The notes under the pieces: model-generated
Told to the model about the DNA's origin: nothing
Databases searched by the model: none
Seen by the model: the letters and a program-made list of their open reading frames with translations, nothing else
Source of the DNA: a virus
Reading direction: 5' to 3' (one strand)
IMG/VR virus record: IMGVR_UViG_3300012954_000010
Location: 34,498 to 98,497 of that record
Length of the DNA stretch: 64,000 nt
Shown here: piece by piece, positions 1-64,000 of the stretch
Layout of the letters: each line of letters opens with the position of its first letter
Position numbering within the stretch: position 1 is the first letter of the stretch
Position numbers and translations under genes: made by a program

Positions 1-3000
1 TCGTGCAAGACCATTCTTTCTAACATAGAATGAATTATCTGCAAGAACGCTGTCATACAACCAAGGAGAAGAATCTCTCTGCATTCTTCTGTTGCCATTT
101 TCGTCCAACTGGTATGCAAGTGTTGCTGTTACACCTGAAAGTTGTACCTCATCTGCATAACTAATGTAATCTGTAGAGAAGTACAATTCAGAACTGCCGT
201 TGAACACTGGGTTGTTACCAGATACAACTAATTCAATAGTACGATCATTTGTTCTGGAAAGTTTTTTGATTTTACCAATGATGTTTACAGTAGAACCATC
301 TTTCTGATATACAAACCTTTCTTTATCGTAGTTTATGTTTGTAAATGTGAATACATTATCGTATTGATTGGGACTAGAGTCTGAAATGGTCAGAGTTAGT
401 CTGTTTAAGTATGTGTTCGGTTCAAAATCGTGTAATGCGATAGATTGATCTAGTTCTCGTCCATACAATAGTATTAATTCAATATTGTTGTAATCATATA
501 CTTTTCTAGTAAAACGAATCGCTGGACCGTTGATGCTGTATGCATCACGACGCTGCATGACACCATCAATGAATACAAACATGTATCTAGGATCGTCTAC
601 AGTTTGTACATTATCATCTTCTTTCCTAATAATAATGAATGGACCAGCAGAACCATCCAGGATACCTGAGGTATCTAACTTGCATCGCTTGTAGTTACCT
701 ACACCATGCATTGCAATTCTTTCTACCGCTAGTGGTTCCTGCACAGTCTTAACATTCTCACCTTGGTCCCAAATTGGAGCTCCACTGAACACAATTCTGT
801 TTGGTGTTTGAGTTTTATCGATAAAATACGCACCATCATGCTGTAAAATGCCACTGATGGACACAAACAGGTTCTCATCATCATCTAGGTCAACAACGCC
901 TCCATCTTCATAATAAAGATCAAAGATTGTATTCTCGTTATTTGTATAATCAGGTAGAGAGATCTCTACAGTTCCAGGTCCAGTAACCAAAGTAGACTTG
1001 ATACCATCATACAAAGAATCTAGTGCTGAAGCAACTTCTTCACACTCGCTAAGTGTTGCATTGACCAGTAGAGGGTCAGGTAAGATGTTTTTGTTTACAT
1101 ATGTTTTCAGCGTAGTCCAGTATCCAGTAGAACTTTCATTTTCTGGAGTTGCTACTACTCTATTAGGTCCTCCTTGTAGAATAGTTGTCACTACATTGAT
1201 ATAAGATGTAATAGCACTTTCAACATCAGCACAGTATGGTGTTATATTGTCCACTCTGACCAGAGGATCAGTGACTGGAGCAATAATTGTAGAACCAGAG
1301 ATATTGTTTCTCATAGCAAGAATCATGAGATCGCGAGCAACCTCATTTGCATAGATTGTTTCTAGCAATTCACCTTGAATATGATTTAGTTTGTAGTTGT
1401 TGAAATATGCCTCTGCAAATTCAACAACTTTCTGGGTTCCACCCCAGCGAAGTGAGTATACGATAGCATCTACTAGGATGCCAGTATCTCTGAAGCAGAA
1501 GTCTTCTGCTTCGACCCATTCTTTAATACCAGTGTTAACTGTAGTAGTTGGTGCTGTATTGTTTGTGAGTGCGTCGGTTAGAATACCGAATAGAGTTGTA
1601 ACCGCAGAGTTTACGTTTGTGCAGTCAGGAACAAGGATAATACCAGGATCTTGTACTGTACCTCTGTTATTGATTGCTTCGATGCAAAGATCTCTTGCAA
1701 AGTTAAAACCATATATCGATTCTGTTCGTTCTCCATCTAGTGCGTCGTGATTTGTGAAATATCTGTTGGTTGCTGCAATAGTGGCAGAGTTTCCACCCCG
1801 ACCAGTATCTTCAGCAACAGCGGCGATAACAATCTTCAAATCTCTTGCACATTTTTCTGTAGCAAATTCTGAACCATACTTAGTATCCAGTTCCGCAATA
1901 GTTTGTGTTACGATGTCTTGTAGATTATCGTAAATAAGTCTTCTTCCATCTTTAAATCTGAAAGCTGCTTCAGGAACTCTAGGATATGTAAACTTAGGAT
2001 ACTTATCATAGATTCTGTGTGCTGCTTCTCTTTGGATGTTAATTTTGTTTGCTTCAATTAGTGTAGAAGCATCATAGAATGTACCATTATTAAGTCCACT
2101 CCAAATAAATGTCATCTGTGCATTTGCAGAGACATTAATCTGTCCACTTTGAGGTAGTGAAATAGTATATGTTGCACCCTGATCAATTTGAATGAAAATA
2201 CCAGGAGCAATCTGTAAAATTGGAGCAGTTGATTGATCAGTAGTTAAAATTTGATTAACAGTTAACTGCTGTAGTGTGTTGGAAATATTGAGAGAAGGTT
2301 GACTAATTCTAATAGTTCTCTCGTCAATAATTTCAGTAACAGTTGTTGCTGGATTGAATGCTCTACCAGCACTAATCTTCATACCAATAGCAATGTTATC
2401 GCTATTTGATACAGTAACTAAATCTGTACCAGGAGTCCAACTGACTTGTCTGTCAACAAAGTCCCAGTTACGCATTGCCAACTTACAAAGTCTAACAGCG
2501 TAATCATATGCTTTGATAGATGCTTCTAATTCTCCGTCGATGTATGCCAGAACACCATCGATAAAATATTTCTCGATAGCATCAATAGTCTTACTGTTAC
2601 CACCAAATCTTAAATCATGCTCAAGTGCTTCAACGACTAATCCAATGTCTCTATAACACTTAGTACCTAGAGTTCCCCATGATAGGTTTGGATATTCATT
2701 TTGAATGTAACCAAGAGTCTCAGATTGAATGAACGCTTTGTTCATTGCTAACTGGTTTGCAGAGTCAATCCATGTACCTTCTCTCTGGTAAATATTTCTG
2801 ACTCTCTTCAGATATCTTGCATTTAGAGTTGCATTCTTAAACTCAAAATATCTACAATGGAATGTTACACCAGGAACTTGCTGTCCATCTTTAACACTAG
2901 GTCCTAATGGAGGTGCAGCAAATGTAATTTTGTTTCCATTGACTGTATATGCTCTTCCAGGTTCTTGTAAGATACCATCAAGAGTAATGGTCAATGCTTG

Positions 3001-6000
3001 CTCATTATATGGAGAGATAGTAGCACCAGTATTATCAACTAATGTAAATACGGTTCTACCCTCTAGATTTCCACGGTCTGTAAATGCTCCAGTGAAAGCT
3101 CCATTTAGATATAGTTCCTTCGCTCTGATCTCTGTCGTATTGAATGTCTCAAGACCAATAGATCCAGCACCACGCTCAATCTTAAGTTGCTCTGTTTTAA
3201 TAACAGATGTAGTAACTTGCTTCTTGGTACTAACAACAGTGATTTTGTTTTTGTTAGGATCCCAGAGTTGTACGATACTAGTGCCGACTGTCTTCGTATT
3301 TGGAGACATAGGTACTGCAGAGTCTGACTCAACCAACACTTCTCCAAATAATTGGAAACCTGCAGGGTGAGTTGTCTTCTTAATTAACTCTCTCCAAGAA
3401 TTAATTGAAGTACGAGACTTAACAACATACGAGTAATCTTGATAATAGAATGAATCAGTTAGTCTTTGGTTAGAAGAACTAACCACACCTTGGTCATCTT
3501 GGAAGCTTCCGATGTTGTCAAAATATGTTTTAATATTTTTATTAAATTTAGAATACGCAATGGTATCCAGTACAGCTGTGTTGCGTCTAGAAATGCCTAA
3601 AATTTCAATGTTTTCTCTAAACAATCCAGTGATGTCTTTTACGATCAAAATGTTGGATCCTTTTCTCCAAGAAACCACTTTTGCTCTAGCAGTTTCTACA
3701 CCAGAATTTGTTTGAATTATTGTTTCGCCAATCCCAAATGCATCTTCTCTAAAATTAGATACTTTGAAAATATAATTTGATCTGATAGTTGAACTTAGAG
3801 TCTTATCATTATGGTAAGATCCACCATTGTTAATGATTCTTACATTTCTAGGCAAACCAATTGTTTCACTGGTAAGGTAAACTCTTACATCAGACTCAAC
3901 AATATTAATTGTTGGTGGAGTAGTATAACCAGAACCAGGATGCTTAACTACAATACCAGTTACTCTTCCCTGATCTTGTACAACTTCCAGTAAAGCATTA
4001 CCTTCAACAATTGCTTTTGCTTTCGAGTAGTTAGATCCATTGTTAGTTACTACGACAGCAGACAAAGATCCATCTACAATATCTGCTGTTGCCTTTGCAA
4101 CATATGTCGGTGTTGGTAACACACCAGTTACAATAGGAAGTTTTCTATACTCGGTTCCAGTGTTGATTACATTGACAGTGTTAATCTCACCAACTGAGAA
4201 CTGAGACATAGAGTTATACTTGATAACTCCTGTTCCGTCATGTGGAGCAGCAATTGTTGTGTCGTATACAATAGATCTTGGTGTAACATATAGTGCAGAC
4301 TTCTTGCCTTGTAGGGGATCATCTACAACATTAAAGAATCCAGTTTCCGAAGAAGACTGACCATTCTTATCAAAGTAGTAATACTTAGAGTATTGTAATG
4401 CTTGTTTTTTAGAATATGAATTATTTGTAAGTCTTGATCCGAAACCAAGTTTTAAATCAACAATCCCACCATTGATTGTTCTTTCTGTAGTAACAATGTT
4501 ATAATTGATACTTGGAGAAATTTCAAACGCTCTTCCATTCATAGAAGGGTGAGCAGTATTGAAACTATATTTGTAGAACTTCTTAATATCAATTACAGGG
4601 TTTCTTGTAAACTCTAGATTGTCAGAAGAAAATTCAAATACAGATTTTGCTGGTTCTATATCTAAAATTCTAACTAGTTTCTGATCAGCACTCTGATCAA
4701 AGAATACTGTGCTTAGAGAAACTTCATTGATTGTACTTAGAGTTTGATCATATCCAAATACAACTTCAGCAACTTGAGTTGACGCATCATATTCTTCGAT
4801 GACTGGATCTCTAGGACTAGATCCAAGAGCAAATCCTTTTGGTAAATTAAATGCAGGTGCAATCTGTGTTAATGCAGCACCATCAAAATGTTCTACCGCA
4901 GTAGTTCCTAACTGTCCTCTCAATACAGTTAGTACATTGTCAGTTCTATTAACTACCTTTACGATCTCACTGCCAATTCTGATAAAATCATCTGCAGTGA
5001 ATCCAGTACCATCAGCTACATTGATATCAGTTTCTTCTGCACCAAGACCAACATGGTCTACACGAATCTGAACACTACCAGTTGTTAGATCTGATTTTGA
5101 GAGATAAGCAGCACTAACTGTAAGGACATCACCTCTCTTGTATCCAGTTCCCTTCTTATCCGATCTTGGTGCTACAGATGTTACATATCCTTCAGGTCCA
5201 ACAACTATACGCGCTGTTGCGTCCTCTCCAGATCCACCAAGTAGAGGTGCCTCTGCATATGTTTGGTTTGGTAGGTAGTCAGCACCACCAGTTAGGAGCG
5301 TCAGTTTACCAACACCAGTATCCGTGAGAACCGTTGCAGCAACTGGGATGTTGAACTTAATTTTTTGATAAATTCTACTTCTTACATAGTATAGTGTTGT
5401 TGATGATGAATCGTCTGGATTGATATCAACATCAATCACATCATTAACACCAACACCATGATCTTGACTGGTCTTCAGTATTGCAACATTGTTGTTAATG
5501 TTGAAAATAATCAAACCACTACTTAGAGAACCAACTTGGGCAACATTAACACCAGGAGTATCAAGTAAATTTGAACTTCTGATAAAATAGTCGTCTGTTG
5601 GTGTAAATGAACCAAATACTAGTCGTACTTTTACACTATTCTTAGAAATAGTAGTTTCTAGCACAATTCCTTGTGCAATTACTGATGCAGCACCATCAGT
5701 GTACTCAAGCATTGCACCAGATGTGTATGATGCATTCTCATCAAGAATTAAATTTAGTACAGTTGTATTAGAACTGAGTGTGTCTCCAGTAGAAAACTCA
5801 CCACTTACATTTCTAAGTGCAAATTTCTTACCAGAGAATACATCACCAACAATCTCACCAGACGCACCAGTTACATCTTGAGTGATAGTATCACCATCAA
5901 ACAAATATGCAGTGTTGGAAAGATTGACCAGTAGCGCCTTTGTAGATTGAGACTCAATAGACTCAACTTGTTTTCCTTTTACAGAAGATACTTCTGCAGT

Positions 6001-8724
6001 GGCACCAAAACCACTGGTAGATGTATTGTCAATGAATACTTCAGATCCTACAGAGAATGTATCGACACTAGAATAGATCTCAGCACCAGATACATTACCT
6101 CTTTCGATATCTTCAATAACTGCTACTGCCAGTTCACCATTAGCATCGATGTCAGCAGTTCTGAGTCTCGTAGAAGTCTTAGGAATGTCAGTATGAGACA
6201 ATGCCTGTGTATAGTTTGAATCTCTAGGAATAGAATAATAGTTGTCTCCTAGGATATATGGGAACTGTGGGTCGTCATTACCATCAACAGTAATGAAGTA
6301 TGCATAAGTTCCTTCTGGGTAGTCTGGAGTCACACAGAATCTACCATTGTTTTGATCTAGGTGTCCACTCTGGTGAACATAAGTATAATCTTCAAAAAAT
6401 GAACCTAACGGATAAGTAGCAACAGCAGGTCCATTACTTCTTGCAATATTTTTAGTGTAACTAGAATCCATTCTTACAATGGAACTAGTAGGATCTAGAG
6501 CATCAGAAAAACCAAAAGCACCGTAAATAGGATTGCCATCATAAGCAAATCCTAAAATAGGAGAGTGGTTAGATCCATTATCGTTTTGTCTCAAAGCAGT
6601 TGGTGATGCATAGTATGCATACCCATAATCTTGAGAGATATCTTTGTTTTGGATAGCATAACCATTATTACTATCTAACTCAGACGAATATAGTTCATAA
6701 CGATTCTTAGTCCATTGCAATACTTTAGATTCTGCAATAGCACCAGAACCAACAGCAATAACATCTACACGAATGTTCTCTGCTGTATAACCGCTACCTT
6801 TATTGATCTGAATAAAATCAACTAGTTGACCTGCAGGAGAAACTACAGCAGTGTAGTCAGCAAATCTTCCTTTACCTGCTAGATCTATAATTCTGATGAC
6901 TGGTGAGGAAGAGTAGAACTCACCTGGGTTCGATACCACTAAACTAGTGATTTCACCATTAGTAATGATTGGTGTTACTACACCGTTTCTACCAGATACA
7001 ACTTCTACTTGTGGGTTGCCTTGATAGTTGCCAGGATTGTCTACTACAATAGACTCAACAACCTGACCTGCCATTTTTGCTCTAGCAATACCAGCAGCAC
7101 CGTCTACTAATACAAATGGTTCTCTTGCATAACCAGAACCCCTGTTGAGCACAGCGATCTCTTGTAGTGGACCATTGAATACTTTCTCAGTATCCTTGGC
7201 ACTCATTGCAACAACACCATTTACAAAGATACCAACATCTCTATCGTTGGTTTTGTAAATCTCTGTGGTGCTTGTAGGTTGCTTTGGTATAATTCTTAAT
7301 TGACGCTGATCCTTAATAGGAACATTCAATGTGAATGGGTGATCAGGGAATCCAGAAGATGCAATGTAATAGTCTGTGTCATCCTCGAAAACTGCAGATA
7401 CACCAGAGTTTAGTAGTGGTAAACCAGATACTTTACCACTTGATAGATTCCATCTAATATTATTCTGAGAGTCAACAATTTTTTGATTCGTTGTCTCAAA
7501 TCCTGGTCTAGAAATTTCTAGTTTTTCACCAGCAACTGCATATGGTTCTTTAGTCTCAGATTCTACTGAATATAAGACACCTAAGATTAAAATTGAGTCT
7601 GTACCTACATTGACTTCAGCAGCGTCATATACAAGACTGCCCGCAGTGTAAGAAGAACTGCCAGATCTGGTCTTGATGGTAAATTGATTGACATTTTTAG
7701 TTTCAAATGTGAAGACTTCGTTCTCAATGTAGAACTTACCAGTCTCACCCCATCCCATAGTAGAAAACACATCAACAACTGTGCTGCTGATGTCAATGTC
7801 TTCTGTTAGTTTTGTTTTAGATGAAATTACAAAGTCACCATTGACAGTTTCTTCTGCCAAGATAAATTCGTATAAATCAATACCGTCATATGTACCAGAG
7901 AATAGTACATTGTCGATGGTAGCAGAAGCGTAGTTACCATCTAGGTTTTGGACGATTTGTTTTCCAATAAATGACTCTGGAGAACCAGAAATGATTTTTA
8001 CTTTTAGAGAATAGTTATTAGTCCATGTAGACTCAGATGACTTGAGTGTATAATCTCTAGGATATAATACCTCAGGGTTCTGGTCATTAGGAACTAGACA
8101 TTTGAACAAAAACTTGATAGAGTTCTTTGTTCCCTTAGATTTGTAAAAATCACCGATGTTTTTGATCAGTGTTCTTTGATCAACCTTCTCATTTAGAAAT
8201 GCTATAGGAAAGTCTGGTAAGTATTGTGCCTCGAAACTCTTCACAAGAGCAAAGAGGAACAGATTACTAATATTTTGTACAGTAGAACCATTTGGGTGGT
8301 CTGCTGCTTGTGTAGTTACAAATGTAGACTCATTATACAGATCTCCCAGTGTAGTGTTACCACTTACACCTCTGCTTACATGGAGAAACTTTGTATCGGT
8401 TCTTTCTTTGTAAAAACAAATTTCGTCGTTTACTGCTAAGTATCCTGATGTAGGAAACGCAGTGGCATCTACTACAGTAATAGTAGTATCAGTGTCTTGT
8501 GCAAATTCTGCAAGTTTAGTCTCTTGCTGCAGAATTTTCTTCTCATAAAAATCAATATTACGATATGTCGCAATATTGTTTGCAATGTCTAATGGTTGCC
8601 CTTGTAATTCAAGCTGCTCATAATACTTCTGCACGAACTTACCAAAAAGTTCGTACTCATCGCTGATAAATGCTGGAAGTTGATCTTCAATTAAAAGAGA
8701 GATCTTATTAGCAGTTTTAGGCAT
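1..8724 (-). CDS. Very large baseplate wedge initiator (gp7-like/VrlC-like), 3' end outside window
   Basis: ATG at 8724 directly after the gp6 stop: MPKTANKISLLIEDQLPAFISDEYELFGKFVQKYYE. gp7-type motifs NIGDFYKSKGTKNSIKFLF (~8100-8160) and WRELIKKTTHPAGFQLFGEV (~3340-3400), plus a YHYH-like domain (HSPILGFAYDGNPIYG, ~6250-6570). The same frame reads open at 1-60; not every codon checked. Absent from the ORF track because there is no stop in the window. Confidence 0.85.
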   Translation of the reverse strand, partial: MPKTANKISLLIEDQLPAFISDEYELFGKFVQKYYEQLELQGQPLDIANNIATYRNIDFYEKKILQQETKLAEFAQDTDTTITVVDATAFPTSGYLAVNDEICFYKERTDTKFLHVSRGVSGNTTLGDLYNESTFVTTQAADHPNGSTVQNISNLFLFALVKSFEAQYLPDFPIAFLNEKVDQRTLIKNIGDFYKSKGTKNSIKFLFKCLVPNDQNPEVLYPRDYTLKSSESTWTNNYSLKVKIISGSPESFIGKQIVQNLDGNYASATIDNVLFSGTYDGIDLYEFILAEETVNGDFVISSKTKLTEDIDISSTVVDVFSTMGWGETGKFYIENEVFTFETKNVNQFTIKTRSGSSSYTAGSLVYDAAEVNVGTDSILILGVLYSVESETKEPYAVAGEKLEISRPGFETTNQKIVDSQNNIRWNLSSGKVSGLPLLNSGVSAVFEDDTDYYIASSGFPDHPFTLNVPIKDQRQLRIIPKQPTSTTEIYKTNDRDVGIFVNGVVAMSAKDTEKVFNGPLQEIAVLNRGSGYAREPFVLVDGAAGIARAKMAGQVVESIVVDNPGNYQGNPQVEVVSGRNGVVTPIITNGEITSLVVSNPGEFYSSSPVIRIIDLAGKGRFADYTAVVSPAGQLVDFIQINKGSGYTAENIRVDVIAVGSGAIAESKVLQWTKNRYELYSSELDSNNGYAIQNKDISQDYGYAYYASPTALRQNDNGSNHSPILGFAYDGNPIYGAFGFSDALDPTSSIVRMDSSYTKNIARSNGPAVATYPLGSFFEDYTYVHQSGHLDQNNGRFCVTPDYPEGTYAYFITVDGNDDPQFPYILGDNYYSIPRDSNYTQALSHTDIPKTSTRLRTADIDANGELAVAVIEDIERGNVSGAEIYSSVDTFSVGSEVFIDNTSTSGFGATAEVSSVKGKQVESIESQSTKALLVNLSNTAYLFDGDTITQDVTGASGEIVGDVFSGKKFALRNVSGEFSTGDTLSSNTTVLNLILDENASYTSGAMLEYTDGAASVIAQGIVLETTISKNSVKVRLVFGSFTPTDDYFIRSSNLLDTPGVNVAQVGSLSSGLIIFNINNNVAILKTSQDHGVGVNDVIDVDINPDDSSSTTLYYVRSRIYQKIKFNIPVAATVLTDTGVGKLTLLTGGADYLPNQTYAEAPLLGGSGEDATARIVVGPEGYVTSVAPRSDKKGTGYKRGDVLTVSAAYLSKSDLTTGSVQIRVDHVGLGAEETDINVADGTGFTADDFIRIGSEIVKVVNRTDNVLTVLRGQLGTTAVEHFDGAALTQIAPAFNLPKGFALGSSPRDPVIEEYDASTQVAEVVFGYDQTLSTINEVSLSTVFFDQSADQKLVRILDIEPAKSVFEFSSDNLEFTRNPVIDIKKFYKYSFNTAHPSMNGRAFEISPSINYNIVTTERTINGGIVDLKLGFGSRLTNNSYSKKQALQYSKYYYFDKNGQSSSETGFFNVVDDPLQGKKSALYVTPRSIVYDTTIAAPHDGTGVIKYNSMSQFSVGEINTVNVINTGTEYRKLPIVTGVLPTPTYVAKATADIVDGSLSAVVVTNNGSNYSKAKAIVEGNALLEVVQDQGRVTGIVVKHPGSGYTTPPTINIVESDVRVYLTSETIGLPRNVRIINNGGSYHNDKTLSSTIRSNYIFKVSNFREDAFGIGETIIQTNSGVETARAKVVSWRKGSNILIVKDITGLFRENIEILGISRRNTAVLDTIAYSKFNKNIKTYFDNIGSFQDDQGVVSSSNQRLTDSFYYQDYSYVVKSRTSINSWRELIKKTTHPAGFQLFGEVLVESDSAVPMSPNTKTVGTSIVQLWDPNKNKITVVSTKKQVTTSVIKTEQLKIERGAGSIGLETFNTTEIRAKELYLNGAFTGAFTDRGNLEGRTVFTLVDNTGATISPYNEQALTITLDGILQEPGRAYTVNGNKITFAAPPLGPSVKDGQQVPGVTFHCRYFEFKNATLNARYLKRVRNIYQREGTWIDSANQLAMNKAFIQSETLGYIQNEYPNLSWGTLGTKCYRDIGLVVEALEHDLRFGGNSKTIDAIEKYFIDGVLAYIDGELEASIKAYDYAVRLCKLAMRNWDFVDRQVSWTPGTDLVTVSNSDNIAIGMKISAGRAFNPATTVTEIIDERTIRISQPSLNISNTLQQLTVNQILTTDQSTAPILQIAPGIFIQIDQGATYTISLPQSGQINVSANAQMTFIWSGLNNGTFYDASTLIEANKINIQREAAHRIYDKYPKFTYPRVPEAAFRFKDGRRLIYDNLQDIVTQTIAELDTKYGSEFATEKCARDLKIVIAAVAEDTGRGGNSATIAATNRYFTNHDALDGERTESIYGFNFARDLCIEAINNRGTVQDPGIILVPDCTNVNSAVTTLFGILTDALTNNTAPTTTVNTGIKEWVEAEDFCFRDTGILVDAIVYSLRWGGTQKVVEFAEAYFNNYKLNHIQGELLETIYANEVARDLMILAMRNNISGSTIIAPVTDPLVRVDNITPYCADVESAITSYINVVTTILQGGPNRVVATPENESSTGYWTTLKTYVNKNILPDPLLVNATLSECEEVASALDSLYDGIKSTLVTGPGTVEISLPDYTNNENTIFDLYYEDGGVVDLDDDENLFVSISGILQHDGAYFIDKTQTPNRIVFSGAPIWDQGENVKTVQEPLAVERIAMHGVGNYKRCKLDTSGILDGSAGPFIIIRKEDDNVQTVDDPRYMFVFIDGVMQRRDAYSINGPAIRFTRKVYDYNNIELILLYGRELDQSIALHDFEPNTYLNRLTLTISDSSPNQYDNVFTFTNINYDKERFVYQKDGSTVNIIGKIKKLSRTNDRTIELVVSGNNPVFNGSSELYFSTDYISYADEVQLSGVTATLAYQLDENGNRRMQRDSSPWLYDSVLADNSFYVRKNGLAR

Positions 8725-8727
8725 CTA

Positions 8728-10533
8728 CTACTCTTTATATGCGACGAATTTACTCTTAGCAACATCAACATCCAGATATGCTTCTCTAAGTACAGAAACA
8801 TCATCTGACGCTGGTTTTACACGCAACTCAATACGATTGTCTGAGAAACTTCCTTGGATAATAGTTAGATCATACATTTTGATCTCACCATGAACATAAT
8901 CAATGTCACCCAGAGAGTCATTTAAGACAATTTTTTCACCAGTCAGTGCATCTAGTCTATATAGGACAATTTTGCCAGATCTATCCTCTAGATACACGGT
9001 ATAGTTTGGATACTCAAGGGTTACGAATCCACTGGATGATACAACTGGATCGTCACAATCCGTTAGGAATTCATTCTGGTAACAGATCTCATAATATGAT
9101 GTAGCATTTAGTTGTGCATAGAAATCTTTTCTGAGAGTTACTTCCGTCAAGTTTGAATTGATTGCTCTATCAGCATCGTCAATCACACCAACGAATTTGG
9201 AGTATCTGAACTTACCATTAAACTTCTCAGTATCAGAAGTTTTTAGATACTCTGTAATTGCACTACTGACTTTAGAAGCAACATCTCTTGGTAGTAGATT
9301 TGTCTTTGTTCCGTTGTAATAGATCTTGGAAGACAACTCCACATATAGAATAGATGGATCAACCAATACAGGTCTTACGGAACCCACTGAGTATTGCTTC
9401 AGATCCGCCTCAATCTGTCTCTTTGTGAATTGTGATAAGAACGATGCATCAGATGGTTTGATGGCAATGAAGACCTTACCGTAGGCAGGAGGGACTTGAT
9501 CTTCTCCACCAAATACAATGATGTCGCTGATCGCTGGATATACATTACGAGCGATTACTTCATAGTCACTGCTTGTGACTGCTCTGTTTTGAGATGCAAA
9601 GTATTTTGGTGCAAGATACTTGATTTTGTTAATGCTCTCAATATCTTCACCACCAGATGCCTTCGAGACTGTAGTGATATTATTTACACTGTAAGGAACA
9701 GAGAGAACACCTACATCATCTAAGAAGACACCTGCAAATGAGAATGTACGCGCACCATTAGACTCTTTTCCATTGGTCCTCACATAGTTCATCTCAACAA
9801 CTTCGCCGTCTTCTAACTTACGACCTAGTACACCATCACCAAAAATAACTTGATATCTCTCATCTTCAATTTCATTGACAAAAAATACCTTAGCATCCTT
9901 ATCAATACTAGGATCTAAGATGTTGTCAACACGCTTGTATGAATCATTGATTGTACTAGTCTCAGATTGAAATACATTTACCTTCAATGTATTCAAGTCT
10001 GCACTAGAATTCTCAATTAAAAACTTTTGAGACTCAGATACACTATTGACTACAGTTCTTGACTTAACCTGAGTTCCTTCTACCAATTCTACTTCTGTAA
10101 ATGTAGCAACACCGTTTGCTACTTCCGCCCTGGTATCTTCAACTACAATGTACTGATATACACTGTCATCGTAGTTAGTGATAAAACCAGTTCCCTTCTT
10201 CAGAGTGATAAACCCTGGTGCGTTGTTAGGGATGCTAACATTAAATGATAATACTGTCTTTGGAGCAGTAATTGACTTCGGTGTGTATCCTAACTGTTTC
10301 GCTAGTGTAACAACATTGTCTCTCAGTGTTGCACTATCGAGAAACATCTCGTTTACCACCATGTTCGTATTGAACGCAGTGTAGTATGTGTTATACGCTA
10401 ACACATCTAATAGTTGACTGAGCACAGAACCATCAAAGTCATAGTCTGTGAAATCAGACTGCGCTCTCATGTATTCCTTTAGCGCAGTTTTAATCTCAGA
10501 AAAATCTAGATTATTGAGCTGAGTGTATGGCAT
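8728..10533 (-). CDS. gp6: Baseplate wedge subunit gp6
   Basis: 601 aa; LDFSEIK...DYDFDGS.LS.LLDVLAYNTYY...EMFLDSATLRDNVV and QNRAVTSSDY motifs; follows gp25. Confidence 0.95.
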   Translation of the reverse strand: MPYTQLNNLDFSEIKTALKEYMRAQSDFTDYDFDGSVLSQLLDVLAYNTYYTAFNTNMVVNEMFLDSATLRDNVVTLAKQLGYTPKSITAPKTVLSFNVSIPNNAPGFITLKKGTGFITNYDDSVYQYIVVEDTRAEVANGVATFTEVELVEGTQVKSRTVVNSVSESQKFLIENSSADLNTLKVNVFQSETSTINDSYKRVDNILDPSIDKDAKVFFVNEIEDERYQVIFGDGVLGRKLEDGEVVEMNYVRTNGKESNGARTFSFAGVFLDDVGVLSVPYSVNNITTVSKASGGEDIESINKIKYLAPKYFASQNRAVTSSDYEVIARNVYPAISDIIVFGGEDQVPPAYGKVFIAIKPSDASFLSQFTKRQIEADLKQYSVGSVRPVLVDPSILYVELSSKIYYNGTKTNLLPRDVASKVSSAITEYLKTSDTEKFNGKFRYSKFVGVIDDADRAINSNLTEVTLRKDFYAQLNATSYYEICYQNEFLTDCDDPVVSSSGFVTLEYPNYTVYLEDRSGKIVLYRLDALTGEKIVLNDSLGDIDYVHGEIKMYDLTIIQGSFSDNRIELRVKPASDDVSVLREAYLDVDVAKSKFVAYKE

Positions 10534-10932
10534 TTATCTTGTGCGGGTCAGGAAGAACTCTACAGCAATTGGTGCAATCTCTGTACCAACAACCTCAAAT
10601 GACAACTCCACATTAAAACCATTATCATTATAATTAGGTGCTGTGTTTATTTGCACAATCTCAATTCTAGGTTCAAATGTTTTTAGTGTTTCACGAATCG
10701 ATGAATTAATAAGTGCTGCAGTAGCAAAATCTAATGGCTCAAATAAAAAGGAGCGAAGACCACTCCCAATATTGGGTTGGAATGGTCTCTCTCCTTGATC
10801 AGTTAATAGTAATGTTGTGATCGCTTGTTTGATTGCGGCAGCATCCTTAGTAACAACCAGATCATCAGTAACTGGATGCTTCTTAAAACTAAGATTCAAA
10901 TCCTTGAAGGATTGTGTCAGAGCTTTTGCCAC
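10534..10932 (-). CDS. gp25: Baseplate wedge subunit gp25
   Basis: FKDLNLSFKKHPVT.D...AIKQAI..LLLT..GERPFQP.IGS...FEPRI motif. Confidence 0.95.
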   Translation of the reverse strand: MAKALTQSFKDLNLSFKKHPVTDDLVVTKDAAAIKQAITTLLLTDQGERPFQPNIGSGLRSFLFEPLDFATAALINSSIRETLKTFEPRIEIVQINTAPNYNDNGFNVELSFEVVGTEIAPIAVEFFLTRTR

Positions 10933-10955
10933 AATATAAGTAGAAGATTACTTCT

Positions 10956-10962
10956 TATTTAG
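10956..10962 (-). promoter_or_regulatory. T4-type late promoter (CTAAATA variant)
   Basis: CTAAATA about 25 nt upstream of the gp25 start. Confidence 0.6.
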
Positions 10963-11136
10963 TCACTCCGTCCAACGCTCAACAAAATCGTCCATATCCT
11001 TCTTACGACGCTTTTGATCTGCAATTTGCTTAAGATACTTTTCACTGTCAACTTCAGTGATCAGTGTCATGCCGCTACGAATAAACTCATCACCTTTATC
11101 TACAGATCCGTCCAGGTGTTGTGGATGTCCCATCAT
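10963..11136 (-). CDS. Small hypothetical protein (57 aa)
   Basis: Manual translation MMGHPQHLDGSVDKGDEFIRSGMTLITEVDSEKYLKQ...; start overlaps the upstream stop. Confidence 0.7.
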   Translation of the reverse strand: MMGHPQHLDGSVDKGDEFIRSGMTLITEVDSEKYLKQIADQKRRKKDMDDFVERWTE

Positions 11137-11831
11137 TTGTTCTCCTCCGTTAGTAGTTGTGGATCAGAACTTTTAGTGGGGTTGCTATCCCGTTCTGCTG
11201 GTGTGGTCCAAAAATAATCATCGGTGTCTCCAAGGCGTCCCCAGGCGGTTCCGTTCTCTACTTGGTATTCTATAGTCGATACCTTGAAGTCGGGCATCAG
11301 GGGCGTCTCAGGTGTGATAGAGAGATCGTATACACGCATCCTATTATTAGGATACAAAGCAAACTGACCATTCTCTAATGCAATGCAATTATGTGACTTG
11401 TGCTCGGCGGGCACTTCACTCACATTATTATCTATAACATCAATGTTCGCGTGATAGTTATCTAATGTAAACAAATACTCACCGCGCATCAAACCATGGT
11501 CTCTAGTTCTCAATTCAATATCCATAGAACTAATAAAACCTTTATTGATGCATCCTACACCGTAGTCCATACAGTTCCAGAATTGTAAATTGGGTAAATC
11601 CATATCTACATTCGGAGTTTTCGGCGTTCGGAGGAACGCGCTTATCGGTAACTTATCATACAAAGCACCATACTCAGGTAGGTAAGTCTCAAAGTAAAAA
11701 GCACGCCCAGGTATCGACTTTGCAGATACCCAGACGCCTCTAACAAACTCACCATGCCCATCCTGATGGTCGCGAAGATATTCTCTACGGACCCATACAG
11801 TCACAGCAGGCAAATTACAAATCAGATTCAT
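11133..11831 (-). CDS. Conserved cyanophage hypothetical protein
   Basis: 232-aa ORF coupled to both neighbours. Confidence 0.8.
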   Translation of the reverse strand: MNLICNLPAVTVWVRREYLRDHQDGHGEFVRGVWVSAKSIPGRAFYFETYLPEYGALYDKLPISAFLRTPKTPNVDMDLPNLQFWNCMDYGVGCINKGFISSMDIELRTRDHGLMRGEYLFTLDNYHANIDVIDNNVSEVPAEHKSHNCIALENGQFALYPNNRMRVYDLSITPETPLMPDFKVSTIEYQVENGTAWGRLGDTDDYFWTTPAERDSNPTKSSDPQLLTEENK

Positions 11832-11974
11832 TTCTCTGTTTTCGGATAGTATACTTCAACATATGAATCACACTTAGGACAGTGGAGGTTAGTTACAAAA
11901 CTATAATCTTCGCAGAGCTCACAATCAGTGTCTCCACCCCAGATAAGTTCTGTATCACAATGCCAACATCTCAC
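11828..11974 (-). CDS. Small Zn-ribbon-like protein (48 aa)
   Basis: GTG start; CWHC...CPKC; 4-nt overlaps at both ends. Confidence 0.7.
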   Translation of the reverse strand: MRCWHCDTELIWGGDTDCELCEDYSFVTNLHCPKCDSYVEVYYPKTEK

Positions 11975-12117
11975 CTGCCCTGACCGCGATAACGCTTGCG
12001 CTTGCCGTTGCGAGAGGTGGCACTATATTTCGTGTGCTGCCCAGAACCCTGACGAGTGCGCTTGGGTTTGGATTCGATGGTGGGTCCGCCACTGAGACCA
12101 ACTTTTGCTCGAGCCAT
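11971..12117 (-). CDS. Small basic protein (48 aa)
   Basis: MARAKVGLSGG...KPKRTRQGSGQHTKYSATSRNGKRKRYRGQGR. Confidence 0.75.
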   Translation of the reverse strand: MARAKVGLSGGPTIESKPKRTRQGSGQHTKYSATSRNGKRKRYRGQGR

Positions 12118-12125
12118 AATTTAGG

Positions 12126-12581
12126 TTATTGTTTTGTACCGATTAGTATTGTAGGATAAGGAGTGACTCCTGTCAAGTCCCTAAACTTAGGTGTGCCACT
12201 TGGAGCATTGACTGTATCACCACTGACAACGACTCGCTTGCCTTCAAAGAAGACAGTGGTGTTGACCTTCCCAAGGATGTTGAGACGCTCCAACGGTGGT
12301 GGGACAGGTGGTAGTATATTAGGCCATGTTCCTGGAACAGGTAGCGGTGGTCTGTCAGGATCGACAACCAGCATCGGCACACCTGTTGGTGCTTCCTTTG
12401 TAGCACCTGTTCGCAATGTCTTTAATTCTGTTGGATAGTTCGCAGCACCTTGAATAGGATACGCTGGATACTGGGCGCTGATCTCATTCCTAGTCGATGG
12501 AGAGTCCAACGCAGCTCCAGTAACAATCGTACCCTCTAGAGGGTAATCTATACCAGCAACAGGCGAATCATCAGTTGACAT
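12126..12581 (-). CDS. Divergent PAAR-like (gp5.4-like) spike-tip protein
   Basis: TTVFFEGKRVVVSGD resembles the PAAR motif VFING.P.AR.GD; Pro-rich; near gp25. Confidence 0.45.
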   Translation of the reverse strand: MSTDDSPVAGIDYPLEGTIVTGAALDSPSTRNEISAQYPAYPIQGAANYPTELKTLRTGATKEAPTGVPMLVVDPDRPPLPVPGTWPNILPPVPPPLERLNILGKVNTTVFFEGKRVVVSGDTVNAPSGTPKFRDLTGVTPYPTILIGTKQ

Positions 12582-12786
12582 ACTTACCCATCATTCTGAT
12601 TTTCTCATATAGATCATCCAATGCTTCAGAGATCTTCATGTAACTCTGGGAGTGGGGCGGCTTGTACATCAATTGGGGGTTTTCTAAAGCCTTCACCCTC
12701 AGTTCCAGTCTCTCTAATTTCTCGTGCAGCTTTAGGAGTAGCTCTTTGCACTCGTGCGTCGTCAATTGGGTTTCTTGAGTCATCAT
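12571..12786 (-). CDS. Hypothetical coiled-coil protein, overlapping 12626-12883
   Basis: MMTQETQL...KLERLELRVKALENPQLMYKPP; overlaps the downstream start. Confidence 0.55.
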   Translation of the reverse strand: MMTQETQLTTHECKELLLKLHEKLERLELRVKALENPQLMYKPPHSQSYMKISEALDDLYEKIRMMGKYVN

Positions 12787-12883
12787 CTTGTCCAGTGAAT
12801 CGTTGTGCTGCAGCTGCTTCAAATTGATCGCAGAATGCATCGAAGTTATTCAGTATATCTTCGTAGAAGTTGTTTTTGGTCAT
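12626..12883 (-). CDS. Hypothetical protein
   Basis: 85 aa; ATG overlaps the upstream TGA. Confidence 0.55.
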   Translation of the reverse strand: MTKNNFYEDILNNFDAFCDQFEAAAAQRFTGQDDDSRNPIDDARVQRATPKAAREIRETGTEGEGFRKPPIDVQAAPLPELHEDL

Positions 12884-13059
12884 AGTCCCATCATCTTTCC
12901 AAATGTGGTTGCTTTTCCCCTCCCTGGAAGATCCTTCAGTGGATCGTTTGCAGGGTCCTTGCTGAACCTCAGGTCCATTTCCAGATCATGGAATTTTTTC
13001 TCCAAGGCGTCAATGCGCTCATTGATTTTTCTCAAGGTATATGTTAGTTCAGAATCCAT
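12880..13059 (-). CDS. Hypothetical protein (59 aa)
   Basis: MDSELTYTLRKINERIDALEKKFHDLE...; first ORF after the late promoter at 13135. Confidence 0.6.
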   Translation of the reverse strand: MDSELTYTLRKINERIDALEKKFHDLEMDLRFSKDPANDPLKDLPGRGKATTFGKMMGL

Positions 13060-13134
13060 AACGACTTTTTGGGCGAATTTTTTGCTGGGAAATTTTTTTA
13101 GATTTCATGGTTTTAAAAAAACCATTTCCAAATA

Positions 13135-13141
13135 TATTTAT
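13135..13141 (-). promoter_or_regulatory. T4-type late promoter (ATAAATA)
   Basis: ATAAATA at the head of the baseplate operon. Confidence 0.6.
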
Positions 13142-13210
13142 CGGTCGCTGGGGAACCTTTGTAGGTTAGGAAGGACCCATGTTTTTCGCTTGGCGCCCCT
13201 TACATATAAC

Positions 13211-13236
13211 AAAAGGGGGCAAATCACTGCCCCCTT
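13211..13236 (-). terminator. Intrinsic terminator closing the early island
   Basis: GGGGGCA-loop-TGCCCCC followed by TTTT on the minus strand. Confidence 0.75.
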
Positions 13237-13310
13237 AGTGTTAATTAGTGGACTTACAGTCTGGGCTCGCCAGTAAAGATGTAGGCGCCGCAGTCCATGC
13301 CACTATGTGA

Positions 13311-13574
13311 TCACAACTCCCACATCATTTCATTCATTTCATCTGCATCAATCGCGGGGTCATTCCACTTAACGCCGTCACCTGTCTCACCCAACATGCG
13401 ACCGATCTGTCCATCCATCATGCAACGGACGAAGCAGTCCCATGGGGTCTCCAGTGTCTGGCGATAGGTCACACATGCCTTAGCGGTGTTGTAGAGAAAC
13501 TCATCGTTGCCGATCCAGAGGGAAGCGTTCCAAGTTTCGTAGTTTGCCCAACCGTTGTAGGTAGTGTCGCTCAT
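13311..13574 (-). CDS. Early hypothetical protein
   Basis: MSDTTYNGWANYETWNASLWIGNDE...; AAGGA RBS and TATAAT upstream put the start at 13574. Confidence 0.8.
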   Translation of the reverse strand: MSDTTYNGWANYETWNASLWIGNDEFLYNTAKACVTYRQTLETPWDCFVRCMMDGQIGRMLGETGDGVKWNDPAIDADEMNEMMWEL

Positions 13575-13596
13575 GATGTCCTTTGTTGTGTATGTA

Positions 13597-13833
13597 CTAA
13601 TTATAGGCGGGCATACAGGAAGTGCCACCACGCATGTGGCAGTTTACCCACTGTCCCAATGACCTGTCCCCTGCGATCATCAATGCTAAGATGTCACGCT
13701 TGCGAGTCTTGAAGGTGTACTCTGCCGAAGGGGTCTTAAACCAGCGCACTCTACAGGTGCCCGTGAAGGGGTTGACTCTCAGCGTCCACACGCTGCGGGA
13801 GATGCTGGGAGAGGTGCAGGAAATGTCAATCAT
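13597..13833 (-). CDS. Hypothetical protein, possibly KTSC-like
   Basis: 78 aa; EYTF...SLGQWVN pattern. Confidence 0.55.
   Translation of the reverse strand: MIDISCTSPSISRSVWTLRVNPFTGTCRVRWFKTPSAEYTFKTRKRDILALMIAGDRSLGQWVNCHMRGGTSCMPAYN
13600..13642 (-). promoter_or_regulatory. Early promoter with GTGCCAC/GTGGCAG inverted repeat
   Basis: TATAAT at 13600-13605; inverted repeat at 13622-13642. Confidence 0.65.
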
Positions 13834-13969
13834 AAATGGGGGCGAACAGTTGGTAGTAGAAGTCGTCGAAAATTTTGAACTGGTAGGAGGTCTCTGTTAG
13901 TGCGTCATCCTGTCCAGCGTTCCAGCAGTCTAGCACTGCGTCGTAAGTTTTTTCTGTCATGGCGGGCAT
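13826..13969 (-). CDS. Small hypothetical protein (47 aa)
   Basis: MPAMTEKTYDAVLDCWNAG...; coupled to neighbours. Confidence 0.55.
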   Translation of the reverse strand: MPAMTEKTYDAVLDCWNAGQDDALTETSYQFKIFDDFYYQLFAPIYD

Positions 13970-14172
13970 CAGTGGCGGTCGCTGATGTTCCAATATCCCC
14001 AGTTGTCATATCGGGGGGCGGGTTCCAGACCCTGACGCACACGCTCGCGGTATGCTGTCTCTGCTGCCATTTGCTTTCTGATGCTGTCCATCGCTGCTTG
14101 CATGATGGGTGAAGGGTTCTCATTGTGAAGGAAGAGACCGTCTTCTGATTTGATGAGTTTGGTTTTGTTCAT
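13969..14172 (-). CDS. Early hypothetical protein
   Basis: 67 aa; ATG about 6 nt after TATAAT (14179-14184), so probably leaderless. Confidence 0.65.
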   Translation of the reverse strand: MNKTKLIKSEDGLFLHNENPSPIMQAAMDSIRKQMAAETAYRERVRQGLEPAPRYDNWGYWNISDRH

Positions 14173-14197
14173 GTCTTTATTATAGGGGGCGCTGCCC

Positions 14198-14428
14198 CTA
14201 ATTGGTGACAGGGTAGACCACTTCGTCAGGTGTCACACGAACCCACTTCATTGCTGCCTGTGTGCCTATCTTCCAGATCATGGCGTCTTCACCCAGTTCA
14301 GCGGCGAGACGGTAGGCGGCGTTCATGTTGGTGGCATACTCGCAACCGTGCCCGTCCAACTTTGCCCACGATGCAGGTTGCACAGCGAAGAGGCGCTGTC
14401 CCTCGGTTGGTCGTTTGATTTCGTTCAT
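14198..14428 (-). CDS. Hypothetical protein
   Basis: 76 aa; ATGA overlap with the HicA-like gene. Confidence 0.65.
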   Translation of the reverse strand: MNEIKRPTEGQRLFAVQPASWAKLDGHGCEYATNMNAAYRLAAELGEDAMIWKIGTQAAMKWVRVTPDEVVYPVTN

Positions 14429-14598
14429 GCTGCTTTGTTTAATTGTTTTGCTATGTTGGACGCCACGAACGGGCGGGGTCGATATGGTATGGTTATTTGC
14501 TTACCCGAAGGGTGGCGAAAAACCATGTGCTTTGATCCGTTACGGTGCAGGACCCAGCCCCGCACCTTTGCAAGTTTGACCAATTGCTTTGGCGTCAT
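14425..14598 (-). CDS. hicA: HicA-family mRNA interferase-like protein (57 aa)
   Basis: MTPKQLVKLAKVRGWVLHRNGSKHMVFRHPSGKQITIPY... fits the HicA pattern; below the ORF-track length cutoff. Confidence 0.75.
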   Translation of the reverse strand: MTPKQLVKLAKVRGWVLHRNGSKHMVFRHPSGKQITIPYRPRPFVASNIAKQLNKAA

Positions 14599-14599
14599 G

Positions 14600-14905
14600 T
14601 CAGACGAAGGCGGTTTCCGTTTGCAGTTCAGAGATTAGCACTGCTTCCTGACGGAAGGCGCGTTTGTAATCATTCGCAACATCTACGAACAGAGGCATCA
14701 TCTCAGCGACCTGAGACTCAGGCATCTCAATGTAGAAGATTTTGGTCTCCTCCATCTCACCTTTCCAAAAACCGACGCCATCGATGAAAGTACCGAATTC
14801 AAACCGTGGCATGATGCTAGTACGGATGAACTCGTTCATCATTCCGTCGCTGACTTTGCCACTGTCGGGGATGTTGCGTCCCATTGTGATTTCGAGTCTG
14901 ATCAT
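14600..14905 (-). CDS. DUF3574-like protein
   Basis: GRNIPDSGKVSD...FI...IMPRF..GTFIDGVGFWKG...EETKI...YKRAFRQEAVL; RBS AAGGA. Confidence 0.7.
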   Translation of the reverse strand: MIRLEITMGRNIPDSGKVSDGMMNEFIRTSIMPRFEFGTFIDGVGFWKGEMEETKIFYIEMPESQVAEMMPLFVDVANDYKRAFRQEAVLISELQTETAFV

Positions 14906-14930
14906 GCTGTCCTTTGTTGTGTATACAGTT

Positions 14931-14988
14931 ATTATAGAGGATGGGGCAGACCTTGCTACCCCTACTGTGCCACTACCACAACTGGTCT
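14931..14988 (-). promoter_or_regulatory. Early promoter with palindromic box
   Basis: TATAAT at 14931-14936; GTGCCACT-N5-AACTGGTC starts 30 nt away. Confidence 0.75.
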
Positions 14989-15131
14989 TCAAACCGTTGA
15001 CGGGCGATCCATTCGCAGTGTTCAATGAGGGCGGCGTCTGTCATAGTGTCCGCTATGCCCGATTGCTTCATTGATGCCATTTCCTCGTCATAGAATTCTA
15101 ATAGCATGTCTTCATGATGGGGACTACTCAT
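14973..15131 (-). CDS. Small hypothetical protein
   Basis: MSSPHHEDMLLEFYDEEM... Confidence 0.55.
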   Translation of the reverse strand: MSSPHHEDMLLEFYDEEMASMKQSGIADTMTDAALIEHCEWIARQRFEDQLW

Positions 15132-15318
15132 ATTCACCCCCGTGAAATGCTTCATGTGCATCTAGGACGAAATCAATAATTTCATCTGTAGCACTGCAAC
15201 TGAATCTATCACAGAACCAGTCGAGGGTCATTTCTGCTGACCACATTGTGTCTAGCATGAATGCTTGAAGTTCAAGCAGGTTGTCATCGTTGATGACTGC
15301 GTTGATGTTTTGTCTCAT
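15124..15318 (-). CDS. Small acidic hypothetical protein
   Basis: MRQNINAVINDDNLLELQAFM...; directly after TATAAT (15325-15330). Confidence 0.6.
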   Translation of the reverse strand: MRQNINAVINDDNLLELQAFMLDTMWSAEMTLDWFCDRFSCSATDEIIDFVLDAHEAFHGGEYE

Positions 15319-15324
15319 GTGCTT

Positions 15325-15382
15325 ATTATAGGGCAAGGGGTCAGCAGTTCAACCCAGGCTGTGCCACTACGGGAACTGGTCC
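15325..15382 (-). promoter_or_regulatory. Early promoter with palindromic box
   Basis: TATAAT at 15325-15330; GTGCCACT-N5-AACTGGTC at 15361. Confidence 0.75.
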
Positions 15383-15589
15383 GTATATGTGGTTCATTAG
15401 GTCCCGCACTCTCTCGCGGTCTATACTGTCACCGTCACCCCAGTCCCAGTGATCCATTGCATCATTACACCTGTCGAGGTACATTAACAATGCATAGGAA
15501 ATTTGTTCCTTAGTTCTGTTCTGTGCATACATGCCACCCTGACCATAATAAGAGTAGACATAGTTGATGAATTCGTTGAAGTCTTTCAT
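15341..15589 (-). CDS. Hypothetical protein
   Basis: 82 aa; FINYVYSYYG..G.Y...GDGDSIDRERVRD. Confidence 0.75.
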   Translation of the reverse strand: MKDFNEFINYVYSYYGQGGMYAQNRTKEQISYALLMYLDRCNDAMDHWDWGDGDSIDRERVRDLMNHIYGPVPVVAQPGLNC

Positions 15590-15594
15590 GTTAA

Positions 15595-15777
15595 TTAAGC
15601 AAATAGTGGACGCATGTACTCTTTAAATTCCTCGCGCTTAGCATCAGCAAGGACCTTTAACTCTGTTTCAGAGAGATGCTTATATCTGAAATCTGCTTTC
15701 ATCTCATCATAACATGCCTGACTTATTCCTTTGTCAGTGATGTCATATTCATGAAGTTGAATGTGCTTAAAGAACAT
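15595..15777 (-). CDS. Hypothetical protein
   Basis: 60-aa ORF behind the promoter/box at 15802-15860. Confidence 0.65.
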   Translation of the reverse strand: MFFKHIQLHEYDITDKGISQACYDEMKADFRYKHLSETELKVLADAKREEFKEYMRPLFA

Positions 15778-15985
15778 AATAAAAAAATCCTGTACATCTA
15801 TACAATAGACGATCAGGATTTAAATGCAACACATAGTGTGCCACTTTTAAGATTGGACGGTGTAGTCAATTTCTACATTGCTTTGTGTGCTATCATCAAA
15901 AAAGAGTTCATTGTCATCCTGTAGAAGTGATTCAGCAATCATTTCTTCATTAGTCATAATACTCTCCCTAGAAAATACACTACTA

Positions 15986-16015
15986 ATTATAATGCTTAAG
16001 CACCTTTTTTGTCAA
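15986..16015 (-). promoter_or_regulatory. Consensus sigma70 promoter
   Basis: TTGACA-N18-TATAAT, followed by a GGGAGAG RBS and a short acidic ORF (MTNEEMIAESLL...). Confidence 0.8.
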
Positions 16016-16095
16016 TATAAAAATAAACCACGGCAAAAGATGATCGTTCGTCGATGTCGGAACGTACTTCATTATTGTGGGGGTAAGGGTATATT

Positions 16096-16122
16096 AAAAA
16101 GGGGGAGCAACGCGGCTCCCCC
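16096..16122 (-). terminator. Intrinsic terminator
   Basis: GGGGGAGC-6-GCTCCCCC followed by TTTTT. Confidence 0.8.
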
Positions 16123-16132
16123 ATATATTATA

Positions 16133-16456
16133 TCATGCTGCTCTGAATTCGTAACCGTTGATGAACTGGTATTGCTTACCGCCATCCATCACATACCACA
16201 CAAAATCTTTCTGAAATACGCCATCAGTGAAAGCGTTACAGAATTGGTTGATGATTGCATTAAGTCTAGACTTAGTGGTGTTGGATTGCCATCCACCATC
16301 AAAGATCTTAACGAAGTCATCACCAAGGGTAGCGATGTGGTTGCCGTGCAAATGTACATAGGTCATGCCGTTGCAGTTGGTGACTTCTGTGTTACCAGAT
16401 CTCCAATCCTTGCAGTTGGCGATGGCGCTGTTCATTTGCTGTTCAATCTTACGCAT
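16133..16456 (-). CDS. Conserved early hypothetical protein
   Basis: MRKIEQQMNSAI...VHLHGNHIA...GGWQSNTTKSRLNAI. Confidence 0.8.
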   Translation of the reverse strand: MRKIEQQMNSAIANCKDWRSGNTEVTNCNGMTYVHLHGNHIATLGDDFVKIFDGGWQSNTTKSRLNAIINQFCNAFTDGVFQKDFVWYVMDGGKQYQFINGYEFRAA

Positions 16457-16527
16457 GAGAGTCGGTGTTGTGTTGACTCTTTTAATATGACACAAAAAAT
16501 CGAGGTGTGCAACCACTAGTGGACAGT

Positions 16528-16686
16528 TCAATAACTGTCATAGTATTCATCGACCTCGCGTTTGAATTTGTTAACCTTCTTTTTGGATTGCCGCCGAATG
16601 TTTTTCACTTCATAACCGAAGTCTTCAAAATCATCCTGCAATTCTTTATACTTACTGGACTCGTACTTACCGTGTCTCTTACCCAT
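16528..16686 (-). CDS. Small charged protein (52 aa)
   Basis: MGKRHGKYESSKYKELQDDFEDFGYE... Confidence 0.55.
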   Translation of the reverse strand: MGKRHGKYESSKYKELQDDFEDFGYEVKNIRRQSKKKVNKFKREVDEYYDSY

Positions 16687-16723
16687 GGTCTAGTTTGTAT
16701 TACTCTACTGCCGAAAGTGATAA

Positions 16724-16963
16724 TTATTTAGTTTCAGTTAGATATCCATCTTTAATCTGGGCATGTAAGAATTTACCCATAGATCCATTGTCTCTGAACA
16801 ACACTTTCAGGATCTCTTCTTGTAGTTGTTCGACGAATAGTTCAGTATTTTTAGCAATAAATGAGTATTCTTTACTATTATTGCTATTATACACAATTTT
16901 GACAGTATTATCAACGATTTCAACTGATTTTACAGCTGAACTGTTGAATTTATCGTAAATCAT
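16724..16963 (-). CDS. KTSC-like hypothetical protein
   Basis: NSSAVKSV...KEYSF...SMGKFLH. Confidence 0.6.
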   Translation of the reverse strand: MIYDKFNSSAVKSVEIVDNTVKIVYNSNNSKEYSFIAKNTELFVEQLQEEILKVLFRDNGSMGKFLHAQIKDGYLTETK

Positions 16964-17209
16964 GACGCTTTTGTCTTAAATACGCAAGTGGTTAAATGTT
17001 AAAAAATGAAAAAACTCAAAAATCTTAAAATTTAACTTTTTAAGAATTCTGAAAAACTCAAAAAACGCAAAAAGTGAGATTTCTGTATTTCCATGAATTC
17101 ATTATAATGGCATTCTGAGGATTTTGGAGGTTTGGGTGTGCCACTTTGAGGACTGGCACATTCTCGGTTGACTTTCGATAGGTCGCGTGCTAAGCCAGCA
17201 TCTCCAGAG

Positions 17210-17242
17210 TACCTTTACAGTATCTTCACAGTATCTACACAG
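17210..17242. repeat. Three tandem 11-bp repeats
   Basis: TACCTTTACAG TATCTTCACAG TATCTACACAG. Confidence 0.7.
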
Positions 17243-17298
17243 CGTACATGGTATATTTTTTTATATATTTCTAATATATTTGGTATCACCATGTACAA

Positions 17299-17532
17299 TC
17301 ACTTAAATCCCTTACTATCACTGGCGCGGACAGGAGGCAAATCATTAACAATTACATGTGACAGGTGCTTAGTCTTTGACCAACCGAACCAGTATGATCT
17401 CATCTGTTCATAGTCATCAAATGTAAGTGTTTTTTTGTTCTTAAACACTACTGTGTAAGTGTGTCTATCATACAATCCATCACTTGTTTGAGTGTAGTAT
17501 TGTGGATCAGAGGGTTGGATCAATTGTGTCAT
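17299..17532 (-). CDS. Hypothetical protein
   Basis: 77-aa ORF in a co-oriented run. Confidence 0.65.
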   Translation of the reverse strand: MTQLIQPSDPQYYTQTSDGLYDRHTYTVVFKNKKTLTFDDYEQMRSYWFGWSKTKHLSHVIVNDLPPVRASDSKGFK

Positions 17533-17764
17533 CGTATTTGGATGCTCGTTTACCTTTGTATACTAGATCATCATAGTCACGAGGGAAACAACAAACTAGT
17601 ATGTGATCTTTCTTATGTTGTGATAGACCATCGAGTCTAGGTTTAGTTCCTATCTCTATTGTGACATACTCATCACATGAGAAATAGACCCATCCTTCTA
17701 ACTCTTTCCATACAACATAGTCATTTACTTGCGGTTTGTATGTCATGGGTGTAATGACTTCCAT
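17507..17764 (-). CDS. Hypothetical protein
   Basis: YKPQVNDYVVW...EGWVYF...YVTIEIG. Confidence 0.7.
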   Translation of the reverse strand: MEVITPMTYKPQVNDYVVWKELEGWVYFSCDEYVTIEIGTKPRLDGLSQHKKDHILVCCFPRDYDDLVYKGKRASKYDDTIDPTL

Positions 17765-17872
17765 ACTGCTTCAATGTGCATGTTACCTTTAATGTATCCA
17801 CTTACTATGATAGTAATAGTGAATAAGAATACTGCTACTAGTGATAGTACGAGTGGTACTGTTGGGTTAGCA

Positions 17873-18037
17873 TTAGTATTGTTCGCCATCTTTTGCTTTA
17901 GCGGCGCTGTGTACTGTTTCGACTACTGTGTATATCATTTCAGTAGTGGGCGACATGTTGGTGGTCACAATGATCAGACCAGCAACAGCGATGATGGCAG
18001 ATGTCCACCAATAGTGCTTTGTGATCAGGGTCGTCAT
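17873..18037 (-). CDS. Small membrane protein
   Basis: Hydrophobic WWTSAIIAVAGLIIV; TATAAT at 18059-18064. Confidence 0.5.
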   Translation of the reverse strand: MTTLITKHYWWTSAIIAVAGLIIVTTNMSPTTEMIYTVVETVHSAAKAKDGEQY

Positions 18038-18075
18038 GATGTAGTGTCGTATAGGTATATTATACCATAGATGGG

Positions 18076-18543
18076 TCAACTGTGTCGAACATATCGTTGA
18101 ATCCTGACTCCACCAGTCAGTGGGTCAGTCAATGGTACACTGGTGTGACACATCAATTTGTAGTCTCGTGGTTTAAGGTTGGATCGTTCGATCTGGTCAA
18201 CAGCATGGTCAAAACACATGAACCATGATAGATTGAATTTGTCTGTTCGTGGTTCGAGACGCCATGGCATACTCCTCACTGGAAATAGATCTGTGTCTTT
18301 GCATCGAGTATGCTTAACACCACGATCTTTTGTTTTAGAACCACTTACCTTTCGTTTTGAGGAAGTCTTTTGTTGTGTGGCGAGTGATTTCAGGTTCTTG
18401 TCCAGACTTTGTTGTGTCTTGGATGATGATACTGTCGCCTTCGACTTTCCACTCGACTTCTGTACCCGCTTGCCACTGGAGTTCTTGGAGGATGTAGTGC
18501 GGGATCGTGATGTAGAGGTCTTTCGTGTCGTCATACTGTTCAA
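18076..18543 (-). CDS. Hypothetical protein with an S/K-rich N-terminus overprinting the AbrB-like gene
   Basis: C-terminal PWRLE...WFMCFDH domain; start uncertain. Confidence 0.55.
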   Translation of the reverse strand: MNSMTTRKTSTSRSRTTSSKNSSGKRVQKSSGKSKATVSSSKTQQSLDKNLKSLATQQKTSSKRKVSGSKTKDRGVKHTRCKDTDLFPVRSMPWRLEPRTDKFNLSWFMCFDHAVDQIERSNLKPRDYKLMCHTSVPLTDPLTGGVRIQRYVRHS

Positions 18544-18559
18544 TCTTGAATGTATCCAT
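18335..18559 (-). CDS. AbrB/MazE/SpoVT-like DNA-binding protein
   Basis: LYITIPHYILQELQWQAGTEVEWKVEGDSIII. Confidence 0.7.
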   Translation of the reverse strand: MDTFKIEQYDDTKDLYITIPHYILQELQWQAGTEVEWKVEGDSIIIQDTTKSGQEPEITRHTTKDFLKTKGKWF

Positions 18560-19226
18560 TCTCAGTTAACCATTTGCGAGTGAGTGGTGTCGGTTCATAT
18601 TCTGTCCACATGGACCCACGAGCACATGCCTGGAGTGCTTTCATAGTCATGTCCTCTGTACGACCTGCCCATTGTGCTTCCGCTTCCCATGGTACAGCAG
18701 ATGCGGGATAGGTGCGCTCTGCCATGACACGCCAGATCATAGGGACATCTTCCTCTGGTTTGATAATAGCAATTAAACTATTATCAATGGTGCCTGCCAT
18801 ACAGTCCTGAGCAGCGTGCCATCCTTCATGTCGCATCAATTGCATCAATACATGTGGTTCATTCATGTATCTCTTATTGAGATATACATTGTTACTCACA
18901 GTATGATACACACCACGATGCATGATGGGAAAGTATCGTGAGTCAGCAAGATATACTTTGATGCCAATCTGATTCATTGTCATCAACATATTGTTGAACT
19001 CATTGGCATGACGAGTGAATCGTTCTGGGTTATCATACTGTGAACTAATGTCCAACAGTGAGAACACTTCATCTACATCCTTCTTGCATTCTCGTACAAG
19101 CATACAACCCATTGAGTCCATGCTATTGTATCCTTGGGTGATTTTATCCTCACCTGCATTGACACTGGTAGTACCTAGTAGTAGTGCTGCTGCGATTGTG
19201 TTAAACAGTCTGATCCGATGTGCCAT
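18540..19226 (-). CDS. Exported HExxH zinc-metallopeptidase-like protein
   Basis: Signal peptide; LMRHEGWHAAQD and a downstream WEAEA. Confidence 0.7.
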   Translation of the reverse strand: MAHRIRLFNTIAAALLLGTTSVNAGEDKITQGYNSMDSMGCMLVRECKKDVDEVFSLLDISSQYDNPERFTRHANEFNNMLMTMNQIGIKVYLADSRYFPIMHRGVYHTVSNNVYLNKRYMNEPHVLMQLMRHEGWHAAQDCMAGTIDNSLIAIIKPEEDVPMIWRVMAERTYPASAVPWEAEAQWAGRTEDMTMKALQACARGSMWTEYEPTPLTRKWLTENGYIQD

Positions 19227-19448
19227 AGTGATAAGTATAATTCAAGAATGCATTGATGTTTGGTTTAACTCCGAGTGACAAGCAGCACTCATACCATGAG
19301 TCAAAGTCCGTCTGGAGTGTCTTGCTCAGAGCAATTTGGACATAGTTTTTTGATGGTGTTGATGTCATGTAGGATTTTCTCTGCGAGTGCTTTGTCACCA
19401 TCGGCATACGCTTTCATGTAATTAAGTACAAGAGAGCGTAGTTGCTCC

Positions 19449-19673
19449 TTAAGTTGTGAGTTCGTCATACAGTGCTACGAGTTCGTCACTATTGTAAAAG
19501 TGAGTTTGCTCGTTTATATAGTTGTTGGGGTCCAACCACTCAAACCACTCATCAGCAAAACAAATAGCATCATCAGTGCGATTGTCAGCGATCAGTTCAC
19601 GAAACCGTTCTACTACCCACTCACAGATAGCATCACGGTTCTCAGAGATTTGCAGAGCGAATTCGTTGTTCAT
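19449..19673 (-). CDS. Hypothetical protein
   Basis: 74 aa, coupled. Confidence 0.6.
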   Translation of the reverse strand: MNNEFALQISENRDAICEWVVERFRELIADNRTDDAICFADEWFEWLDPNNYINEQTHFYNSDELVALYDELTT

Positions 19674-19963
19674 TGCTTGTTAAGAGTGAGTTGGTTGTTC
19701 AGGTGGTCGTAGGAGACAAACTCTGTCCCTCGGGGCAGAGACTCAATGATAGCACGAGTGAACTCAAGAGTAAAGCGTGACTGGTATTTCCAGAACAAAC
19801 GATACAATTTGTTATGTGGTTCAACAATGGTGTCCACTCGCACAGTATACTCACCACGAGTGTATCGTGCTGGGAATGGCATCAGCAGTTCTTTGACATG
19901 ACTGACAACAACAGGAGAGCAGCGTTGCTGCTTGTTGACTTGATTACCTAAACGCAAACTCAT
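19670..19963 (-). CDS. Hypothetical protein
   Basis: 97 aa, ATGA overlaps. Confidence 0.65.
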   Translation of the reverse strand: MSLRLGNQVNKQQRCSPVVVSHVKELLMPFPARYTRGEYTVRVDTIVEPHNKLYRLFWKYQSRFTLEFTRAIIESLPRGTEFVSYDHLNNQLTLNKQ

Positions 19964-20202
19964 TTTACAAATACCTCTTTGTTGAATTCTTTAGTAAGAT
20001 CTACTGTCTGTTTGAGTAGATTGCAGATATGAATCACATAGTCTGCTTCATTGTCATCCATGCCACGCTCAAAGTCGAAGTCATAGGATGCGTCCCAATC
20101 GGGTGTGCCATCCATCTTAACAGGTGCTCCGTACATATATCCATCTTCTTCCATCGCATATGCGTTGCCGTCAGCAACAATGTAGAAATCTGGGGCGTTC
20201 AT
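19960..20202 (-). CDS. Hypothetical protein
   Basis: 80 aa, behind TTGACA-N17-TAAAAT (20232-20260). Confidence 0.7.
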   Translation of the reverse strand: MNAPDFYIVADGNAYAMEEDGYMYGAPVKMDGTPDWDASYDFDFERGMDDNEADYVIHICNLLKQTVDLTKEFNKEVFVK

Positions 20203-20256
20203 GGTTGGTAAGTGTGAGTTGGTATGATAGTATTTTATAAAAGAAATGAGCGTTTG

Positions 20257-20676
20257 TCAACTCATGTAGAGATAACCTCCCGCCCAATCAGCAACTTCAA
20301 GACAACGCTCGCGGGATTCTTCATTCAAAAGATTGTAGCGAACATATTTGGCAGGTCCTTTCCAACCTGCTGGTTTGTAGACATCACCAGTGTTACGATC
20401 GATGAATGCATGTACAGACTGAGAACCACTAGAGTCCTTCATGATAAGTTTGTAATACTTACGACCTTTGTCAAGGTAGAAGTCATAATCAGCATTGCCT
20501 GCCTGGAGAGAATCGATCTGAGACTGGTGATAGTCAATGCTATGCTGTTGAGTAGCATTAGCAAGAGAACGCTTCTGACTACGGATGCTATACTCAATGA
20601 AGTCGGTAAGCAATGCCATGCACAGTTCGTGACTGTGTTGGGTAACTTGTGATTGTTGAGCAGTTGCGGTGGTCAT
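20257..20676 (-). CDS. Conserved early hypothetical protein
   Basis: GRKYYKL...SVHAFID..TGDVYKPAGWKGPAK.VRY...DWAGGYLY; promoter/box at 20704-20763. Confidence 0.8.
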   Translation of the reverse strand: MTTATAQQSQVTQHSHELCMALLTDFIEYSIRSQKRSLANATQQHSIDYHQSQIDSLQAGNADYDFYLDKGRKYYKLIMKDSSGSQSVHAFIDRNTGDVYKPAGWKGPAKYVRYNLLNEESRERCLEVADWAGGYLYMS

Positions 20677-20859
20677 GATGCGTTCTGTGTTGTGTATACA
20701 GTTATTATAACGGTCAGTTGAGCAGTGCCAACACCTCAGGTGACAGTTCCTCAACTGTCCACTGGTCGCTCAGGTCAGGGATGTCATCATCCCAATCTAC
20801 CTCAGCAGAATCAATCAGGTCAAGCAGTTTACGATCGAGCAGAACTTCAGCAACGGTAG

Positions 20860-21069
20860 TCATAGTAATTTGGAGAGACTAATGAACAGTAGAAAAGTGA
20901 GCATGATTACCACATCATACGATTTAGTGCGTATGAAATATGGCAGGGAGACTAGATCTCCTATAAAGTGGAGTGCGACTCCACCAATTACGCTAACATG
21001 TAACACAACAAAGTATGCTACAACTACACACGCACTGCCTGCAATGCGTAGATTGACATCATAAGTCAT
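20860..21069 (-). CDS. Small membrane protein
   Basis: Two to three hydrophobic segments. Confidence 0.65.
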   Translation of the reverse strand: MTYDVNLRIAGSACVVVAYFVVLHVSVIGGVALHFIGDLVSLPYFIRTKSYDVVIMLTFLLFISLSKLL

Positions 21070-21288
21070 GGGCGAACAACCACATCAGCAGGGACACGAG
21101 AGACTGTGTAACGACGGATCTGACTGCCATACTCACGCCATGCCTCTACAGTCTCGTTCACGATGCGATTGTGTTGACGATCCATACCCTTAGCAGTCTT
21201 ACACTTACGCTCCTTACGGAAATAGATGATGGGATGCTGGGGTGACTCGAAAGTGTCGATCTCGATCTTGTAGTGGGAGTAGGTCATG
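21066..21288 (-). CDS. Hypothetical protein
   Basis: MTYSHYKIEID...GMDRQHNRIVNE. Confidence 0.6.
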
Positions 21289-21319
21289 ACCTGTGTTTCG
21301 CTGACTCCGTTAGTATAGG

Positions 21320-21577
21320 TCAGGTGGCGTCGTTGAGGGCATTGGATAGACACTCCTGTAAGTGTCCCTCAAGTGCAACATCATTCACATTGTGACGAAT
21401 TGCAAACGATTGACTGTCATGTCGGTTCATAGACCACATACTATCAATCAGGAACCTAATCTGATCTGTATTCAGTTCAATCTGTAATGTGATAGGTTTG
21501 GGTCTTACAGGAAGTTCAACACCGAAGGTGTGAGCGGACGCAAGATCTGCATCGCTGTATAAGGGGTCGTTTGACAT
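21320..21577 (-). CDS. Hypothetical protein
   Basis: 85-aa ORF. Confidence 0.5.
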   Translation of the reverse strand: MSNDPLYSDADLASAHTFGVELPVRPKPITLQIELNTDQIRFLIDSMWSMNRHDSQSFAIRHNVNDVALEGHLQECLSNALNDAT

Positions 21578-21789
21578 AGTTCTACTGGGTCGTTACCCAT
21601 GCGCTTTGCATTAATGGGTGGATAGAATTGTTTGCTTTTTTTGTGGTAGAATCCCCAAATTGTAGAAACAGATGCACTGTTAAAAATGTATTCACGATGA
21701 TGGCGCAACCATATAGCAATAACACCGCGTTTGTGTTCCTTAAATTCATAAGAGTATCCATCTGGTGGTTTATGAGTGAATTCTATCAT
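21505..21789 (-). CDS. Conserved cyanophage hypothetical protein
   Basis: FTHKPPDGYSYE...IWL.H...TIWGFY...TTPYTAM. Confidence 0.7.
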   Translation of the reverse strand: MIEFTHKPPDGYSYEFKEHKRGVIAIWLRHHREYIFNSASVSTIWGFYHKKSKQFYPPINAKRMGNDPVELCQTTPYTAMQILRPLTPSVLNFL

Positions 21790-22037
21790 GTGACACAAGC
21801 AAATGGGGATCCGTGTACAGGTTGTGTGTGGAAATCAGTGACACTGTATCCATAACCATGAATACGAGAGTTTGCTTCCTCACGCAATGCCTTACGAGTG
21901 ATTATAGACCGAGAGATGGTCTCGATGCCATAATATTTGACATGCTTAACAATAAAGTTAGGAGACACATGTCCGTCTGCCGTCATGCATGGATAGAAAT
22001 CCACTACCATGTGACCTTCAGGTGACTTGAGTTGCAT
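21786..22037 (-). CDS. Hypothetical protein
   Basis: 83 aa behind the promoter/box at 22061-22117. Confidence 0.65.
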   Translation of the reverse strand: MQLKSPEGHMVVDFYPCMTADGHVSPNFIVKHVKYYGIETISRSIITRKALREEANSRIHGYGYSVTDFHTQPVHGSPFACVT

Positions 22038-22276
22038 GGGGTTGTTCGCTTGACTCTTCTAATATACATGAAAAAGGGGCGGTTGCCCACCCCTTGTGCC
22101 ACTAAATCAACTGTCACTCATACAAGGGATGACATCGATAGGACCTGTTACCTTTGGATCGTTCTCTAGATGTTTAATGAAATTACAAATGTCATCTAGA
22201 TCATACATTACAACACGCTGTTGTGCTGAGTAACCTTTCTTCTTTAGTTTTTTCCAAGTAATAGCGTACTTCTCAA

Positions 22277-22612
22277 TCAAAGTGATGAACCTCGTTGGAA
22301 CTTGGCGATGTCTGCCAGTGTGATTCTAGCAGCATAGTTATATGATTTACTGCCATCATCATGCTCTGTAACATCCTGCTGTGCTGCCAAGTGACCATAT
22401 GCGTCATCAAATGCATCAGCAGGACGGTGACCCTGCATCAGATCATACAAATCAGATGCTTTATCAAGTTCCTTACGATGATAATCAATGTTATCTTGAA
22501 TTGCCATCAGCATCTGCTCATAGCAAGCGCGAGCATCTAGAGTATCATCATTAAGATAATCATCAACACACTCTTGCATACGCTTATTTCTCTGTTGTGA
22601 ATAAGATTCCAT
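22277..22612 (-). CDS. Hypothetical protein
   Basis: 111 aa, coupled. Confidence 0.65.
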   Translation of the reverse strand: MESYSQQRNKRMQECVDDYLNDDTLDARACYEQMLMAIQDNIDYHRKELDKASDLYDLMQGHRPADAFDDAYGHLAAQQDVTEHDDGSKSYNYAARITLADIAKFQRGSSL

Positions 22613-22791
22613 TAATAAAACTCCTGGTTACGGCGTGAATCCAAGTATGCGAGGATTTCTCCGCGCCATTCGAGTAACTCATGATAACATAGTTGCTCAT
22701 GTGCATCTTCTCTCAGTTCATGGTCTGGTTTGAGGACACTCTCATAGAATAGATTGAATGCATCTCTGCGCTTTTGTGATTTAGTCTCCAT
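22612..22791 (-). CDS. Hypothetical protein (59 aa)
   Basis: METKSQKRRDAFNLFYESVLKPDHELR... Confidence 0.65.
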   Translation of the reverse strand: METKSQKRRDAFNLFYESVLKPDHELREDAHEQLCYHELLEWRGEILAYLDSRRNQEFY

Positions 22792-22812
22792 GAATTTTAC
22801 CTAATGTACATT

Positions 22813-23535
22813 CTATGTAAAGGACAGAACACTGCTTTTAAGTCTATCATTTGATATCTTAATGTATTCATCATCGATTTCATACCCAATCCAATCTCTA
22901 TTCAGTGATTGTGCCACCAGTGCAGTGGTTCCTGATCCCAGAAAGGGGTCTAGGACCGTCTGTGATGCCTGTGTAGTGAGTTGGATACAGTTGCGTACCA
23001 ACTGCTCAGGGAAGGGGGCAGGATGCTGCTTCTGACGATCGGGTGGAATCACCCATACCTCACCACGATATTGTGGATCAACAGCATCACGGAACACCTT
23101 GGGTTTCTTCTTACAGAACCAGTAGATATGTTCTGTGCATGGCACTAAGATATCATTGCGGATGTTTGGAGAGTTGCGTCTGTCCCAAATAATAAGTTGA
23201 TACAACTGTGCCGCACTATGTGCAATGAAATCAGTGGGTAGATAGCATCTGTTTTTGTGTCTGCGTGGTTTATGGTTGAAAAATATACTACCATCATCTT
23301 TGATGACGCGGTGACACTCATCCAATACTGCTACCATCCATGCCTGATACTCTTCCTCTGGCATATCATCACCATAAGAAGAGTAATCGATGTTGAACTT
23401 ACCCCATATTTGATTACCACGCTTAACATTGCCAAGCAGACCTTTCTTATTGTATGGTGGTGATGTAATAATACAATCAATAGAGTTGTCATCCAACTCC
23501 TTCATACCCTCAAGACAGTCTTTATTGATAATCAT
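22813..23535 (-). CDS. Beta-class N4C/N6A DNA methyltransferase
   Basis: TSPPY catalytic motif near the N-terminus; HPAPFP and VLDPFLGSGTT SAM motif near the C-terminus; start MIINKDCLEG overlaps the nuclease stop (ATGA). Confidence 0.92.
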   Translation of the reverse strand: MIINKDCLEGMKELDDNSIDCIITSPPYNKKGLLGNVKRGNQIWGKFNIDYSSYGDDMPEEEYQAWMVAVLDECHRVIKDDGSIFFNHKPRRHKNRCYLPTDFIAHSAAQLYQLIIWDRRNSPNIRNDILVPCTEHIYWFCKKKPKVFRDAVDPQYRGEVWVIPPDRQKQHPAPFPEQLVRNCIQLTTQASQTVLDPFLGSGTTALVAQSLNRDWIGYEIDDEYIKISNDRLKSSVLSFT

Positions 23536-24197
23536 ACAAATAGATGGAGGTGAATGTGCCACAGCACATTATAGCGGTTGCTCTTCGATTTCTTACCTTC
23601 ACGCTGAAAGTGAAAGTATGATTTGCCTTGCTTGTTCTTCAAGTGTATACCACCAGAGAGGAATTTCCACTCAGCGTCTTCGATTTTATCAATGATCTGC
23701 TGATATGTCAACTCATATTCTTTATGCTCTAGGTGATTGTATACAACATGGGTGATGCCATCACCATTGCTGATGATAAGATCAACAACCTTACGCTTGT
23801 TGTTGTTAAGGAATTCTTTGAATGCTTCAATTTGGTCATCATCAATCTGTTTAATTGTACGGCGATCCTTGCCGTTGTAGTTATAGTCTGCATTACCACA
23901 GAAGTTGCGGATAAATGCAGCAGCGAGACCAGTAATACCAAGGGTCTCCATGAAATGTTTTTGAGTAGTAAGATGCACCTGAGTGGATGTACCACTAGCA
24001 TTCTTAATACTCTTATTGTTTACACCATCAGTGCCATCAACTTTAGTACGAGAACCACCAATTTGCTGCAGTCCATGTGCATCACAGATTGCTTTCTCTT
24101 TAGGACCAGAGTATTCTGCTCTAATCAGAGCACCCTTCTCTTCCTTGGTGAGCATGTCGTATGATGTTTTTGGTGGTGGAACTGTAAAGTCTGGCAC
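23532..24197 (-). CDS. Type II restriction endonuclease-like protein (HinP1I/MspI-like PD-(D/E)xK)
   Basis: KVD...SIK, NFCG...KDRR, FLNNNKR, HFQREG motifs recall HinP1I; coupled to the MTase. Confidence 0.65.
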   Translation of the reverse strand: MPDFTVPPPKTSYDMLTKEEKGALIRAEYSGPKEKAICDAHGLQQIGGSRTKVDGTDGVNNKSIKNASGTSTQVHLTTQKHFMETLGITGLAAAFIRNFCGNADYNYNGKDRRTIKQIDDDQIEAFKEFLNNNKRKVVDLIISNGDGITHVVYNHLEHKEYELTYQQIIDKIEDAEWKFLSGGIHLKNKQGKSYFHFQREGKKSKSNRYNVLWHIHLHLFV

Positions 24198-24263
24198 GAT
24201 AGTAACTTGGGTATGGATTTAATATACTACATTACATGCTCATGTGCAAGCATGGTAGACACT

Positions 24264-24905
24264 TCAAGAATTGGACCTACTACCCCACCTAAACATCTGA
24301 CCTGTGCTAAGTTCATCATCAAATGGAGGTCGAACGCTCTCATGTGGCACTACATTAAAATTGAATGCAAAGATAGTTCTAGGTTTCTCTGATTCATTTG
24401 GTCTGGCAAGATGGTCAGCATATGCAGGAAACAATATTAATGTACCTTCATTACAGTTAGGTATTTCAATCTGCCTCTTCTGACCATCCCAGAAACTAGG
24501 CAATGGTTCATAGAATACAGTAGATGTATGCTCACTAGGATCAAAATCTACATAGCATGTTGCAGAAAATCCTTTGTATCCATGATTATGAATACCTTGC
24601 TCCATTCCTTTGAATGATGTTTGTGTCCAACCAAGTGTGATTTCATATGAAATAGCACCAAGAGTCTTAGCGAAGTTTAAAATATCATCACCAAAGATAT
24701 CTTGCACTGCTTCACATGCAGGTTTCAACCTATCAGGATTTGTACGAATAGTATCGTAGTTACTCATAGGTTGATAGCGACCCTTTTGATATGGGTGCTG
24801 TTTAGTAAACTCGTAGATCTTTTGTTTTTTATTTTCCCAGTCATTCAGTTGCACAACTGAACAGGGCCATGGAAATAATTGTTTAATCAACTGCATCAAC
24901 TCCAA
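24264..24905 (-). CDS. 2OG-Fe(II) oxygenase superfamily protein
   Basis: HNHG...EGTLILFPAYADH...N.SEKPRTIFAFN. Confidence 0.85.
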   Translation of the reverse strand: MELMQLIKQLFPWPCSVVQLNDWENKKQKIYEFTKQHPYQKGRYQPMSNYDTIRTNPDRLKPACEAVQDIFGDDILNFAKTLGAISYEITLGWTQTSFKGMEQGIHNHGYKGFSATCYVDFDPSEHTSTVFYEPLPSFWDGQKRQIEIPNCNEGTLILFPAYADHLARPNESEKPRTIFAFNFNVVPHESVRPPFDDELSTGQMFRWGSRSNS

Positions 24906-25107
24906 CTATATCTTTGACTGGCACTTCATGCTCTCCTGCGATAAGATACCAGTGCTCACCCTCACGCACTCCGAGATACTTTATCTCGCTTGGGGGCATA
25001 TCGTTCTCTCTTAATATTGCTTGTAGTTGCAAGTGCAGCAACTCGCTGTTCGTTGGCACACTCAATTTCTCGTCGCCAGTGTTGTCTGATTCGTTTGTAT
25101 TCTGCAT
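24883..25107 (-). CDS. Hypothetical protein overlapping the DUF4385 gene
   Basis: LLHLQLQAILRE...IKYLG...HWYLIAGEHEVPV; start uncertain. Confidence 0.55.
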   Translation of the reverse strand: MQNTNESDNTGDEKLSVPTNSELLHLQLQAILRENDMPPSEIKYLGVREGEHWYLIAGEHEVPVKDIVGVDAVD

Positions 25108-25522
25108 TGTTTGCCACGATGTCGCGTACTTTCTTAAAGATCTGAGCACTCTTATTATAGTCACAGGTCCAGTGATCAGATTCCTGAGGGCGGACTTCAC
25201 CTTTACTATCATACTTCTTTCCACTATGATGGTTAGCATATCTACGAGCACGAGTAAATCCCATCTCCAGGAATTTACGACACATATCCATGCCTACAAA
25301 ATCTTTAGCATCTCTGTAATCGAGATACATTGCATATATCTTGTTAGCAGACTTTACTGCAACATCAGGAGTTCGGAACCGCCAATGAGCACAAATGTCG
25401 TCTGTATAAGGCCGTACCAATAGAACTCCTTGTTCTCCCCGACCAATACGATAAAGTTCGTGAGTTTCTGGATCTGTAAAGTCAAGTGACTTGTAGTCGA
25501 GTTCATAACAAAACTCAAGCAT
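24962..25522 (-). CDS. DUF4385-family protein
   Basis: YRIGRGEQGVLLVRPY...WRFRTP...DFVGMDMCRKFLEMGFTRARRYANH. Confidence 0.85.
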   Translation of the reverse strand: MLEFCYELDYKSLDFTDPETHELYRIGRGEQGVLLVRPYTDDICAHWRFRTPDVAVKSANKIYAMYLDYRDAKDFVGMDMCRKFLEMGFTRARRYANHHSGKKYDSKGEVRPQESDHWTCDYNKSAQIFKKVRDIVANNAEYKRIRQHWRREIECANEQRVAALATTSNIKRERYAPKRDKVSRSA

Positions 25523-25569
25523 AGTGGTGTGCTAGTTCAGAACCAGCATAGCATCACGCTACTATGATG

Positions 25570-25911
25570 TCAAGCGTTGTCCCAGATAATATCTCCATAT
25601 GCATCCACGACATATGCATGGATGAAATGATCAGAGTCTGGACACTCGCTCTCCTTAGGGAACCACGACCCTGCCATCAATGAAGCAATATTCTCTTCAT
25701 CAAACTCTAATGTGTTAAACTTACCTTGCTTGATAATATCCATGACATAATCATCAACAAAGTCTGCATAAAATGCAGTTACAGTTGCTTTCTTTGTTGC
25801 ATCTAGTGCATTATATGTAATGAGATCAAAATATACTAGTGTTTTTTGATATCTCTGTGCATAACATGCAACTAAATCGAATACTTGTAGTTCTTTACCC
25901 TCAATAATCAT
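25570..25911 (-). CDS. Hypothetical protein
   Basis: MIIEGKELQVFDL...; ATGA overlap. Confidence 0.7.
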   Translation of the reverse strand: MIIEGKELQVFDLVACYAQRYQKTLVYFDLITYNALDATKKATVTAFYADFVDDYVMDIIKQGKFNTLEFDEENIASLMAGSWFPKESECPDSDHFIHAYVVDAYGDIIWDNA

Positions 25912-26147
25912 TTCCATCCTCCTTTTAGAACCCACTCGTCATGGTATTGGTTTTTCCAACCACTACTGATTCCATAGGATGGTTGAATCACTTGCTCAAT
26001 GTACCTACGATTTTCTTTTGCAATATTTAGACTCTGCTCTTCTAGAGTTTTCACTCGTCCATCTATTTGCGAGGACCACCAGACAGCACCTGCACCCTGA
26101 ACGAGCAGGAATGATACAATGGCAAAGGGAATTTTAAAATCACTCAT
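25908..26147 (-). CDS. Small membrane-anchored protein
   Basis: N-terminal transmembrane segment followed by a coiled coil. Confidence 0.7.
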   Translation of the reverse strand: MSDFKIPFAIVSFLLVQGAGAVWWSSQIDGRVKTLEEQSLNIAKENRRYIEQVIQPSYGISSGWKNQYHDEWVLKGGWK

Positions 26148-27057
26148 CGTTCTCAGTATCCAGTTCTTCTTCTACCTTAGTAATTAACATTTCCAACCAT
26201 TGCTTTCTGTCAGCAAGTTGACTTTCGGTTAGATCTGTTTCACCAACACCAACATCCTCAACAGCATTTGCATTCTTAAGTTTTTCATACTCAAGTAATA
26301 ATGTAGCGAAGTAGTTGTTCTCTGTTAGAGACTTCAGAACTAGGAAGTTTGCAATCTTTTCTCTGAATAGTTTGAGATAGTGTTTTGAGATAGGCAACCA
26401 CTGATCATCAGTTGCAAGATACTCTCTATCAGGATAGTCTTCAGAATATATTTTCTTGAAAAAGTCAGGAGAAATTGGAAACTTAACTCCTTCTGGGTTG
26501 GTAGAGAACTCACTTGCAGTAGTTAGATCTCTAAGTTTAGATCTATACAATGTATACTGTGCTTTAGCATCAGCATCAAGTGGAGAATCTACTGCCAACG
26601 CCCAGTCAGTTTCTGATAGTAAGAAGTTTCTTGCCAATCTAACAGTGAAAGGAGATACTTTTCTCTGCTTACCATACATACGAGACAGTTCCGTTTGGAA
26701 CTCTTCATTCTCGATAGAGTCAATTAGATAGAATGTTTCTACTAACTTATCTCTTACTTGCTTTGCCTGCTCAACATCAACCTGCTCCATTTCATAGTCA
26801 ATCCACTCATACTCACCAGTTTTGAAGTTCTTGATGAATCTTCTGCGCTTAGCATAGTATGTGTTATTGGTGAACCAACTAAACATGATTAATTTATCCT
26901 TATCACTATCCCACAAAGGATAGAGAAAAGGCACCAGTTCATCCTGCCAATAGTTGTCGGGGATGACCTTGATGGTTCCATTGTAACTGATTTCTTGCTG
27001 TACAGTATCCAACTGTACTTGCAATACAGGAATATCAGCGGAGTTGAAGGTTGACAT
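26140..27057 (-). CDS. Tail-fibre assembly chaperone-like protein
   Basis: ARNFLLSETDW...YRSKLRDLT motif; follows the fibre genes; CTAAATA at ~27082. Confidence 0.7.
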   Translation of the reverse strand: MSTFNSADIPVLQVQLDTVQQEISYNGTIKVIPDNYWQDELVPFLYPLWDSDKDKLIMFSWFTNNTYYAKRRRFIKNFKTGEYEWIDYEMEQVDVEQAKQVRDKLVETFYLIDSIENEEFQTELSRMYGKQRKVSPFTVRLARNFLLSETDWALAVDSPLDADAKAQYTLYRSKLRDLTTASEFSTNPEGVKFPISPDFFKKIYSEDYPDREYLATDDQWLPISKHYLKLFREKIANFLVLKSLTENNYFATLLLEYEKLKNANAVEDVGVGETDLTESQLADRKQWLEMLITKVEEELDTENDE

Positions 27058-27084
27058 ATTGCTGAATATAGTCTCCAGATGTAT

Positions 27085-30000
27085 TTAGAACGCTTTGATT
27101 AGATACTTACATAATCTATATGGTGTAACCAGAGGAATATCAAAGTCAGGGTCAATTGATGCTACTGGTTCTACCTTCGTAGTTGACTTGAGTGTTAGTC
27201 TAGCATCAGTTGCTCCAAGACCAGAACTATATGTAATTCCTGGTCCAGTCTCACCTTGTACAACATATTTTAGAGAGTCAACTGCTGGTTTGGATATAGC
27301 ACCCGCACTTGGAACGAATACCAATTCAGTTACCTTCTCTCTCCAGTAGATAAACTCAGCAATACCATAATGGTCTGTGTTACCATCATTATCATTTGCA
27401 CCACTAGCATTTCCTCTAGGTTGCTCAACTTTGAATTTAGTGTTATTCTGTCTCGCTGCCTGTGGAACTGCAACTGAATATGTATACCACTTAGTATCTC
27501 CAGCTGCTCCATCCCATGATTGAGAGATGCTAGGAACATCACCGATGATAGGATCAGTTCTAGTAGCATTTGGATTGATGATAGTATCAATCAGTGTCCA
27601 TCCAGTAGATCCTTCTAGTTGATAATAGACACGCAATGTCTCTTCTGGTTGGTTACCACCGTTGACACCATTTCCTCTACATGCTTTGATAGAGAAGTAA
27701 TGAACATTTGTCGTATCTACAGGCACCAACTCAACAAATCTGGTCTTGGTTGTTTGACCATTTTGCCCACCAAACAGTAAGTAGCGAACATATTTTGCTG
27801 AAGTATTTGGTCCCAGAGTGATATCAGAAACCGTACCAGATGCAGAGTCAACATTTGCAGTCACAACAGTACCACCAGCAGCACCATTCATAACATAAAC
27901 ATATGGTGTCTCAGTATATCCACCACCAGCATTACCTAGTGTCACTGCTGTTACCTTTTGATTAGCAATAGTTGCTGTTGCAGTTGCACCAGATCCACCA
28001 CCACCAACGATGTATACGCTTGGAGTTGCAGTTGGTAGTTTGAAACTACCATCATTGCCAGTTCCTGTGCCATCACTGTAAATGTTAACATCCCAGTCAT
28101 CTGCGGTAGCACTACCAGCAGTAACAACATCACCCTGAGATACTGTGAGGTTACCACCAACATATCCAGTAATAACACCGAGTGCTACTTTCACATAACC
28201 GTTAGCACCACTAGCAGTGGATCCACTACTGGATCCAGATGCAGACTTACCAGCACCACCAGAACCAACAGTAACTGTAGCGCCAGCTGGATTTCCTAGG
28301 TCTGCCCATGAGACATTACCATTCCAGTATGCACCACCGCCACCGCCACCTCCACCAGGAGTCCAGTAATCATTATTATATTGAACAACCAGTCTTACTT
28401 TACCATTTGTTCTACCAGAGTTGGAGAGTGAACCATTTTGGAAGTAGTCTGATCTATAAGAGGAGACACCAGTCTGTCCTCCACCACCACCACCGTGACC
28501 ACCGTCACCAGCAGGACCACCACCAGGACCAGCGGATCCACCACCGTTACCGTTACCACCAAAGGTGAGACCGTTACGAGCGCAGCCACCGCCGCCGCCT
28601 CCACCGCCGCCACCGATACATCCGTAACGTCCACCGACACCACCTGCACCAGAACCGAGAGCACTAGTCGTAGCTTGCAAACCTGCGGGAGGTCCACTAC
28701 CATTGACACCAGCGCCATTATCATATCCAGTAGCACCAGCGCCGCCGCCACCACCTGCTCCAGCAACAATTTGAGATCCTCTCTTCAATAGAGTTGATGC
28801 TCCACCAGAACCGCCATCAGCATCATTATGTCCTTCTCCACCGTTGCCACCTCTACCAGAGTGTGATGCAGTACCACCACTTGGAGGACTATTACTAGTG
28901 TTACCATCACCACCAGCGTATCCAATTTCACAAGACCACGCTTGCTGTGTAAATGTACCTAATTGATTAGATTTTACTTCAACATAAACTCTTGCTGATG
29001 GGTGTCCAGTATAACCACCACGAGCTCCACCACCTTTACCACCATGAACATAAAATACAGCGGATGATGGATTAGCAACACCTGCTAGGTTAAATGTTCC
29101 ATTAGATTCTAATGTCTGGTCATATGTACCACTCTGTCCACCAACTTCCACATTGACTCCAGCAGTTCCTGATCCATATGGAGGTAAACCAAACACACCA
29201 GCAGAACCACCATTGTTAGGATTGTTTGGATAATCTACCTTTGGAAAACCATTTCCTGACACACCATTGCCGCCATCGCCGCCATCAAATCCATCAGCAC
29301 CACCAGTGCCTTCACTACCATATGATGATTTAGTTCCACCAGCTCCACCATTACCGCCTTGTAGACCTGAAGAACCTGATCCTCCGCCGCCACCTCTTGC
29401 TAGTAGGTTGATCTCATTACCATTACCAATTACAAGAGAACTATTTGTACCTGAAGATCCAGAAATTGTACCAGCAGCGCCCGATCCACCACCACCAACT
29501 ACGACATACTGTAGAGTCTCTGGATTACCTGTAACAGAAGAAAAATCAATATTGTAACTACCAGGACTTGAATATGTCCATTCATTTGAATAATCATATA
29601 CAGGCGTACCACCAGTGACTACATTTCTACCACCAATAGTGGATGTAGATTGGAATCTAAGGAATGTAGGATCTGGAATATATGTCTGGAATTCATACGA
29701 TCCAGCACCATTTGCACCAGAAGCAAGATAGTATTGTTCATCTTCAGGTACTGTTGGGTCTTTAATACTACCGTTACCACCTGCACCACCTTGAAAATCT
29801 AAAACATCATATGTTGCGACAGTATTATCTGTATTCGCAACTCTCAGTAGACCATGCTTGTGTGTGAATACTGTTCCTGTTGTTGGATACCATCTAGCAA
29901 TTCTACCAGAACCAGCACGATAATCTACAAGATATCTGTCACCACTACCTTCTTTGATCCACTCTTCTGTTCCAGGAACACTATGATATACTGTGTGATT

Positions 30001-30894
30001 ATGTTGTGGAGCACCACGCAGTTTTGTCTCTCTCATGCTGACCTCAACGGTCTGCGATCCAATAATAGAACAACCAGTAGTCTCAACTACTTGATCATAT
30101 CCAGTAGTAGTAATTCTTCCCAGTGAGAAGTAATCATCTTGAGATTCTTGTGCAAAGTACCATTGCCCACCTTTAGTTCCTACACCAAGAGAACTGTTGC
30201 CAACATTAGGAGAGTTGTTACCGAATACAGAACTGTTACCAACAATCTTTCTTGCTTTTGTATCTGGCACTCTAAATGTGCCCATGTATGGATCACCCCA
30301 CCACTCCATCACATTTGCAGTTGATATGGGTGTGATCTCACCATTTGGACCAATTCTTACTACAGCAGTAGCACCTGTTCCACCACCACCAGTGATAGTT
30401 ACATTAGGAGGATTTTGTGGATCATATCCTTGTCCAGCATTAACTACTTGAATGCGTGTAACAATTTGATTGACACTATCAATTTCAATACTAGCAGTTG
30501 CTTGAACACCACCAGATAATGCTGGAGGATCGATATCAATTGATGGTAGTGCGGTATATCCAGACCCACCATTTGTTACATCGATTCCAGTGCTAGATCT
30601 ACCACCATATCTGTTTCCAATAATTTCAAATAGTGCAGGATACTCAGCAATATCGTACTGCCCTCCATCACAATAAAGATATCCTTCATGTGTATAAGCT
30701 GGATCATCACCCTGTATGTACGCATTACCTGCTCTTTCTGACAAGTTAGGGTAGGCAGTTGCAGAACTGACATAATTATGGTCAAATGTATTGTCTGTTG
30801 ACTTAAGATTAGGTACAATAGATCCAATTGGTGTAGTATCCACCAACATATCGGTCAGGAATCCCTGTCTAGCGTTTCTATAACTTTGAGACAT
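27085..30894 (-). CDS. Glycine-rich tail fibre with tail-collar domain
   Basis: PIGSI...GYLYCDG..Y....YPALFEIIG..YGG collar motif; Gly-rich repeats; terminal YLIKAF. Confidence 0.85.
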   Translation of the reverse strand: MSQSYRNARQGFLTDMLVDTTPIGSIVPNLKSTDNTFDHNYVSSATAYPNLSERAGNAYIQGDDPAYTHEGYLYCDGGQYDIAEYPALFEIIGNRYGGRSSTGIDVTNGGSGYTALPSIDIDPPALSGGVQATASIEIDSVNQIVTRIQVVNAGQGYDPQNPPNVTITGGGGTGATAVVRIGPNGEITPISTANVMEWWGDPYMGTFRVPDTKARKIVGNSSVFGNNSPNVGNSSLGVGTKGGQWYFAQESQDDYFSLGRITTTGYDQVVETTGCSIIGSQTVEVSMRETKLRGAPQHNHTVYHSVPGTEEWIKEGSGDRYLVDYRAGSGRIARWYPTTGTVFTHKHGLLRVANTDNTVATYDVLDFQGGAGGNGSIKDPTVPEDEQYYLASGANGAGSYEFQTYIPDPTFLRFQSTSTIGGRNVVTGGTPVYDYSNEWTYSSPGSYNIDFSSVTGNPETLQYVVVGGGGSGAAGTISGSSGTNSSLVIGNGNEINLLARGGGGGSGSSGLQGGNGGAGGTKSSYGSEGTGGADGFDGGDGGNGVSGNGFPKVDYPNNPNNGGSAGVFGLPPYGSGTAGVNVEVGGQSGTYDQTLESNGTFNLAGVANPSSAVFYVHGGKGGGARGGYTGHPSARVYVEVKSNQLGTFTQQAWSCEIGYAGGDGNTSNSPPSGGTASHSGRGGNGGEGHNDADGGSGGASTLLKRGSQIVAGAGGGGGAGATGYDNGAGVNGSGPPAGLQATTSALGSGAGGVGGRYGCIGGGGGGGGGGCARNGLTFGGNGNGGGSAGPGGGPAGDGGHGGGGGGQTGVSSYRSDYFQNGSLSNSGRTNGKVRLVVQYNNDYWTPGGGGGGGGAYWNGNVSWADLGNPAGATVTVGSGGAGKSASGSSSGSTASGANGYVKVALGVITGYVGGNLTVSQGDVVTAGSATADDWDVNIYSDGTGTGNDGSFKLPTATPSVYIVGGGGSGATATATIANQKVTAVTLGNAGGGYTETPYVYVMNGAAGGTVVTANVDSASGTVSDITLGPNTSAKYVRYLLFGGQNGQTTKTRFVELVPVDTTNVHYFSIKACRGNGVNGGNQPEETLRVYYQLEGSTGWTLIDTIINPNATRTDPIIGDVPSISQSWDGAAGDTKWYTYSVAVPQAARQNNTKFKVEQPRGNASGANDNDGNTDHYGIAEFIYWREKVTELVFVPSAGAISKPAVDSLKYVVQGETGPGITYSSGLGATDARLTLKSTTKVEPVASIDPDFDIPLVTPYRLCKYLIKAF

Positions 30895-30899
30895 TACTA

Positions 30900-32282
30900 T
30901 TAGATCTTAATTAGATATTCCATAACAATAAATGGAGCACAAGCAGAATCAACTGATACTGATGGATCTGTGCCAATTTGCATTGTTGTCACCAAGTTTT
31001 CTGGTGGTACAACAATAGCTTGAGTCTTAACTTTATAGTTATGATCTCCTCTATCTAGGTCAACTCTGTGATTATGATTAGTGGGATCATCCCCTGGTGT
31101 GATTGACAAGTCAATTGTATCTGTTGTAACTTGATCAACATCAACAATTGCAGTTCCAGATTTATGCTCTTGGTTAGACTGAAGTGGTACAACATCATGC
31201 AAACTGTTACCATCTACATCCAATGGAACTCCAGGATATCCCTGTTCATATGTGATAGGAACCTGCACTGTATGTGATGCATCATCACCACTACCAACAC
31301 GAGCACAAGCACCAAACAGTCCTTCTACGTTTTTATATCTAACAGTTTCTACACCATCAGGAGAACCTTCTAGTTCAGCACCATCTAGATCGTATTCATC
31401 ATTACTGATACAACCAAAGAAGTATGAAGATTCACCCGCACCAAAAATACATCCACCCCAATAGATGGTTTCCTGCAAACCACCAAACTGAGATGATGTA
31501 GGACCACCACCATCACCAGGACTCCACTTATCAATTGCTTTACATGGTTCTTGAGCACTTCCTGGTGGTTGATTTGAATCACCATTATATCTGGTTGCAT
31601 CTAACCAATCTTGAATTGCAATTGTAGATGCATTTCTCTTACCAGTTCTACCTTCTGCTCTAGGTGCAGCAGAACTAGTCTCTGATGTTGTCATATTTCT
31701 AGCTCTTACAGCACCATGAAAGTGTGCGTGTGGGTGAATTGCTGTTTCTTCAACACCCTCAATATCAGTATAGTGAGAAGCACCAGCATATACCCATCCT
31801 GGTCTACCTCTGATTGCAATTTCTTGACTGGGAACAGTAATTGATCCAGAATATGTAATTCTTACATTCTCACCAATAGCAGAAACTACCTCAATACCAA
31901 TACCAGATCTACTGATCTCATTACCCAAGGCATTAGTTACTCTAGCATTATTATATACACCAGCGTTAGCACCAGATGTAGGTTCAGGATATTTAGATCC
32001 TAGGTCAGGAACCATGAATTGATTCTCTGTTAAGGTATCAAATAAAGTACCATCAAGATTTCTTCTGGCAAACTTACATCCATCACCAACACCAAGAATT
32101 GATGCTAGTTGAGGATAGTCTTCTGCAAAGTATTTTGTGCCATCACATTTTAAATATCCAGCAGGAAGATTTCTTGCGTTTATTGCTTCCGTTGGGTCAC
32201 CACTGTATTCCATTGGCCAGATAATAATCTGACCTGTTAGATTACCATACTTTGATCTTTCTTTAGCGTAAAATGCAGGCAT
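30900..32282 (-). CDS. Tail-collar-domain fibre protein
   Basis: PAGYLKCDG...YPQLA...F.VPDL; ends YLIKI. Confidence 0.85.
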   Translation of the reverse strand: MPAFYAKERSKYGNLTGQIIIWPMEYSGDPTEAINARNLPAGYLKCDGTKYFAEDYPQLASILGVGDGCKFARRNLDGTLFDTLTENQFMVPDLGSKYPEPTSGANAGVYNNARVTNALGNEISRSGIGIEVVSAIGENVRITYSGSITVPSQEIAIRGRPGWVYAGASHYTDIEGVEETAIHPHAHFHGAVRARNMTTSETSSAAPRAEGRTGKRNASTIAIQDWLDATRYNGDSNQPPGSAQEPCKAIDKWSPGDGGGPTSSQFGGLQETIYWGGCIFGAGESSYFFGCISNDEYDLDGAELEGSPDGVETVRYKNVEGLFGACARVGSGDDASHTVQVPITYEQGYPGVPLDVDGNSLHDVVPLQSNQEHKSGTAIVDVDQVTTDTIDLSITPGDDPTNHNHRVDLDRGDHNYKVKTQAIVVPPENLVTTMQIGTDPSVSVDSACAPFIVMEYLIKI

Positions 32283-33973
32283 TAGTATGCTTTGATGATG
32301 AAAGTCATAGTGAGACTAGGTTGTGTAGTATCACATGTAATATTTAGAGCATTTTCAAGACTATCAGCGGTTAGTGACGATCCATCTGCATCAGCTGCAG
32401 TATGTGATGGAGGACTTGCCATTGATCCGATAGTTTGACTAATCTCAAAACTTCCGTGGTTATGTGATCTAAATGATTGCTCCGTTGGATCCTTACTTGT
32501 ACCTGCTAGGTTCAGTGACATTGGATATGAACCATGTCTAAATTGAACATCAACTGTTCCACCATTTTTTACAGGTAAGTTCAGTGTAATTTCATAAATT
32601 GGTGCTAGAACTGTACCAGTATTTTCAATCTGTTGAATTATAGTTCCTTCACGGAAAACATGATACTTATTATCAACAGATACCGCAGTGACATACATCA
32701 ATGGTACGATCTTGTCGTATTGATACCAGTTTTCGGAACCAACACTATACAATCTTCTAATATCTGTGCCAGCGGGAAGAGTGAATGAACTAGAATCTGA
32801 TGTAAGAGTAACACCAGACACAGAAAATACAGGTGCTAGTTCTGGATCATCTACTAGACCATCACCTCTCACTGCAGCTCCAGTGTCATATCCTAAGAAA
32901 TTTGGTCTTTGTCTTACCTGCATTGGTCTTGGGAAGTATCCAGTATGACATGGTTGCTGGTGAGTATCTACTGGTTCAGTATCAATAATTTGTTCTGTGT
33001 TTTGACGACCAAAAATAGTTTGTGTGTATGTTGTATTAACTGGACCAGTTCCGCCGTTAGCTTGTTCTCTATCAGTTGATGGCCAATTGGATGCACCTGC
33101 AGGAACATTACCCCAATAATTTTTTCCTGTGCTATCCTGAATGAACTCCATGAAATTATCACACCTTGGTAGTGTGTTTTCATGGAAACCATCACCATAC
33201 ATTGTCATACTCACAGCACCATTCTGCCATGATGTTGGTTCTGTTTCAGCATTCTGACAGGTGTTTGGACCCTCGGTTTGATTACAAAGACCAGTAGATG
33301 CTTCACCAGTCATCTCAATACCTCGGTCAGTCCTGAATACCATCGGACCAGAAGCATTTGGGTTAGCAGATCCAAGAGAATCACTATGACCATGTGATGG
33401 CATATGGTTGATTCCAAGTTTTCTGTTCAATGTATGAACAGTCTCTAAAAAGTCTGGAGCTGTTAGTGTAATATTATCAAACTTAAAATATAAATTACCA
33501 GCAAGGTTCAGTGTAAAATCAATATCACCAGATGCTTGATATGTACTATTAATTAACTGATCTTCACCGAAACCTGAGATCAAGTCACCCAGTTTACTTC
33601 CTTGTTCATCATATATCGCATTGGCAGGATCCTGCTGTCCCATTTGATAAGTAGGATCATCCAGATATTGTCTCTCAAGGTCAACCAGAACAGTTGCAGA
33701 CAACTGTGGTAGTCTGAATGTTGCTGTAGTTCCATAGTATGGAAACTCTGGATGATTACCACTAGCATCAGTCATGTCACCACCATAGGTGTCACCCAAA
33801 CTTGCTGCTAGCAATGGATAATCAGAAGCATTCAATGTCTGCCCAGTGCAAACAATCCAACCTTTAGGAATATTAGAGGCAAGGAATCCATTGCCTCCAT
33901 CCCCTCCCCAAGGCATGATGCTGCCAATTTTGGCAGACCTCATGGTTTTTAGAGAATCGTATCTTACTGTCAT
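32282..33973 (-). CDS. Tail-collar-domain fibre protein
   Basis: IGSIMPW...PKGWIVCTGQ...YPLLA...FRLP; ends FIIKAY. Confidence 0.85.
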   Translation of the reverse strand: MTVRYDSLKTMRSAKIGSIMPWGGDGGNGFLASNIPKGWIVCTGQTLNASDYPLLAASLGDTYGGDMTDASGNHPEFPYYGTTATFRLPQLSATVLVDLERQYLDDPTYQMGQQDPANAIYDEQGSKLGDLISGFGEDQLINSTYQASGDIDFTLNLAGNLYFKFDNITLTAPDFLETVHTLNRKLGINHMPSHGHSDSLGSANPNASGPMVFRTDRGIEMTGEASTGLCNQTEGPNTCQNAETEPTSWQNGAVSMTMYGDGFHENTLPRCDNFMEFIQDSTGKNYWGNVPAGASNWPSTDREQANGGTGPVNTTYTQTIFGRQNTEQIIDTEPVDTHQQPCHTGYFPRPMQVRQRPNFLGYDTGAAVRGDGLVDDPELAPVFSVSGVTLTSDSSSFTLPAGTDIRRLYSVGSENWYQYDKIVPLMYVTAVSVDNKYHVFREGTIIQQIENTGTVLAPIYEITLNLPVKNGGTVDVQFRHGSYPMSLNLAGTSKDPTEQSFRSHNHGSFEISQTIGSMASPPSHTAADADGSSLTADSLENALNITCDTTQPSLTMTFIIKAY

Positions 33974-33983
33974 TTGTTCTAAA

Positions 33984-36900
33984 TTAGAGTTCCATCAACC
34001 ACCAACCGCGTAGTGCAGGTGGAATAGTTCTAGCATTTGCAGATCCTTCGATGTCAACAGTACCAGCATATACAAGTCCGAAGGATGCATTTCTGGTTTG
34101 AACAACTAGTTCACCAGAATCCCAGGTAGTTGTCAGAGTTTGACCAGCACCAGCGCCAATCTTAGATCCAGTGCTGTCACCTTGGATAGGTGTAGCAATG
34201 TTATTGATCTTCTTCGCTCTGAGGATCAGACTCGTGTTATATGTCAGGTTACCACTGAGTTCAATGAATCTAATCATGTCACCAGTCTGTGCATTGTCTG
34301 GTAGATATAGAACCATGTTGCTTCCAGAAGAAGCATTAACCATATAGTTATTATTTACCTCAAGTGGGTTGTCTTGCTGCTGACCAATGCCAGTTGATGC
34401 ATCAAATGCAACATATGTGTGTCTTCTACCACCATTACCTGTCCAGTATTTCTCAATACCGAACGAATCGATAGCATTGTTCTGATAAATTCTGAAGTCT
34501 TTAGCACCTTCAGTTCCACCAACACCAGCAGATCCTAGGTTATCAATATGGAAGATGGATTGTGTTGCATCTTCATCTACCTTAAGTTGACCCTTCTGAT
34601 AGAATGTCTCACCCATCAAGACATTACCTTCTCTGTTAGTAACACGGAAGGATGTCTCAGTAGAGCAGATGCCATTCATCTGACAATCATCATAGAAGAT
34701 CTTGAGGTCACCATAGAATGTAGCAGCACCCTTGAGTGTCATGCCATTCGTGTTAGTTAATGGATCTTCAATCGATCCATCACCAGAGTGACCATCGTCA
34801 TTAGAGATAGACAGAACCAGAGTCTTACCATCAGAACCAAACATTCTGAGGACACCACTGTTGATAGTGAGGTCATCTTGAATTGTTACCTTACCACCAT
34901 TGTATAGTTCAACAATAGGAGTGGTGACAACATTAGGAACTCTGACACTCTTAGGTAGTTTGATAGCATAGAATACATCAAGAGAACCATCAACACTATC
35001 AGCGACAAAGAATTCTGTGCCGATTCTCATCATGGTGAAGTAATCTAGTTTTGGTGAAATTAGATCACCATCACGCAGAGTTAATTCTAGTCTTAGGTCA
35101 CTAGTGTTAGGTGTGCGTGCCTTGAGAGCAGTTGCACGATCTCCTTGAGTTGCAGGAACATCATGTAAGAGTGTTGTTGTTCTCTCATACTTCTCAAGTT
35201 TAACAACTTGAACACCAGCAGCGAAATTTTGTGCAGTTGTTCCTTCTACACCTCTACCACCATTTGGATATGCAGCATTGCTAGAAGTTGGTAGGAAGAA
35301 TAGACCACCAGCCTCATATGGATCATCAGTAACTTGAATAATTTCAATTTGAGATCCAGTGACATACATGGCAACTAAATCACCCTTCATGAAGGCATCT
35401 AGATTAGATGCAATCTGAATATTAGTTGTAGCAGCAACAATACTTGCTGGTAGAGTAGTAATAGGACCTGTTGTTAGTTCCGATTGAGGATCGAATCTGT
35501 AAACAGTACAAACATCAACATCAGCAGTGTATGCAGCAGGTGATGTGCCGAACGCTTCAGCGTTGAAGAATACAGTGGCGTGGGTGTTGCCAATCTTGGT
35601 ATCACCTGTGCATGTATCAACTTCAAATGTAGTGATAGGATTAGTAGCACCATTAGTAATGGTGAGTTTCTTATTTGTAGGAGAATTTGTGAATGGTGTG
35701 GTGCAGCTACCTTTGATTGTTAGAGAACCAGTTAGTTCCTGATCACCCTTAGATTTAACAGCACCTGTGGTAGAATCTACCTCATATACAGTCTCCTCAT
35801 TGTTGCTATCACAACCATTCTTGATCCTGAACTTCTTAGCTACCTGAGATAAGAGAGTCTTGACCTTGAATACTTCACCAATATCAAATACAGAGTTGTT
35901 TGCACTAGATTCTCTACCGATGATTACATAGTCACCGATAGCAATAGTGCCACCAAACTGTGCAAGATATACATTCTCATCATTACCCTGATCATCGATT
36001 GGTTGCTCAGTCCATGTAGCGTCAAACTGTACGATACACTTATAGATCGCAGTCCTATCTGGATGTGCGTTGCTGACAGCAGTGAAAGTACCAAATGGTT
36101 CTCTCTCAACAACGAGATAGTATGGAGCGGTGCTGATTCTAGGTAGAGAAACAACTCTCACAAATTCAACATTACTACCAACAGAAGTGGTAGTGTATCT
36201 CATATTAGTGATACCATAATGATCTACAGAATCACCACTAATCGCTTCCTGATAGAGTTGGAACACAACTCCACCAGTTTGAGCATTGACAGGCATGTCA
36301 AGACTCAATCTTGCATAGTTCTTGCTTTGATCAATCCACTGAACAAATGTTGGCCAGGTTGATGGATCAAAATCATCTAGATCTGTTGGACAGATAAATC
36401 CAGCAGAGGTGAATGATGCACCATCATCAGTGGAGTAACGAATCTGTAGACCTTCTTCTTGTCCAGCACCAGATCTATCTGGTACTTCACCACCATTGTT
36501 GTTATTACCAACATAAACATCAATTTCAATTCTGATGACAGGACCATTGTTGTTAATGAATGACGCATCAAGTGATTGGAAGTTAACAGATCTTGGACCA
36601 GTAGTTGTCTCCTGACTGTTTGTGAAGAACGCAAGATACTTCTGACCAGTGTTAAATCCACCACCGTTACCAGTTCCAGGTCCACTAAATGCAATTTCAA
36701 CACCACCCTCATATCCAGTGATGATGCCCTGTGGAGCATTACCATCAGTATAAGAACCGAATTCGGTTGTTACAGTAGCTGTATTTGCGGAGTCAGGAGA
36801 ATCTAGTAGTAGGATATCATTCTCTTGGAAGTATGGATTACCATTTGCATCCAGAGACTCTCTAAGAAGTGGTAGATAGTATTGGTTACCAGTTAGTGTT

Positions 36901-39900
36901 GGTAGATCCTGAGGTTCAATTGTTGGGTTACCACCAATATTAGTGATTTCCTGCTGATAGTTAGTGCCACCCCAGTTACCACTACCTGAAGTATCAATTT
37001 CATTGTACTGAGGATCGCCAGATACAAATCTATTAACATCAATCAGGTCAACATTACTGTTGAATAGATTGTTACCAAGGATACCAGTTGGGTGTGCAAT
37101 CTTAGTAGATCCTGCTTGTCCTCTACTTGCAACGAAGGAGTAGGATGCAAATCCACCACATAGAGTCATGTCAGCGTTGAATCTAGCAGAAGAATCAACA
37201 ACTAGATTGTTTCTAATTGTGGTGCTACCACCTTGACCACCAATAGTAATCTGAGATGCGTTAGTAGCAAAGTCAAGAACAGAGGTTGCACTGTTTCCTG
37301 CGAAGAACTCAACTGTTCCTGCAGTAGATGTCAATCTAACAGTATCAAGTAAACCTCTCTTATTACCTAACTGGAAGTCTCCATCAACCTTGAAGGACTT
37401 GGTAGCAATGTTAACAAACGATAGAGATTCGTTGTTATTATATGCACCACCAATGGTAATCTTAGAGATATTAGTACCAGTATGTGGAGTGTTACCAATC
37501 CAGATATTACTATGAAGTGAGGAGTTACCAAAGTATAGGAACTGATCAGACTGACTATCATTCAGCATTCTCAGAGTTGTACCCTGAGGAGCAATCCTTA
37601 GAGCGCCAGTGAATGTAGAATCAGGAATGATATCAAAGTTACCACTGGTGATGTCAGTTCTGATCTCAGCAGTGTTAGATCCACCGCCACCGTGGACTTC
37701 AATATCCTCTTGGAATCTAGCATCGCCAGTGAATCTAGACTCACCGTCAACAACTAGTGCTCTGTCTAGTTCAGCGTTAGTTACATTGATACCAACGCGA
37801 CCACCATTAGCAGTAGAAACACGGAATGTTGCTTCATTTACTGGTGTGTATGCATCACCACCGACCATAAGAGCGTCGGTACGATCTTCCTGAGTTCTGT
37901 TAGCAAATACACTGTGACTTGCATAGTCAGTTACTTTCTTACCAGAGATGAATGCTGTACCAACAACATCTAGGTTTGCACGAGGTGTAGTGTTAGAGTC
38001 GATGAAGTTAGTCTGATAAGAATCTCTCTCAGATCTAGCAACAGTGTTAACACCTAACTTATAGTCACCGATATTAGCAGTATTTGTTCTAATTGCTTCT
38101 GCACCTAGAACACCAAACTCTTTCCAGTTGGAGTTAGAGAACTCCATGGTGATGTTTGCATTTGCTGCAACTTCATCTGCCCAGAGTCGTGGGTTATCAC
38201 CCTGAACACTGTTCTTGACATTATTAATTGCAATCTGTACAGTATTTGCTGCACCACTGAATCCATTAGCGATGACCTGCCAAGTTCCATCAACCTGACT
38301 ATCTGTCATACCAAGAATTCTGATCTCAGATCCACTGGTAATACCAAGTAGATCATTAGTTAGAGATCCACCCCACTCAATAGTAACAATATTAGTATTG
38401 TTAAATGTTAGTGTGTAGATATTGGTATTGCCAATCTCGGTGAAGAAGTTAGCATAGATCCAACCCAAGGATCCACTCTGTCCAACAGACTCACCCTTGA
38501 GTAGCATGTCACCTGCAAGTGGAGCACCAGCAGAACCATACTGTACGATCTGAGAAGCATTGAATGCTCCATACTGATCAGGTGTGATGTTAGATGGAGA
38601 TGTGCCAACAATATGAGTTTGAATCTTATATGGTTGACCGTCTCTGCGACTATTGAACTGGAAAATTGCAGCGGAAATTTTATTTCGTGCAATGACAATA
38701 TCGCCTTCGGTTTCCTGATTTCTAAGGAAAGCATTTCTATCCAGAGATCCATCATCAACAGCAGGATCAACGAAGGAGGAGATAGTTAGTGCTGCCTCTC
38801 TTACAGTGCCAAGAACATTGATGAGAACTGGGGAGTTAAATGTACTACGACGATCCTGTGCTTCACCACCGTTAACAGTGATGTATTCGTTGAATGTAAC
38901 AGGTGTATCGAATGTAGTAACGAGGTTGCCTAGTGTCTCGTCATCATCAGCAGAATCCTGAAGTGTTGCAGACTCTAGGAACTCTTCTTCACCAGTGATA
39001 GCGTCAATCTTACGGTTACCAATGTATAGGTCACCATTAGAGTTCAAACCAGTGTAGAATACAAGACCACCGTCTTGCTTCTTAGATTGTGCGTAGAAGT
39101 CTTGAGTTGCTGTGAGTACAACTTCCTGACGAGCAGGTAGACCAGTTGAATAGTTACCAGGACCGAAACCTAGGTATTCAAAGGTATGGTTACCAGCACG
39201 AGCGATAGATGGACGACGAAGTTCAACATAGTAACGCTGATCACTCATGACCGTGCTGTCACCAGCAATAGGAATCTTACGATCCTCAGATCCAGATGCA
39301 GCATTACCTGATTGTGCAATCAGTCTGTTATCAACAGTAGAGCTGACTTGAGTATAAGAATTATTCTTAAGCGCAGGTGTTGCTAGGAGGTCAATCATTG
39401 CCTCCTTAGTCATCGATCCCTTGAAGTCGTTAACTCTTACAAGACCGTGTACATAGTTGTCTGCAGCAGAGTATGTTGCAGGTGGATCAACCAATGTAGC
39501 ATCCAGTTTCTGATACCAGAGAGGATCGTTCTTGTAGTTAAGTGGATATAGTTTGCTGATAGGCTGAGAGAACTTGAAGTTCCTAAAGTTGCCTAGGTTA
39601 CCAGCACCCTGTGGGAATGGTGAGATGTTACCACGAACAGCAGTTAGATAGTAGATACCATCTTGCTGTCCAAAGATACGGCGTTGTACCTCTTCAACAT
39701 CAAAGATGTAGAATGTATCATCAATAACACCAGTGTCAGTAACAGACTCGATGTAGTATTGGATACCAGCATCGTCTTCGATGATATCACCAGGAGTTAC
39801 AGTGTAAACTGGTGCTCCATTCTGTCTGTAGTAGAATTCTGGATAGTTCTTACGGATTAGTTCCTTAATAACGAGAGACTTACCAAAGTCAGGGTCTGCA

Positions 39901-42900
39901 AGTAGATCGGAGAATGCAGCACCTTGACCAATTCTGATATTCTCAATGGTGTCGAATGTGATAGCACCTACAACACCCTTAAGGATCATGTACCAGTCAG
40001 ATGTTCCAGGAACATTTGTGATAGCATGTAGATAACCATAACCAGAAGAGTTACCGAACCACTCAACACGGTTGACTGCATCAGAGGACTGAGTTTTATC
40101 TGCAACAAAGTTGCCACCCTGAGGTGCAGTAACCTTGATTGTAGTAAATGTCTCGTTGATGAGAGCAGCATTGGTGATCTCAGGGTTGATAACATTCAAC
40201 TCTAAGTAGTCATTGTTATCAGCAGCAGTGAAATATCTACCAGACTCAATAGTCATGGTGACATAGTTCTGCGTCTCGATCTTCTTGGCATACTGAGTAG
40301 TACCAGTTAGATCCTTTCTGTATGGATCATACTCAACATCAGGGTTGAGGTTTAGTGTTTCAAACTCAGACTTAGTAACACCAATGACTTCATTGGATTG
40401 AACTGGGTTGAAGAATCTCGCCTTGGTTACATTACCAGATACAGGCTTCAGTACCAGTCTCTGTGGTACGAGTTTTCTAGTTTCGTCAGTTCTAGTCTTA
40501 ATTGTGAAACCGTTGATAGGATCACGAGCAGACTGTAGATAAGATGGAATGACATAACGCAAGCGATAGATTCTATCAAGTGCATCACGCTCATCCTTGA
40601 CACGCTCAAAGTAAGAGTCGTTTGTCTTATCAATACCATCAGCATATTCTCTGATACGACCGATGATCTGATCAGTTCCTAGATCGTTCTCAGTTTGTAG
40701 ATACCACTTACCATAGATCACTGGAGCAGTTCCAGGATTTGTGAAAGCGGGATCAAACTTCATAGGCGACTCACGCTTGTTAGCGAAGACGCTGAAGTCA
40801 TAAGTTCCAGGCTGGAATGTAATTTCGTTTACACCAGCTTCAGCATCTGATTTTGTCTTATAGATGGTGAAGACTTTCTCATTGATGTAACGAGCAAAGA
40901 AGTATACATTACCAAGGATTCTACCGTTACCATCAGCAACAGTAGGATCGGCTGCATATGCAGAACCTACTAGTGGTAGTTGACCACCTTCATTTGCTCT
41001 GAAGAATACGGTGTGACCAGTGATGTTAGGGAAAGGAACATCAAAGATGTGTGGTACATCTGTTCTGATGTTGGTGTTGCTGACACCATCAAGTTCACAA
41101 GAATACTGATGGAGATCATAGTTGTCATCTAGGACAAAGTTATAGATGTCAATCTCAACATCAGGATGGATATCCTCAACCTCAGCAGAGTGGATGTAGA
41201 TACCAGCAGCAGCGTTCTCTTTGCTGCTTGCAAGCATGATCTTAGTTTGATCAGAACCATCAAACGCACCGATATTAGAGTAATCCTCTGGTTTTGTAGT
41301 TCTACCAGGAGCAATTACATAATACTTCTCGTTAGTTTCAAAACCATTTGGTAGTCTGACAAGACGCTTGTCAACATCAACATACTGATTGGTTACAGTA
41401 TCATATCGTGGACGAGGTACAAGTCTGACAGCAGTTCCAGTCTCTAGGTTATGTGGATTAGAACCATTGTTGTCTAGAGTCCACACAGTTGCTCTAGCAG
41501 CAAGTTCTGTTGTTAGAGTAGGTGGTTCTGTACGAGCAACAGATGCTAGTCCAGTCTGAATAATCGTAGAGATGTTAGCAAAATACTGACGGATAGTAGA
41601 TGCTTGATCAACACACTCAGGATATGTTGTATGCTGAGTGATTGTCTCGTCAGTTGTAGGTGTGGTGCTACTGTATACACCAGCATCTAGTGTGAAGTAT
41701 AGGTAAGAGTTGGTGCTGGAGCTATTCGCATTAATAGAAGGACCAAACTCTAGACCGAGAGGAACTGGATTTCTAGCAACACTGTCAATATATCCAGGGT
41801 TCTCAATAGTATCAGTGAGAAGTTTGAATAGTGTAGTGATACCAGATGCAATGTCCTGACAGGAACCATTAGAGATAGTTCTAGTTACACTGCCTAGAGA
41901 AGTAGGAGTTGCAACAGCATCTTCTACGATCTTAAACAGAGTGTTGATAGTAACTCTAGTGTCCTCACATGATCCTTCAGATGCAGTCTTGGCAAGATCA
42001 TATAGAGTAATGTTACCTGCGATAGTATCAGTTACAATCTGAGTCAGTGTGGTGATGGAAGATCTTACATCTTCACAGGAACCAGCAGAAACAGTTCTAG
42101 TTACACCAGCGAGAGATGCTGGAGTTGTAACTGCATTGATAGGAATAGCAGCGAGTGTAGTGATAGCAGATCTTACATCATCACATGGTCCCTGAGAGAA
42201 TGTTCTAGTGACAGAGTATAGAGAAGTTCCACTAGTAATTGTGTTGGTGAGTAGAAGAACCAATGATGTAATGGTTGCTTCCTGCTGCTGACATGTTGGG
42301 TTTGCTTGATCAACAGTGATTGTGAGGTCCTTAACCTGAGTCAGAGATGTGTAACCACCAACGGTTACATCCTCATTTCTCATGACCTGAATCATGATGT
42401 CACGAGCTTCGTTGAATGCCTGAATAGTCTGAGCTTCTTCGCCTGCTACATGAGCACCAGTTGCATATAGATTTGCAGCGTCCCAAGTGCGATCATTACC
42501 ACCAAATGCTAGGTTATGTGCAACAACTTTGATGATGTCTTTAATGTCATCAATACAGTCTGCATCATTATTGGTTGGAACAGTGAAACCAGAGTTTGCT
42601 GCTTGCATTCTGCCGAACGCAATCTCTGCAATGAAGTTAGTGTTAGCAAGGATTAGATTCTTAGCGTCAGCTGACTTATTGTTAACAGGAGTTGGTTCGT
42701 TATATGTGATCGTAGTGTCTTTAGTCTGAGATAGACCATGTGAACCAGTGACTAGAACATCTTCGTTTCTCATCACCTGAATCATTAGGTCACGAGCATA
42801 CTCGAATGCCTGTACAGTTTCACTCTCTTCACCGACAACATGAGCGCCAGTGACATAGAGATTAGACATATCCCATGTACGATCGTTACCACCAAATGCT

Positions 42901-45900
42901 AGGTTGTAAGAGATCTCTTCTGCAAAGTCAATGAGGTCATCGATGCAGTCCTGTGGATCACCAGTAGGAGTCGTGAATCCAGGATTTTCTGCAAGCATTC
43001 TTGCATATGCTTCGTTTGCAATGAATGACTTGTTAGCAACGATTAGATCACGAGCGTCACCATTACGGTCTACAAGTGGATCTGGTAGATCATATGTAAT
43101 TGAATTATCAAATGTCTGGGTGTAACCATGTCTATACTGTGATGCAGTTTTAGTTACATTACCTAGACTAGATGGTGTAGTAACAGCATCGATTACAATC
43201 TGTCCAAGAGTAGCAACGCTAGACTGAATGTCATCACAAGAGCTGACAGAGTTAGTGCGTGTTACATTGTATAGGTAAGTGCCCTGACTTGTAATACTAG
43301 ATGTAAGAATATTGACTAGAGTAGTGATACTAGCAGCCTCATTTGCACAGCGAGGAGTGTTAGTATCAGTTGTGATTGAACTGTCAATTACCTGAGTCAG
43401 ACCTGTGTGACCACCAACAGTGATAGTCTCATTACGCATTGCCTGAATCATCATATCTCTCGCTTGGTTGAAAGCGTAGATAGTCTCAGTCTCTTCACCA
43501 GTTACATGAGCACCAGTTGCATAGTAGTTAGCAGCATCCCATGTTCTGTCGTTGCCGCCATATGCTAGGTTGTGTGCAACAACATCAATAACATCTTTGA
43601 TGTCATCTAGGCAGTCATTGTTGTTTCCAGTAGGAACACTGAATGTAGGATACTGTGCAAGCATTCTGCCCAGTGCAATCTCTGCAATGAAATCTTTGTT
43701 TGATAGAACTAGATTACGAGCATCACCTGCTTTATTGTTGACAGGAGTTGCAGGGTTGACAGTGATAGAAGTGTCATAGACCTGAGTGAAACCATGGTTT
43801 CCAAGGATTAGAATCTCCTCATTCCTCATTGCCATAGTCATCAGACTGAGAGCAAATTCAAATGCCTTGACAGTCTGAGCTTCTTCACCAGCAACATGAG
43901 CACCCTGAACATACAGGTTTGCCATGTCCCAAGTCTTATCATTACCACCGTATGCCACATTGTAAGAAATCTCATTAACGAAATCTACAATGTCATCAAT
44001 ACAGTCTTGTGGGTCACCAGTTGGTGTAGTAAAACCAGGATTTTCTGCAAGCATTCTTGCATATGCCTCAGCAGCAATCAGATTTCTGTTAGAAATCATC
44101 AAGTTCTTAGCATCAGCTGCACGGTTAGAACCACCAGCACCAATCAAGAGAACCTTCTGGTTTCTCATGACATCTACCATGATGTCACGGGCATGATCAA
44201 ATGCTTCGATGGTCTGAGACTCTTCACCAGCAACATGAGCGCCAGTTAGATATAGATCAGCAACTTCCCATACTCTATCGTTACCACCAAATGCAGTGTT
44301 GTATGCAACTTCTTCTACGAGATCTGCAATGTCATCAACACAGTCCTGAGTGTTACCAGTAGGAGGAACAAAACTAGGATTGTTTGCAATCATGCGAGCG
44401 TATGCTTCGTTCGCAATCATTGTCTTGTTAGCAAGAATCAAGTTGCGAGCATCGCCACCACGATCTGTTACAGAATCAGGTGCATTGTATGTAATAGTAG
44501 AATCAAATGTCTGAGTTAGACCATGAGCACCAGTAATTAGAACCTTCTGGTTCCTCATTACCTGAGCTGCCATGAGCTTTGCTTGCTCAAACACATACAG
44601 TGTTTGTAGTTCTTCGCCGCTTACATGTGCTCCCTTGACATAGGAATATGCTGCGTCGAATGTCTTATCATTACCACCATATGCAGTGTTGTCTGCAACT
44701 GCTTCTAGGAGGTCTACAACATCATCAATACAGTTGATGTTACCACCAGGGACAATGAATGTAGGATACTTAGCAAGCATTCTCTCGACTGCTTCATTAG
44801 CAATCAAGTTCTTGTTAGCAAGAATTAGATTACGAGCGTCACCATTACGGTCTTGTACCAGTTCTGGTGCAACATAAGTGATAGATGTATCCTTAGTCTG
44901 AGTTAGACCATGCGTGCCATAGATGAACACATCCTCATTACGCATGACCTGAATTGCCATGTCGCGTGCATACTCAAATGCTTTAACAGTCTGAGCTTCT
45001 TCACCAGCAACATGTGCTCCAGACTCGTATAGGTATGCTGCATCCCATACTTCATCGTTACCACCATAAGCAAGGTTCTCAGCAACAGCCTCGATAACAT
45101 CTACAATGTCATCAATACAATCTTGTGAGTTACCAGTTGGTGTAGTAAAACCAGGGAAGTCTAAGACCATACGGTCATATGCTTCTCTAGCAATAAAGTT
45201 TTTGTTAGTTAGGATCAGGTTACGGGCATCTCCGTTACGATCACCAACTAGTTTCTTAGTAGAATAGGTTGCCTTCTGTCCAAGCTCAATCTCAGTAGAA
45301 CTAACAACACGCTTAACATATGTGTCATTAGGAATAACTGGAGATGCAGGACGGGTTGCACCATTGTTGAGCTTACCATCAGTAAACTCTGATGGGTCGT
45401 AGTCTGCAACACGCATACCCTGAACGACACCAGAAGTATCACCGATGTCAACAATAGCAGAAGATGCTGTTGTAGCTGCTCCTGTACGCAAGTAGGAGAA
45501 GTTACGCATTGCTGCGATTGCTAGGTCTCTAGCGTAGTCGTAACCCTCTAGAGTTTCTGTCAGCTCACCAATGATGTAAGACAGACTGTTACCAACATAG
45601 TAAGACTCTGCTGCTTGGATGGTGTTGATGTTACCACCAAGTCTCAAGTCTTGTACAGTAGCATCGATTAGATAACCGATGTCACGACGGCACTTCTCAA
45701 TAGTAATGCCTTGCTTATCTAACAGGTATGGATACTTGTTAGTAATGTAACCATATGCTTCTTCTGCAATGAAGAGTTTGTTATCTTCAATTCTATCAGC
45801 AGCATCTAGATTCTTATGGTTAATAGTGATACCAGAAGGATTGAGAATATCTGCAGATGCAGTAAACTTCTTGAATCCATTTGGAGACAGAGTTGCATTG

Positions 45901-47750
45901 AAGATATTGCTGCCACCAGCAGTTCTAGGAATCAGTTTTACATATAGTTTCTCATCGCTTCTAGCACCTAGACGGAATCCATCGATAGATGCAGCAGGAC
46001 GAATTCTAGGATTGTATCCTTCATCATCACCTAGGTAGATCTTAGTTTGATCAGTTGCAGTGTTCTGGTTCTTAGTTGCAGGTACATCAAGAGTGTAGTA
46101 AGCAGAACGCTTGATGTTGCCAGTAGTTGTATCAACAACTTTAGGTGGAATAATATCTGTAACATAACCACCCTTGTCCTGACTGAACGCAAATCCTTTG
46201 TGACCAATTGCGTGTAGTGAGGTGTTACCAAAGTTGGAGTTAGAGTTGGTGATCGACATGTCACCACCACTTTCCATTAGGAAGTGATCAGCGAAACCAA
46301 CAGCGAAGATCGAAACGTTCTGGATGAATGCATCTTCAGATGCACGAACATGGAAGTTTCTCCAGTCATCTTTCCAGAATGCATCACCCTTGGTGTGATA
46401 TGGAGTGGTTGCAAAAGCGTCTGCTAGAGATGCTTGGTTGAATGTGTTAGAGTATTCATCATAACGAATGAACGCTCTATCGTCTTTCTGCAGCGACACA
46501 CCCGTGTACTGCGCGATAACCATCGACTTGAATCCAGTCGCCTTCAGACCATTTGCCCAGATACCACAAATACCCCAAGTAGATCGGATGGAGCAGTTGA
46601 AGACATATGGAGATGCAGACTCAACAGAGTCAACTTCTGCTTTGACGATAGCGTTGGAACTTAATCCATTCTGAGAAGTGTAGGTAGTTCCGCTAACAAG
46701 ACTGACATTAGTTCCTAGTGCAGCAACAGTTCCAGGAATTTTGTAAGTAAACTTACGCTGGTCAACTAGGTCAATCTCACTGATAGAGAAAGCACCGTTA
46801 AGTTGATCATCAAGACCATTGTTTTCAATAGCAACAAACTGGTTCCTAAAGTAACCATGGTTAACTTTGGAAGTAACTTCAACACTAATAGTACCAGCAG
46901 GACTGGAGTCTGTTAGTTTGATGCTCTCAATAGAACGGAAGTCAGACAGAGGTCCAACAATTCTGTTCTCCTCAATTCTCTCGCTGAATTCACGAGGATC
47001 ATCAATAGTTGGTTGATATTGTGAGAATGCCTTAGCAATCTTTTGATAATACAGACCTAGTTCTTCTTTGTCTGCATATTCAAATACAGTTAGTTTGTGG
47101 TGAGAGTAGTTAGGAACTGCTTTCTGGTCCCAATAACCATTCTGATAGTATACTTTACCGATACCATCAGTCTTGTCAAATAGAGGAGAAGATGGTTCTA
47201 AGTCACCATCCTTAATAGTAAACTGCCAGAAGTAGCAAGCACCTGTTACATTAAAGATAGCGGATCTCTTCTCTAGCCTGTCAGCAGGGTCAGGAACATA
47301 GAGGGGGCGAACAACAGTGCGGCGCAGATCGTAACCAACCAGAGATGAACCACGAGGAAGAATAGCGCCACCCTCGGTATTGTTGAAAAGATAGAGAACA
47401 TTGTTAGGGTCCGAAATATCTAAGTTAGAGTTATCGGTCCACAAATTCATCGCCTGATCAAAGGCGAAAGGATCGATACCATTTGTATCTACAATACCTG
47501 GGCGGTTATCAATATAGTGGTTACCAGGCATCAACATGATAGTGAACTGGTCAAACCTATCATTGTCTGGTCCAGGTAAGTATGAGTACCTGGCAATTTC
47601 TAAGAATGCACGCTGAATCGACTTGAAGGGTCTGATGGGCGAGTTGCCTCTATTATTCAGCTCATCTGTCGCATTAAAGTCGTCAGGTGAGACATAAAGA
47701 TACTTACCAGTCTTAGAGCTGATAAGATTATCAAGTCTTGTCAAAGCCAT
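33984..47750 (-). CDS. Giant virion structural/fibre protein (~4,590 aa)
   Basis: Start MALTRLDNLIS at 47750, downstream of the TATAAATA promoter; YVSP.D..ATD...NRG....PFKSIQRA N-terminus; internal repeats; C-terminal GWWLMEL. Confidence 0.85.
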   Translation of the reverse strand: MALTRLDNLISSKTGKYLYVSPDDFNATDELNNRGNSPIRPFKSIQRAFLEIARYSYLPGPDNDRFDQFTIMLMPGNHYIDNRPGIVDTNGIDPFAFDQAMNLWTDNSNLDISDPNNVLYLFNNTEGGAILPRGSSLVGYDLRRTVVRPLYVPDPADRLEKRSAIFNVTGACYFWQFTIKDGDLEPSSPLFDKTDGIGKVYYQNGYWDQKAVPNYSHHKLTVFEYADKEELGLYYQKIAKAFSQYQPTIDDPREFSERIEENRIVGPLSDFRSIESIKLTDSSPAGTISVEVTSKVNHGYFRNQFVAIENNGLDDQLNGAFSISEIDLVDQRKFTYKIPGTVAALGTNVSLVSGTTYTSQNGLSSNAIVKAEVDSVESASPYVFNCSIRSTWGICGIWANGLKATGFKSMVIAQYTGVSLQKDDRAFIRYDEYSNTFNQASLADAFATTPYHTKGDAFWKDDWRNFHVRASEDAFIQNVSIFAVGFADHFLMESGGDMSITNSNSNFGNTSLHAIGHKGFAFSQDKGGYVTDIIPPKVVDTTTGNIKRSAYYTLDVPATKNQNTATDQTKIYLGDDEGYNPRIRPAASIDGFRLGARSDEKLYVKLIPRTAGGSNIFNATLSPNGFKKFTASADILNPSGITINHKNLDAADRIEDNKLFIAEEAYGYITNKYPYLLDKQGITIEKCRRDIGYLIDATVQDLRLGGNINTIQAAESYYVGNSLSYIIGELTETLEGYDYARDLAIAAMRNFSYLRTGAATTASSAIVDIGDTSGVVQGMRVADYDPSEFTDGKLNNGATRPASPVIPNDTYVKRVVSSTEIELGQKATYSTKKLVGDRNGDARNLILTNKNFIAREAYDRMVLDFPGFTTPTGNSQDCIDDIVDVIEAVAENLAYGGNDEVWDAAYLYESGAHVAGEEAQTVKAFEYARDMAIQVMRNEDVFIYGTHGLTQTKDTSITYVAPELVQDRNGDARNLILANKNLIANEAVERMLAKYPTFIVPGGNINCIDDVVDLLEAVADNTAYGGNDKTFDAAYSYVKGAHVSGEELQTLYVFEQAKLMAAQVMRNQKVLITGAHGLTQTFDSTITYNAPDSVTDRGGDARNLILANKTMIANEAYARMIANNPSFVPPTGNTQDCVDDIADLVEEVAYNTAFGGNDRVWEVADLYLTGAHVAGEESQTIEAFDHARDIMVDVMRNQKVLLIGAGGSNRAADAKNLMISNRNLIAAEAYARMLAENPGFTTPTGDPQDCIDDIVDFVNEISYNVAYGGNDKTWDMANLYVQGAHVAGEEAQTVKAFEFALSLMTMAMRNEEILILGNHGFTQVYDTSITVNPATPVNNKAGDARNLVLSNKDFIAEIALGRMLAQYPTFSVPTGNNNDCLDDIKDVIDVVAHNLAYGGNDRTWDAANYYATGAHVTGEETETIYAFNQARDMMIQAMRNETITVGGHTGLTQVIDSSITTDTNTPRCANEAASITTLVNILTSSITSQGTYLYNVTRTNSVSSCDDIQSSVATLGQIVIDAVTTPSSLGNVTKTASQYRHGYTQTFDNSITYDLPDPLVDRNGDARDLIVANKSFIANEAYARMLAENPGFTTPTGDPQDCIDDLIDFAEEISYNLAFGGNDRTWDMSNLYVTGAHVVGEESETVQAFEYARDLMIQVMRNEDVLVTGSHGLSQTKDTTITYNEPTPVNNKSADAKNLILANTNFIAEIAFGRMQAANSGFTVPTNNDADCIDDIKDIIKVVAHNLAFGGNDRTWDAANLYATGAHVAGEEAQTIQAFNEARDIMIQVMRNEDVTVGGYTSLTQVKDLTITVDQANPTCQQQEATITSLVLLLTNTITSGTSLYSVTRTFSQGPCDDVRSAITTLAAIPINAVTTPASLAGVTRTVSAGSCEDVRSSITTLTQIVTDTIAGNITLYDLAKTASEGSCEDTRVTINTLFKIVEDAVATPTSLGSVTRTISNGSCQDIASGITTLFKLLTDTIENPGYIDSVARNPVPLGLEFGPSINANSSSTNSYLYFTLDAGVYSSTTPTTDETITQHTTYPECVDQASTIRQYFANISTIIQTGLASVARTEPPTLTTELAARATVWTLDNNGSNPHNLETGTAVRLVPRPRYDTVTNQYVDVDKRLVRLPNGFETNEKYYVIAPGRTTKPEDYSNIGAFDGSDQTKIMLASSKENAAAGIYIHSAEVEDIHPDVEIDIYNFVLDDNYDLHQYSCELDGVSNTNIRTDVPHIFDVPFPNITGHTVFFRANEGGQLPLVGSAYAADPTVADGNGRILGNVYFFARYINEKVFTIYKTKSDAEAGVNEITFQPGTYDFSVFANKRESPMKFDPAFTNPGTAPVIYGKWYLQTENDLGTDQIIGRIREYADGIDKTNDSYFERVKDERDALDRIYRLRYVIPSYLQSARDPINGFTIKTRTDETRKLVPQRLVLKPVSGNVTKARFFNPVQSNEVIGVTKSEFETLNLNPDVEYDPYRKDLTGTTQYAKKIETQNYVTMTIESGRYFTAADNNDYLELNVINPEITNAALINETFTTIKVTAPQGGNFVADKTQSSDAVNRVEWFGNSSGYGYLHAITNVPGTSDWYMILKGVVGAITFDTIENIRIGQGAAFSDLLADPDFGKSLVIKELIRKNYPEFYYRQNGAPVYTVTPGDIIEDDAGIQYYIESVTDTGVIDDTFYIFDVEEVQRRIFGQQDGIYYLTAVRGNISPFPQGAGNLGNFRNFKFSQPISKLYPLNYKNDPLWYQKLDATLVDPPATYSAADNYVHGLVRVNDFKGSMTKEAMIDLLATPALKNNSYTQVSSTVDNRLIAQSGNAASGSEDRKIPIAGDSTVMSDQRYYVELRRPSIARAGNHTFEYLGFGPGNYSTGLPARQEVVLTATQDFYAQSKKQDGGLVFYTGLNSNGDLYIGNRKIDAITGEEEFLESATLQDSADDDETLGNLVTTFDTPVTFNEYITVNGGEAQDRRSTFNSPVLINVLGTVREAALTISSFVDPAVDDGSLDRNAFLRNQETEGDIVIARNKISAAIFQFNSRRDGQPYKIQTHIVGTSPSNITPDQYGAFNASQIVQYGSAGAPLAGDMLLKGESVGQSGSLGWIYANFFTEIGNTNIYTLTFNNTNIVTIEWGGSLTNDLLGITSGSEIRILGMTDSQVDGTWQVIANGFSGAANTVQIAINNVKNSVQGDNPRLWADEVAANANITMEFSNSNWKEFGVLGAEAIRTNTANIGDYKLGVNTVARSERDSYQTNFIDSNTTPRANLDVVGTAFISGKKVTDYASHSVFANRTQEDRTDALMVGGDAYTPVNEATFRVSTANGGRVGINVTNAELDRALVVDGESRFTGDARFQEDIEVHGGGGSNTAEIRTDITSGNFDIIPDSTFTGALRIAPQGTTLRMLNDSQSDQFLYFGNSSLHSNIWIGNTPHTGTNISKITIGGAYNNNESLSFVNIATKSFKVDGDFQLGNKRGLLDTVRLTSTAGTVEFFAGNSATSVLDFATNASQITIGGQGGSTTIRNNLVVDSSARFNADMTLCGGFASYSFVASRGQAGSTKIAHPTGILGNNLFNSNVDLIDVNRFVSGDPQYNEIDTSGSGNWGGTNYQQEITNIGGNPTIEPQDLPTLTGNQYYLPLLRESLDANGNPYFQENDILLLDSPDSANTATVTTEFGSYTDGNAPQGIITGYEGGVEIAFSGPGTGNGGGFNTGQKYLAFFTNSQETTTGPRSVNFQSLDASFINNNGPVIRIEIDVYVGNNNNGGEVPDRSGAGQEEGLQIRYSTDDGASFTSAGFICPTDLDDFDPSTWPTFVQWIDQSKNYARLSLDMPVNAQTGGVVFQLYQEAISGDSVDHYGITNMRYTTTSVGSNVEFVRVVSLPRISTAPYYLVVEREPFGTFTAVSNAHPDRTAIYKCIVQFDATWTEQPIDDQGNDENVYLAQFGGTIAIGDYVIIGRESSANNSVFDIGEVFKVKTLLSQVAKKFRIKNGCDSNNEETVYEVDSTTGAVKSKGDQELTGSLTIKGSCTTPFTNSPTNKKLTITNGATNPITTFEVDTCTGDTKIGNTHATVFFNAEAFGTSPAAYTADVDVCTVYRFDPQSELTTGPITTLPASIVAATTNIQIASNLDAFMKGDLVAMYVTGSQIEIIQVTDDPYEAGGLFFLPTSSNAAYPNGGRGVEGTTAQNFAAGVQVVKLEKYERTTTLLHDVPATQGDRATALKARTPNTSDLRLELTLRDGDLISPKLDYFTMMRIGTEFFVADSVDGSLDVFYAIKLPKSVRVPNVVTTPIVELYNGGKVTIQDDLTINSGVLRMFGSDGKTLVLSISNDDGHSGDGSIEDPLTNTNGMTLKGAATFYGDLKIFYDDCQMNGICSTETSFRVTNREGNVLMGETFYQKGQLKVDEDATQSIFHIDNLGSAGVGGTEGAKDFRIYQNNAIDSFGIEKYWTGNGGRRHTYVAFDASTGIGQQQDNPLEVNNNYMVNASSGSNMVLYLPDNAQTGDMIRFIELSGNLTYNTSLILRAKKINNIATPIQGDSTGSKIGAGAGQTLTTTWDSGELVVQTRNASFGLVYAGTVDIEGSANARTIPPALRGWWLMEL
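41520..45820 (-). repeat. Eight ~125-aa helical repeats plus eight ~36-aa closing segments within the giant protein
   Basis: DA..LI..NK..IA.EA...C.DD....GGND....GAHV.GEE...MRN units and C.D....I.TL...VTRT units. Confidence 0.85.
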
Positions 47751-47791
47751 ATTTTTCCTAACCTGCTGAGGTATAAGATCCGATCTTCGAT

Positions 47792-47799
47792 TATTTATA
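47792..47799 (-). promoter_or_regulatory. T4 late promoter TATAAATA
   Basis: Exact consensus about 40 nt upstream of the giant gene. Confidence 0.85.
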
Positions 47800-47810
47800 C
47801 CACTATTAAA

Positions 47811-47883
47811 TGGAGAATAGGAGACTCGAACTCCTGACATCCTGCTTGCAAAGCAGGCGCTCTACCAACTGAGCTAATTCCCC
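47811..47883 (-). tRNA. tRNA-Ala(UGC)
   Basis: GGGGAATTAGCTCAGTTGGTAGAGCG CCTGC TTTGCAA GCAGG...GTTCGAG...; G3:U70 pair; CCA not encoded. Confidence 0.95.
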
Positions 47884-48413
47884 ATGAAGAAGTTGAAGTT
47901 TATTACACATCTGACCTGAGCGTCTAGTTGACTAACTCCTCTGTGAAGTCTGTCAGATCTAAACAAAATCATCCTGTTTGCAATAGAGTTGACAATTTTA
48001 CCATCCTCAAACTCAGTATAACCGTCGTTACTATTGACATAATATATGCCAGTTGTCATTTTCTTACTGGGTTTTCCATCACCACCTCTGTAGTCATGAT
48101 GAAAATCACTGTAATATCTTTCTGGTTTGATTGGTTCTAGATTTGCCTTCACTCGATGCAAAGCGAGAATATTTAGGTTATCTAGAATTGGTGTAATTGT
48201 GTCAAAGTGTGGAGATTTTGTCATGTCATAATGATATTGACTCTCTTGCTTGAAAAATGGATGAATGAACTGATAATTCATCATAGAGTCATCATCTCCT
48301 GCTTTCTTACATAGGATCCATGGCAATGGACCAGCAATCATGTAAGACTGCAGTTTTTCATGCTCTTCAGGTTTTAGAAAGTTATCGAATATTTGCATGA
48401 TAAGAGGGGGCAT
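47874..48413 (-). CDS. 2OG-Fe(II) oxygenase superfamily protein
   Basis: FHHD...IYYVNSNDGYTEF...NRMILF...HRG...RCVINFN; true start may be the ATG at 48398. Confidence 0.85.
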   Translation of the reverse strand: MPPLIMQIFDNFLKPEEHEKLQSYMIAGPLPWILCKKAGDDDSMMNYQFIHPFFKQESQYHYDMTKSPHFDTITPILDNLNILALHRVKANLEPIKPERYYSDFHHDYRGGDGKPSKKMTTGIYYVNSNDGYTEFEDGKIVNSIANRMILFRSDRLHRGVSQLDAQVRCVINFNFFMGN

Positions 48414-48424
48414 TCCACCCCCAG

Positions 48425-48670
48425 TGAGTTACTTGGGTAACAAGGCTAACTTGACCCCGATCTCCTTATAGATCAGGCAGCAACAGGGGCTGCTTGACGG
48501 GAGAATGCAACGATGTTGTTCGCTGCGACATCAGATGTGTTTGCATCTATTGGGTGCTTATCCAAGCAGGTTTCAGTCACGCTCCTTGTACCCCGTCGAA
48601 ACCATGGCACCCCCGTGAATGGAAGTGAGGGGAATCGAACCCCTGTCCGAAATGTAGGTGGCGTCACCTA
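48425..48670 (-). ncRNA. ssrA: Permuted two-piece tmRNA (picocyanobacterial type)
   Basis: Acceptor piece ends ...GGGGTTCGATTCCCC-TCACTTCC-A at 48620; 5-nt spacer; coding piece starts GGGGGTGCCATGGTTTCGAC at 48614; G3:U70 pair; tag ANNIVAFSRQAAPVAA* (48523-48473). Outer ends approximate. Confidence 0.92.
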
Positions 48671-48686
48671 TTCCACAAAAGTGGAA

Positions 48687-48760
48687 AGCCACTCAACGGA
48701 CTTGAACCGTTGACCTACTGTTTACAAAACAGTTGCTCTATCCAGCTGAGCTAGAGTGGC
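48687..48760 (-). tRNA. tRNA-Thr(UGU)
   Basis: GCCACTC acceptor stem; ACTGT-TTTGTAA-ACAGT anticodon arm; GTTCAAG T loop. Confidence 0.93.
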
Positions 48761-49223
48761 GTATGAATTCTAGGTGTCCCCAATTGGATCCCCAGACTTT
48801 TTGTCCTGTCTCAGGATTGATTCCCGAGTCCATGACACTGTATGTATTATACCCGAGAACTATGTCATTCGTCAAGTAAGTTTTGATGCCTTGCCAGACG
48901 ACCCAGCAGTCACAGTCAGTGTTGTGACCGAAAAATTTTCCATACTTTTCATCATACTCAAAGATTGTATCACATCCTTCTTTATAGTGGTGACCTGTCA
49001 GGTCAAAATTTTTGATGCGAAATTTTTCTCCATCTGGAAAAACACGCATACGAAATTGCCTGTAGGGTTTATCCTGTGAGTGATAGTATGCTTGAGATCC
49101 CTCAAACCAATCACCACCGATCCATTCATGTTTAATAATAATCCTAGCGTAGCGAGTAGGATGCTTTAATGCTTGTAGACGATTGTCAAAAGTTCCTTCT
49201 AGGTAGTCATGAAAAAGTGTCAT
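48738..49223 (-). CDS. cpeT: CpeT/CpcT-like bilin lyase
   Basis: LEGTFDN..QA...P..YARI...KPYRQ...GCD...MDSG...VWGS. Confidence 0.85.
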   Translation of the reverse strand: MTLFHDYLEGTFDNRLQALKHPTRYARIIIKHEWIGGDWFEGSQAYYHSQDKPYRQFRMRVFPDGEKFRIKNFDLTGHHYKEGCDTIFEYDEKYGKFFGHNTDCDCWVVWQGIKTYLTNDIVLGYNTYSVMDSGINPETGQKVWGSNWGHLEFIRHSSSAG

Positions 49224-49503
49224 CGGGCAATAGTTCAGGGTTCTGAACTTCTATATCAAATAAAAGTGGGTGTAATTCTTCTGCGATTAGATAATCAGAA
49301 CTCTTGTCAACTTGATCCAATGAAAACTCTGGGTTACAAGCTGCCTCAGATTTAATCCAGACATCTTCTAACTGATGCTTTTCGATGGTATCAAACGAAA
49401 ATGGCATACCATCGATGAAGTACATTTTGACTATAGTCTCGTACTCTCCAGGGAATGTGCAAAACACATACTTAGAACTAATTGAATATCCCTTGAAAGA
49501 CAT
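49207..49503 (-). CDS. Conserved cyanophage hypothetical protein
   Basis: VKMYFIDGMPFSFD...YLIAEELHP. Confidence 0.7.
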   Translation of the reverse strand: MSFKGYSISSKYVFCTFPGEYETIVKMYFIDGMPFSFDTIEKHQLEDVWIKSEAACNPEFSLDQVDKSSDYLIAEELHPLLFDIEVQNPELLPDDTFS

Positions 49504-49528
49504 AAGTTTCTATGTCATACTGGATTAT

Positions 49529-50167
49529 TTATGTGTCAGCGTATGAAAACAAAAAGTTATTTACATAATCTTTAGAGAAATCTTTACCAAATTTGCTTGC
49601 CATATATCCGATCACAGGATCCAAGTCTAACATATATTGGTCAAAGTTTTTATATACTCTGACATCAGTTTCCTTCGGTCTAGCAAAATAGAGTAGTTCT
49701 TCGTATGCACTTACATAACGCTTGAAGTTAATAAGATGCTTTTTAATGTCATCTACAGTGCCTTTCCTAACATAAACAAATCTAGAGAAATGATTACCTG
49801 CTTCAAAGAATCTGATATCTTCACTAGTGTTGTCATACATGTCTGGAAGTAGATATGAGATGACAGGGTGATCGAAGTCATAATTTGGAGTTGGATGCTG
49901 GAAGTCCCAAACAATTATTACTTTCTTTTCAAAGAAACACATCAAATCCATACCAAAACAAGGAAGATTCTCTCCAGTCTTTGGATAGACGATGTTATTG
50001 TATATTTTAGTTTTACCATCATCAATAATGGTTTCTCTGGATTTCAATATGTGATCCCCAGAATATAATTTTGATTTCAGTCTTGGACCATGGATCCAAA
50101 TTTTACTGTCCTCTTCAACTTTTAAGTTGAGTGTTTTGACCAAGAAGTCTTGGTATTCATTCCACAT
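49529..50167 (-). CDS. pebS: Phycoerythrobilin synthase (ferredoxin-dependent bilin reductase)
   Basis: IYNNIVYPKTGENLPCFGMDLM...KKVIIVWDFQHP, RFFEAGNHFS, FDQYMLDLDPV.GYM...FLFSY. Confidence 0.9.
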   Translation of the reverse strand: MWNEYQDFLVKTLNLKVEEDSKIWIHGPRLKSKLYSGDHILKSRETIIDDGKTKIYNNIVYPKTGENLPCFGMDLMCFFEKKVIIVWDFQHPTPNYDFDHPVISYLLPDMYDNTSEDIRFFEAGNHFSRFVYVRKGTVDDIKKHLINFKRYVSAYEELLYFARPKETDVRVYKNFDQYMLDLDPVIGYMASKFGKDFSKDYVNNFLFSYADT

Positions 50168-50178
50168 TTAATTCTCCA

Positions 50179-50262
50179 TAGGAGTGGGGGGACTTGAACC
50201 CCCACGATGTTACCATCAGCGGATTTTAAGTCCGATACGTCTACCGATTCCGTCACACTCCC
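50179..50262 (-). tRNA. tRNA-Leu(UAA)
   Basis: GGGAGTG acceptor stem; CTTAAAA anticodon loop; long variable arm; GTTCAAG. Confidence 0.93.
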
Positions 50263-50711
50263 AAAAATTCATAAATCACATCGCTGCCCCACATTTTTTT
50301 ATTGCGGTTCGCGGTCCATCCTCGGTCACGACTCTTATATCTAGTACCGTCGAATTCTACCATACTTTCGACGAATCCACCATTCACTAGACATTCATCT
50401 GTAGCAACTTTACCTTTGTAGATACCGTTCTCCAGAGTGAATATCATATCACAACAACCACGATGTCCCTGCCAGTTTACTCCCCAGTTCTCAACACGGA
50501 TGTGATCACCTTCAGTATAAACTTTATGCCAACGCTTCCTATATGGTTTTTCTTCACCAAGATAGTGATACCATTGCTTAGACTCTAGTTGTTTGGGTCC
50601 TAGTCTAGTCCAGCGAATTTTAACATGAGCATATCTGGCAGGATCAGCAGATGCCTGCTTCCAACTATCGTAGTATCCTTCTAATTTATCACAAAATTCT
50701 TCAGCATTCAT
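50253..50711 (-). CDS. cpeT: Second CpeT/CpcT-like lyase
   Basis: LEGYYD...QA.ADPARYAHV...KPYR...CDM.F...SRDRGW...WGS. Confidence 0.8.
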   Translation of the reverse strand: MNAEEFCDKLEGYYDSWKQASADPARYAHVKIRWTRLGPKQLESKQWYHYLGEEKPYRKRWHKVYTEGDHIRVENWGVNWQGHRGCCDMIFTLENGIYKGKVATDECLVNGGFVESMVEFDGTRYKSRDRGWTANRNKKMWGSDVIYEFLGV

Positions 50712-50956
50712 GTAAAGAGACCAGTGTCTTTCATATATTGTAGTGCTTCTTTCATGCTACCGATATGCTTTTCATCGATAGCAACTTGTGGATATGATGC
50801 ATCACCGCCAAACTCCATTTCAAACTGATATTGTTCAAAATGCTTTCCAACTGTATACTCTAGAAATTCTTTTACATCTGGAAGAGTTTTAAGTAACTGA
50901 GTCATTCGTTCACATTCTTGACTACCGTTACTATAAATTACAACTGTGTTAATCAC
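50708..50956 (-). CDS. Glutaredoxin-like protein
   Basis: VVIYSNGSQECER...FG..ASYPQV.ID.KHIG; GTG start at 50956 preferred. Confidence 0.75.
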   Translation of the reverse strand: MINTVVIYSNGSQECERMTQLLKTLPDVKEFLEYTVGKHFEQYQFEMEFGGDASYPQVAIDEKHIGSMKEALQYMKDTGLFT

Positions 50957-51272
50957 GCTGCCTCCAGTCATCAGGTTTGTCCCTCTGAAACCAGTCAACG
51001 ATTTCATCTGCACCTTTGAACCCCGTTCTGTGATTGGATGGGTCGGGGTCGCCAAGTCCCATCCTATTCATAAAATCATCCATACTACCTTCCTGAATGT
51101 CTTGGGCGGCATGGCGTCGTGCTTGCTGCAACCAATTTCTAGCGGTGGTATTTGCTTTGGACAGTTTCTCTGCCCACACCATATCATCTAATGATACTTG
51201 TTCCTTTTTCGCAATCTTGCTACAGATACCTTCTAAACGAAGGCGATATTTAGTAGAGAGCATATTACTCAC
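50949..51272 (-). CDS. Conserved hypothetical protein
   Basis: MLSTKYRLRLE.IC..I...W..KL...DDWRQRD. Confidence 0.8.
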   Translation of the reverse strand: MSNMLSTKYRLRLEGICSKIAKKEQVSLDDMVWAEKLSKANTTARNWLQQARRHAAQDIQEGSMDDFMNRMGLGDPDPSNHRTGFKGADEIVDWFQRDKPDDWRQRD

Positions 51273-51459
51273 GCAGTTTTGTTTCTAGGTCAGAAAGTTT
51301 AGTAAATTCTGTATGTGCAGCGTCCTGGCGCTCACACACAATATTTAGAATATCATCCAGAATGATTTCATTTTCAACATAGTCATCAAGGTACTGGTCG
51401 AGTGCTTCTTTCAGATACCTATATCTATGCCACTCTGGGGAGTATGGTTTGTAGTGCAT
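51265..51459 (-). CDS. Hypothetical protein
   Basis: MHYKPYSPEWHR..YLKEA; first gene after the promoter. Confidence 0.75.
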   Translation of the reverse strand: MHYKPYSPEWHRYRYLKEALDQYLDDYVENEIILDDILNIVCERQDAAHTEFTKLSDLETKLRE

Positions 51460-51482
51460 GATATAGCAGATATATGTCCTGC

Positions 51483-51520
51483 ATTATAAGACAAAAAAAG
51501 GGGGGTGTCAAGCACCCCCT
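51483..51520 (-). promoter_or_regulatory. Consensus sigma70 promoter overlapping a terminator hairpin
   Basis: TTGACA(51511-51506)-N17-TATAAT(51488-51483); the -35 lies in the GGGGGTG/CACCCCC hairpin with a T tract. Confidence 0.85.
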
Positions 51521-51540
51521 AACATTATATTATATTATCT

Positions 51541-51909
51541 TCAGAAGGAGTAGGTAACACCGATTTTAGTACCATATCCATTGTCAGCATCATCGACGCC
51601 ACCAGCGAAGGAAAGTTCGCCGTAGATATCGAGTGCTTCGGTAGCAGCAACGCTGCCATAAACTTTACCAGACAGAACGGTATCAGATTCACCACCGTCA
51701 GTTACGACGAAAGAAGGACCGACCTGAGCACCATAGGAGACGATACCGTCACCACCAGCGTAGCCCACATGAGCGTCTGTAGTAGTCCCAGTGTAATCAG
51801 ATCCAGTGAAACCTGAGTTTGCCTCGATGTTCACGTAAGGACCAGCAAATGCGGCAGGAGCAGCAAGAGCGGTAGCAGCTGCGGCAGCAGCAAAAGCAGT
51901 TTTGATCAT
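51541..51909 (-). CDS. Exported outer-membrane beta-barrel-like protein
   Basis: Ala-rich signal peptide; amphipathic strands; terminal GVTYSF. Confidence 0.8.
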   Translation of the reverse strand: MIKTAFAAAAAATALAAPAAFAGPYVNIEANSGFTGSDYTGTTTDAHVGYAGGDGIVSYGAQVGPSFVVTDGGESDTVLSGKVYGSVAATEALDIYGELSFAGGVDDADNGYGTKIGVTYSF

Positions 51910-52032
51910 GTAAATTTACCTCGTTTGTTGTAGATCGATTGGGTCCTTTCCCAACCACACGAGTAATTTATCAGAGTTGAGGGGGAAAAGCAACCCCCCT
52001 TGTGCCAGTTTGCAATGAGTATATCTTACCAG

Positions 52033-53085
52033 TTAGTTAAGATAAATTAATGCACCCTTGACAGTGACATCGCCCCCTGCTGTAAGACCAAGGGAAGTTG
52101 TTGCTGTAATTTCCGTTGCTAATGTAGAAGTAGTCTTGACATCCTTCATCGCTTGCACAACAAAGGATCCTGGGAGAAGTCCATCAAAGGATGGTTTCGC
52201 AATGCCAGCGGTTGCCATGATACTACCAACCTTAGTGCTCAACTTAATGTCACCATTGGTAGAATACAAACTTAGAGCATTCTTAGGATCAAAGATGAGA
52301 CCACCTTTAGCACCAACTACACCTAGTTCATATCTACCGACGACCTGATACTTCATGTCGCCCAAAAACTTGAAACTCTGGTTACCAGCAGAAATGGTTG
52401 CTGTGGTTCCTCTAGGATCTAATTGTACATCAGTCTTCTCACTTGTCAATGTTGTTGACTGTCCTAGTACAATTTCTTCCTTATTTCTTGTGATTTGTTT
52501 GATCGTACCAGCATTCATCGAGATGGTTCCACCACCCCCTGTGCCCGCTTGTAGATTGATTCCACCCAGTCCAACCAGATTCAGTAGTCCCGTCGCTTCT
52601 ATGACCACATGGGTGCCTTGGATGCGTCTCTCGCCGTGAGTTTCCTCACGATGGTCACCATGACATAGAACAGACTTAGCAAGACCAGAGGTCGCTCCCT
52701 CTGGTTCCTTTCCTTCAGTGGTAGGGTTGGTAGGATTGGCAGTATTCTCTTCGATGTTAGGTCCATCGTTCTTGGTTATCTGTCCACCAGTTGTGTTGAT
52801 CATAAAACGACCGCCACAAGGGTTTCCCTTACCACCAGGACCAGACACAAAAATAAAGTCACCCTTCTGAGTGATAGTAAATCCGTGACCTGTCAGTTTA
52901 TTTCTAGCATCTAAATCTCCACCATCAGTTCTCAGAACATATTCCTCATTCTGAAAAATGACAGAGACTTTCTCAACAACTCTAGGTTTTGGTTCGTCTG
53001 GAGTTGCTTGAGAGTTTTTTCTTGCAGCGGCATCTAAAAGTTTACCGCTATCCTTGTTTACATTTGCTAATGCCATTATGGACAA
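52033..53085 (-). CDS. Baseplate spike protein (gp5 C-terminal-like)
   Basis: Follows gp5; beta-helix-like repeats; ends VKGALIYLN. Confidence 0.65.
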   Translation of the reverse strand: MSIMALANVNKDSGKLLDAAARKNSQATPDEPKPRVVEKVSVIFQNEEYVLRTDGGDLDARNKLTGHGFTITQKGDFIFVSGPGGKGNPCGGRFMINTTGGQITKNDGPNIEENTANPTNPTTEGKEPEGATSGLAKSVLCHGDHREETHGERRIQGTHVVIEATGLLNLVGLGGINLQAGTGGGGTISMNAGTIKQITRNKEEIVLGQSTTLTSEKTDVQLDPRGTTATISAGNQSFKFLGDMKYQVVGRYELGVVGAKGGLIFDPKNALSLYSTNGDIKLSTKVGSIMATAGIAKPSFDGLLPGSFVVQAMKDVKTTSTLATEITATTSLGLTAGGDVTVKGALIYLN

Positions 53086-55928
53086 TCAATATAACGACCA
53101 GTGCCAATCTTGGCAGAACCAACCTTGACGAGTGTGTCTGTATCTAGGCAAGAGAATGATGGTATGTATCTAGCACCAAATCCTCCACCACCAAGAATTC
53201 TGACATCAGGGTAGTCAAAATAAGTTGTTTCTCTATCCAGTATTCTAACACTAATTACAAATCCCTGCTCATCAATGATAGCTTCTGCTTTACTTGAATC
53301 ACCATTTAGAAATACAGTTGGAGCTGTCTTATATCCACTTCCAGGGGAAAGCATTGTAAAACTATCAATGATGCAACTAACTTCAACTGGTTCGTTTGCT
53401 TTGTAACCAGAACCAGGACTAGTTACTCGAATTTCTGATAATCTTCCCTTATCATCTAGTAGAGCAATAGCGTTAGCACCACTCCCCTCTCCACTGATAA
53501 TCACAGTAGGAGGTTCAATGAATGGATCTCCTGGTTCATCAACAGGAACTTCGATAATTCCACCATCTCTATCTGTGATTACTGGTTTAGTTGTTGGTCT
53601 CTTTGCTTCTCTAAACTGTTTATCATCACCGTCAGGGAATTTATTGTCCAGCACATCATTTAATTCTTCACTTGACAGATCCTGTTCCTCTCCTTCAATT
53701 ACAACAGATACAGATTCCCCTGTTCCATCAATAACAAAAGTCAATACCTCGTCACCTTCAACTACACCATCATCTTCTATGCCAACAATAACTCTTGCTT
53801 TATCTTCTTCGATAACAAAAGTACCCTGTAGATTACCACCCACAATATCAGATCCAGTAATATTATTACCAATTAATCTATAGTTAAATCCTGTACCACT
53901 TGGAATATTTTCCGAAGTAATAGTATATGTGACAAATTGCCCTTCTCTTACAGAAGTTTTATCAGCAACTACTCTGATTGATGGATCTAAATTTTCCACC
54001 TCTTCAGTCAAACCATTATTGTTAGTAAGATCCTGTACTACATCGTCTGGTAGTTCACTCAATATTACATCTGGTACATTAACTCCACCACCAATTCCAC
54101 CACCATCTGTAGGCGGAAGGTCAGTATCGTCTCCAGTTTTAACTGTAGATTCAAAAATTACAACCCTTGCAAAGGATTTATTAAATGTTACAGCTGCAAT
54201 ATCTCTAGGGGGAGTTGCTCTTTTGATAGCAACAAAGAAATCTTCTGGACCCTCTCTTTCACTATCATTGAATGTTTGAATCTCGATGTATTTTACTGTC
54301 TCTCCAGGAGAAAATCCTAAAATACCATCAGATTTTTGGAAGTCTAGGTAATTAGCACTTCCAGTTATAGTTCTAAAGGTTACACTTGAGGAAATATCAG
54401 TGAGACCAGTTCTAGATACAGCAATCTTAGCAACCTCACCTTCAGTTACACTAAGATCTTGAATGTCATAATTAATAACATTTGGGGTTGGTTGTGTGCC
54501 ACCAATAATAGTAACTTCAGTATCCTCTAACTTGACACCTTCATATGCTTCTTCACAAGTATATGTTGCCCAGTCAGCACCTGCACCTTCCCACGGATCT
54601 TCTAGATCTTTTAGTAACTTGTCTAGGAAGTTTTCTTTCTTGTCTGTCTTACACTTGGTAGATACAGTTGTTGTCTGCTTACATCCTTTACCAGGACCAT
54701 CACAAGAAATACCAAGAAGATCTAGAACAAAATTAATTGCTTCACCAATTATGTTGAGTGGAGCAGCAATTGCACCTAAGATATCTTGTAAAGGACCCAG
54801 AACACTAGCAAGCAACTCTTCCATGAGTGCTCTAATTTTATTGAGTATACCTTGAACTAGTTTATCTACCTGACATGCTGCTGCTTTGTAGATTGAAAAT
54901 AGATAGTTGAATAGTAATTCTTCTAAGAACTCTTGTAGTCTAAGACCCAAGTCTTTCATACTACATCCAAGATTCTTCAACATTTCATTGAAGAATTTAG
55001 TTACTGGTGTTAGAGCATTTCCATTTTCATCTGGTCTCAAGATTGCTTTGATCAAGTCATCGATCACCATCTTGATCTTTTCAACTACATAACCCTTCAC
55101 CTTAGCGATGAAGGTTTCCATGATACGAATTGCTTTATTGATATTTCTTCTTCCAATATCAATTGTATCGTAAATGTCACCAGTCCACTGACCAACCAGA
55201 TATGTACCAACTTTACCGTTACTTTGCTGAACATCCCTGAGCATTTCACTCAGTAATCTGGTAAATGTTCCTTGAAGATTACTCTCCTCACCACAATTAG
55301 TCACGACAGCAACACTGAAATTGATGCCTGCTCTGTTTGTTTCAGAAGTTTCTGCTCTCTTTGCAGCAGATAAATTTGTAATTAATGCTGGTTTTGGAGC
55401 GTCTTCATCAATATCATCATTCTTTCCCCCAGACAAAGGGACTCCTGCTTCTACTGAAGAAAAATCTCCTTCATCAACAGGTTGATCACTTTGTCTAACT
55501 TCTGGATCAAGAAATGTAGTAAAATTTTTACATCCCTCACCAGGATTAGGATCTCCTACAATTTCAGGTGCTGCATTTGCTACCTGACCAATCGATCCCA
55601 TGATTACTGGTTGCTGTTGCTCTCTATCTAAAAAGAAACCAACAACCCAATCTCCAGGTTCTAGTCTTGGTGATTTAGATCTAGTTGCACCAGCAGCATA
55701 AGGATCCGTCACAGGCATCATAGTGATTGCCCATGGCAGATCCGCAGTTGCTACTGCTGTACAAGACTTAGGATGATGCCCTACGATTCTGACTTTATAT
55801 CTGCCAGAACGCTTTGGATCTTTTTCTCCATCATTCCGATATGTAGGCGTCTCAACTTGACCGATCCACCAGGCAAAACCATCGGAACCGATCTGATGCA
55901 TCGGAAATAATGAAGATAGGGCATCCAT
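53076..55928 (-). CDS. gp5: Baseplate hub gp5 (OB-fold N-terminus, Calx-beta-like inserts)
   Basis: WWIGQVE...GRYKVRIVGHH...DLPWA...GDWVVGFFLD...QQPVIMGSI. Confidence 0.88.
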   Translation of the reverse strand: MDALSSLFPMHQIGSDGFAWWIGQVETPTYRNDGEKDPKRSGRYKVRIVGHHPKSCTAVATADLPWAITMMPVTDPYAAGATRSKSPRLEPGDWVVGFFLDREQQQPVIMGSIGQVANAAPEIVGDPNPGEGCKNFTTFLDPEVRQSDQPVDEGDFSSVEAGVPLSGGKNDDIDEDAPKPALITNLSAAKRAETSETNRAGINFSVAVVTNCGEESNLQGTFTRLLSEMLRDVQQSNGKVGTYLVGQWTGDIYDTIDIGRRNINKAIRIMETFIAKVKGYVVEKIKMVIDDLIKAILRPDENGNALTPVTKFFNEMLKNLGCSMKDLGLRLQEFLEELLFNYLFSIYKAAACQVDKLVQGILNKIRALMEELLASVLGPLQDILGAIAAPLNIIGEAINFVLDLLGISCDGPGKGCKQTTTVSTKCKTDKKENFLDKLLKDLEDPWEGAGADWATYTCEEAYEGVKLEDTEVTIIGGTQPTPNVINYDIQDLSVTEGEVAKIAVSRTGLTDISSSVTFRTITGSANYLDFQKSDGILGFSPGETVKYIEIQTFNDSEREGPEDFFVAIKRATPPRDIAAVTFNKSFARVVIFESTVKTGDDTDLPPTDGGGIGGGVNVPDVILSELPDDVVQDLTNNNGLTEEVENLDPSIRVVADKTSVREGQFVTYTITSENIPSGTGFNYRLIGNNITGSDIVGGNLQGTFVIEEDKARVIVGIEDDGVVEGDEVLTFVIDGTGESVSVVIEGEEQDLSSEELNDVLDNKFPDGDDKQFREAKRPTTKPVITDRDGGIIEVPVDEPGDPFIEPPTVIISGEGSGANAIALLDDKGRLSEIRVTSPGSGYKANEPVEVSCIIDSFTMLSPGSGYKTAPTVFLNGDSSKAEAIIDEQGFVISVRILDRETTYFDYPDVRILGGGGFGARYIPSFSCLDTDTLVKVGSAKIGTGRYIDCP

Positions 55929-55930
55929 AA

Positions 55931-56158
55931 TTAGTTATCGTGAATTTTACACTCAGGTGCTCCAGGTTCTACTTCACAATAGAGTTCAAGAGGAGAGGGA
56001 TCATGGTGATCGCCTGCTTCAATTTCATCTTTGTGATTTTCTGCGTAGATTTCTAGTTCATGTAGCTCTTCTTCGACATGACGACGCTTCTGTGGAGAAG
56101 TCATCGGATTGTCTAGAATTTCTTTATCGGCTTTGATGTGTTGTTCGATGCTGTCCAT
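55931..56158 (-). CDS. cp12: CP12 Calvin-cycle inhibitor
   Basis: EEELHEL...DPSPLELYCEVEPGAPECKIHD; GGAGG RBS. Confidence 0.9.
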   Translation of the reverse strand: MDSIEQHIKADKEILDNPMTSPQKRRHVEEELHELEIYAENHKDEIEAGDHHDPSPLELYCEVEPGAPECKIHDN

Positions 56159-56165
56159 AGTCCTC

Positions 56166-57593
56166 CTACTTTACATTCGATTCTTCGTAACCAATGGAGT
56201 CTCTAATTAACTCCAATACAGTATCGCACTCCTTGGTACGATTGTCAAAGATATTTGTGATTTTCCTGATAAGATAGATGCCACTGTGTTCTGGGTCAAA
56301 GGACCCTGCATTTTCCTTTTCTGCATGAGGAATTTGGTTTGGAATCTTGACCTCTATCTTATTTCCAACTCGAAGATCCAGATTACCAGTCACTGAGATT
56401 GTTAATTGCTGATTGAACAAGATGCCTGCTCTAGCAATCGATTGAAGTAAGTATTGTTTCTGATAATCTGTGAAATCTCCAGGTTTTTCACTGTCTTCGT
56501 TAGAAGCAATGTCTGTACCGTTATACCAGTTTTCGTGATTTACTACAGTGGATAAAATACGTGTGGGGTATTGGGAGAGTGTTACTTGCCCCTGTGGTAG
56601 CTTTTTTTGAGCACCTAGATGAGCCATGTTGTCCCACATGTCACTTAATTTGTAAACATATTCCTCGTATTTGCCAGTATTTATGTTGAAAAAGCAGCAT
56701 AATGACGAATATGCACCTTGTCTTAGCTTCTTGAGTAGATCAATTTCATTTTTAAACTCAACTTCCATGATCTTTCTATCATTCTGTGCATCAGTAGCAT
56801 CCACATTTGCTGCCTGATATGTGTAAGATGCTACAGGTCCAGATCCATTGAACTTATCTGTAGATGTAGAAACTAAAGAGTCAATACTTTTGAAATGAAA
56901 TCCATCAAAGTCCTGATAAAAAATAAATCCAGCAGTTCCTTTCGCTTGAGATACATTTCCTGGGGAATCAGAACTTACTGTTGATGCTCCACTTGAAACT
57001 TCTGCCTTTGTTTTAGTCTTTGGTTCAGCACCAGCTGATATAGTTTTTGCTTGTAGATCTCTGATGATAGAGAATGGACTCTTAGAAGCAGGAATAATCT
57101 TCATAGAGTTGACACTCTCTTGCAATTTCATCTGAGCATCAGATACTTTAAAATACTCCCTCAACAATTTTCCTACAATAGTGGTAGGAGTTCCTTCCAG
57201 AACACGATTGACAAAAATACCTTCGTTTGCTAGTAGAGCAGCAGATACTAGACCTAGTGTATAACTTCTACTTCTTTCTTTTTCAATTCTATTACCTACT
57301 TTCCAAACACGAAACTCATACTCACGATCATCTCCTTTGTAGTCAGTTAACTCAACAGTAACTTTCTCAAAACCTTGAATAGGCATTGTTCCAGGTAAGT
57401 TCTGACCTCTCTCATTAAGCACCAGAGTTGCTTTGTATCCAATGTCAAACAGATCCTCATAATATTGAAATGAGATGACTGTATTTTCAGATACCCCTGC
57501 TTTGTAGATTATTGAATATGGTTCGCCAGATTCTTCACCGACTCTCCAGATTTTGATTGTTTTAAAACTGAATTCTCTTGCTTTCATAATCAA
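56166..57593 (-). CDS. Baseplate hub protein (gp27/GpD-like)
   Basis: FQYYEDL..., FIFYQDFDGFHFKSID, GNLDLRVG...SGIYLI..I; located between the tape-measure-like genes and gp5. Confidence 0.7.
   Translation of the reverse strand: MIMKAREFSFKTIKIWRVGEESGEPYSIIYKAGVSENTVISFQYYEDLFDIGYKATLVLNERGQNLPGTMPIQGFEKVTVELTDYKGDDREYEFRVWKVGNRIEKERSRSYTLGLVSAALLANEGIFVNRVLEGTPTTIVGKLLREYFKVSDAQMKLQESVNSMKIIPASKSPFSIIRDLQAKTISAGAEPKTKTKAEVSSGASTVSSDSPGNVSQAKGTAGFIFYQDFDGFHFKSIDSLVSTSTDKFNGSGPVASYTYQAANVDATDAQNDRKIMEVEFKNEIDLLKKLRQGAYSSLCCFFNINTGKYEEYVYKLSDMWDNMAHLGAQKKLPQGQVTLSQYPTRILSTVVNHENWYNGTDIASNEDSEKPGDFTDYQKQYLLQSIARAGILFNQQLTISVTGNLDLRVGNKIEVKIPNQIPHAEKENAGSFDPEHSGIYLIRKITNIFDNRTKECDTVLELIRDSIGYEESNVK
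56220..56248 (-). promoter_or_regulatory. Internal sigma70 promoter for cp12
   Basis: TTGACA-N17-GATACT about 60 nt upstream of cp12, inside the upstream CDS. Confidence 0.6.
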
Positions 57594-59947
57594 TCAAAGA
57601 AGATGGGAGATGTATAACCTTTGGTGTATGTATCGGTGCCAGCATTTCCTACAGAATTAATAGCAGACACAGAAGTTTCTGGTTGTGGTCTACCATCATT
57701 ACCACTAAGATTATTTAGAACCACTGGTGTCATTTGATTCTGCCTTCTAAGAGTCTGTGCCTCTGAAGAGGATACATTTAACATCGCTCCAGTGTTATTC
57801 TGTGGTCCATGCACAGATTCATACATAATTCTTCTCTGTTCTGCAGACAGTTTTGGATTATTATACATTGCATTAGGTCCAGTCACCTGATCATATGTTG
57901 ATATTGGTTGTGGATTAATCAGATCATTAATTATCATGTCTGCCAACATAATAAATGGATGTGAGATTTTTGGAGGCATTTTTGGTGGAACTTTAACTCC
58001 ACCAGTTCTAATCTGAGTTCTAAGTAGATTTGCCCTAGAACTATTTGGATATGCATTATTTTGCAATCTTGTAGCAAGATCTCTACCTTTATTAAAAGTT
58101 GCAGGATTTACTTTTGCCTGAGGTTCTATGAAGTTAATACGAGGTGCTCCACCAGGAACAATGGTATTCACAACACCACCAGGCAACTGACTACCACCAA
58201 GAGATCCCATGCCACCTGCATATCTACTAGCACCAGCGAAAGTAGGTGCAGAATATGCACCCCTACCAAGGATCTGTGGTTTACTAGATGGTATATAACT
58301 TTCACCTCTCATCATAGCATTGAATCCTTGTGAATTCATACCAGTAAATCCAGCACGAACATTTCTAGTTCCTCTTGCTAATCCAGTAGGTTTTCTATTG
58401 AATATGTCGAAGAGTCCTCCACCAGGCTTACCTGACTTAGCATATCCACCACCTCCAGGTGAGCGGTATCCTCCACCACCTCCAGGATCTTCAGGTTCTT
58501 CTTCATCATCAAATGGATTTAAAATCTCGAAGATTTTAGTTACAAAGTCCCCAGCACCACCAAAGAAGTTGACAATTCTATCAAACATACTCATTCCTGG
58601 TGGATTTTCTGTTTGATTAAGTTCAGAATTATTTTTGGTGTTGACACTCTTCAGAAGGTTGTTTGACACCAGATTGTTAATACCAAAAGTCTCAGCAATC
58701 GGTTGGGTAATTTGTTGAATTGCTCCGCCCATTCCCATGACAGATGGCATACCACTTGCTGCACGACCCATCATTGCGATGGTTGTCAAACCAGCAACTT
58801 TAGCTGGCATCTCCATCACCTTAATTAAATCTTCAGTGGTGGCATCATTCTTCTGAGTTTTCTTTGTGGTAGGCGACACCATTGGTTTCCCTTGAGGAAC
58901 CATTGGCATAGTAGGAGTTATATTATTAACACCTGTCTCATACTGAGGTTTTGGTCTGGTCTGACCATCAACAGCACTAGGTTCCCCTTGAGTATAGTTA
59001 TTATCAAGTGGGACAACCATCTCATTGCCATGCAGCATGACAGGATAACCGCTGTCAGGACCACTAAAGATACCACCAGTCTCTGCCTGTGGTATATCAT
59101 CAAGTGGTTCATCCACAGGGTCGTTCATGAGGTTGTCACGCATCCTCTGCAGATCTTCTACCTCATTTCGAGCTGCAACAACTTTAGTATTGTCATCTAA
59201 CCCAACAAATTCATCAGTATCAGCAAGATCATCAACATCAGAAACCTGCTGCATCACTACATCAGTTTCCTTATCATCTTCAATCTTCTTATCTAATTGA
59301 AGTTGTTGATTTAAGATTTTTGCAATATCATCTAACTTATCTGATATTGTATCCGTACTGACAGATAGTCCTTTAGCGACAGCAAGTGACGAATCTTTTG
59401 CACTTGCTATTTCAGTCTGTACTTCTGTCTGCCTCTCTCCAATAGTTGAGATAGATTTGTTGATACTCTCAGCTATCTTGACAAGCAACGATCCAAGTTT
59501 CTTATCAGTTGTAGGAACTGGTCGCTGTACAGTATCCTGATATGTTGTAGATGGTCTAACCAGAGGATCCTTTGGTTTTACCTTTTCTCTATACTTTTGC
59601 TCTAGTGGATTTGCTAATTGTTGATACTCAGGTAGAACTCTACTTGCCAGAGGTGTCCCAATCAAAGGATCGTCTGACTTCTGACCTCTTGCTAAGTAAT
59701 CTGGATAATTAAACCTGTCACCGAATTTCTTTTCTCTAAGAAACCCAGGTGTCATTCTATACTTCAGTGCTTCACCAAAAAACTCACCTCGCTTGAGTTC
59801 TGGATCTATACCATACTTCTCTGCTTCTTTCTCAGCAACTTCCCTCTCACCTTTCGCATCTTCACGAGCGTTGGCAAGAACTTGATATAGCTTAGTAGCT
59901 ACTGTGGTGGTAAGATCACCGCTATATGTGTATGAGTATGATGCCAT
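57590..59947 (-). CDS. Tail/hub (tape-measure-like) protein
   Basis: Coiled coils; GGIFSGPDSGYPVMLHGNEMVVPL; N-terminus paralogous to the next gene. Confidence 0.65.
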   Translation of the reverse strand: MASYSYTYSGDLTTTVATKLYQVLANAREDAKGEREVAEKEAEKYGIDPELKRGEFFGEALKYRMTPGFLREKKFGDRFNYPDYLARGQKSDDPLIGTPLASRVLPEYQQLANPLEQKYREKVKPKDPLVRPSTTYQDTVQRPVPTTDKKLGSLLVKIAESINKSISTIGERQTEVQTEIASAKDSSLAVAKGLSVSTDTISDKLDDIAKILNQQLQLDKKIEDDKETDVVMQQVSDVDDLADTDEFVGLDDNTKVVAARNEVEDLQRMRDNLMNDPVDEPLDDIPQAETGGIFSGPDSGYPVMLHGNEMVVPLDNNYTQGEPSAVDGQTRPKPQYETGVNNITPTMPMVPQGKPMVSPTTKKTQKNDATTEDLIKVMEMPAKVAGLTTIAMMGRAASGMPSVMGMGGAIQQITQPIAETFGINNLVSNNLLKSVNTKNNSELNQTENPPGMSMFDRIVNFFGGAGDFVTKIFEILNPFDDEEEPEDPGGGGGYRSPGGGGYAKSGKPGGGLFDIFNRKPTGLARGTRNVRAGFTGMNSQGFNAMMRGESYIPSSKPQILGRGAYSAPTFAGASRYAGGMGSLGGSQLPGGVVNTIVPGGAPRINFIEPQAKVNPATFNKGRDLATRLQNNAYPNSSRANLLRTQIRTGGVKVPPKMPPKISHPFIMLADMIINDLINPQPISTYDQVTGPNAMYNNPKLSAEQRRIMYESVHGPQNNTGAMLNVSSSEAQTLRRQNQMTPVVLNNLSGNDGRPQPETSVSAINSVGNAGTDTYTKGYTSPIFFD

Positions 59948-59948
59948 A

Positions 59949-62900
59949 TTATGCGCTTAGTCTTGCCATGTGGAATGCTAGTGGATTGAATCCAGATGAT
60001 TTTGAACTTTCGATTTGAAGTTCCTGAATTTCACTAGATTTGCTCTCTATAACATTATTTAATACAATTGTCTGTATAAGTACATCAGACTCATCTTCCT
60101 GAGACAAAGAAGCAACACTTTTTTGCATTATCTCATTATTTGCTGAGAAATTAGAAGAATCGGAAGCAGAAGACCTTAAATTTTTTGGTAGTGGCGTACC
60201 ATCAAATATGTTATAAAATTCTCCGTCTTCTCCTTTCTCAAACAATCCACCAAATGGTTTATTCTTTGTAGCAGGTTCGCTAGAATCAGTAGCACCAGAG
60301 AACATTTTATTGTAATTTGCAGTAGAACTAAGTCTCCCGTCAAGGTGTTGATAATTTGGATTTGGCGCTTCATACCAATTCATCCAATTTTTTGCTAATA
60401 CTGCAGGATCTTTAGAGGAATTTTTCCAAGCATTTAAATCATATGTATATCCATATGGCAGCATAGGTTGACCTTTAGCATTTGTTGGAATATTAGTAAA
60501 CTCATGCATCATCCAATCAACCTGTCCTTCGATATCATCAATCAATTTACTTGGATCTCTTCCAGTAGATTCGTACCATTTTAATGCTAAGTCCCAACGC
60601 CCTGGTGTTTCCCATTGAGCTAGACCACGACCAGGACCACCATCAAGTTGATACATTCTAGTGTATCCCATGGTCTCAATGTCAAAGTTTGCCATGATAG
60701 CAGCGATTTGCGCTTGTGAGAAACCTTTACTCTTGAGAGCGTTATATGTGCGTCTTTCTACATTATTTCTAAATGGAATTTTTGGACCGCCACCAGCATT
60801 TTTCTTAGGTCTGATTAAATTACGAATACCACCGCCACCACCGTCGTCATCATCATTAACTGGGTTGGTTGAATCTCCTGCTCCACGCAAACTCTTTGCA
60901 AAATCAAGCAATACTCTATTACTCGCCTTAAATCCAACACCATTGACATGAAGTGAGATATGTGGATATGCAGGTCCACCATATACACCAGAATCTGTGT
61001 TTCCAGACGCTCCTTGGTATCCTAGTAATGTTCCAGCTGGAATTACATCACCATCTTTATTACCTTTATATGGTAAACTTTTAAAGTGTCCTAGTAATAC
61101 TTCATACTCCTTACCATTTTCTTCAAAGAAGTACGCTCCATAATAACCAAATCCCTGTCCTTTCTGCGACTCTACAACATTTGGATTACCTTGAAGACCA
61201 ACGGCAGGCATTCCATCAGTACCAATTTCCTTGTAGACTAGATCTCTTGGTGCATAGATTGGAGTTCCAATTCCACCAGCAAGAGTCATATTCAGTCCAG
61301 TGTCTTGCCCATCAAGATCTCCTGTAGCTCCAATCTTGAAAACAGTATCAAATGCTTCGGCATCGTTTCCTGATGCTGGAGTATTTGGTCCTGGTTGTTG
61401 ACTACTAGTAGTTACAGGTGCTGCTTTATTGGGTTTTGCATCAGGAGGTGGTGGAGAATACTTAATACCTCTATTGACAATGAAATTCCTTTCAGCATTT
61501 CTGTCTGTTAGTCTACGAGTAAGTGTACTTGATGTTTTAGTAGGTGCAGTTTTCTTTAAATCTGATGTATATGTGACATTTTCAATTTTGAACGGCAATT
61601 TAGTAATTTCACCAAATACTTCTCTGTCTACACCAGCATCTTTTGCCAGTTTTAGTGATGTAGATGCAATCTGAGAACCAACTTGTTCAATATGAGAAAC
61701 AGTCAATTTAGATTTTGGATCAACTAACTCAACTCTTTCCTTTCCGTGTAATATTGCTTCACCAGGGTTGGTGAGCATTGAGGTTCCTGTCTCGTATCCT
61801 TCTGGTAATGTGTCAAGTGGGTCATAACCCATGTCTCTGGCAATATCAGCTGCAGTGAATCCCCAACCAAGAATAGGTATTGCGGATCCAAGACTCATCA
61901 AACCACCAACAGGGTCACCACCAGCAAATCTAGCAGCAGCTTCACCAACACCAATAATTGTTCCAAGACCAGGAACAAATTTACCTGCTTTACCAAAAAG
62001 TTTAGTACCTAACTTTCCACTTTTACTTAAAAACCTTTTAGCAGCAACTCTGGATCCATAGACATTTTTATTAATTAATTTACCTAAAGGACCACCCCTT
62101 CTAGCAAGAGTTTTTCTAAATGCTCTAGAGCGAGACCTAATTCCCTTTCTAGCTGCTCCAACCAACCCAGCTCCTTTATCTCTAACTCTGGCAACTTTTG
62201 CTCTAGCATTTTGCACGCCACGCTGTAGTTTAGCACCAATACTTCTATCCATATCAGAGAGTTCAGTCATCAACTCTGATTTCATCAGGATAGCGTCAAG
62301 AGGATCAATTTCCTTATTTCTGATCATCTTAAACAAAAGATCATCTTGATCTTTTATGAATTTTCTGGTGTTAAGTCCAGCATCCTTTGCGTATGTACGC
62401 ATACCACGAGTGGCATAGTAGTCAGCATTTGCTACAATTTTTTTATACTGCCTCTCGCCGCTATTAAATAAATTTCTTAATTTTTTTCTGGTGAAGGTTT
62501 CCCACTTTCTTCTAAATTTAGCTCCTCCCTTTCCTAGAGCATACCTAGCAATCTTACCACCTATCAAACGAAACTGAGATGCGACAGGTTTGCGACCCGC
62601 CTTGACATATTTTTTACTTCCAGTAAGGGTCTCTCCACGAGCGACCTTTTTCATCATCGACCTAGTTTCTGACAAATCTTCTTTTAATTTGTCAAGGGCA
62701 TACTTCTGTCTGAATAATTCAGCTATGCCATCTAATTTTTCTGCTACAGCATTATTATGGTCAACTATGTGTTGAACAGTTTGAATATTAGACGATCGTA
62801 GATCAGAAACCTGCTCTGCAGTGCTATCTACCTTTCCCTCTAACTTAGTTAACTCTAGACTAATGCCACCACCAAACATTTTGGTGACAAATTCAGCCAT

Positions 62901-63080
62901 ATCAGAATTTTTGACAGGAATCGAATCAGGATCATCCCTGTCAAGTTCCTTTTTTAGCTCTTCTTGCTCCTTGCGCTTCTCGTCGCGGTTTTTTTCAACT
63001 TTATTTTTGACAGCATCAAATAACTTACTAGCAATAGTGGTAGTAAGGTCCCCAGAATATGTTGTTGTATATCCCGCCAT
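59949..63080 (-). CDS. Tape-measure-like protein with M23-peptidase-like and tail-lysozyme domains
   Basis: GTPIYAP...LGH...G..LGYQGASG...PHISL (~60945-61305); KGFSQAQIAAIMANF..E...GRGLAQW (~60300-60750). Confidence 0.75.
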   Translation of the reverse strand: MAGYTTTYSGDLTTTIASKLFDAVKNKVEKNRDEKRKEQEELKKELDRDDPDSIPVKNSDMAEFVTKMFGGGISLELTKLEGKVDSTAEQVSDLRSSNIQTVQHIVDHNNAVAEKLDGIAELFRQKYALDKLKEDLSETRSMMKKVARGETLTGSKKYVKAGRKPVASQFRLIGGKIARYALGKGGAKFRRKWETFTRKKLRNLFNSGERQYKKIVANADYYATRGMRTYAKDAGLNTRKFIKDQDDLLFKMIRNKEIDPLDAILMKSELMTELSDMDRSIGAKLQRGVQNARAKVARVRDKGAGLVGAARKGIRSRSRAFRKTLARRGGPLGKLINKNVYGSRVAAKRFLSKSGKLGTKLFGKAGKFVPGLGTIIGVGEAAARFAGGDPVGGLMSLGSAIPILGWGFTAADIARDMGYDPLDTLPEGYETGTSMLTNPGEAILHGKERVELVDPKSKLTVSHIEQVGSQIASTSLKLAKDAGVDREVFGEITKLPFKIENVTYTSDLKKTAPTKTSSTLTRRLTDRNAERNFIVNRGIKYSPPPPDAKPNKAAPVTTSSQQPGPNTPASGNDAEAFDTVFKIGATGDLDGQDTGLNMTLAGGIGTPIYAPRDLVYKEIGTDGMPAVGLQGNPNVVESQKGQGFGYYGAYFFEENGKEYEVLLGHFKSLPYKGNKDGDVIPAGTLLGYQGASGNTDSGVYGGPAYPHISLHVNGVGFKASNRVLLDFAKSLRGAGDSTNPVNDDDDGGGGGIRNLIRPKKNAGGGPKIPFRNNVERRTYNALKSKGFSQAQIAAIMANFDIETMGYTRMYQLDGGPGRGLAQWETPGRWDLALKWYESTGRDPSKLIDDIEGQVDWMMHEFTNIPTNAKGQPMLPYGYTYDLNAWKNSSKDPAVLAKNWMNWYEAPNPNYQHLDGRLSSTANYNKMFSGATDSSEPATKNKPFGGLFEKGEDGEFYNIFDGTPLPKNLRSSASDSSNFSANNEIMQKSVASLSQEDESDVLIQTIVLNNVIESKSSEIQELQIESSKSSGFNPLAFHMARLSA

Positions 63081-63256
63081 TATTTCTGCTGGTTCTTTTG
63101 CTTGACTTCTTCAAGATACTGCATGAGGAACGCTACATAGACTTCACGCTCCCACGGTATCCAATTTTCAATCTCAGTCAAGCTATATTTATGGTACTGC
63201 ATCAAGGCAAAATTAACTCTGTAGTACCCCTCCAGATTGTTTTGGAAGAGTGCTAT
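63080..63256 (-). CDS. gp51: gp51-like baseplate hub assembly protein (no AUG before the conserved region)
   Basis: LEGYYRVNFALMQYHKYSLTEIENWIPWEREVYV; first in-frame ATG at 63202; TAATG coupling to the next gene. Confidence 0.8.
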   Translation of the reverse strand: MALFQNNLEGYYRVNFALMQYHKYSLTEIENWIPWEREVYVAFLMQYLEEVKQKNQQK

Positions 63257-63966
63257 GCGAAAAAACTCTGCAAACCCTCAAGCACATACTCAGACTCCAC
63301 ACCAGTTTTGGGATTTACCACTGTAAAGGAATGTCTAAGTTTGGGTGATGTTTGATAAAATTCCTGAATTTTCTCAAATTGATTAGTAGTAAGACTATCA
63401 ATAAATTCGCGGAATTCTTTCTTTGTAGTAGTTGTACTATCAAAAACCTCTTCACCCTGGTAGATTTGATCAATACTTTCAGAAATTAATACAAATACTT
63501 CGTCAGTATCGAGATCTTTACTCAAAAAGTCCAATTCGATGAATCTCTTCATGCTAGGATAATTCATCACAACGCCAAATTCTTCATCAAACTCAATTTT
63601 GGGTGAATGACCCTCTGGTTTGAATACTTTAATATCACCAATTGGAATTTTTACATCAACTTTCGTTTCATTGTCATCTTGACAAGTTACGGTCAAAGTG
63701 ATGCTCTCTCCAATAGAAGCAGCACGGATATTAAGGAAAATGTATTCCAGGTCAAAAATAGGCAGTTGATCTACCTTAATTCTACTCAAAACGCAATTTT
63801 TGATAAGATCCTTAACTGCGTTAGTAATTTGCTTTTCGTCTTCAGACTCAAGTGCAAGCAAAAGCACTTTTTCCTCTTTTACCAAAAACGGGCGATATTT
63901 TAAAGTTTTACCCGTAGATGGCAATTCAAGTTCATATGTTGGATACCCAACCTTAGGCAAAGCCAT
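63253..63966 (-). CDS. gp26: Baseplate hub assembly chaperone gp26
   Basis: MALPK...PTYELELPSTGK..KYRPFLVKEEKVLL...LEGLQSFFA; CTAAATA at 63991-63997. Confidence 0.92.
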   Translation of the reverse strand: MALPKVGYPTYELELPSTGKTLKYRPFLVKEEKVLLLALESEDEKQITNAVKDLIKNCVLSRIKVDQLPIFDLEYIFLNIRAASIGESITLTVTCQDDNETKVDVKIPIGDIKVFKPEGHSPKIEFDEEFGVVMNYPSMKRFIELDFLSKDLDTDEVFVLISESIDQIYQGEEVFDSTTTTKKEFREFIDSLTTNQFEKIQEFYQTSPKLRHSFTVVNPKTGVESEYVLEGLQSFFA

Positions 63967-64000
63967 GATAATAACCTCAGATCGTATATTTATTTAGATC

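Follow-up and report, generated by a model that had tools for sequence, protein, structure and literature searches.

A HinP1I-like nuclease predicted to cut ACGT in a marine cyanophage contig devoid of CCGG

The stretch of viral DNA analysed here, referred to as the window, comprises 64,000 bases of a 98,497-base contig (IMG/VR record IMGVR_UViG_3300012954_000010) and carries a two-gene cassette at 22813–24155 on the minus strand. The first gene (23532..24155, minus strand), with its start codon (ATG) at 24155–24153 and its stop codon (TGA) at 23534–23532, encodes a putative restriction endonuclease of 207 aa (P0003). The second (22813..23535, minus strand) encodes a DNA methyltransferase of 240 aa, whose start codon (ATG, 23535–23533) overlaps the stop codon of the nuclease gene as ATGA. 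A sigma-70-like sequence read upstream of the nuclease gene (TTGCAC-N17-TATATT; 24221..24249, minus strand) is the putative promoter of the pair.

The AF2 model of the nuclease (pLDDT 86.7) retrieved HinP1I (E 4.6e-10) and MspI (E 4.9e-4) in Foldseek, and VIA-align superimposed it on HinP1I (1YNM; Z 15.7, 182 residues, 2.8 Å) and MspI (1SA3; Z 10.2 over 157 residues); the third-best match was HhaI (Z 4.5). By these comparisons, the phage protein possesses the two-sheet catalytic-plus-recognition fold common to HinP1I and MspI, in agreement with the original prediction of an MspI/HinP1I-like nuclease in the window, although searching all six frames of the contig with the Pfam models of both enzymes (PF11463 R-HINP1I and PF09208 Endonuc-MspI) yielded nothing at E<=1. 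No Pfam family was found for the protein, and because the curated models miss it, it is considered part of a separate, unnamed subfamily (phrog_25220). Homology is also evident from a profile of 21 family members, which matches the sequence of HinP1I (E 1.6e-6; profile 66–206, HinP1I 97–240). Residues E20, D40, K51, T58, Q59, R98, W163, and Q184 are invariant in these sequences, and S49 and K38 are present in at least 90% of the 21, which range down to 22% identity.

R.HinP1I (G^CGC; 1YNM/2FKC) resembles the phage nuclease in its two-domain fold, its small size, and the location of its gene next to that of its methylase. The two also share a Glu in the N-terminal helix (E18 in HinP1I, to which the invariant E20 of the phage family aligns in the profile-to-sequence alignment) and a C-terminal Q-R-x-G recognition strand. 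They differ in sequence (16% identity), in the spacing of the catalytic residues, predicted to be D-X8-S-x-K (D40, S49-x-K51) in the phage nuclease and D-X18-Q-x-K (D62, Q81-x-K83) in HinP1I, in the SPPY amino-methyltransferase that accompanies the phage enzyme, in the carriers of the phage enzyme, which are phages, and in its inferred target, ACGT instead of GCGC. A base-contacting residue of HinP1I, K223, corresponds to Glu in the alignment of the cyanophage clade, whereas distant clades that are equally ACGT-free have Lys there, so that specificity cannot be read from single residues. MspI (C^CGG), which like HinP1I is a monomeric N^CGN cutter (PMC7026639), shares 10% identity with the phage nuclease, and avoidance of its recognition word is unlinked to the phage gene (see below).

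The methyltransferase falls into PF01555 (E 5.9e-45), and its motif IV (TSPPYN) lies N-terminal to motif I (PFLGSGTT, of the form FxGxG), an order that assigns the predicted protein to the beta class. The SPPY motif points to N4-cytosine rather than N6-adenine methylation, and the enzyme is therefore predicted to be the cognate ACGT methylase, probably modifying cytosine at N4. The same pairing occurs in the phages Sf-CH1b, S-CAM22, and S-RIM12, SPPY methylases adjoin the nuclease in several nuclease subfamilies, and among relatives the cassette is either there or missing as one unit. Endonuclease and methyltransferase genes that are adjacent and jointly conserved characterize type II restriction-modification systems, and gene layout and comparative sequence data identify the cassette as a candidate pair of this kind.

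CCGG does not occur in the window, where base composition would give 112 copies and a second-order Markov model 32.1; the trinucleotides CCG and CGG are present in 246 and 184 copies. GGCC occurs six times (29 expected). On the whole contig, the counts are 0 for CCGG and 8 for GGCC, with 56 and 38 copies expected. The original prediction, made by eye, had thus been correct about the absence of CCGG and about all six GGCC positions, and its call for Markov expectations upheld the depletion of CCGG; GCGC, GATC, and CTAG, which it had reported as present, occur in 47, 372, and 260 copies, with an observed-to-expected ratio (O/E) of only 0.62 for GCGC. When synonymous codons were shuffled in 70 ORFs of the contig, CCGG rose to 89±8 copies (minimum 70 in 300 shuffles; 0 observed) and GGCC to 58±6 (8 observed), which attributes the loss of both words to codon choice and not to amino-acid or codon usage. 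Five of the six GGCC sites in the window, and six of the eight in the contig, span the codon pair Trp-Pro (TGG-CCN), which allows no synonymous change and renders them unremovable. By codon reading, the forced sites of the window are TGG-CCT at 12322..12325 (minus strand), TGG-CCC at 24865..24868, and TGG-CCA at 32215..32218, 33081..33084, and 36352..36355, whereas the sole avoidable one lies in CGG-CCT (Arg-Pro) at 25410..25413. Residual GGCC in the window is therefore near the minimum imposed by the encoded proteins.

Depletions that match or exceed those of CCGG and GGCC had been overlooked. Within the window (1..64000), ACGT occurs 8 times (107 expected), AGCC and GGCT together 28 times (154 expected), and AGCT 76 times (189 expected); since both of the latter sets are low, RGCY is depleted as a class. 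In the contig, 13 copies of ACGT compare with 224±11 under synonymous-codon shuffles, and the 15 residual ACGT sites are all avoidable, unlike most of the GGCC residue, which fits protection by the methylase. The depletion of CCGG, GGCC, and ACGT exceeds what composition, Markov, and synonymous-codon nulls account for and is a mark of restriction-site avoidance.

Most likely, this genome bears the marks of two distinct, superimposed site purges, a family-wide one of CCGG and GGCC and another that belongs to the phage's own ACGT restriction-modification cassette. The lack of CCGG, the scarcity of avoidable GGCC, and the partial loss of RGCY would represent an old trait of Kyanoviridae (T4-like marine cyanophages) that is maintained by selection, with CCGG and GGCC apparently removed wholly by synonymous codon choice. 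This purge would be the footprint of an activity encoded outside the cassette that cuts CCGG, and also GGCC and RGCY, and belongs either to natural hosts or to the phage lineage. CCGG is absent from 10 of 12 cultured cyanomyoviruses that lack the nuclease gene, namely, from the complete genomes of S-PM2 (196 kb) and P-SSM4 (178 kb) and from 80-kb samples of S-H9-1, P-TIM40, P-RSM4, S-TIM4, S-SSM7, S-CAM3, Syn1, and P-HM1 (24–65 expected), as it is from the complete genomes of the carriers Sf-CH1b and S-CAM22. Among relatives with an empty site (L085/87/88/93/95/96/99), where DUF4385 abuts the homologue of orf59 with no cassette in between, CCGG is likewise absent and ACGT is near expectation.

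Enzymes of the natural picocyanobacterial hosts (HpaII/MspI-type and HaeIII-type) that select against their sites in broad-host-range cyanomyoviruses offer a tentative explanation of the family-wide purge, with prospects approaching even. The purged words are palindromic 4-mers that were removed synonymously, with leftover GGCC confined to forced Trp-Pro pairs, and individual relatives have undergone further, strain-specific total purges (CTAG in S-SM2, GTAC in Syn1, and GCGC in three phages of Prochlorococcus). Virulent dsDNA phages commonly avoid restriction sites (Rusinov et al. 2018, PMC6286503), which favours such an origin, and the present case shares with those the near-complete or complete loss of short type II palindromes in a non-temperate dsDNA phage. 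However, podoviruses keep CCGG (143 of 145 expected copies in Syn5 on WH8109, 18 of 21 in P-SSP7 on MED4), unlike the myoviruses of the same two strains, which have none, and the purge is almost uniform over deep lineages infecting both Prochlorococcus and Synechococcus. Host restriction pressure, which the original prediction had named as an alternative cause of the CCGG loss, may thus be the driver.

Doubtful, though conceivable, is a pressure from the phage lineage itself, whereby Kyanoviridae would possess an as yet unrecognised activity, a nuclease or another kind of DNA processing, that cuts host CCGG, and one clade would have lost this activity and regained the word. The purge tracks the phage family rather than the host strain, and the CCGG-bearing genomes sampled (Bellamy, S-SM2, SynMITS9220M01, and G003) all fall into a single clade. 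This clade alone lacks a near-core gene for a 90-aa zinc ribbon (phrog_484), which 13 of 13 CCGG-free genomes and 0 of 4 CCGG-bearing genomes contain, but this phyletic pattern carries no statistical weight because it reflects one evolutionary event. Moreover, the zinc ribbon has no nuclease features, and its gene coexists with CCGG at locus L158 (6 copies, 5.2 expected) and at L369 and L372 (6 copies, 11 expected). It is improbable that the purge of CCGG, together with that of GGCC and RGCY, was self-inflicted by a phage-lineage activity that was lost once, with phrog_484, in the clade of Bellamy and S-SM2; if true, the absence of sites from the genome of such phages would mark it as 'self', as appears to be the case with the solitary ACGT nucleases.

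The loss of ACGT, by contrast, follows the nuclease gene. ACGT is the best of 136 strand-symmetric 4-mers in separating 36 carrier from 39 non-carrier loci (median O/E 0.16 versus 0.71; Mann-Whitney p 5e-7). The contig itself (O/E 0.09) and the cultured carriers Sf-CH1b (0.11), S-RIM12 (0.45), and S-CAM22 (0.53) all lie below every cultured non-carrier (0.75–0.95). At 60 independent loci with homologues of 25–36% identity, ACGT is the most depleted word (162 copies, 1203 expected), with zero copies in 40 of them and rank 1 in 37 of 54; at the locus of an archaeal MAG, it is the lowest word (5 of 21 expected). The depletion is present in all 11 nuclease clusters (60% identity), and the association spans GC contents of 29–53%, various kinds of virus, and the archaeal MAG. 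When nearby methylases were called by a crude motif screen instead of profiles (radius 1.5 kb), 40 carriers without a methylase-motif ORF had 3 copies of ACGT (799 expected), whereas 41 carriers with one had 384 (1116 expected; p 1e-9). Eleven of these 41 retain ACGT above half of expectation (e.g., 34 of 43 in L011 and 27 of 34 in L040), so that avoidance is not obligatory with a methylase; some subclades could also differ in specificity. ACGT is likewise missing from a few loci that lack the gene (0 of 19 expected in L115, 0 of 16 in L144, 0 of 15 in L154), and the gene may lie elsewhere in these genomes or another ACGT enzyme may be involved. Because ACGT tracks the nuclease and is totally lost where the methylase is lacking, the comparative association indicates that the cassette is most likely an ACGT-specific restriction-modification pair whose nuclease cleaves ACGT.

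It is very unlikely that ACGT was depleted by host restriction or methylation-driven mutation and that the nuclease gene merely travels along. The association is correlative, and the few ACGT-free loci without the gene would agree with such hitch-hiking, but the breadth of the association over nuclease clusters, base compositions, virus types, and an archaeal MAG speaks against it, and neither hitch-hiking nor a mutational model predicts total depletion exactly where no methylase is nearby. Furthermore, N4 and N6 methylation is not known to be mutagenic in the manner of m5C.

CCGG fails to tell carrier from non-carrier loci in the same 4-mer comparison, and many distant carriers retain it at expectation (e.g., 28/20, 23/18, and 51/41 observed/expected) while having no ACGT (0/30, 0/30, and 0/19). 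That CCGG is the target of the nuclease and that its absence keeps the phage from harm, as the original prediction proposed, is extremely improbable despite the fold shared with MspI and the lack of CCGG in all three cultured carrier groups (Sf-CH1b, S-CAM22, and S-RIM12), and CCGG is rejected as the target because it is equally depleted in relatives without the gene. For this enzyme family, self-protection by site elimination nevertheless seems to be genuine; it is ACGT that co-occurs with the nuclease across related phages. Matching an absent word to a neighbouring nuclease by eye can select the wrong word.

From the counts, fold, homology, gene pairing, and comparative association established here, we infer a cleavage site and position, a methylated base, and a biological use for the ACGT cassette. 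It would constitute a type II pair of a HinP1I-like, probably monomeric PD-(D/E)XK endonuclease and an SPPY beta-class methyltransferase. By analogy with HinP1I (G^CGC) and MspI (C^CGG), the probable cleavage is A^CGT, and A(m4C)GT is the probable product of the methylase. The phage would then be doubly self-protected, by methylation and by the loss of over 90% of the ACGT sites in its genome, whereas related phages with the nuclease but without the methylase would depend on total removal. The enzyme may thereby be able to cut unmodified DNA of the host or of co-infecting phages.

ACGT-specific type II enzymes include MaeII and HpyCH4IV, which cut A^CGT, and TaiI, which cuts ACGT^; A^CGT cutters leave a 5'-CG overhang, as do HinP1I and MspI. 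The phage nuclease has its inferred recognition word in common with these ACGT enzymes. Chloroviruses also encode restriction-modification systems, in which a lytic virus encodes both a cutter of 4-bp sites and the cognate methylase and could degrade host DNA while its own is shielded. The phage system differs in that protection appears to be achieved partly or wholly by site loss, in its bacterial host, and in its unrelated enzyme family. Unlike in the avoidance described by Rusinov et al. (2018, PMC6286503), the predicted ACGT enzyme is encoded by the phage and lacks a nearby methylase in about half of the carriers, and the CCGG purge is family-wide but absent from podoviruses on the same hosts.

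Restriction-site avoidance itself is textbook knowledge; the assignment of ACGT as the target of a HinP1I-fold subfamily is a new prediction, made by comparative genomics alone and cheap to test. This unnamed subfamily is widespread in marine phages, with several hundred homologues, in addition to loci on viral and metagenomic contigs. If the prediction is true, the N^CGN family (GCGC, CCGG) would gain a third word, which would be useful for studying the evolution of specificity on one scaffold. The carriers without a nearby methylase, from which essentially all ACGT has been removed, would then be a clear natural case of viruses for which a restriction enzyme serves as a weapon, with the absence of its sites as their sole protection.

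CCGG is absent from all 64 kb of the window, in which a second-order Markov model predicts 32 copies and base composition 112. The window contains 246 CCG and 184 CGG trinucleotides, and the whole contig likewise has no CCGG (56 expected). GGCC occurs six times (29 expected), each at the position where the original prediction, which had claimed the absence of one word and the scarcity of the other by eye, had placed it. Synonymous-codon shuffling of 70 ORFs yielded 89 ± 8 CCGG and 58 ± 6 GGCC, far above the observed numbers; the loss was therefore made by codon choice. Because five of the six GGCC are TGG-CCN (Trp-Pro), removable only by altering the protein, and the sole avoidable copy is that at 25410 (CGG-CCT), the purge of GGCC is almost as thorough as that of CCGG. 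Also depleted, and previously missed, are ACGT, with 8 copies vs 107 expected in the window and 13 vs 224 ± 11 (synonymous shuffle) in the coding sequence of the contig, and the class RGCY (AGCC plus GGCT, 28 vs 154; AGCT, 76 vs 189). Chance and codon usage are ruled out as causes of the zero for CCGG, since the shuffles never fell below 70, and so is decay by m5C deamination, because mutational decay stops short of zero. Two 6-mers, AGTACT (0 vs 8.8) and GTGCAC (0 vs 8.5), are absent from the whole window beyond what 5-mers predict, and the 4-mer GTAC stands at 0.6 of expectation.

The nuclease (207 aa, 23532-24155(-)) is encoded directly ahead of a 240-aa PF01555 methyltransferase (22813-23535(-)), its TGA stop codon overlapping the ATG of the latter. 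No Pfam model matched the nuclease, a six-frame search with the MspI and HinP1I models gave no match, and neither did a single-sequence search of the PDB; its PHROGs entry (phrog_25220) is of unknown function. HinP1I was reached solely via a family profile and a fold search. The only structures matched by an AlphaFold model built with 25 homologues (pLDDT 86.7) are HinP1I and MspI (Foldseek E-values of 4.6e-10 and 4.9e-4, respectively). VIA-align places HinP1I (Z 15.7, 182 residues) and MspI (Z 10.2, 157 residues) ahead of the runner-up, HhaI (Z 4.5). The profile of 21 family members, down to 22% identity, finds the HinP1I sequence with an E-value of 1.6e-6 and aligns the invariant Glu20 with HinP1I Glu18; D40, K51, T58, Q59, R98, W163, and Q184 are also invariant, and S49 is nearly so. 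Fold searches and profile thus bear out the HinP1I/MspI-like fold. Both HinP1I, which cleaves G^CGC, and MspI, which cleaves C^CGG, act as monomers and produce 5'-CG overhangs (PMC7026639). The base-contact residue K223 of HinP1I corresponds to E186 of the nuclease; a derivation of specificity from such residues was dropped, because distant clades with Lys at the K223 position are equally ACGT-free. Orlowski and Bujnicki (2008) do not mention ACGT enzymes, and in the paper on the Synechococcus phage Sf-CH1b, the methylase is listed and the nuclease is not.

By gene content, the virus belongs to the T4-like marine cyanophages (Kyanoviridae). Marker genes on the 98,497-base IMG/VR contig, which is about 51% complete (CheckV) and whose bases 34498-98497 form the window, include baseplate gp6/gp25/gp5, T4_baseplate, tail-collar fibres, CpeT, bilin reductase, a cyanophage outer-membrane-protein domain, and 2OG-Fe(II) oxygenases. 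The nearest cultured relative found for the window region is Sf-CH1b, which is syntenic. Two giant ORFs lie amid the tail-fibre and baseplate genes, at 33984-47840(-) (4,618 aa) and 1-8724(-) (3,485 aa), the second extending past the upstream edge of the window into the rest of the contig. ARAGORN called a permuted tmRNA at 48382-48709(-), with a tag peptide ending in ...APVAA; the call overlaps the N-terminal start of a 2OG-Fe(II) oxygenase ORF (47874-48413) and has tRNA genes for Ala, Thr, and Leu nearby (47810-47884, 48687-48760, and 50178-50263) in the CpeT/bilin-reductase region.

Among 50,697 phage records, the nuclease gene is present only in Sf-CH1b, S-RIM12 (five records), and S-CAM22 (five records), and a methylase adjoins it in all of them. 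Whole genomes that lack the gene, those of S-PM2 (196 kb) and P-SSM4 (178 kb), contain no CCGG, nor do 80-kb samples of S-H9-1, P-TIM40, P-RSM4, S-TIM4, S-SSM7, S-CAM3, Syn1, and P-HM1 (24–65 expected). In seven uncultured relatives (L085, L087, L088, L093, L095, L096, and L099), the cassette is cleanly missing: no more than about 270 bases separate the DUF4385 gene from a homolog of the small ORF that, in the window, adjoins the methylase on its far side (22612-22791). CCGG is still zero in these empty-site relatives, and their ACGT counts are close to those expected (23/25, 40/55, 26/40, 21/23, 32/30, 33/41, and 25/25 observed/expected). Distant carriers of the nuclease have normal CCGG counts (e.g., 28/20, 23/18, 22/20, and 51/41). 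The nuclease had been correctly identified, but CCGG was the wrong word to assign to it, as relatives without the gene are equally CCGG-free, a result that the original prediction itself had named as one that would overturn it. A comparison of window positions 22813-24905 with L085, L087, L088, and L093–L099 shows that the restriction-modification pair, joined in some relatives by the adjacent 2OG-Fe(II) oxygenase gene, behaves as a cassette inserted or deleted between the DUF4385 gene and the small ORF.

The word that follows the nuclease gene is ACGT. In an unbiased comparison of 36 unique carrier loci with 39 non-carrier loci, it was by far the best discriminator among the 136 strand-symmetric 4-mers (median O/E 0.16 vs 0.71, p 5e-7). 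The cultured carriers Sf-CH1b (39/345), S-RIM12 (71/159), and S-CAM22 (194/363) are depleted, as is the contig of the window (O/E 0.09), whereas cultured non-carriers range from 0.75 to 0.95, all above every cultured carrier. A second, independent set comprises 60 unique loci (920 kb, GC 29%–53%) gathered from metagenome and viral contigs by remote nuclease homologs (25–36% identity), most of which share few proteins with cyanomyoviruses. Here again, ACGT is the most depleted word (162 vs 1203 expected, median O/E 0.03); it is zero in 40 loci and ranks first in 37 of 54. A locus in an archaeal MAG, the single match in a scan of genome contigs with a distant nuclease subgroup, has ACGT as its lowest word (5/21). 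The depletion extends to all 11 nuclease clusters defined at 60% identity.

The strongest argument for ACGT as the target comes from comparing carriers that have a methylase nearby with those that do not. We searched 81 unique carriers, all with sequence on both sides of the nuclease gene, for an ORF with amino- or C5-methyltransferase motifs within 1.5 kb. The 40 carriers lacking such an ORF contain 3 ACGT vs 799 expected, with none in 38 of the 40, whereas the 41 carriers possessing one contain 384 vs 1116 expected (Mann-Whitney p 1e-9). Within the nuclease cluster of the window itself, the counts are 0/88 without and 234/686 with a methylase. Such counts are what one would predict for a nuclease that works in vivo, cleaves ACGT whatever the surrounding sequence, and is held off by the adjoining methylase. 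Most partner methylases, including that of the window, contain SPPY, a pointer to N4-cytosine methylation; in one clade, which is ACGT-free all the same, the partner of the nuclease is instead a PF05869 Dam-type methylase. The largest clade of solitary, methylase-less homologs (L471, L476, L480, L466, L492, and about 25 further viral contigs of 38–112 kb) is located on uncultured marine viral contigs that have only 4–6 proteins in common with cyanomyoviruses; the solitary form was found in no cultured phage.

The purge of CCGG is ordinary, if extreme, family-wide site avoidance. The purge goes with the virus family, not with the host strain: podoviruses contain CCGG (Syn5 on WH8109, 143/145; P-SSP7 on MED4, 18/21), and myoviruses isolated on WH8109 and MED4 have none. 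The only CCGG-bearing cyanomyoviruses sampled, Bellamy (147), S-SM2 (74), SynMITS9220M01 (45), and the uncultured contig G003 (51), group as a single clade in a tree of seven proteins. The purge of CCGG, GGCC, and RGCY is compatible both with restriction by hosts in nature and with an activity of the phage lineage itself. A phyletic-profile screen for genes present in all CCGG-free and no CCGG-bearing genomes returned a 2OG-Fe(II) oxygenase paralog and the zinc-ribbon protein phrog_484 (90 aa, CxxC...C...C; Sf-CH1b 118838-119107, i.e., L166:18838-19107, P0169; S-PM2 70603-70812). The latter occurs in all 13 CCGG-free genomes and in 442 phage records; among the genomes tested, it is missing solely from the CCGG-bearing clade. 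Since this pattern reflects one evolutionary event and has counter-examples (loci L158, L369, and L372 have both phrog_484 and CCGG), it is a lead only. phrog_484 is near-core in Kyanoviridae, where its gene often immediately precedes that of the large terminase. A literature search for CCGG or restriction-site avoidance in cyanophages found nothing relevant.

Each cultured relative has further total purges of its own in the 80-kb samples. GCGC is absent from the Prochlorococcus phages P-TIM40 (0/53), P-SSM4 (0/33), and P-HM1 (0/42), GTAC from Syn1 (0/229), and CTAG from S-SM2 (0/117). Depletion also affects GAAC/GTTC in P-TIM40 (41/498), CATG in the 257-kb contig G004 (39/236), and GGCC in the podovirus P-SSP7 (2/21).

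In our reading, the phage carries the cassette as a type II restriction-modification pair that recognizes ACGT. By analogy with the HinP1I/MspI family, the nuclease would be expected to cleave A^CGT and the methylase to produce A(m4C)GT. The phage of the window would be protected by methylation together with the removal of more than 90% of its ACGT sites; each of the 15 ACGT left in the contig could be removed by a synonymous change, in keeping with protection by methylation. As to its use, we infer that the nuclease could be directed against DNA of the host or of other phages infecting the same cell. What is new is a family of HinP1I-like nucleases, predicted from comparative word counts to be specific for ACGT, that would be self-protected by site loss.
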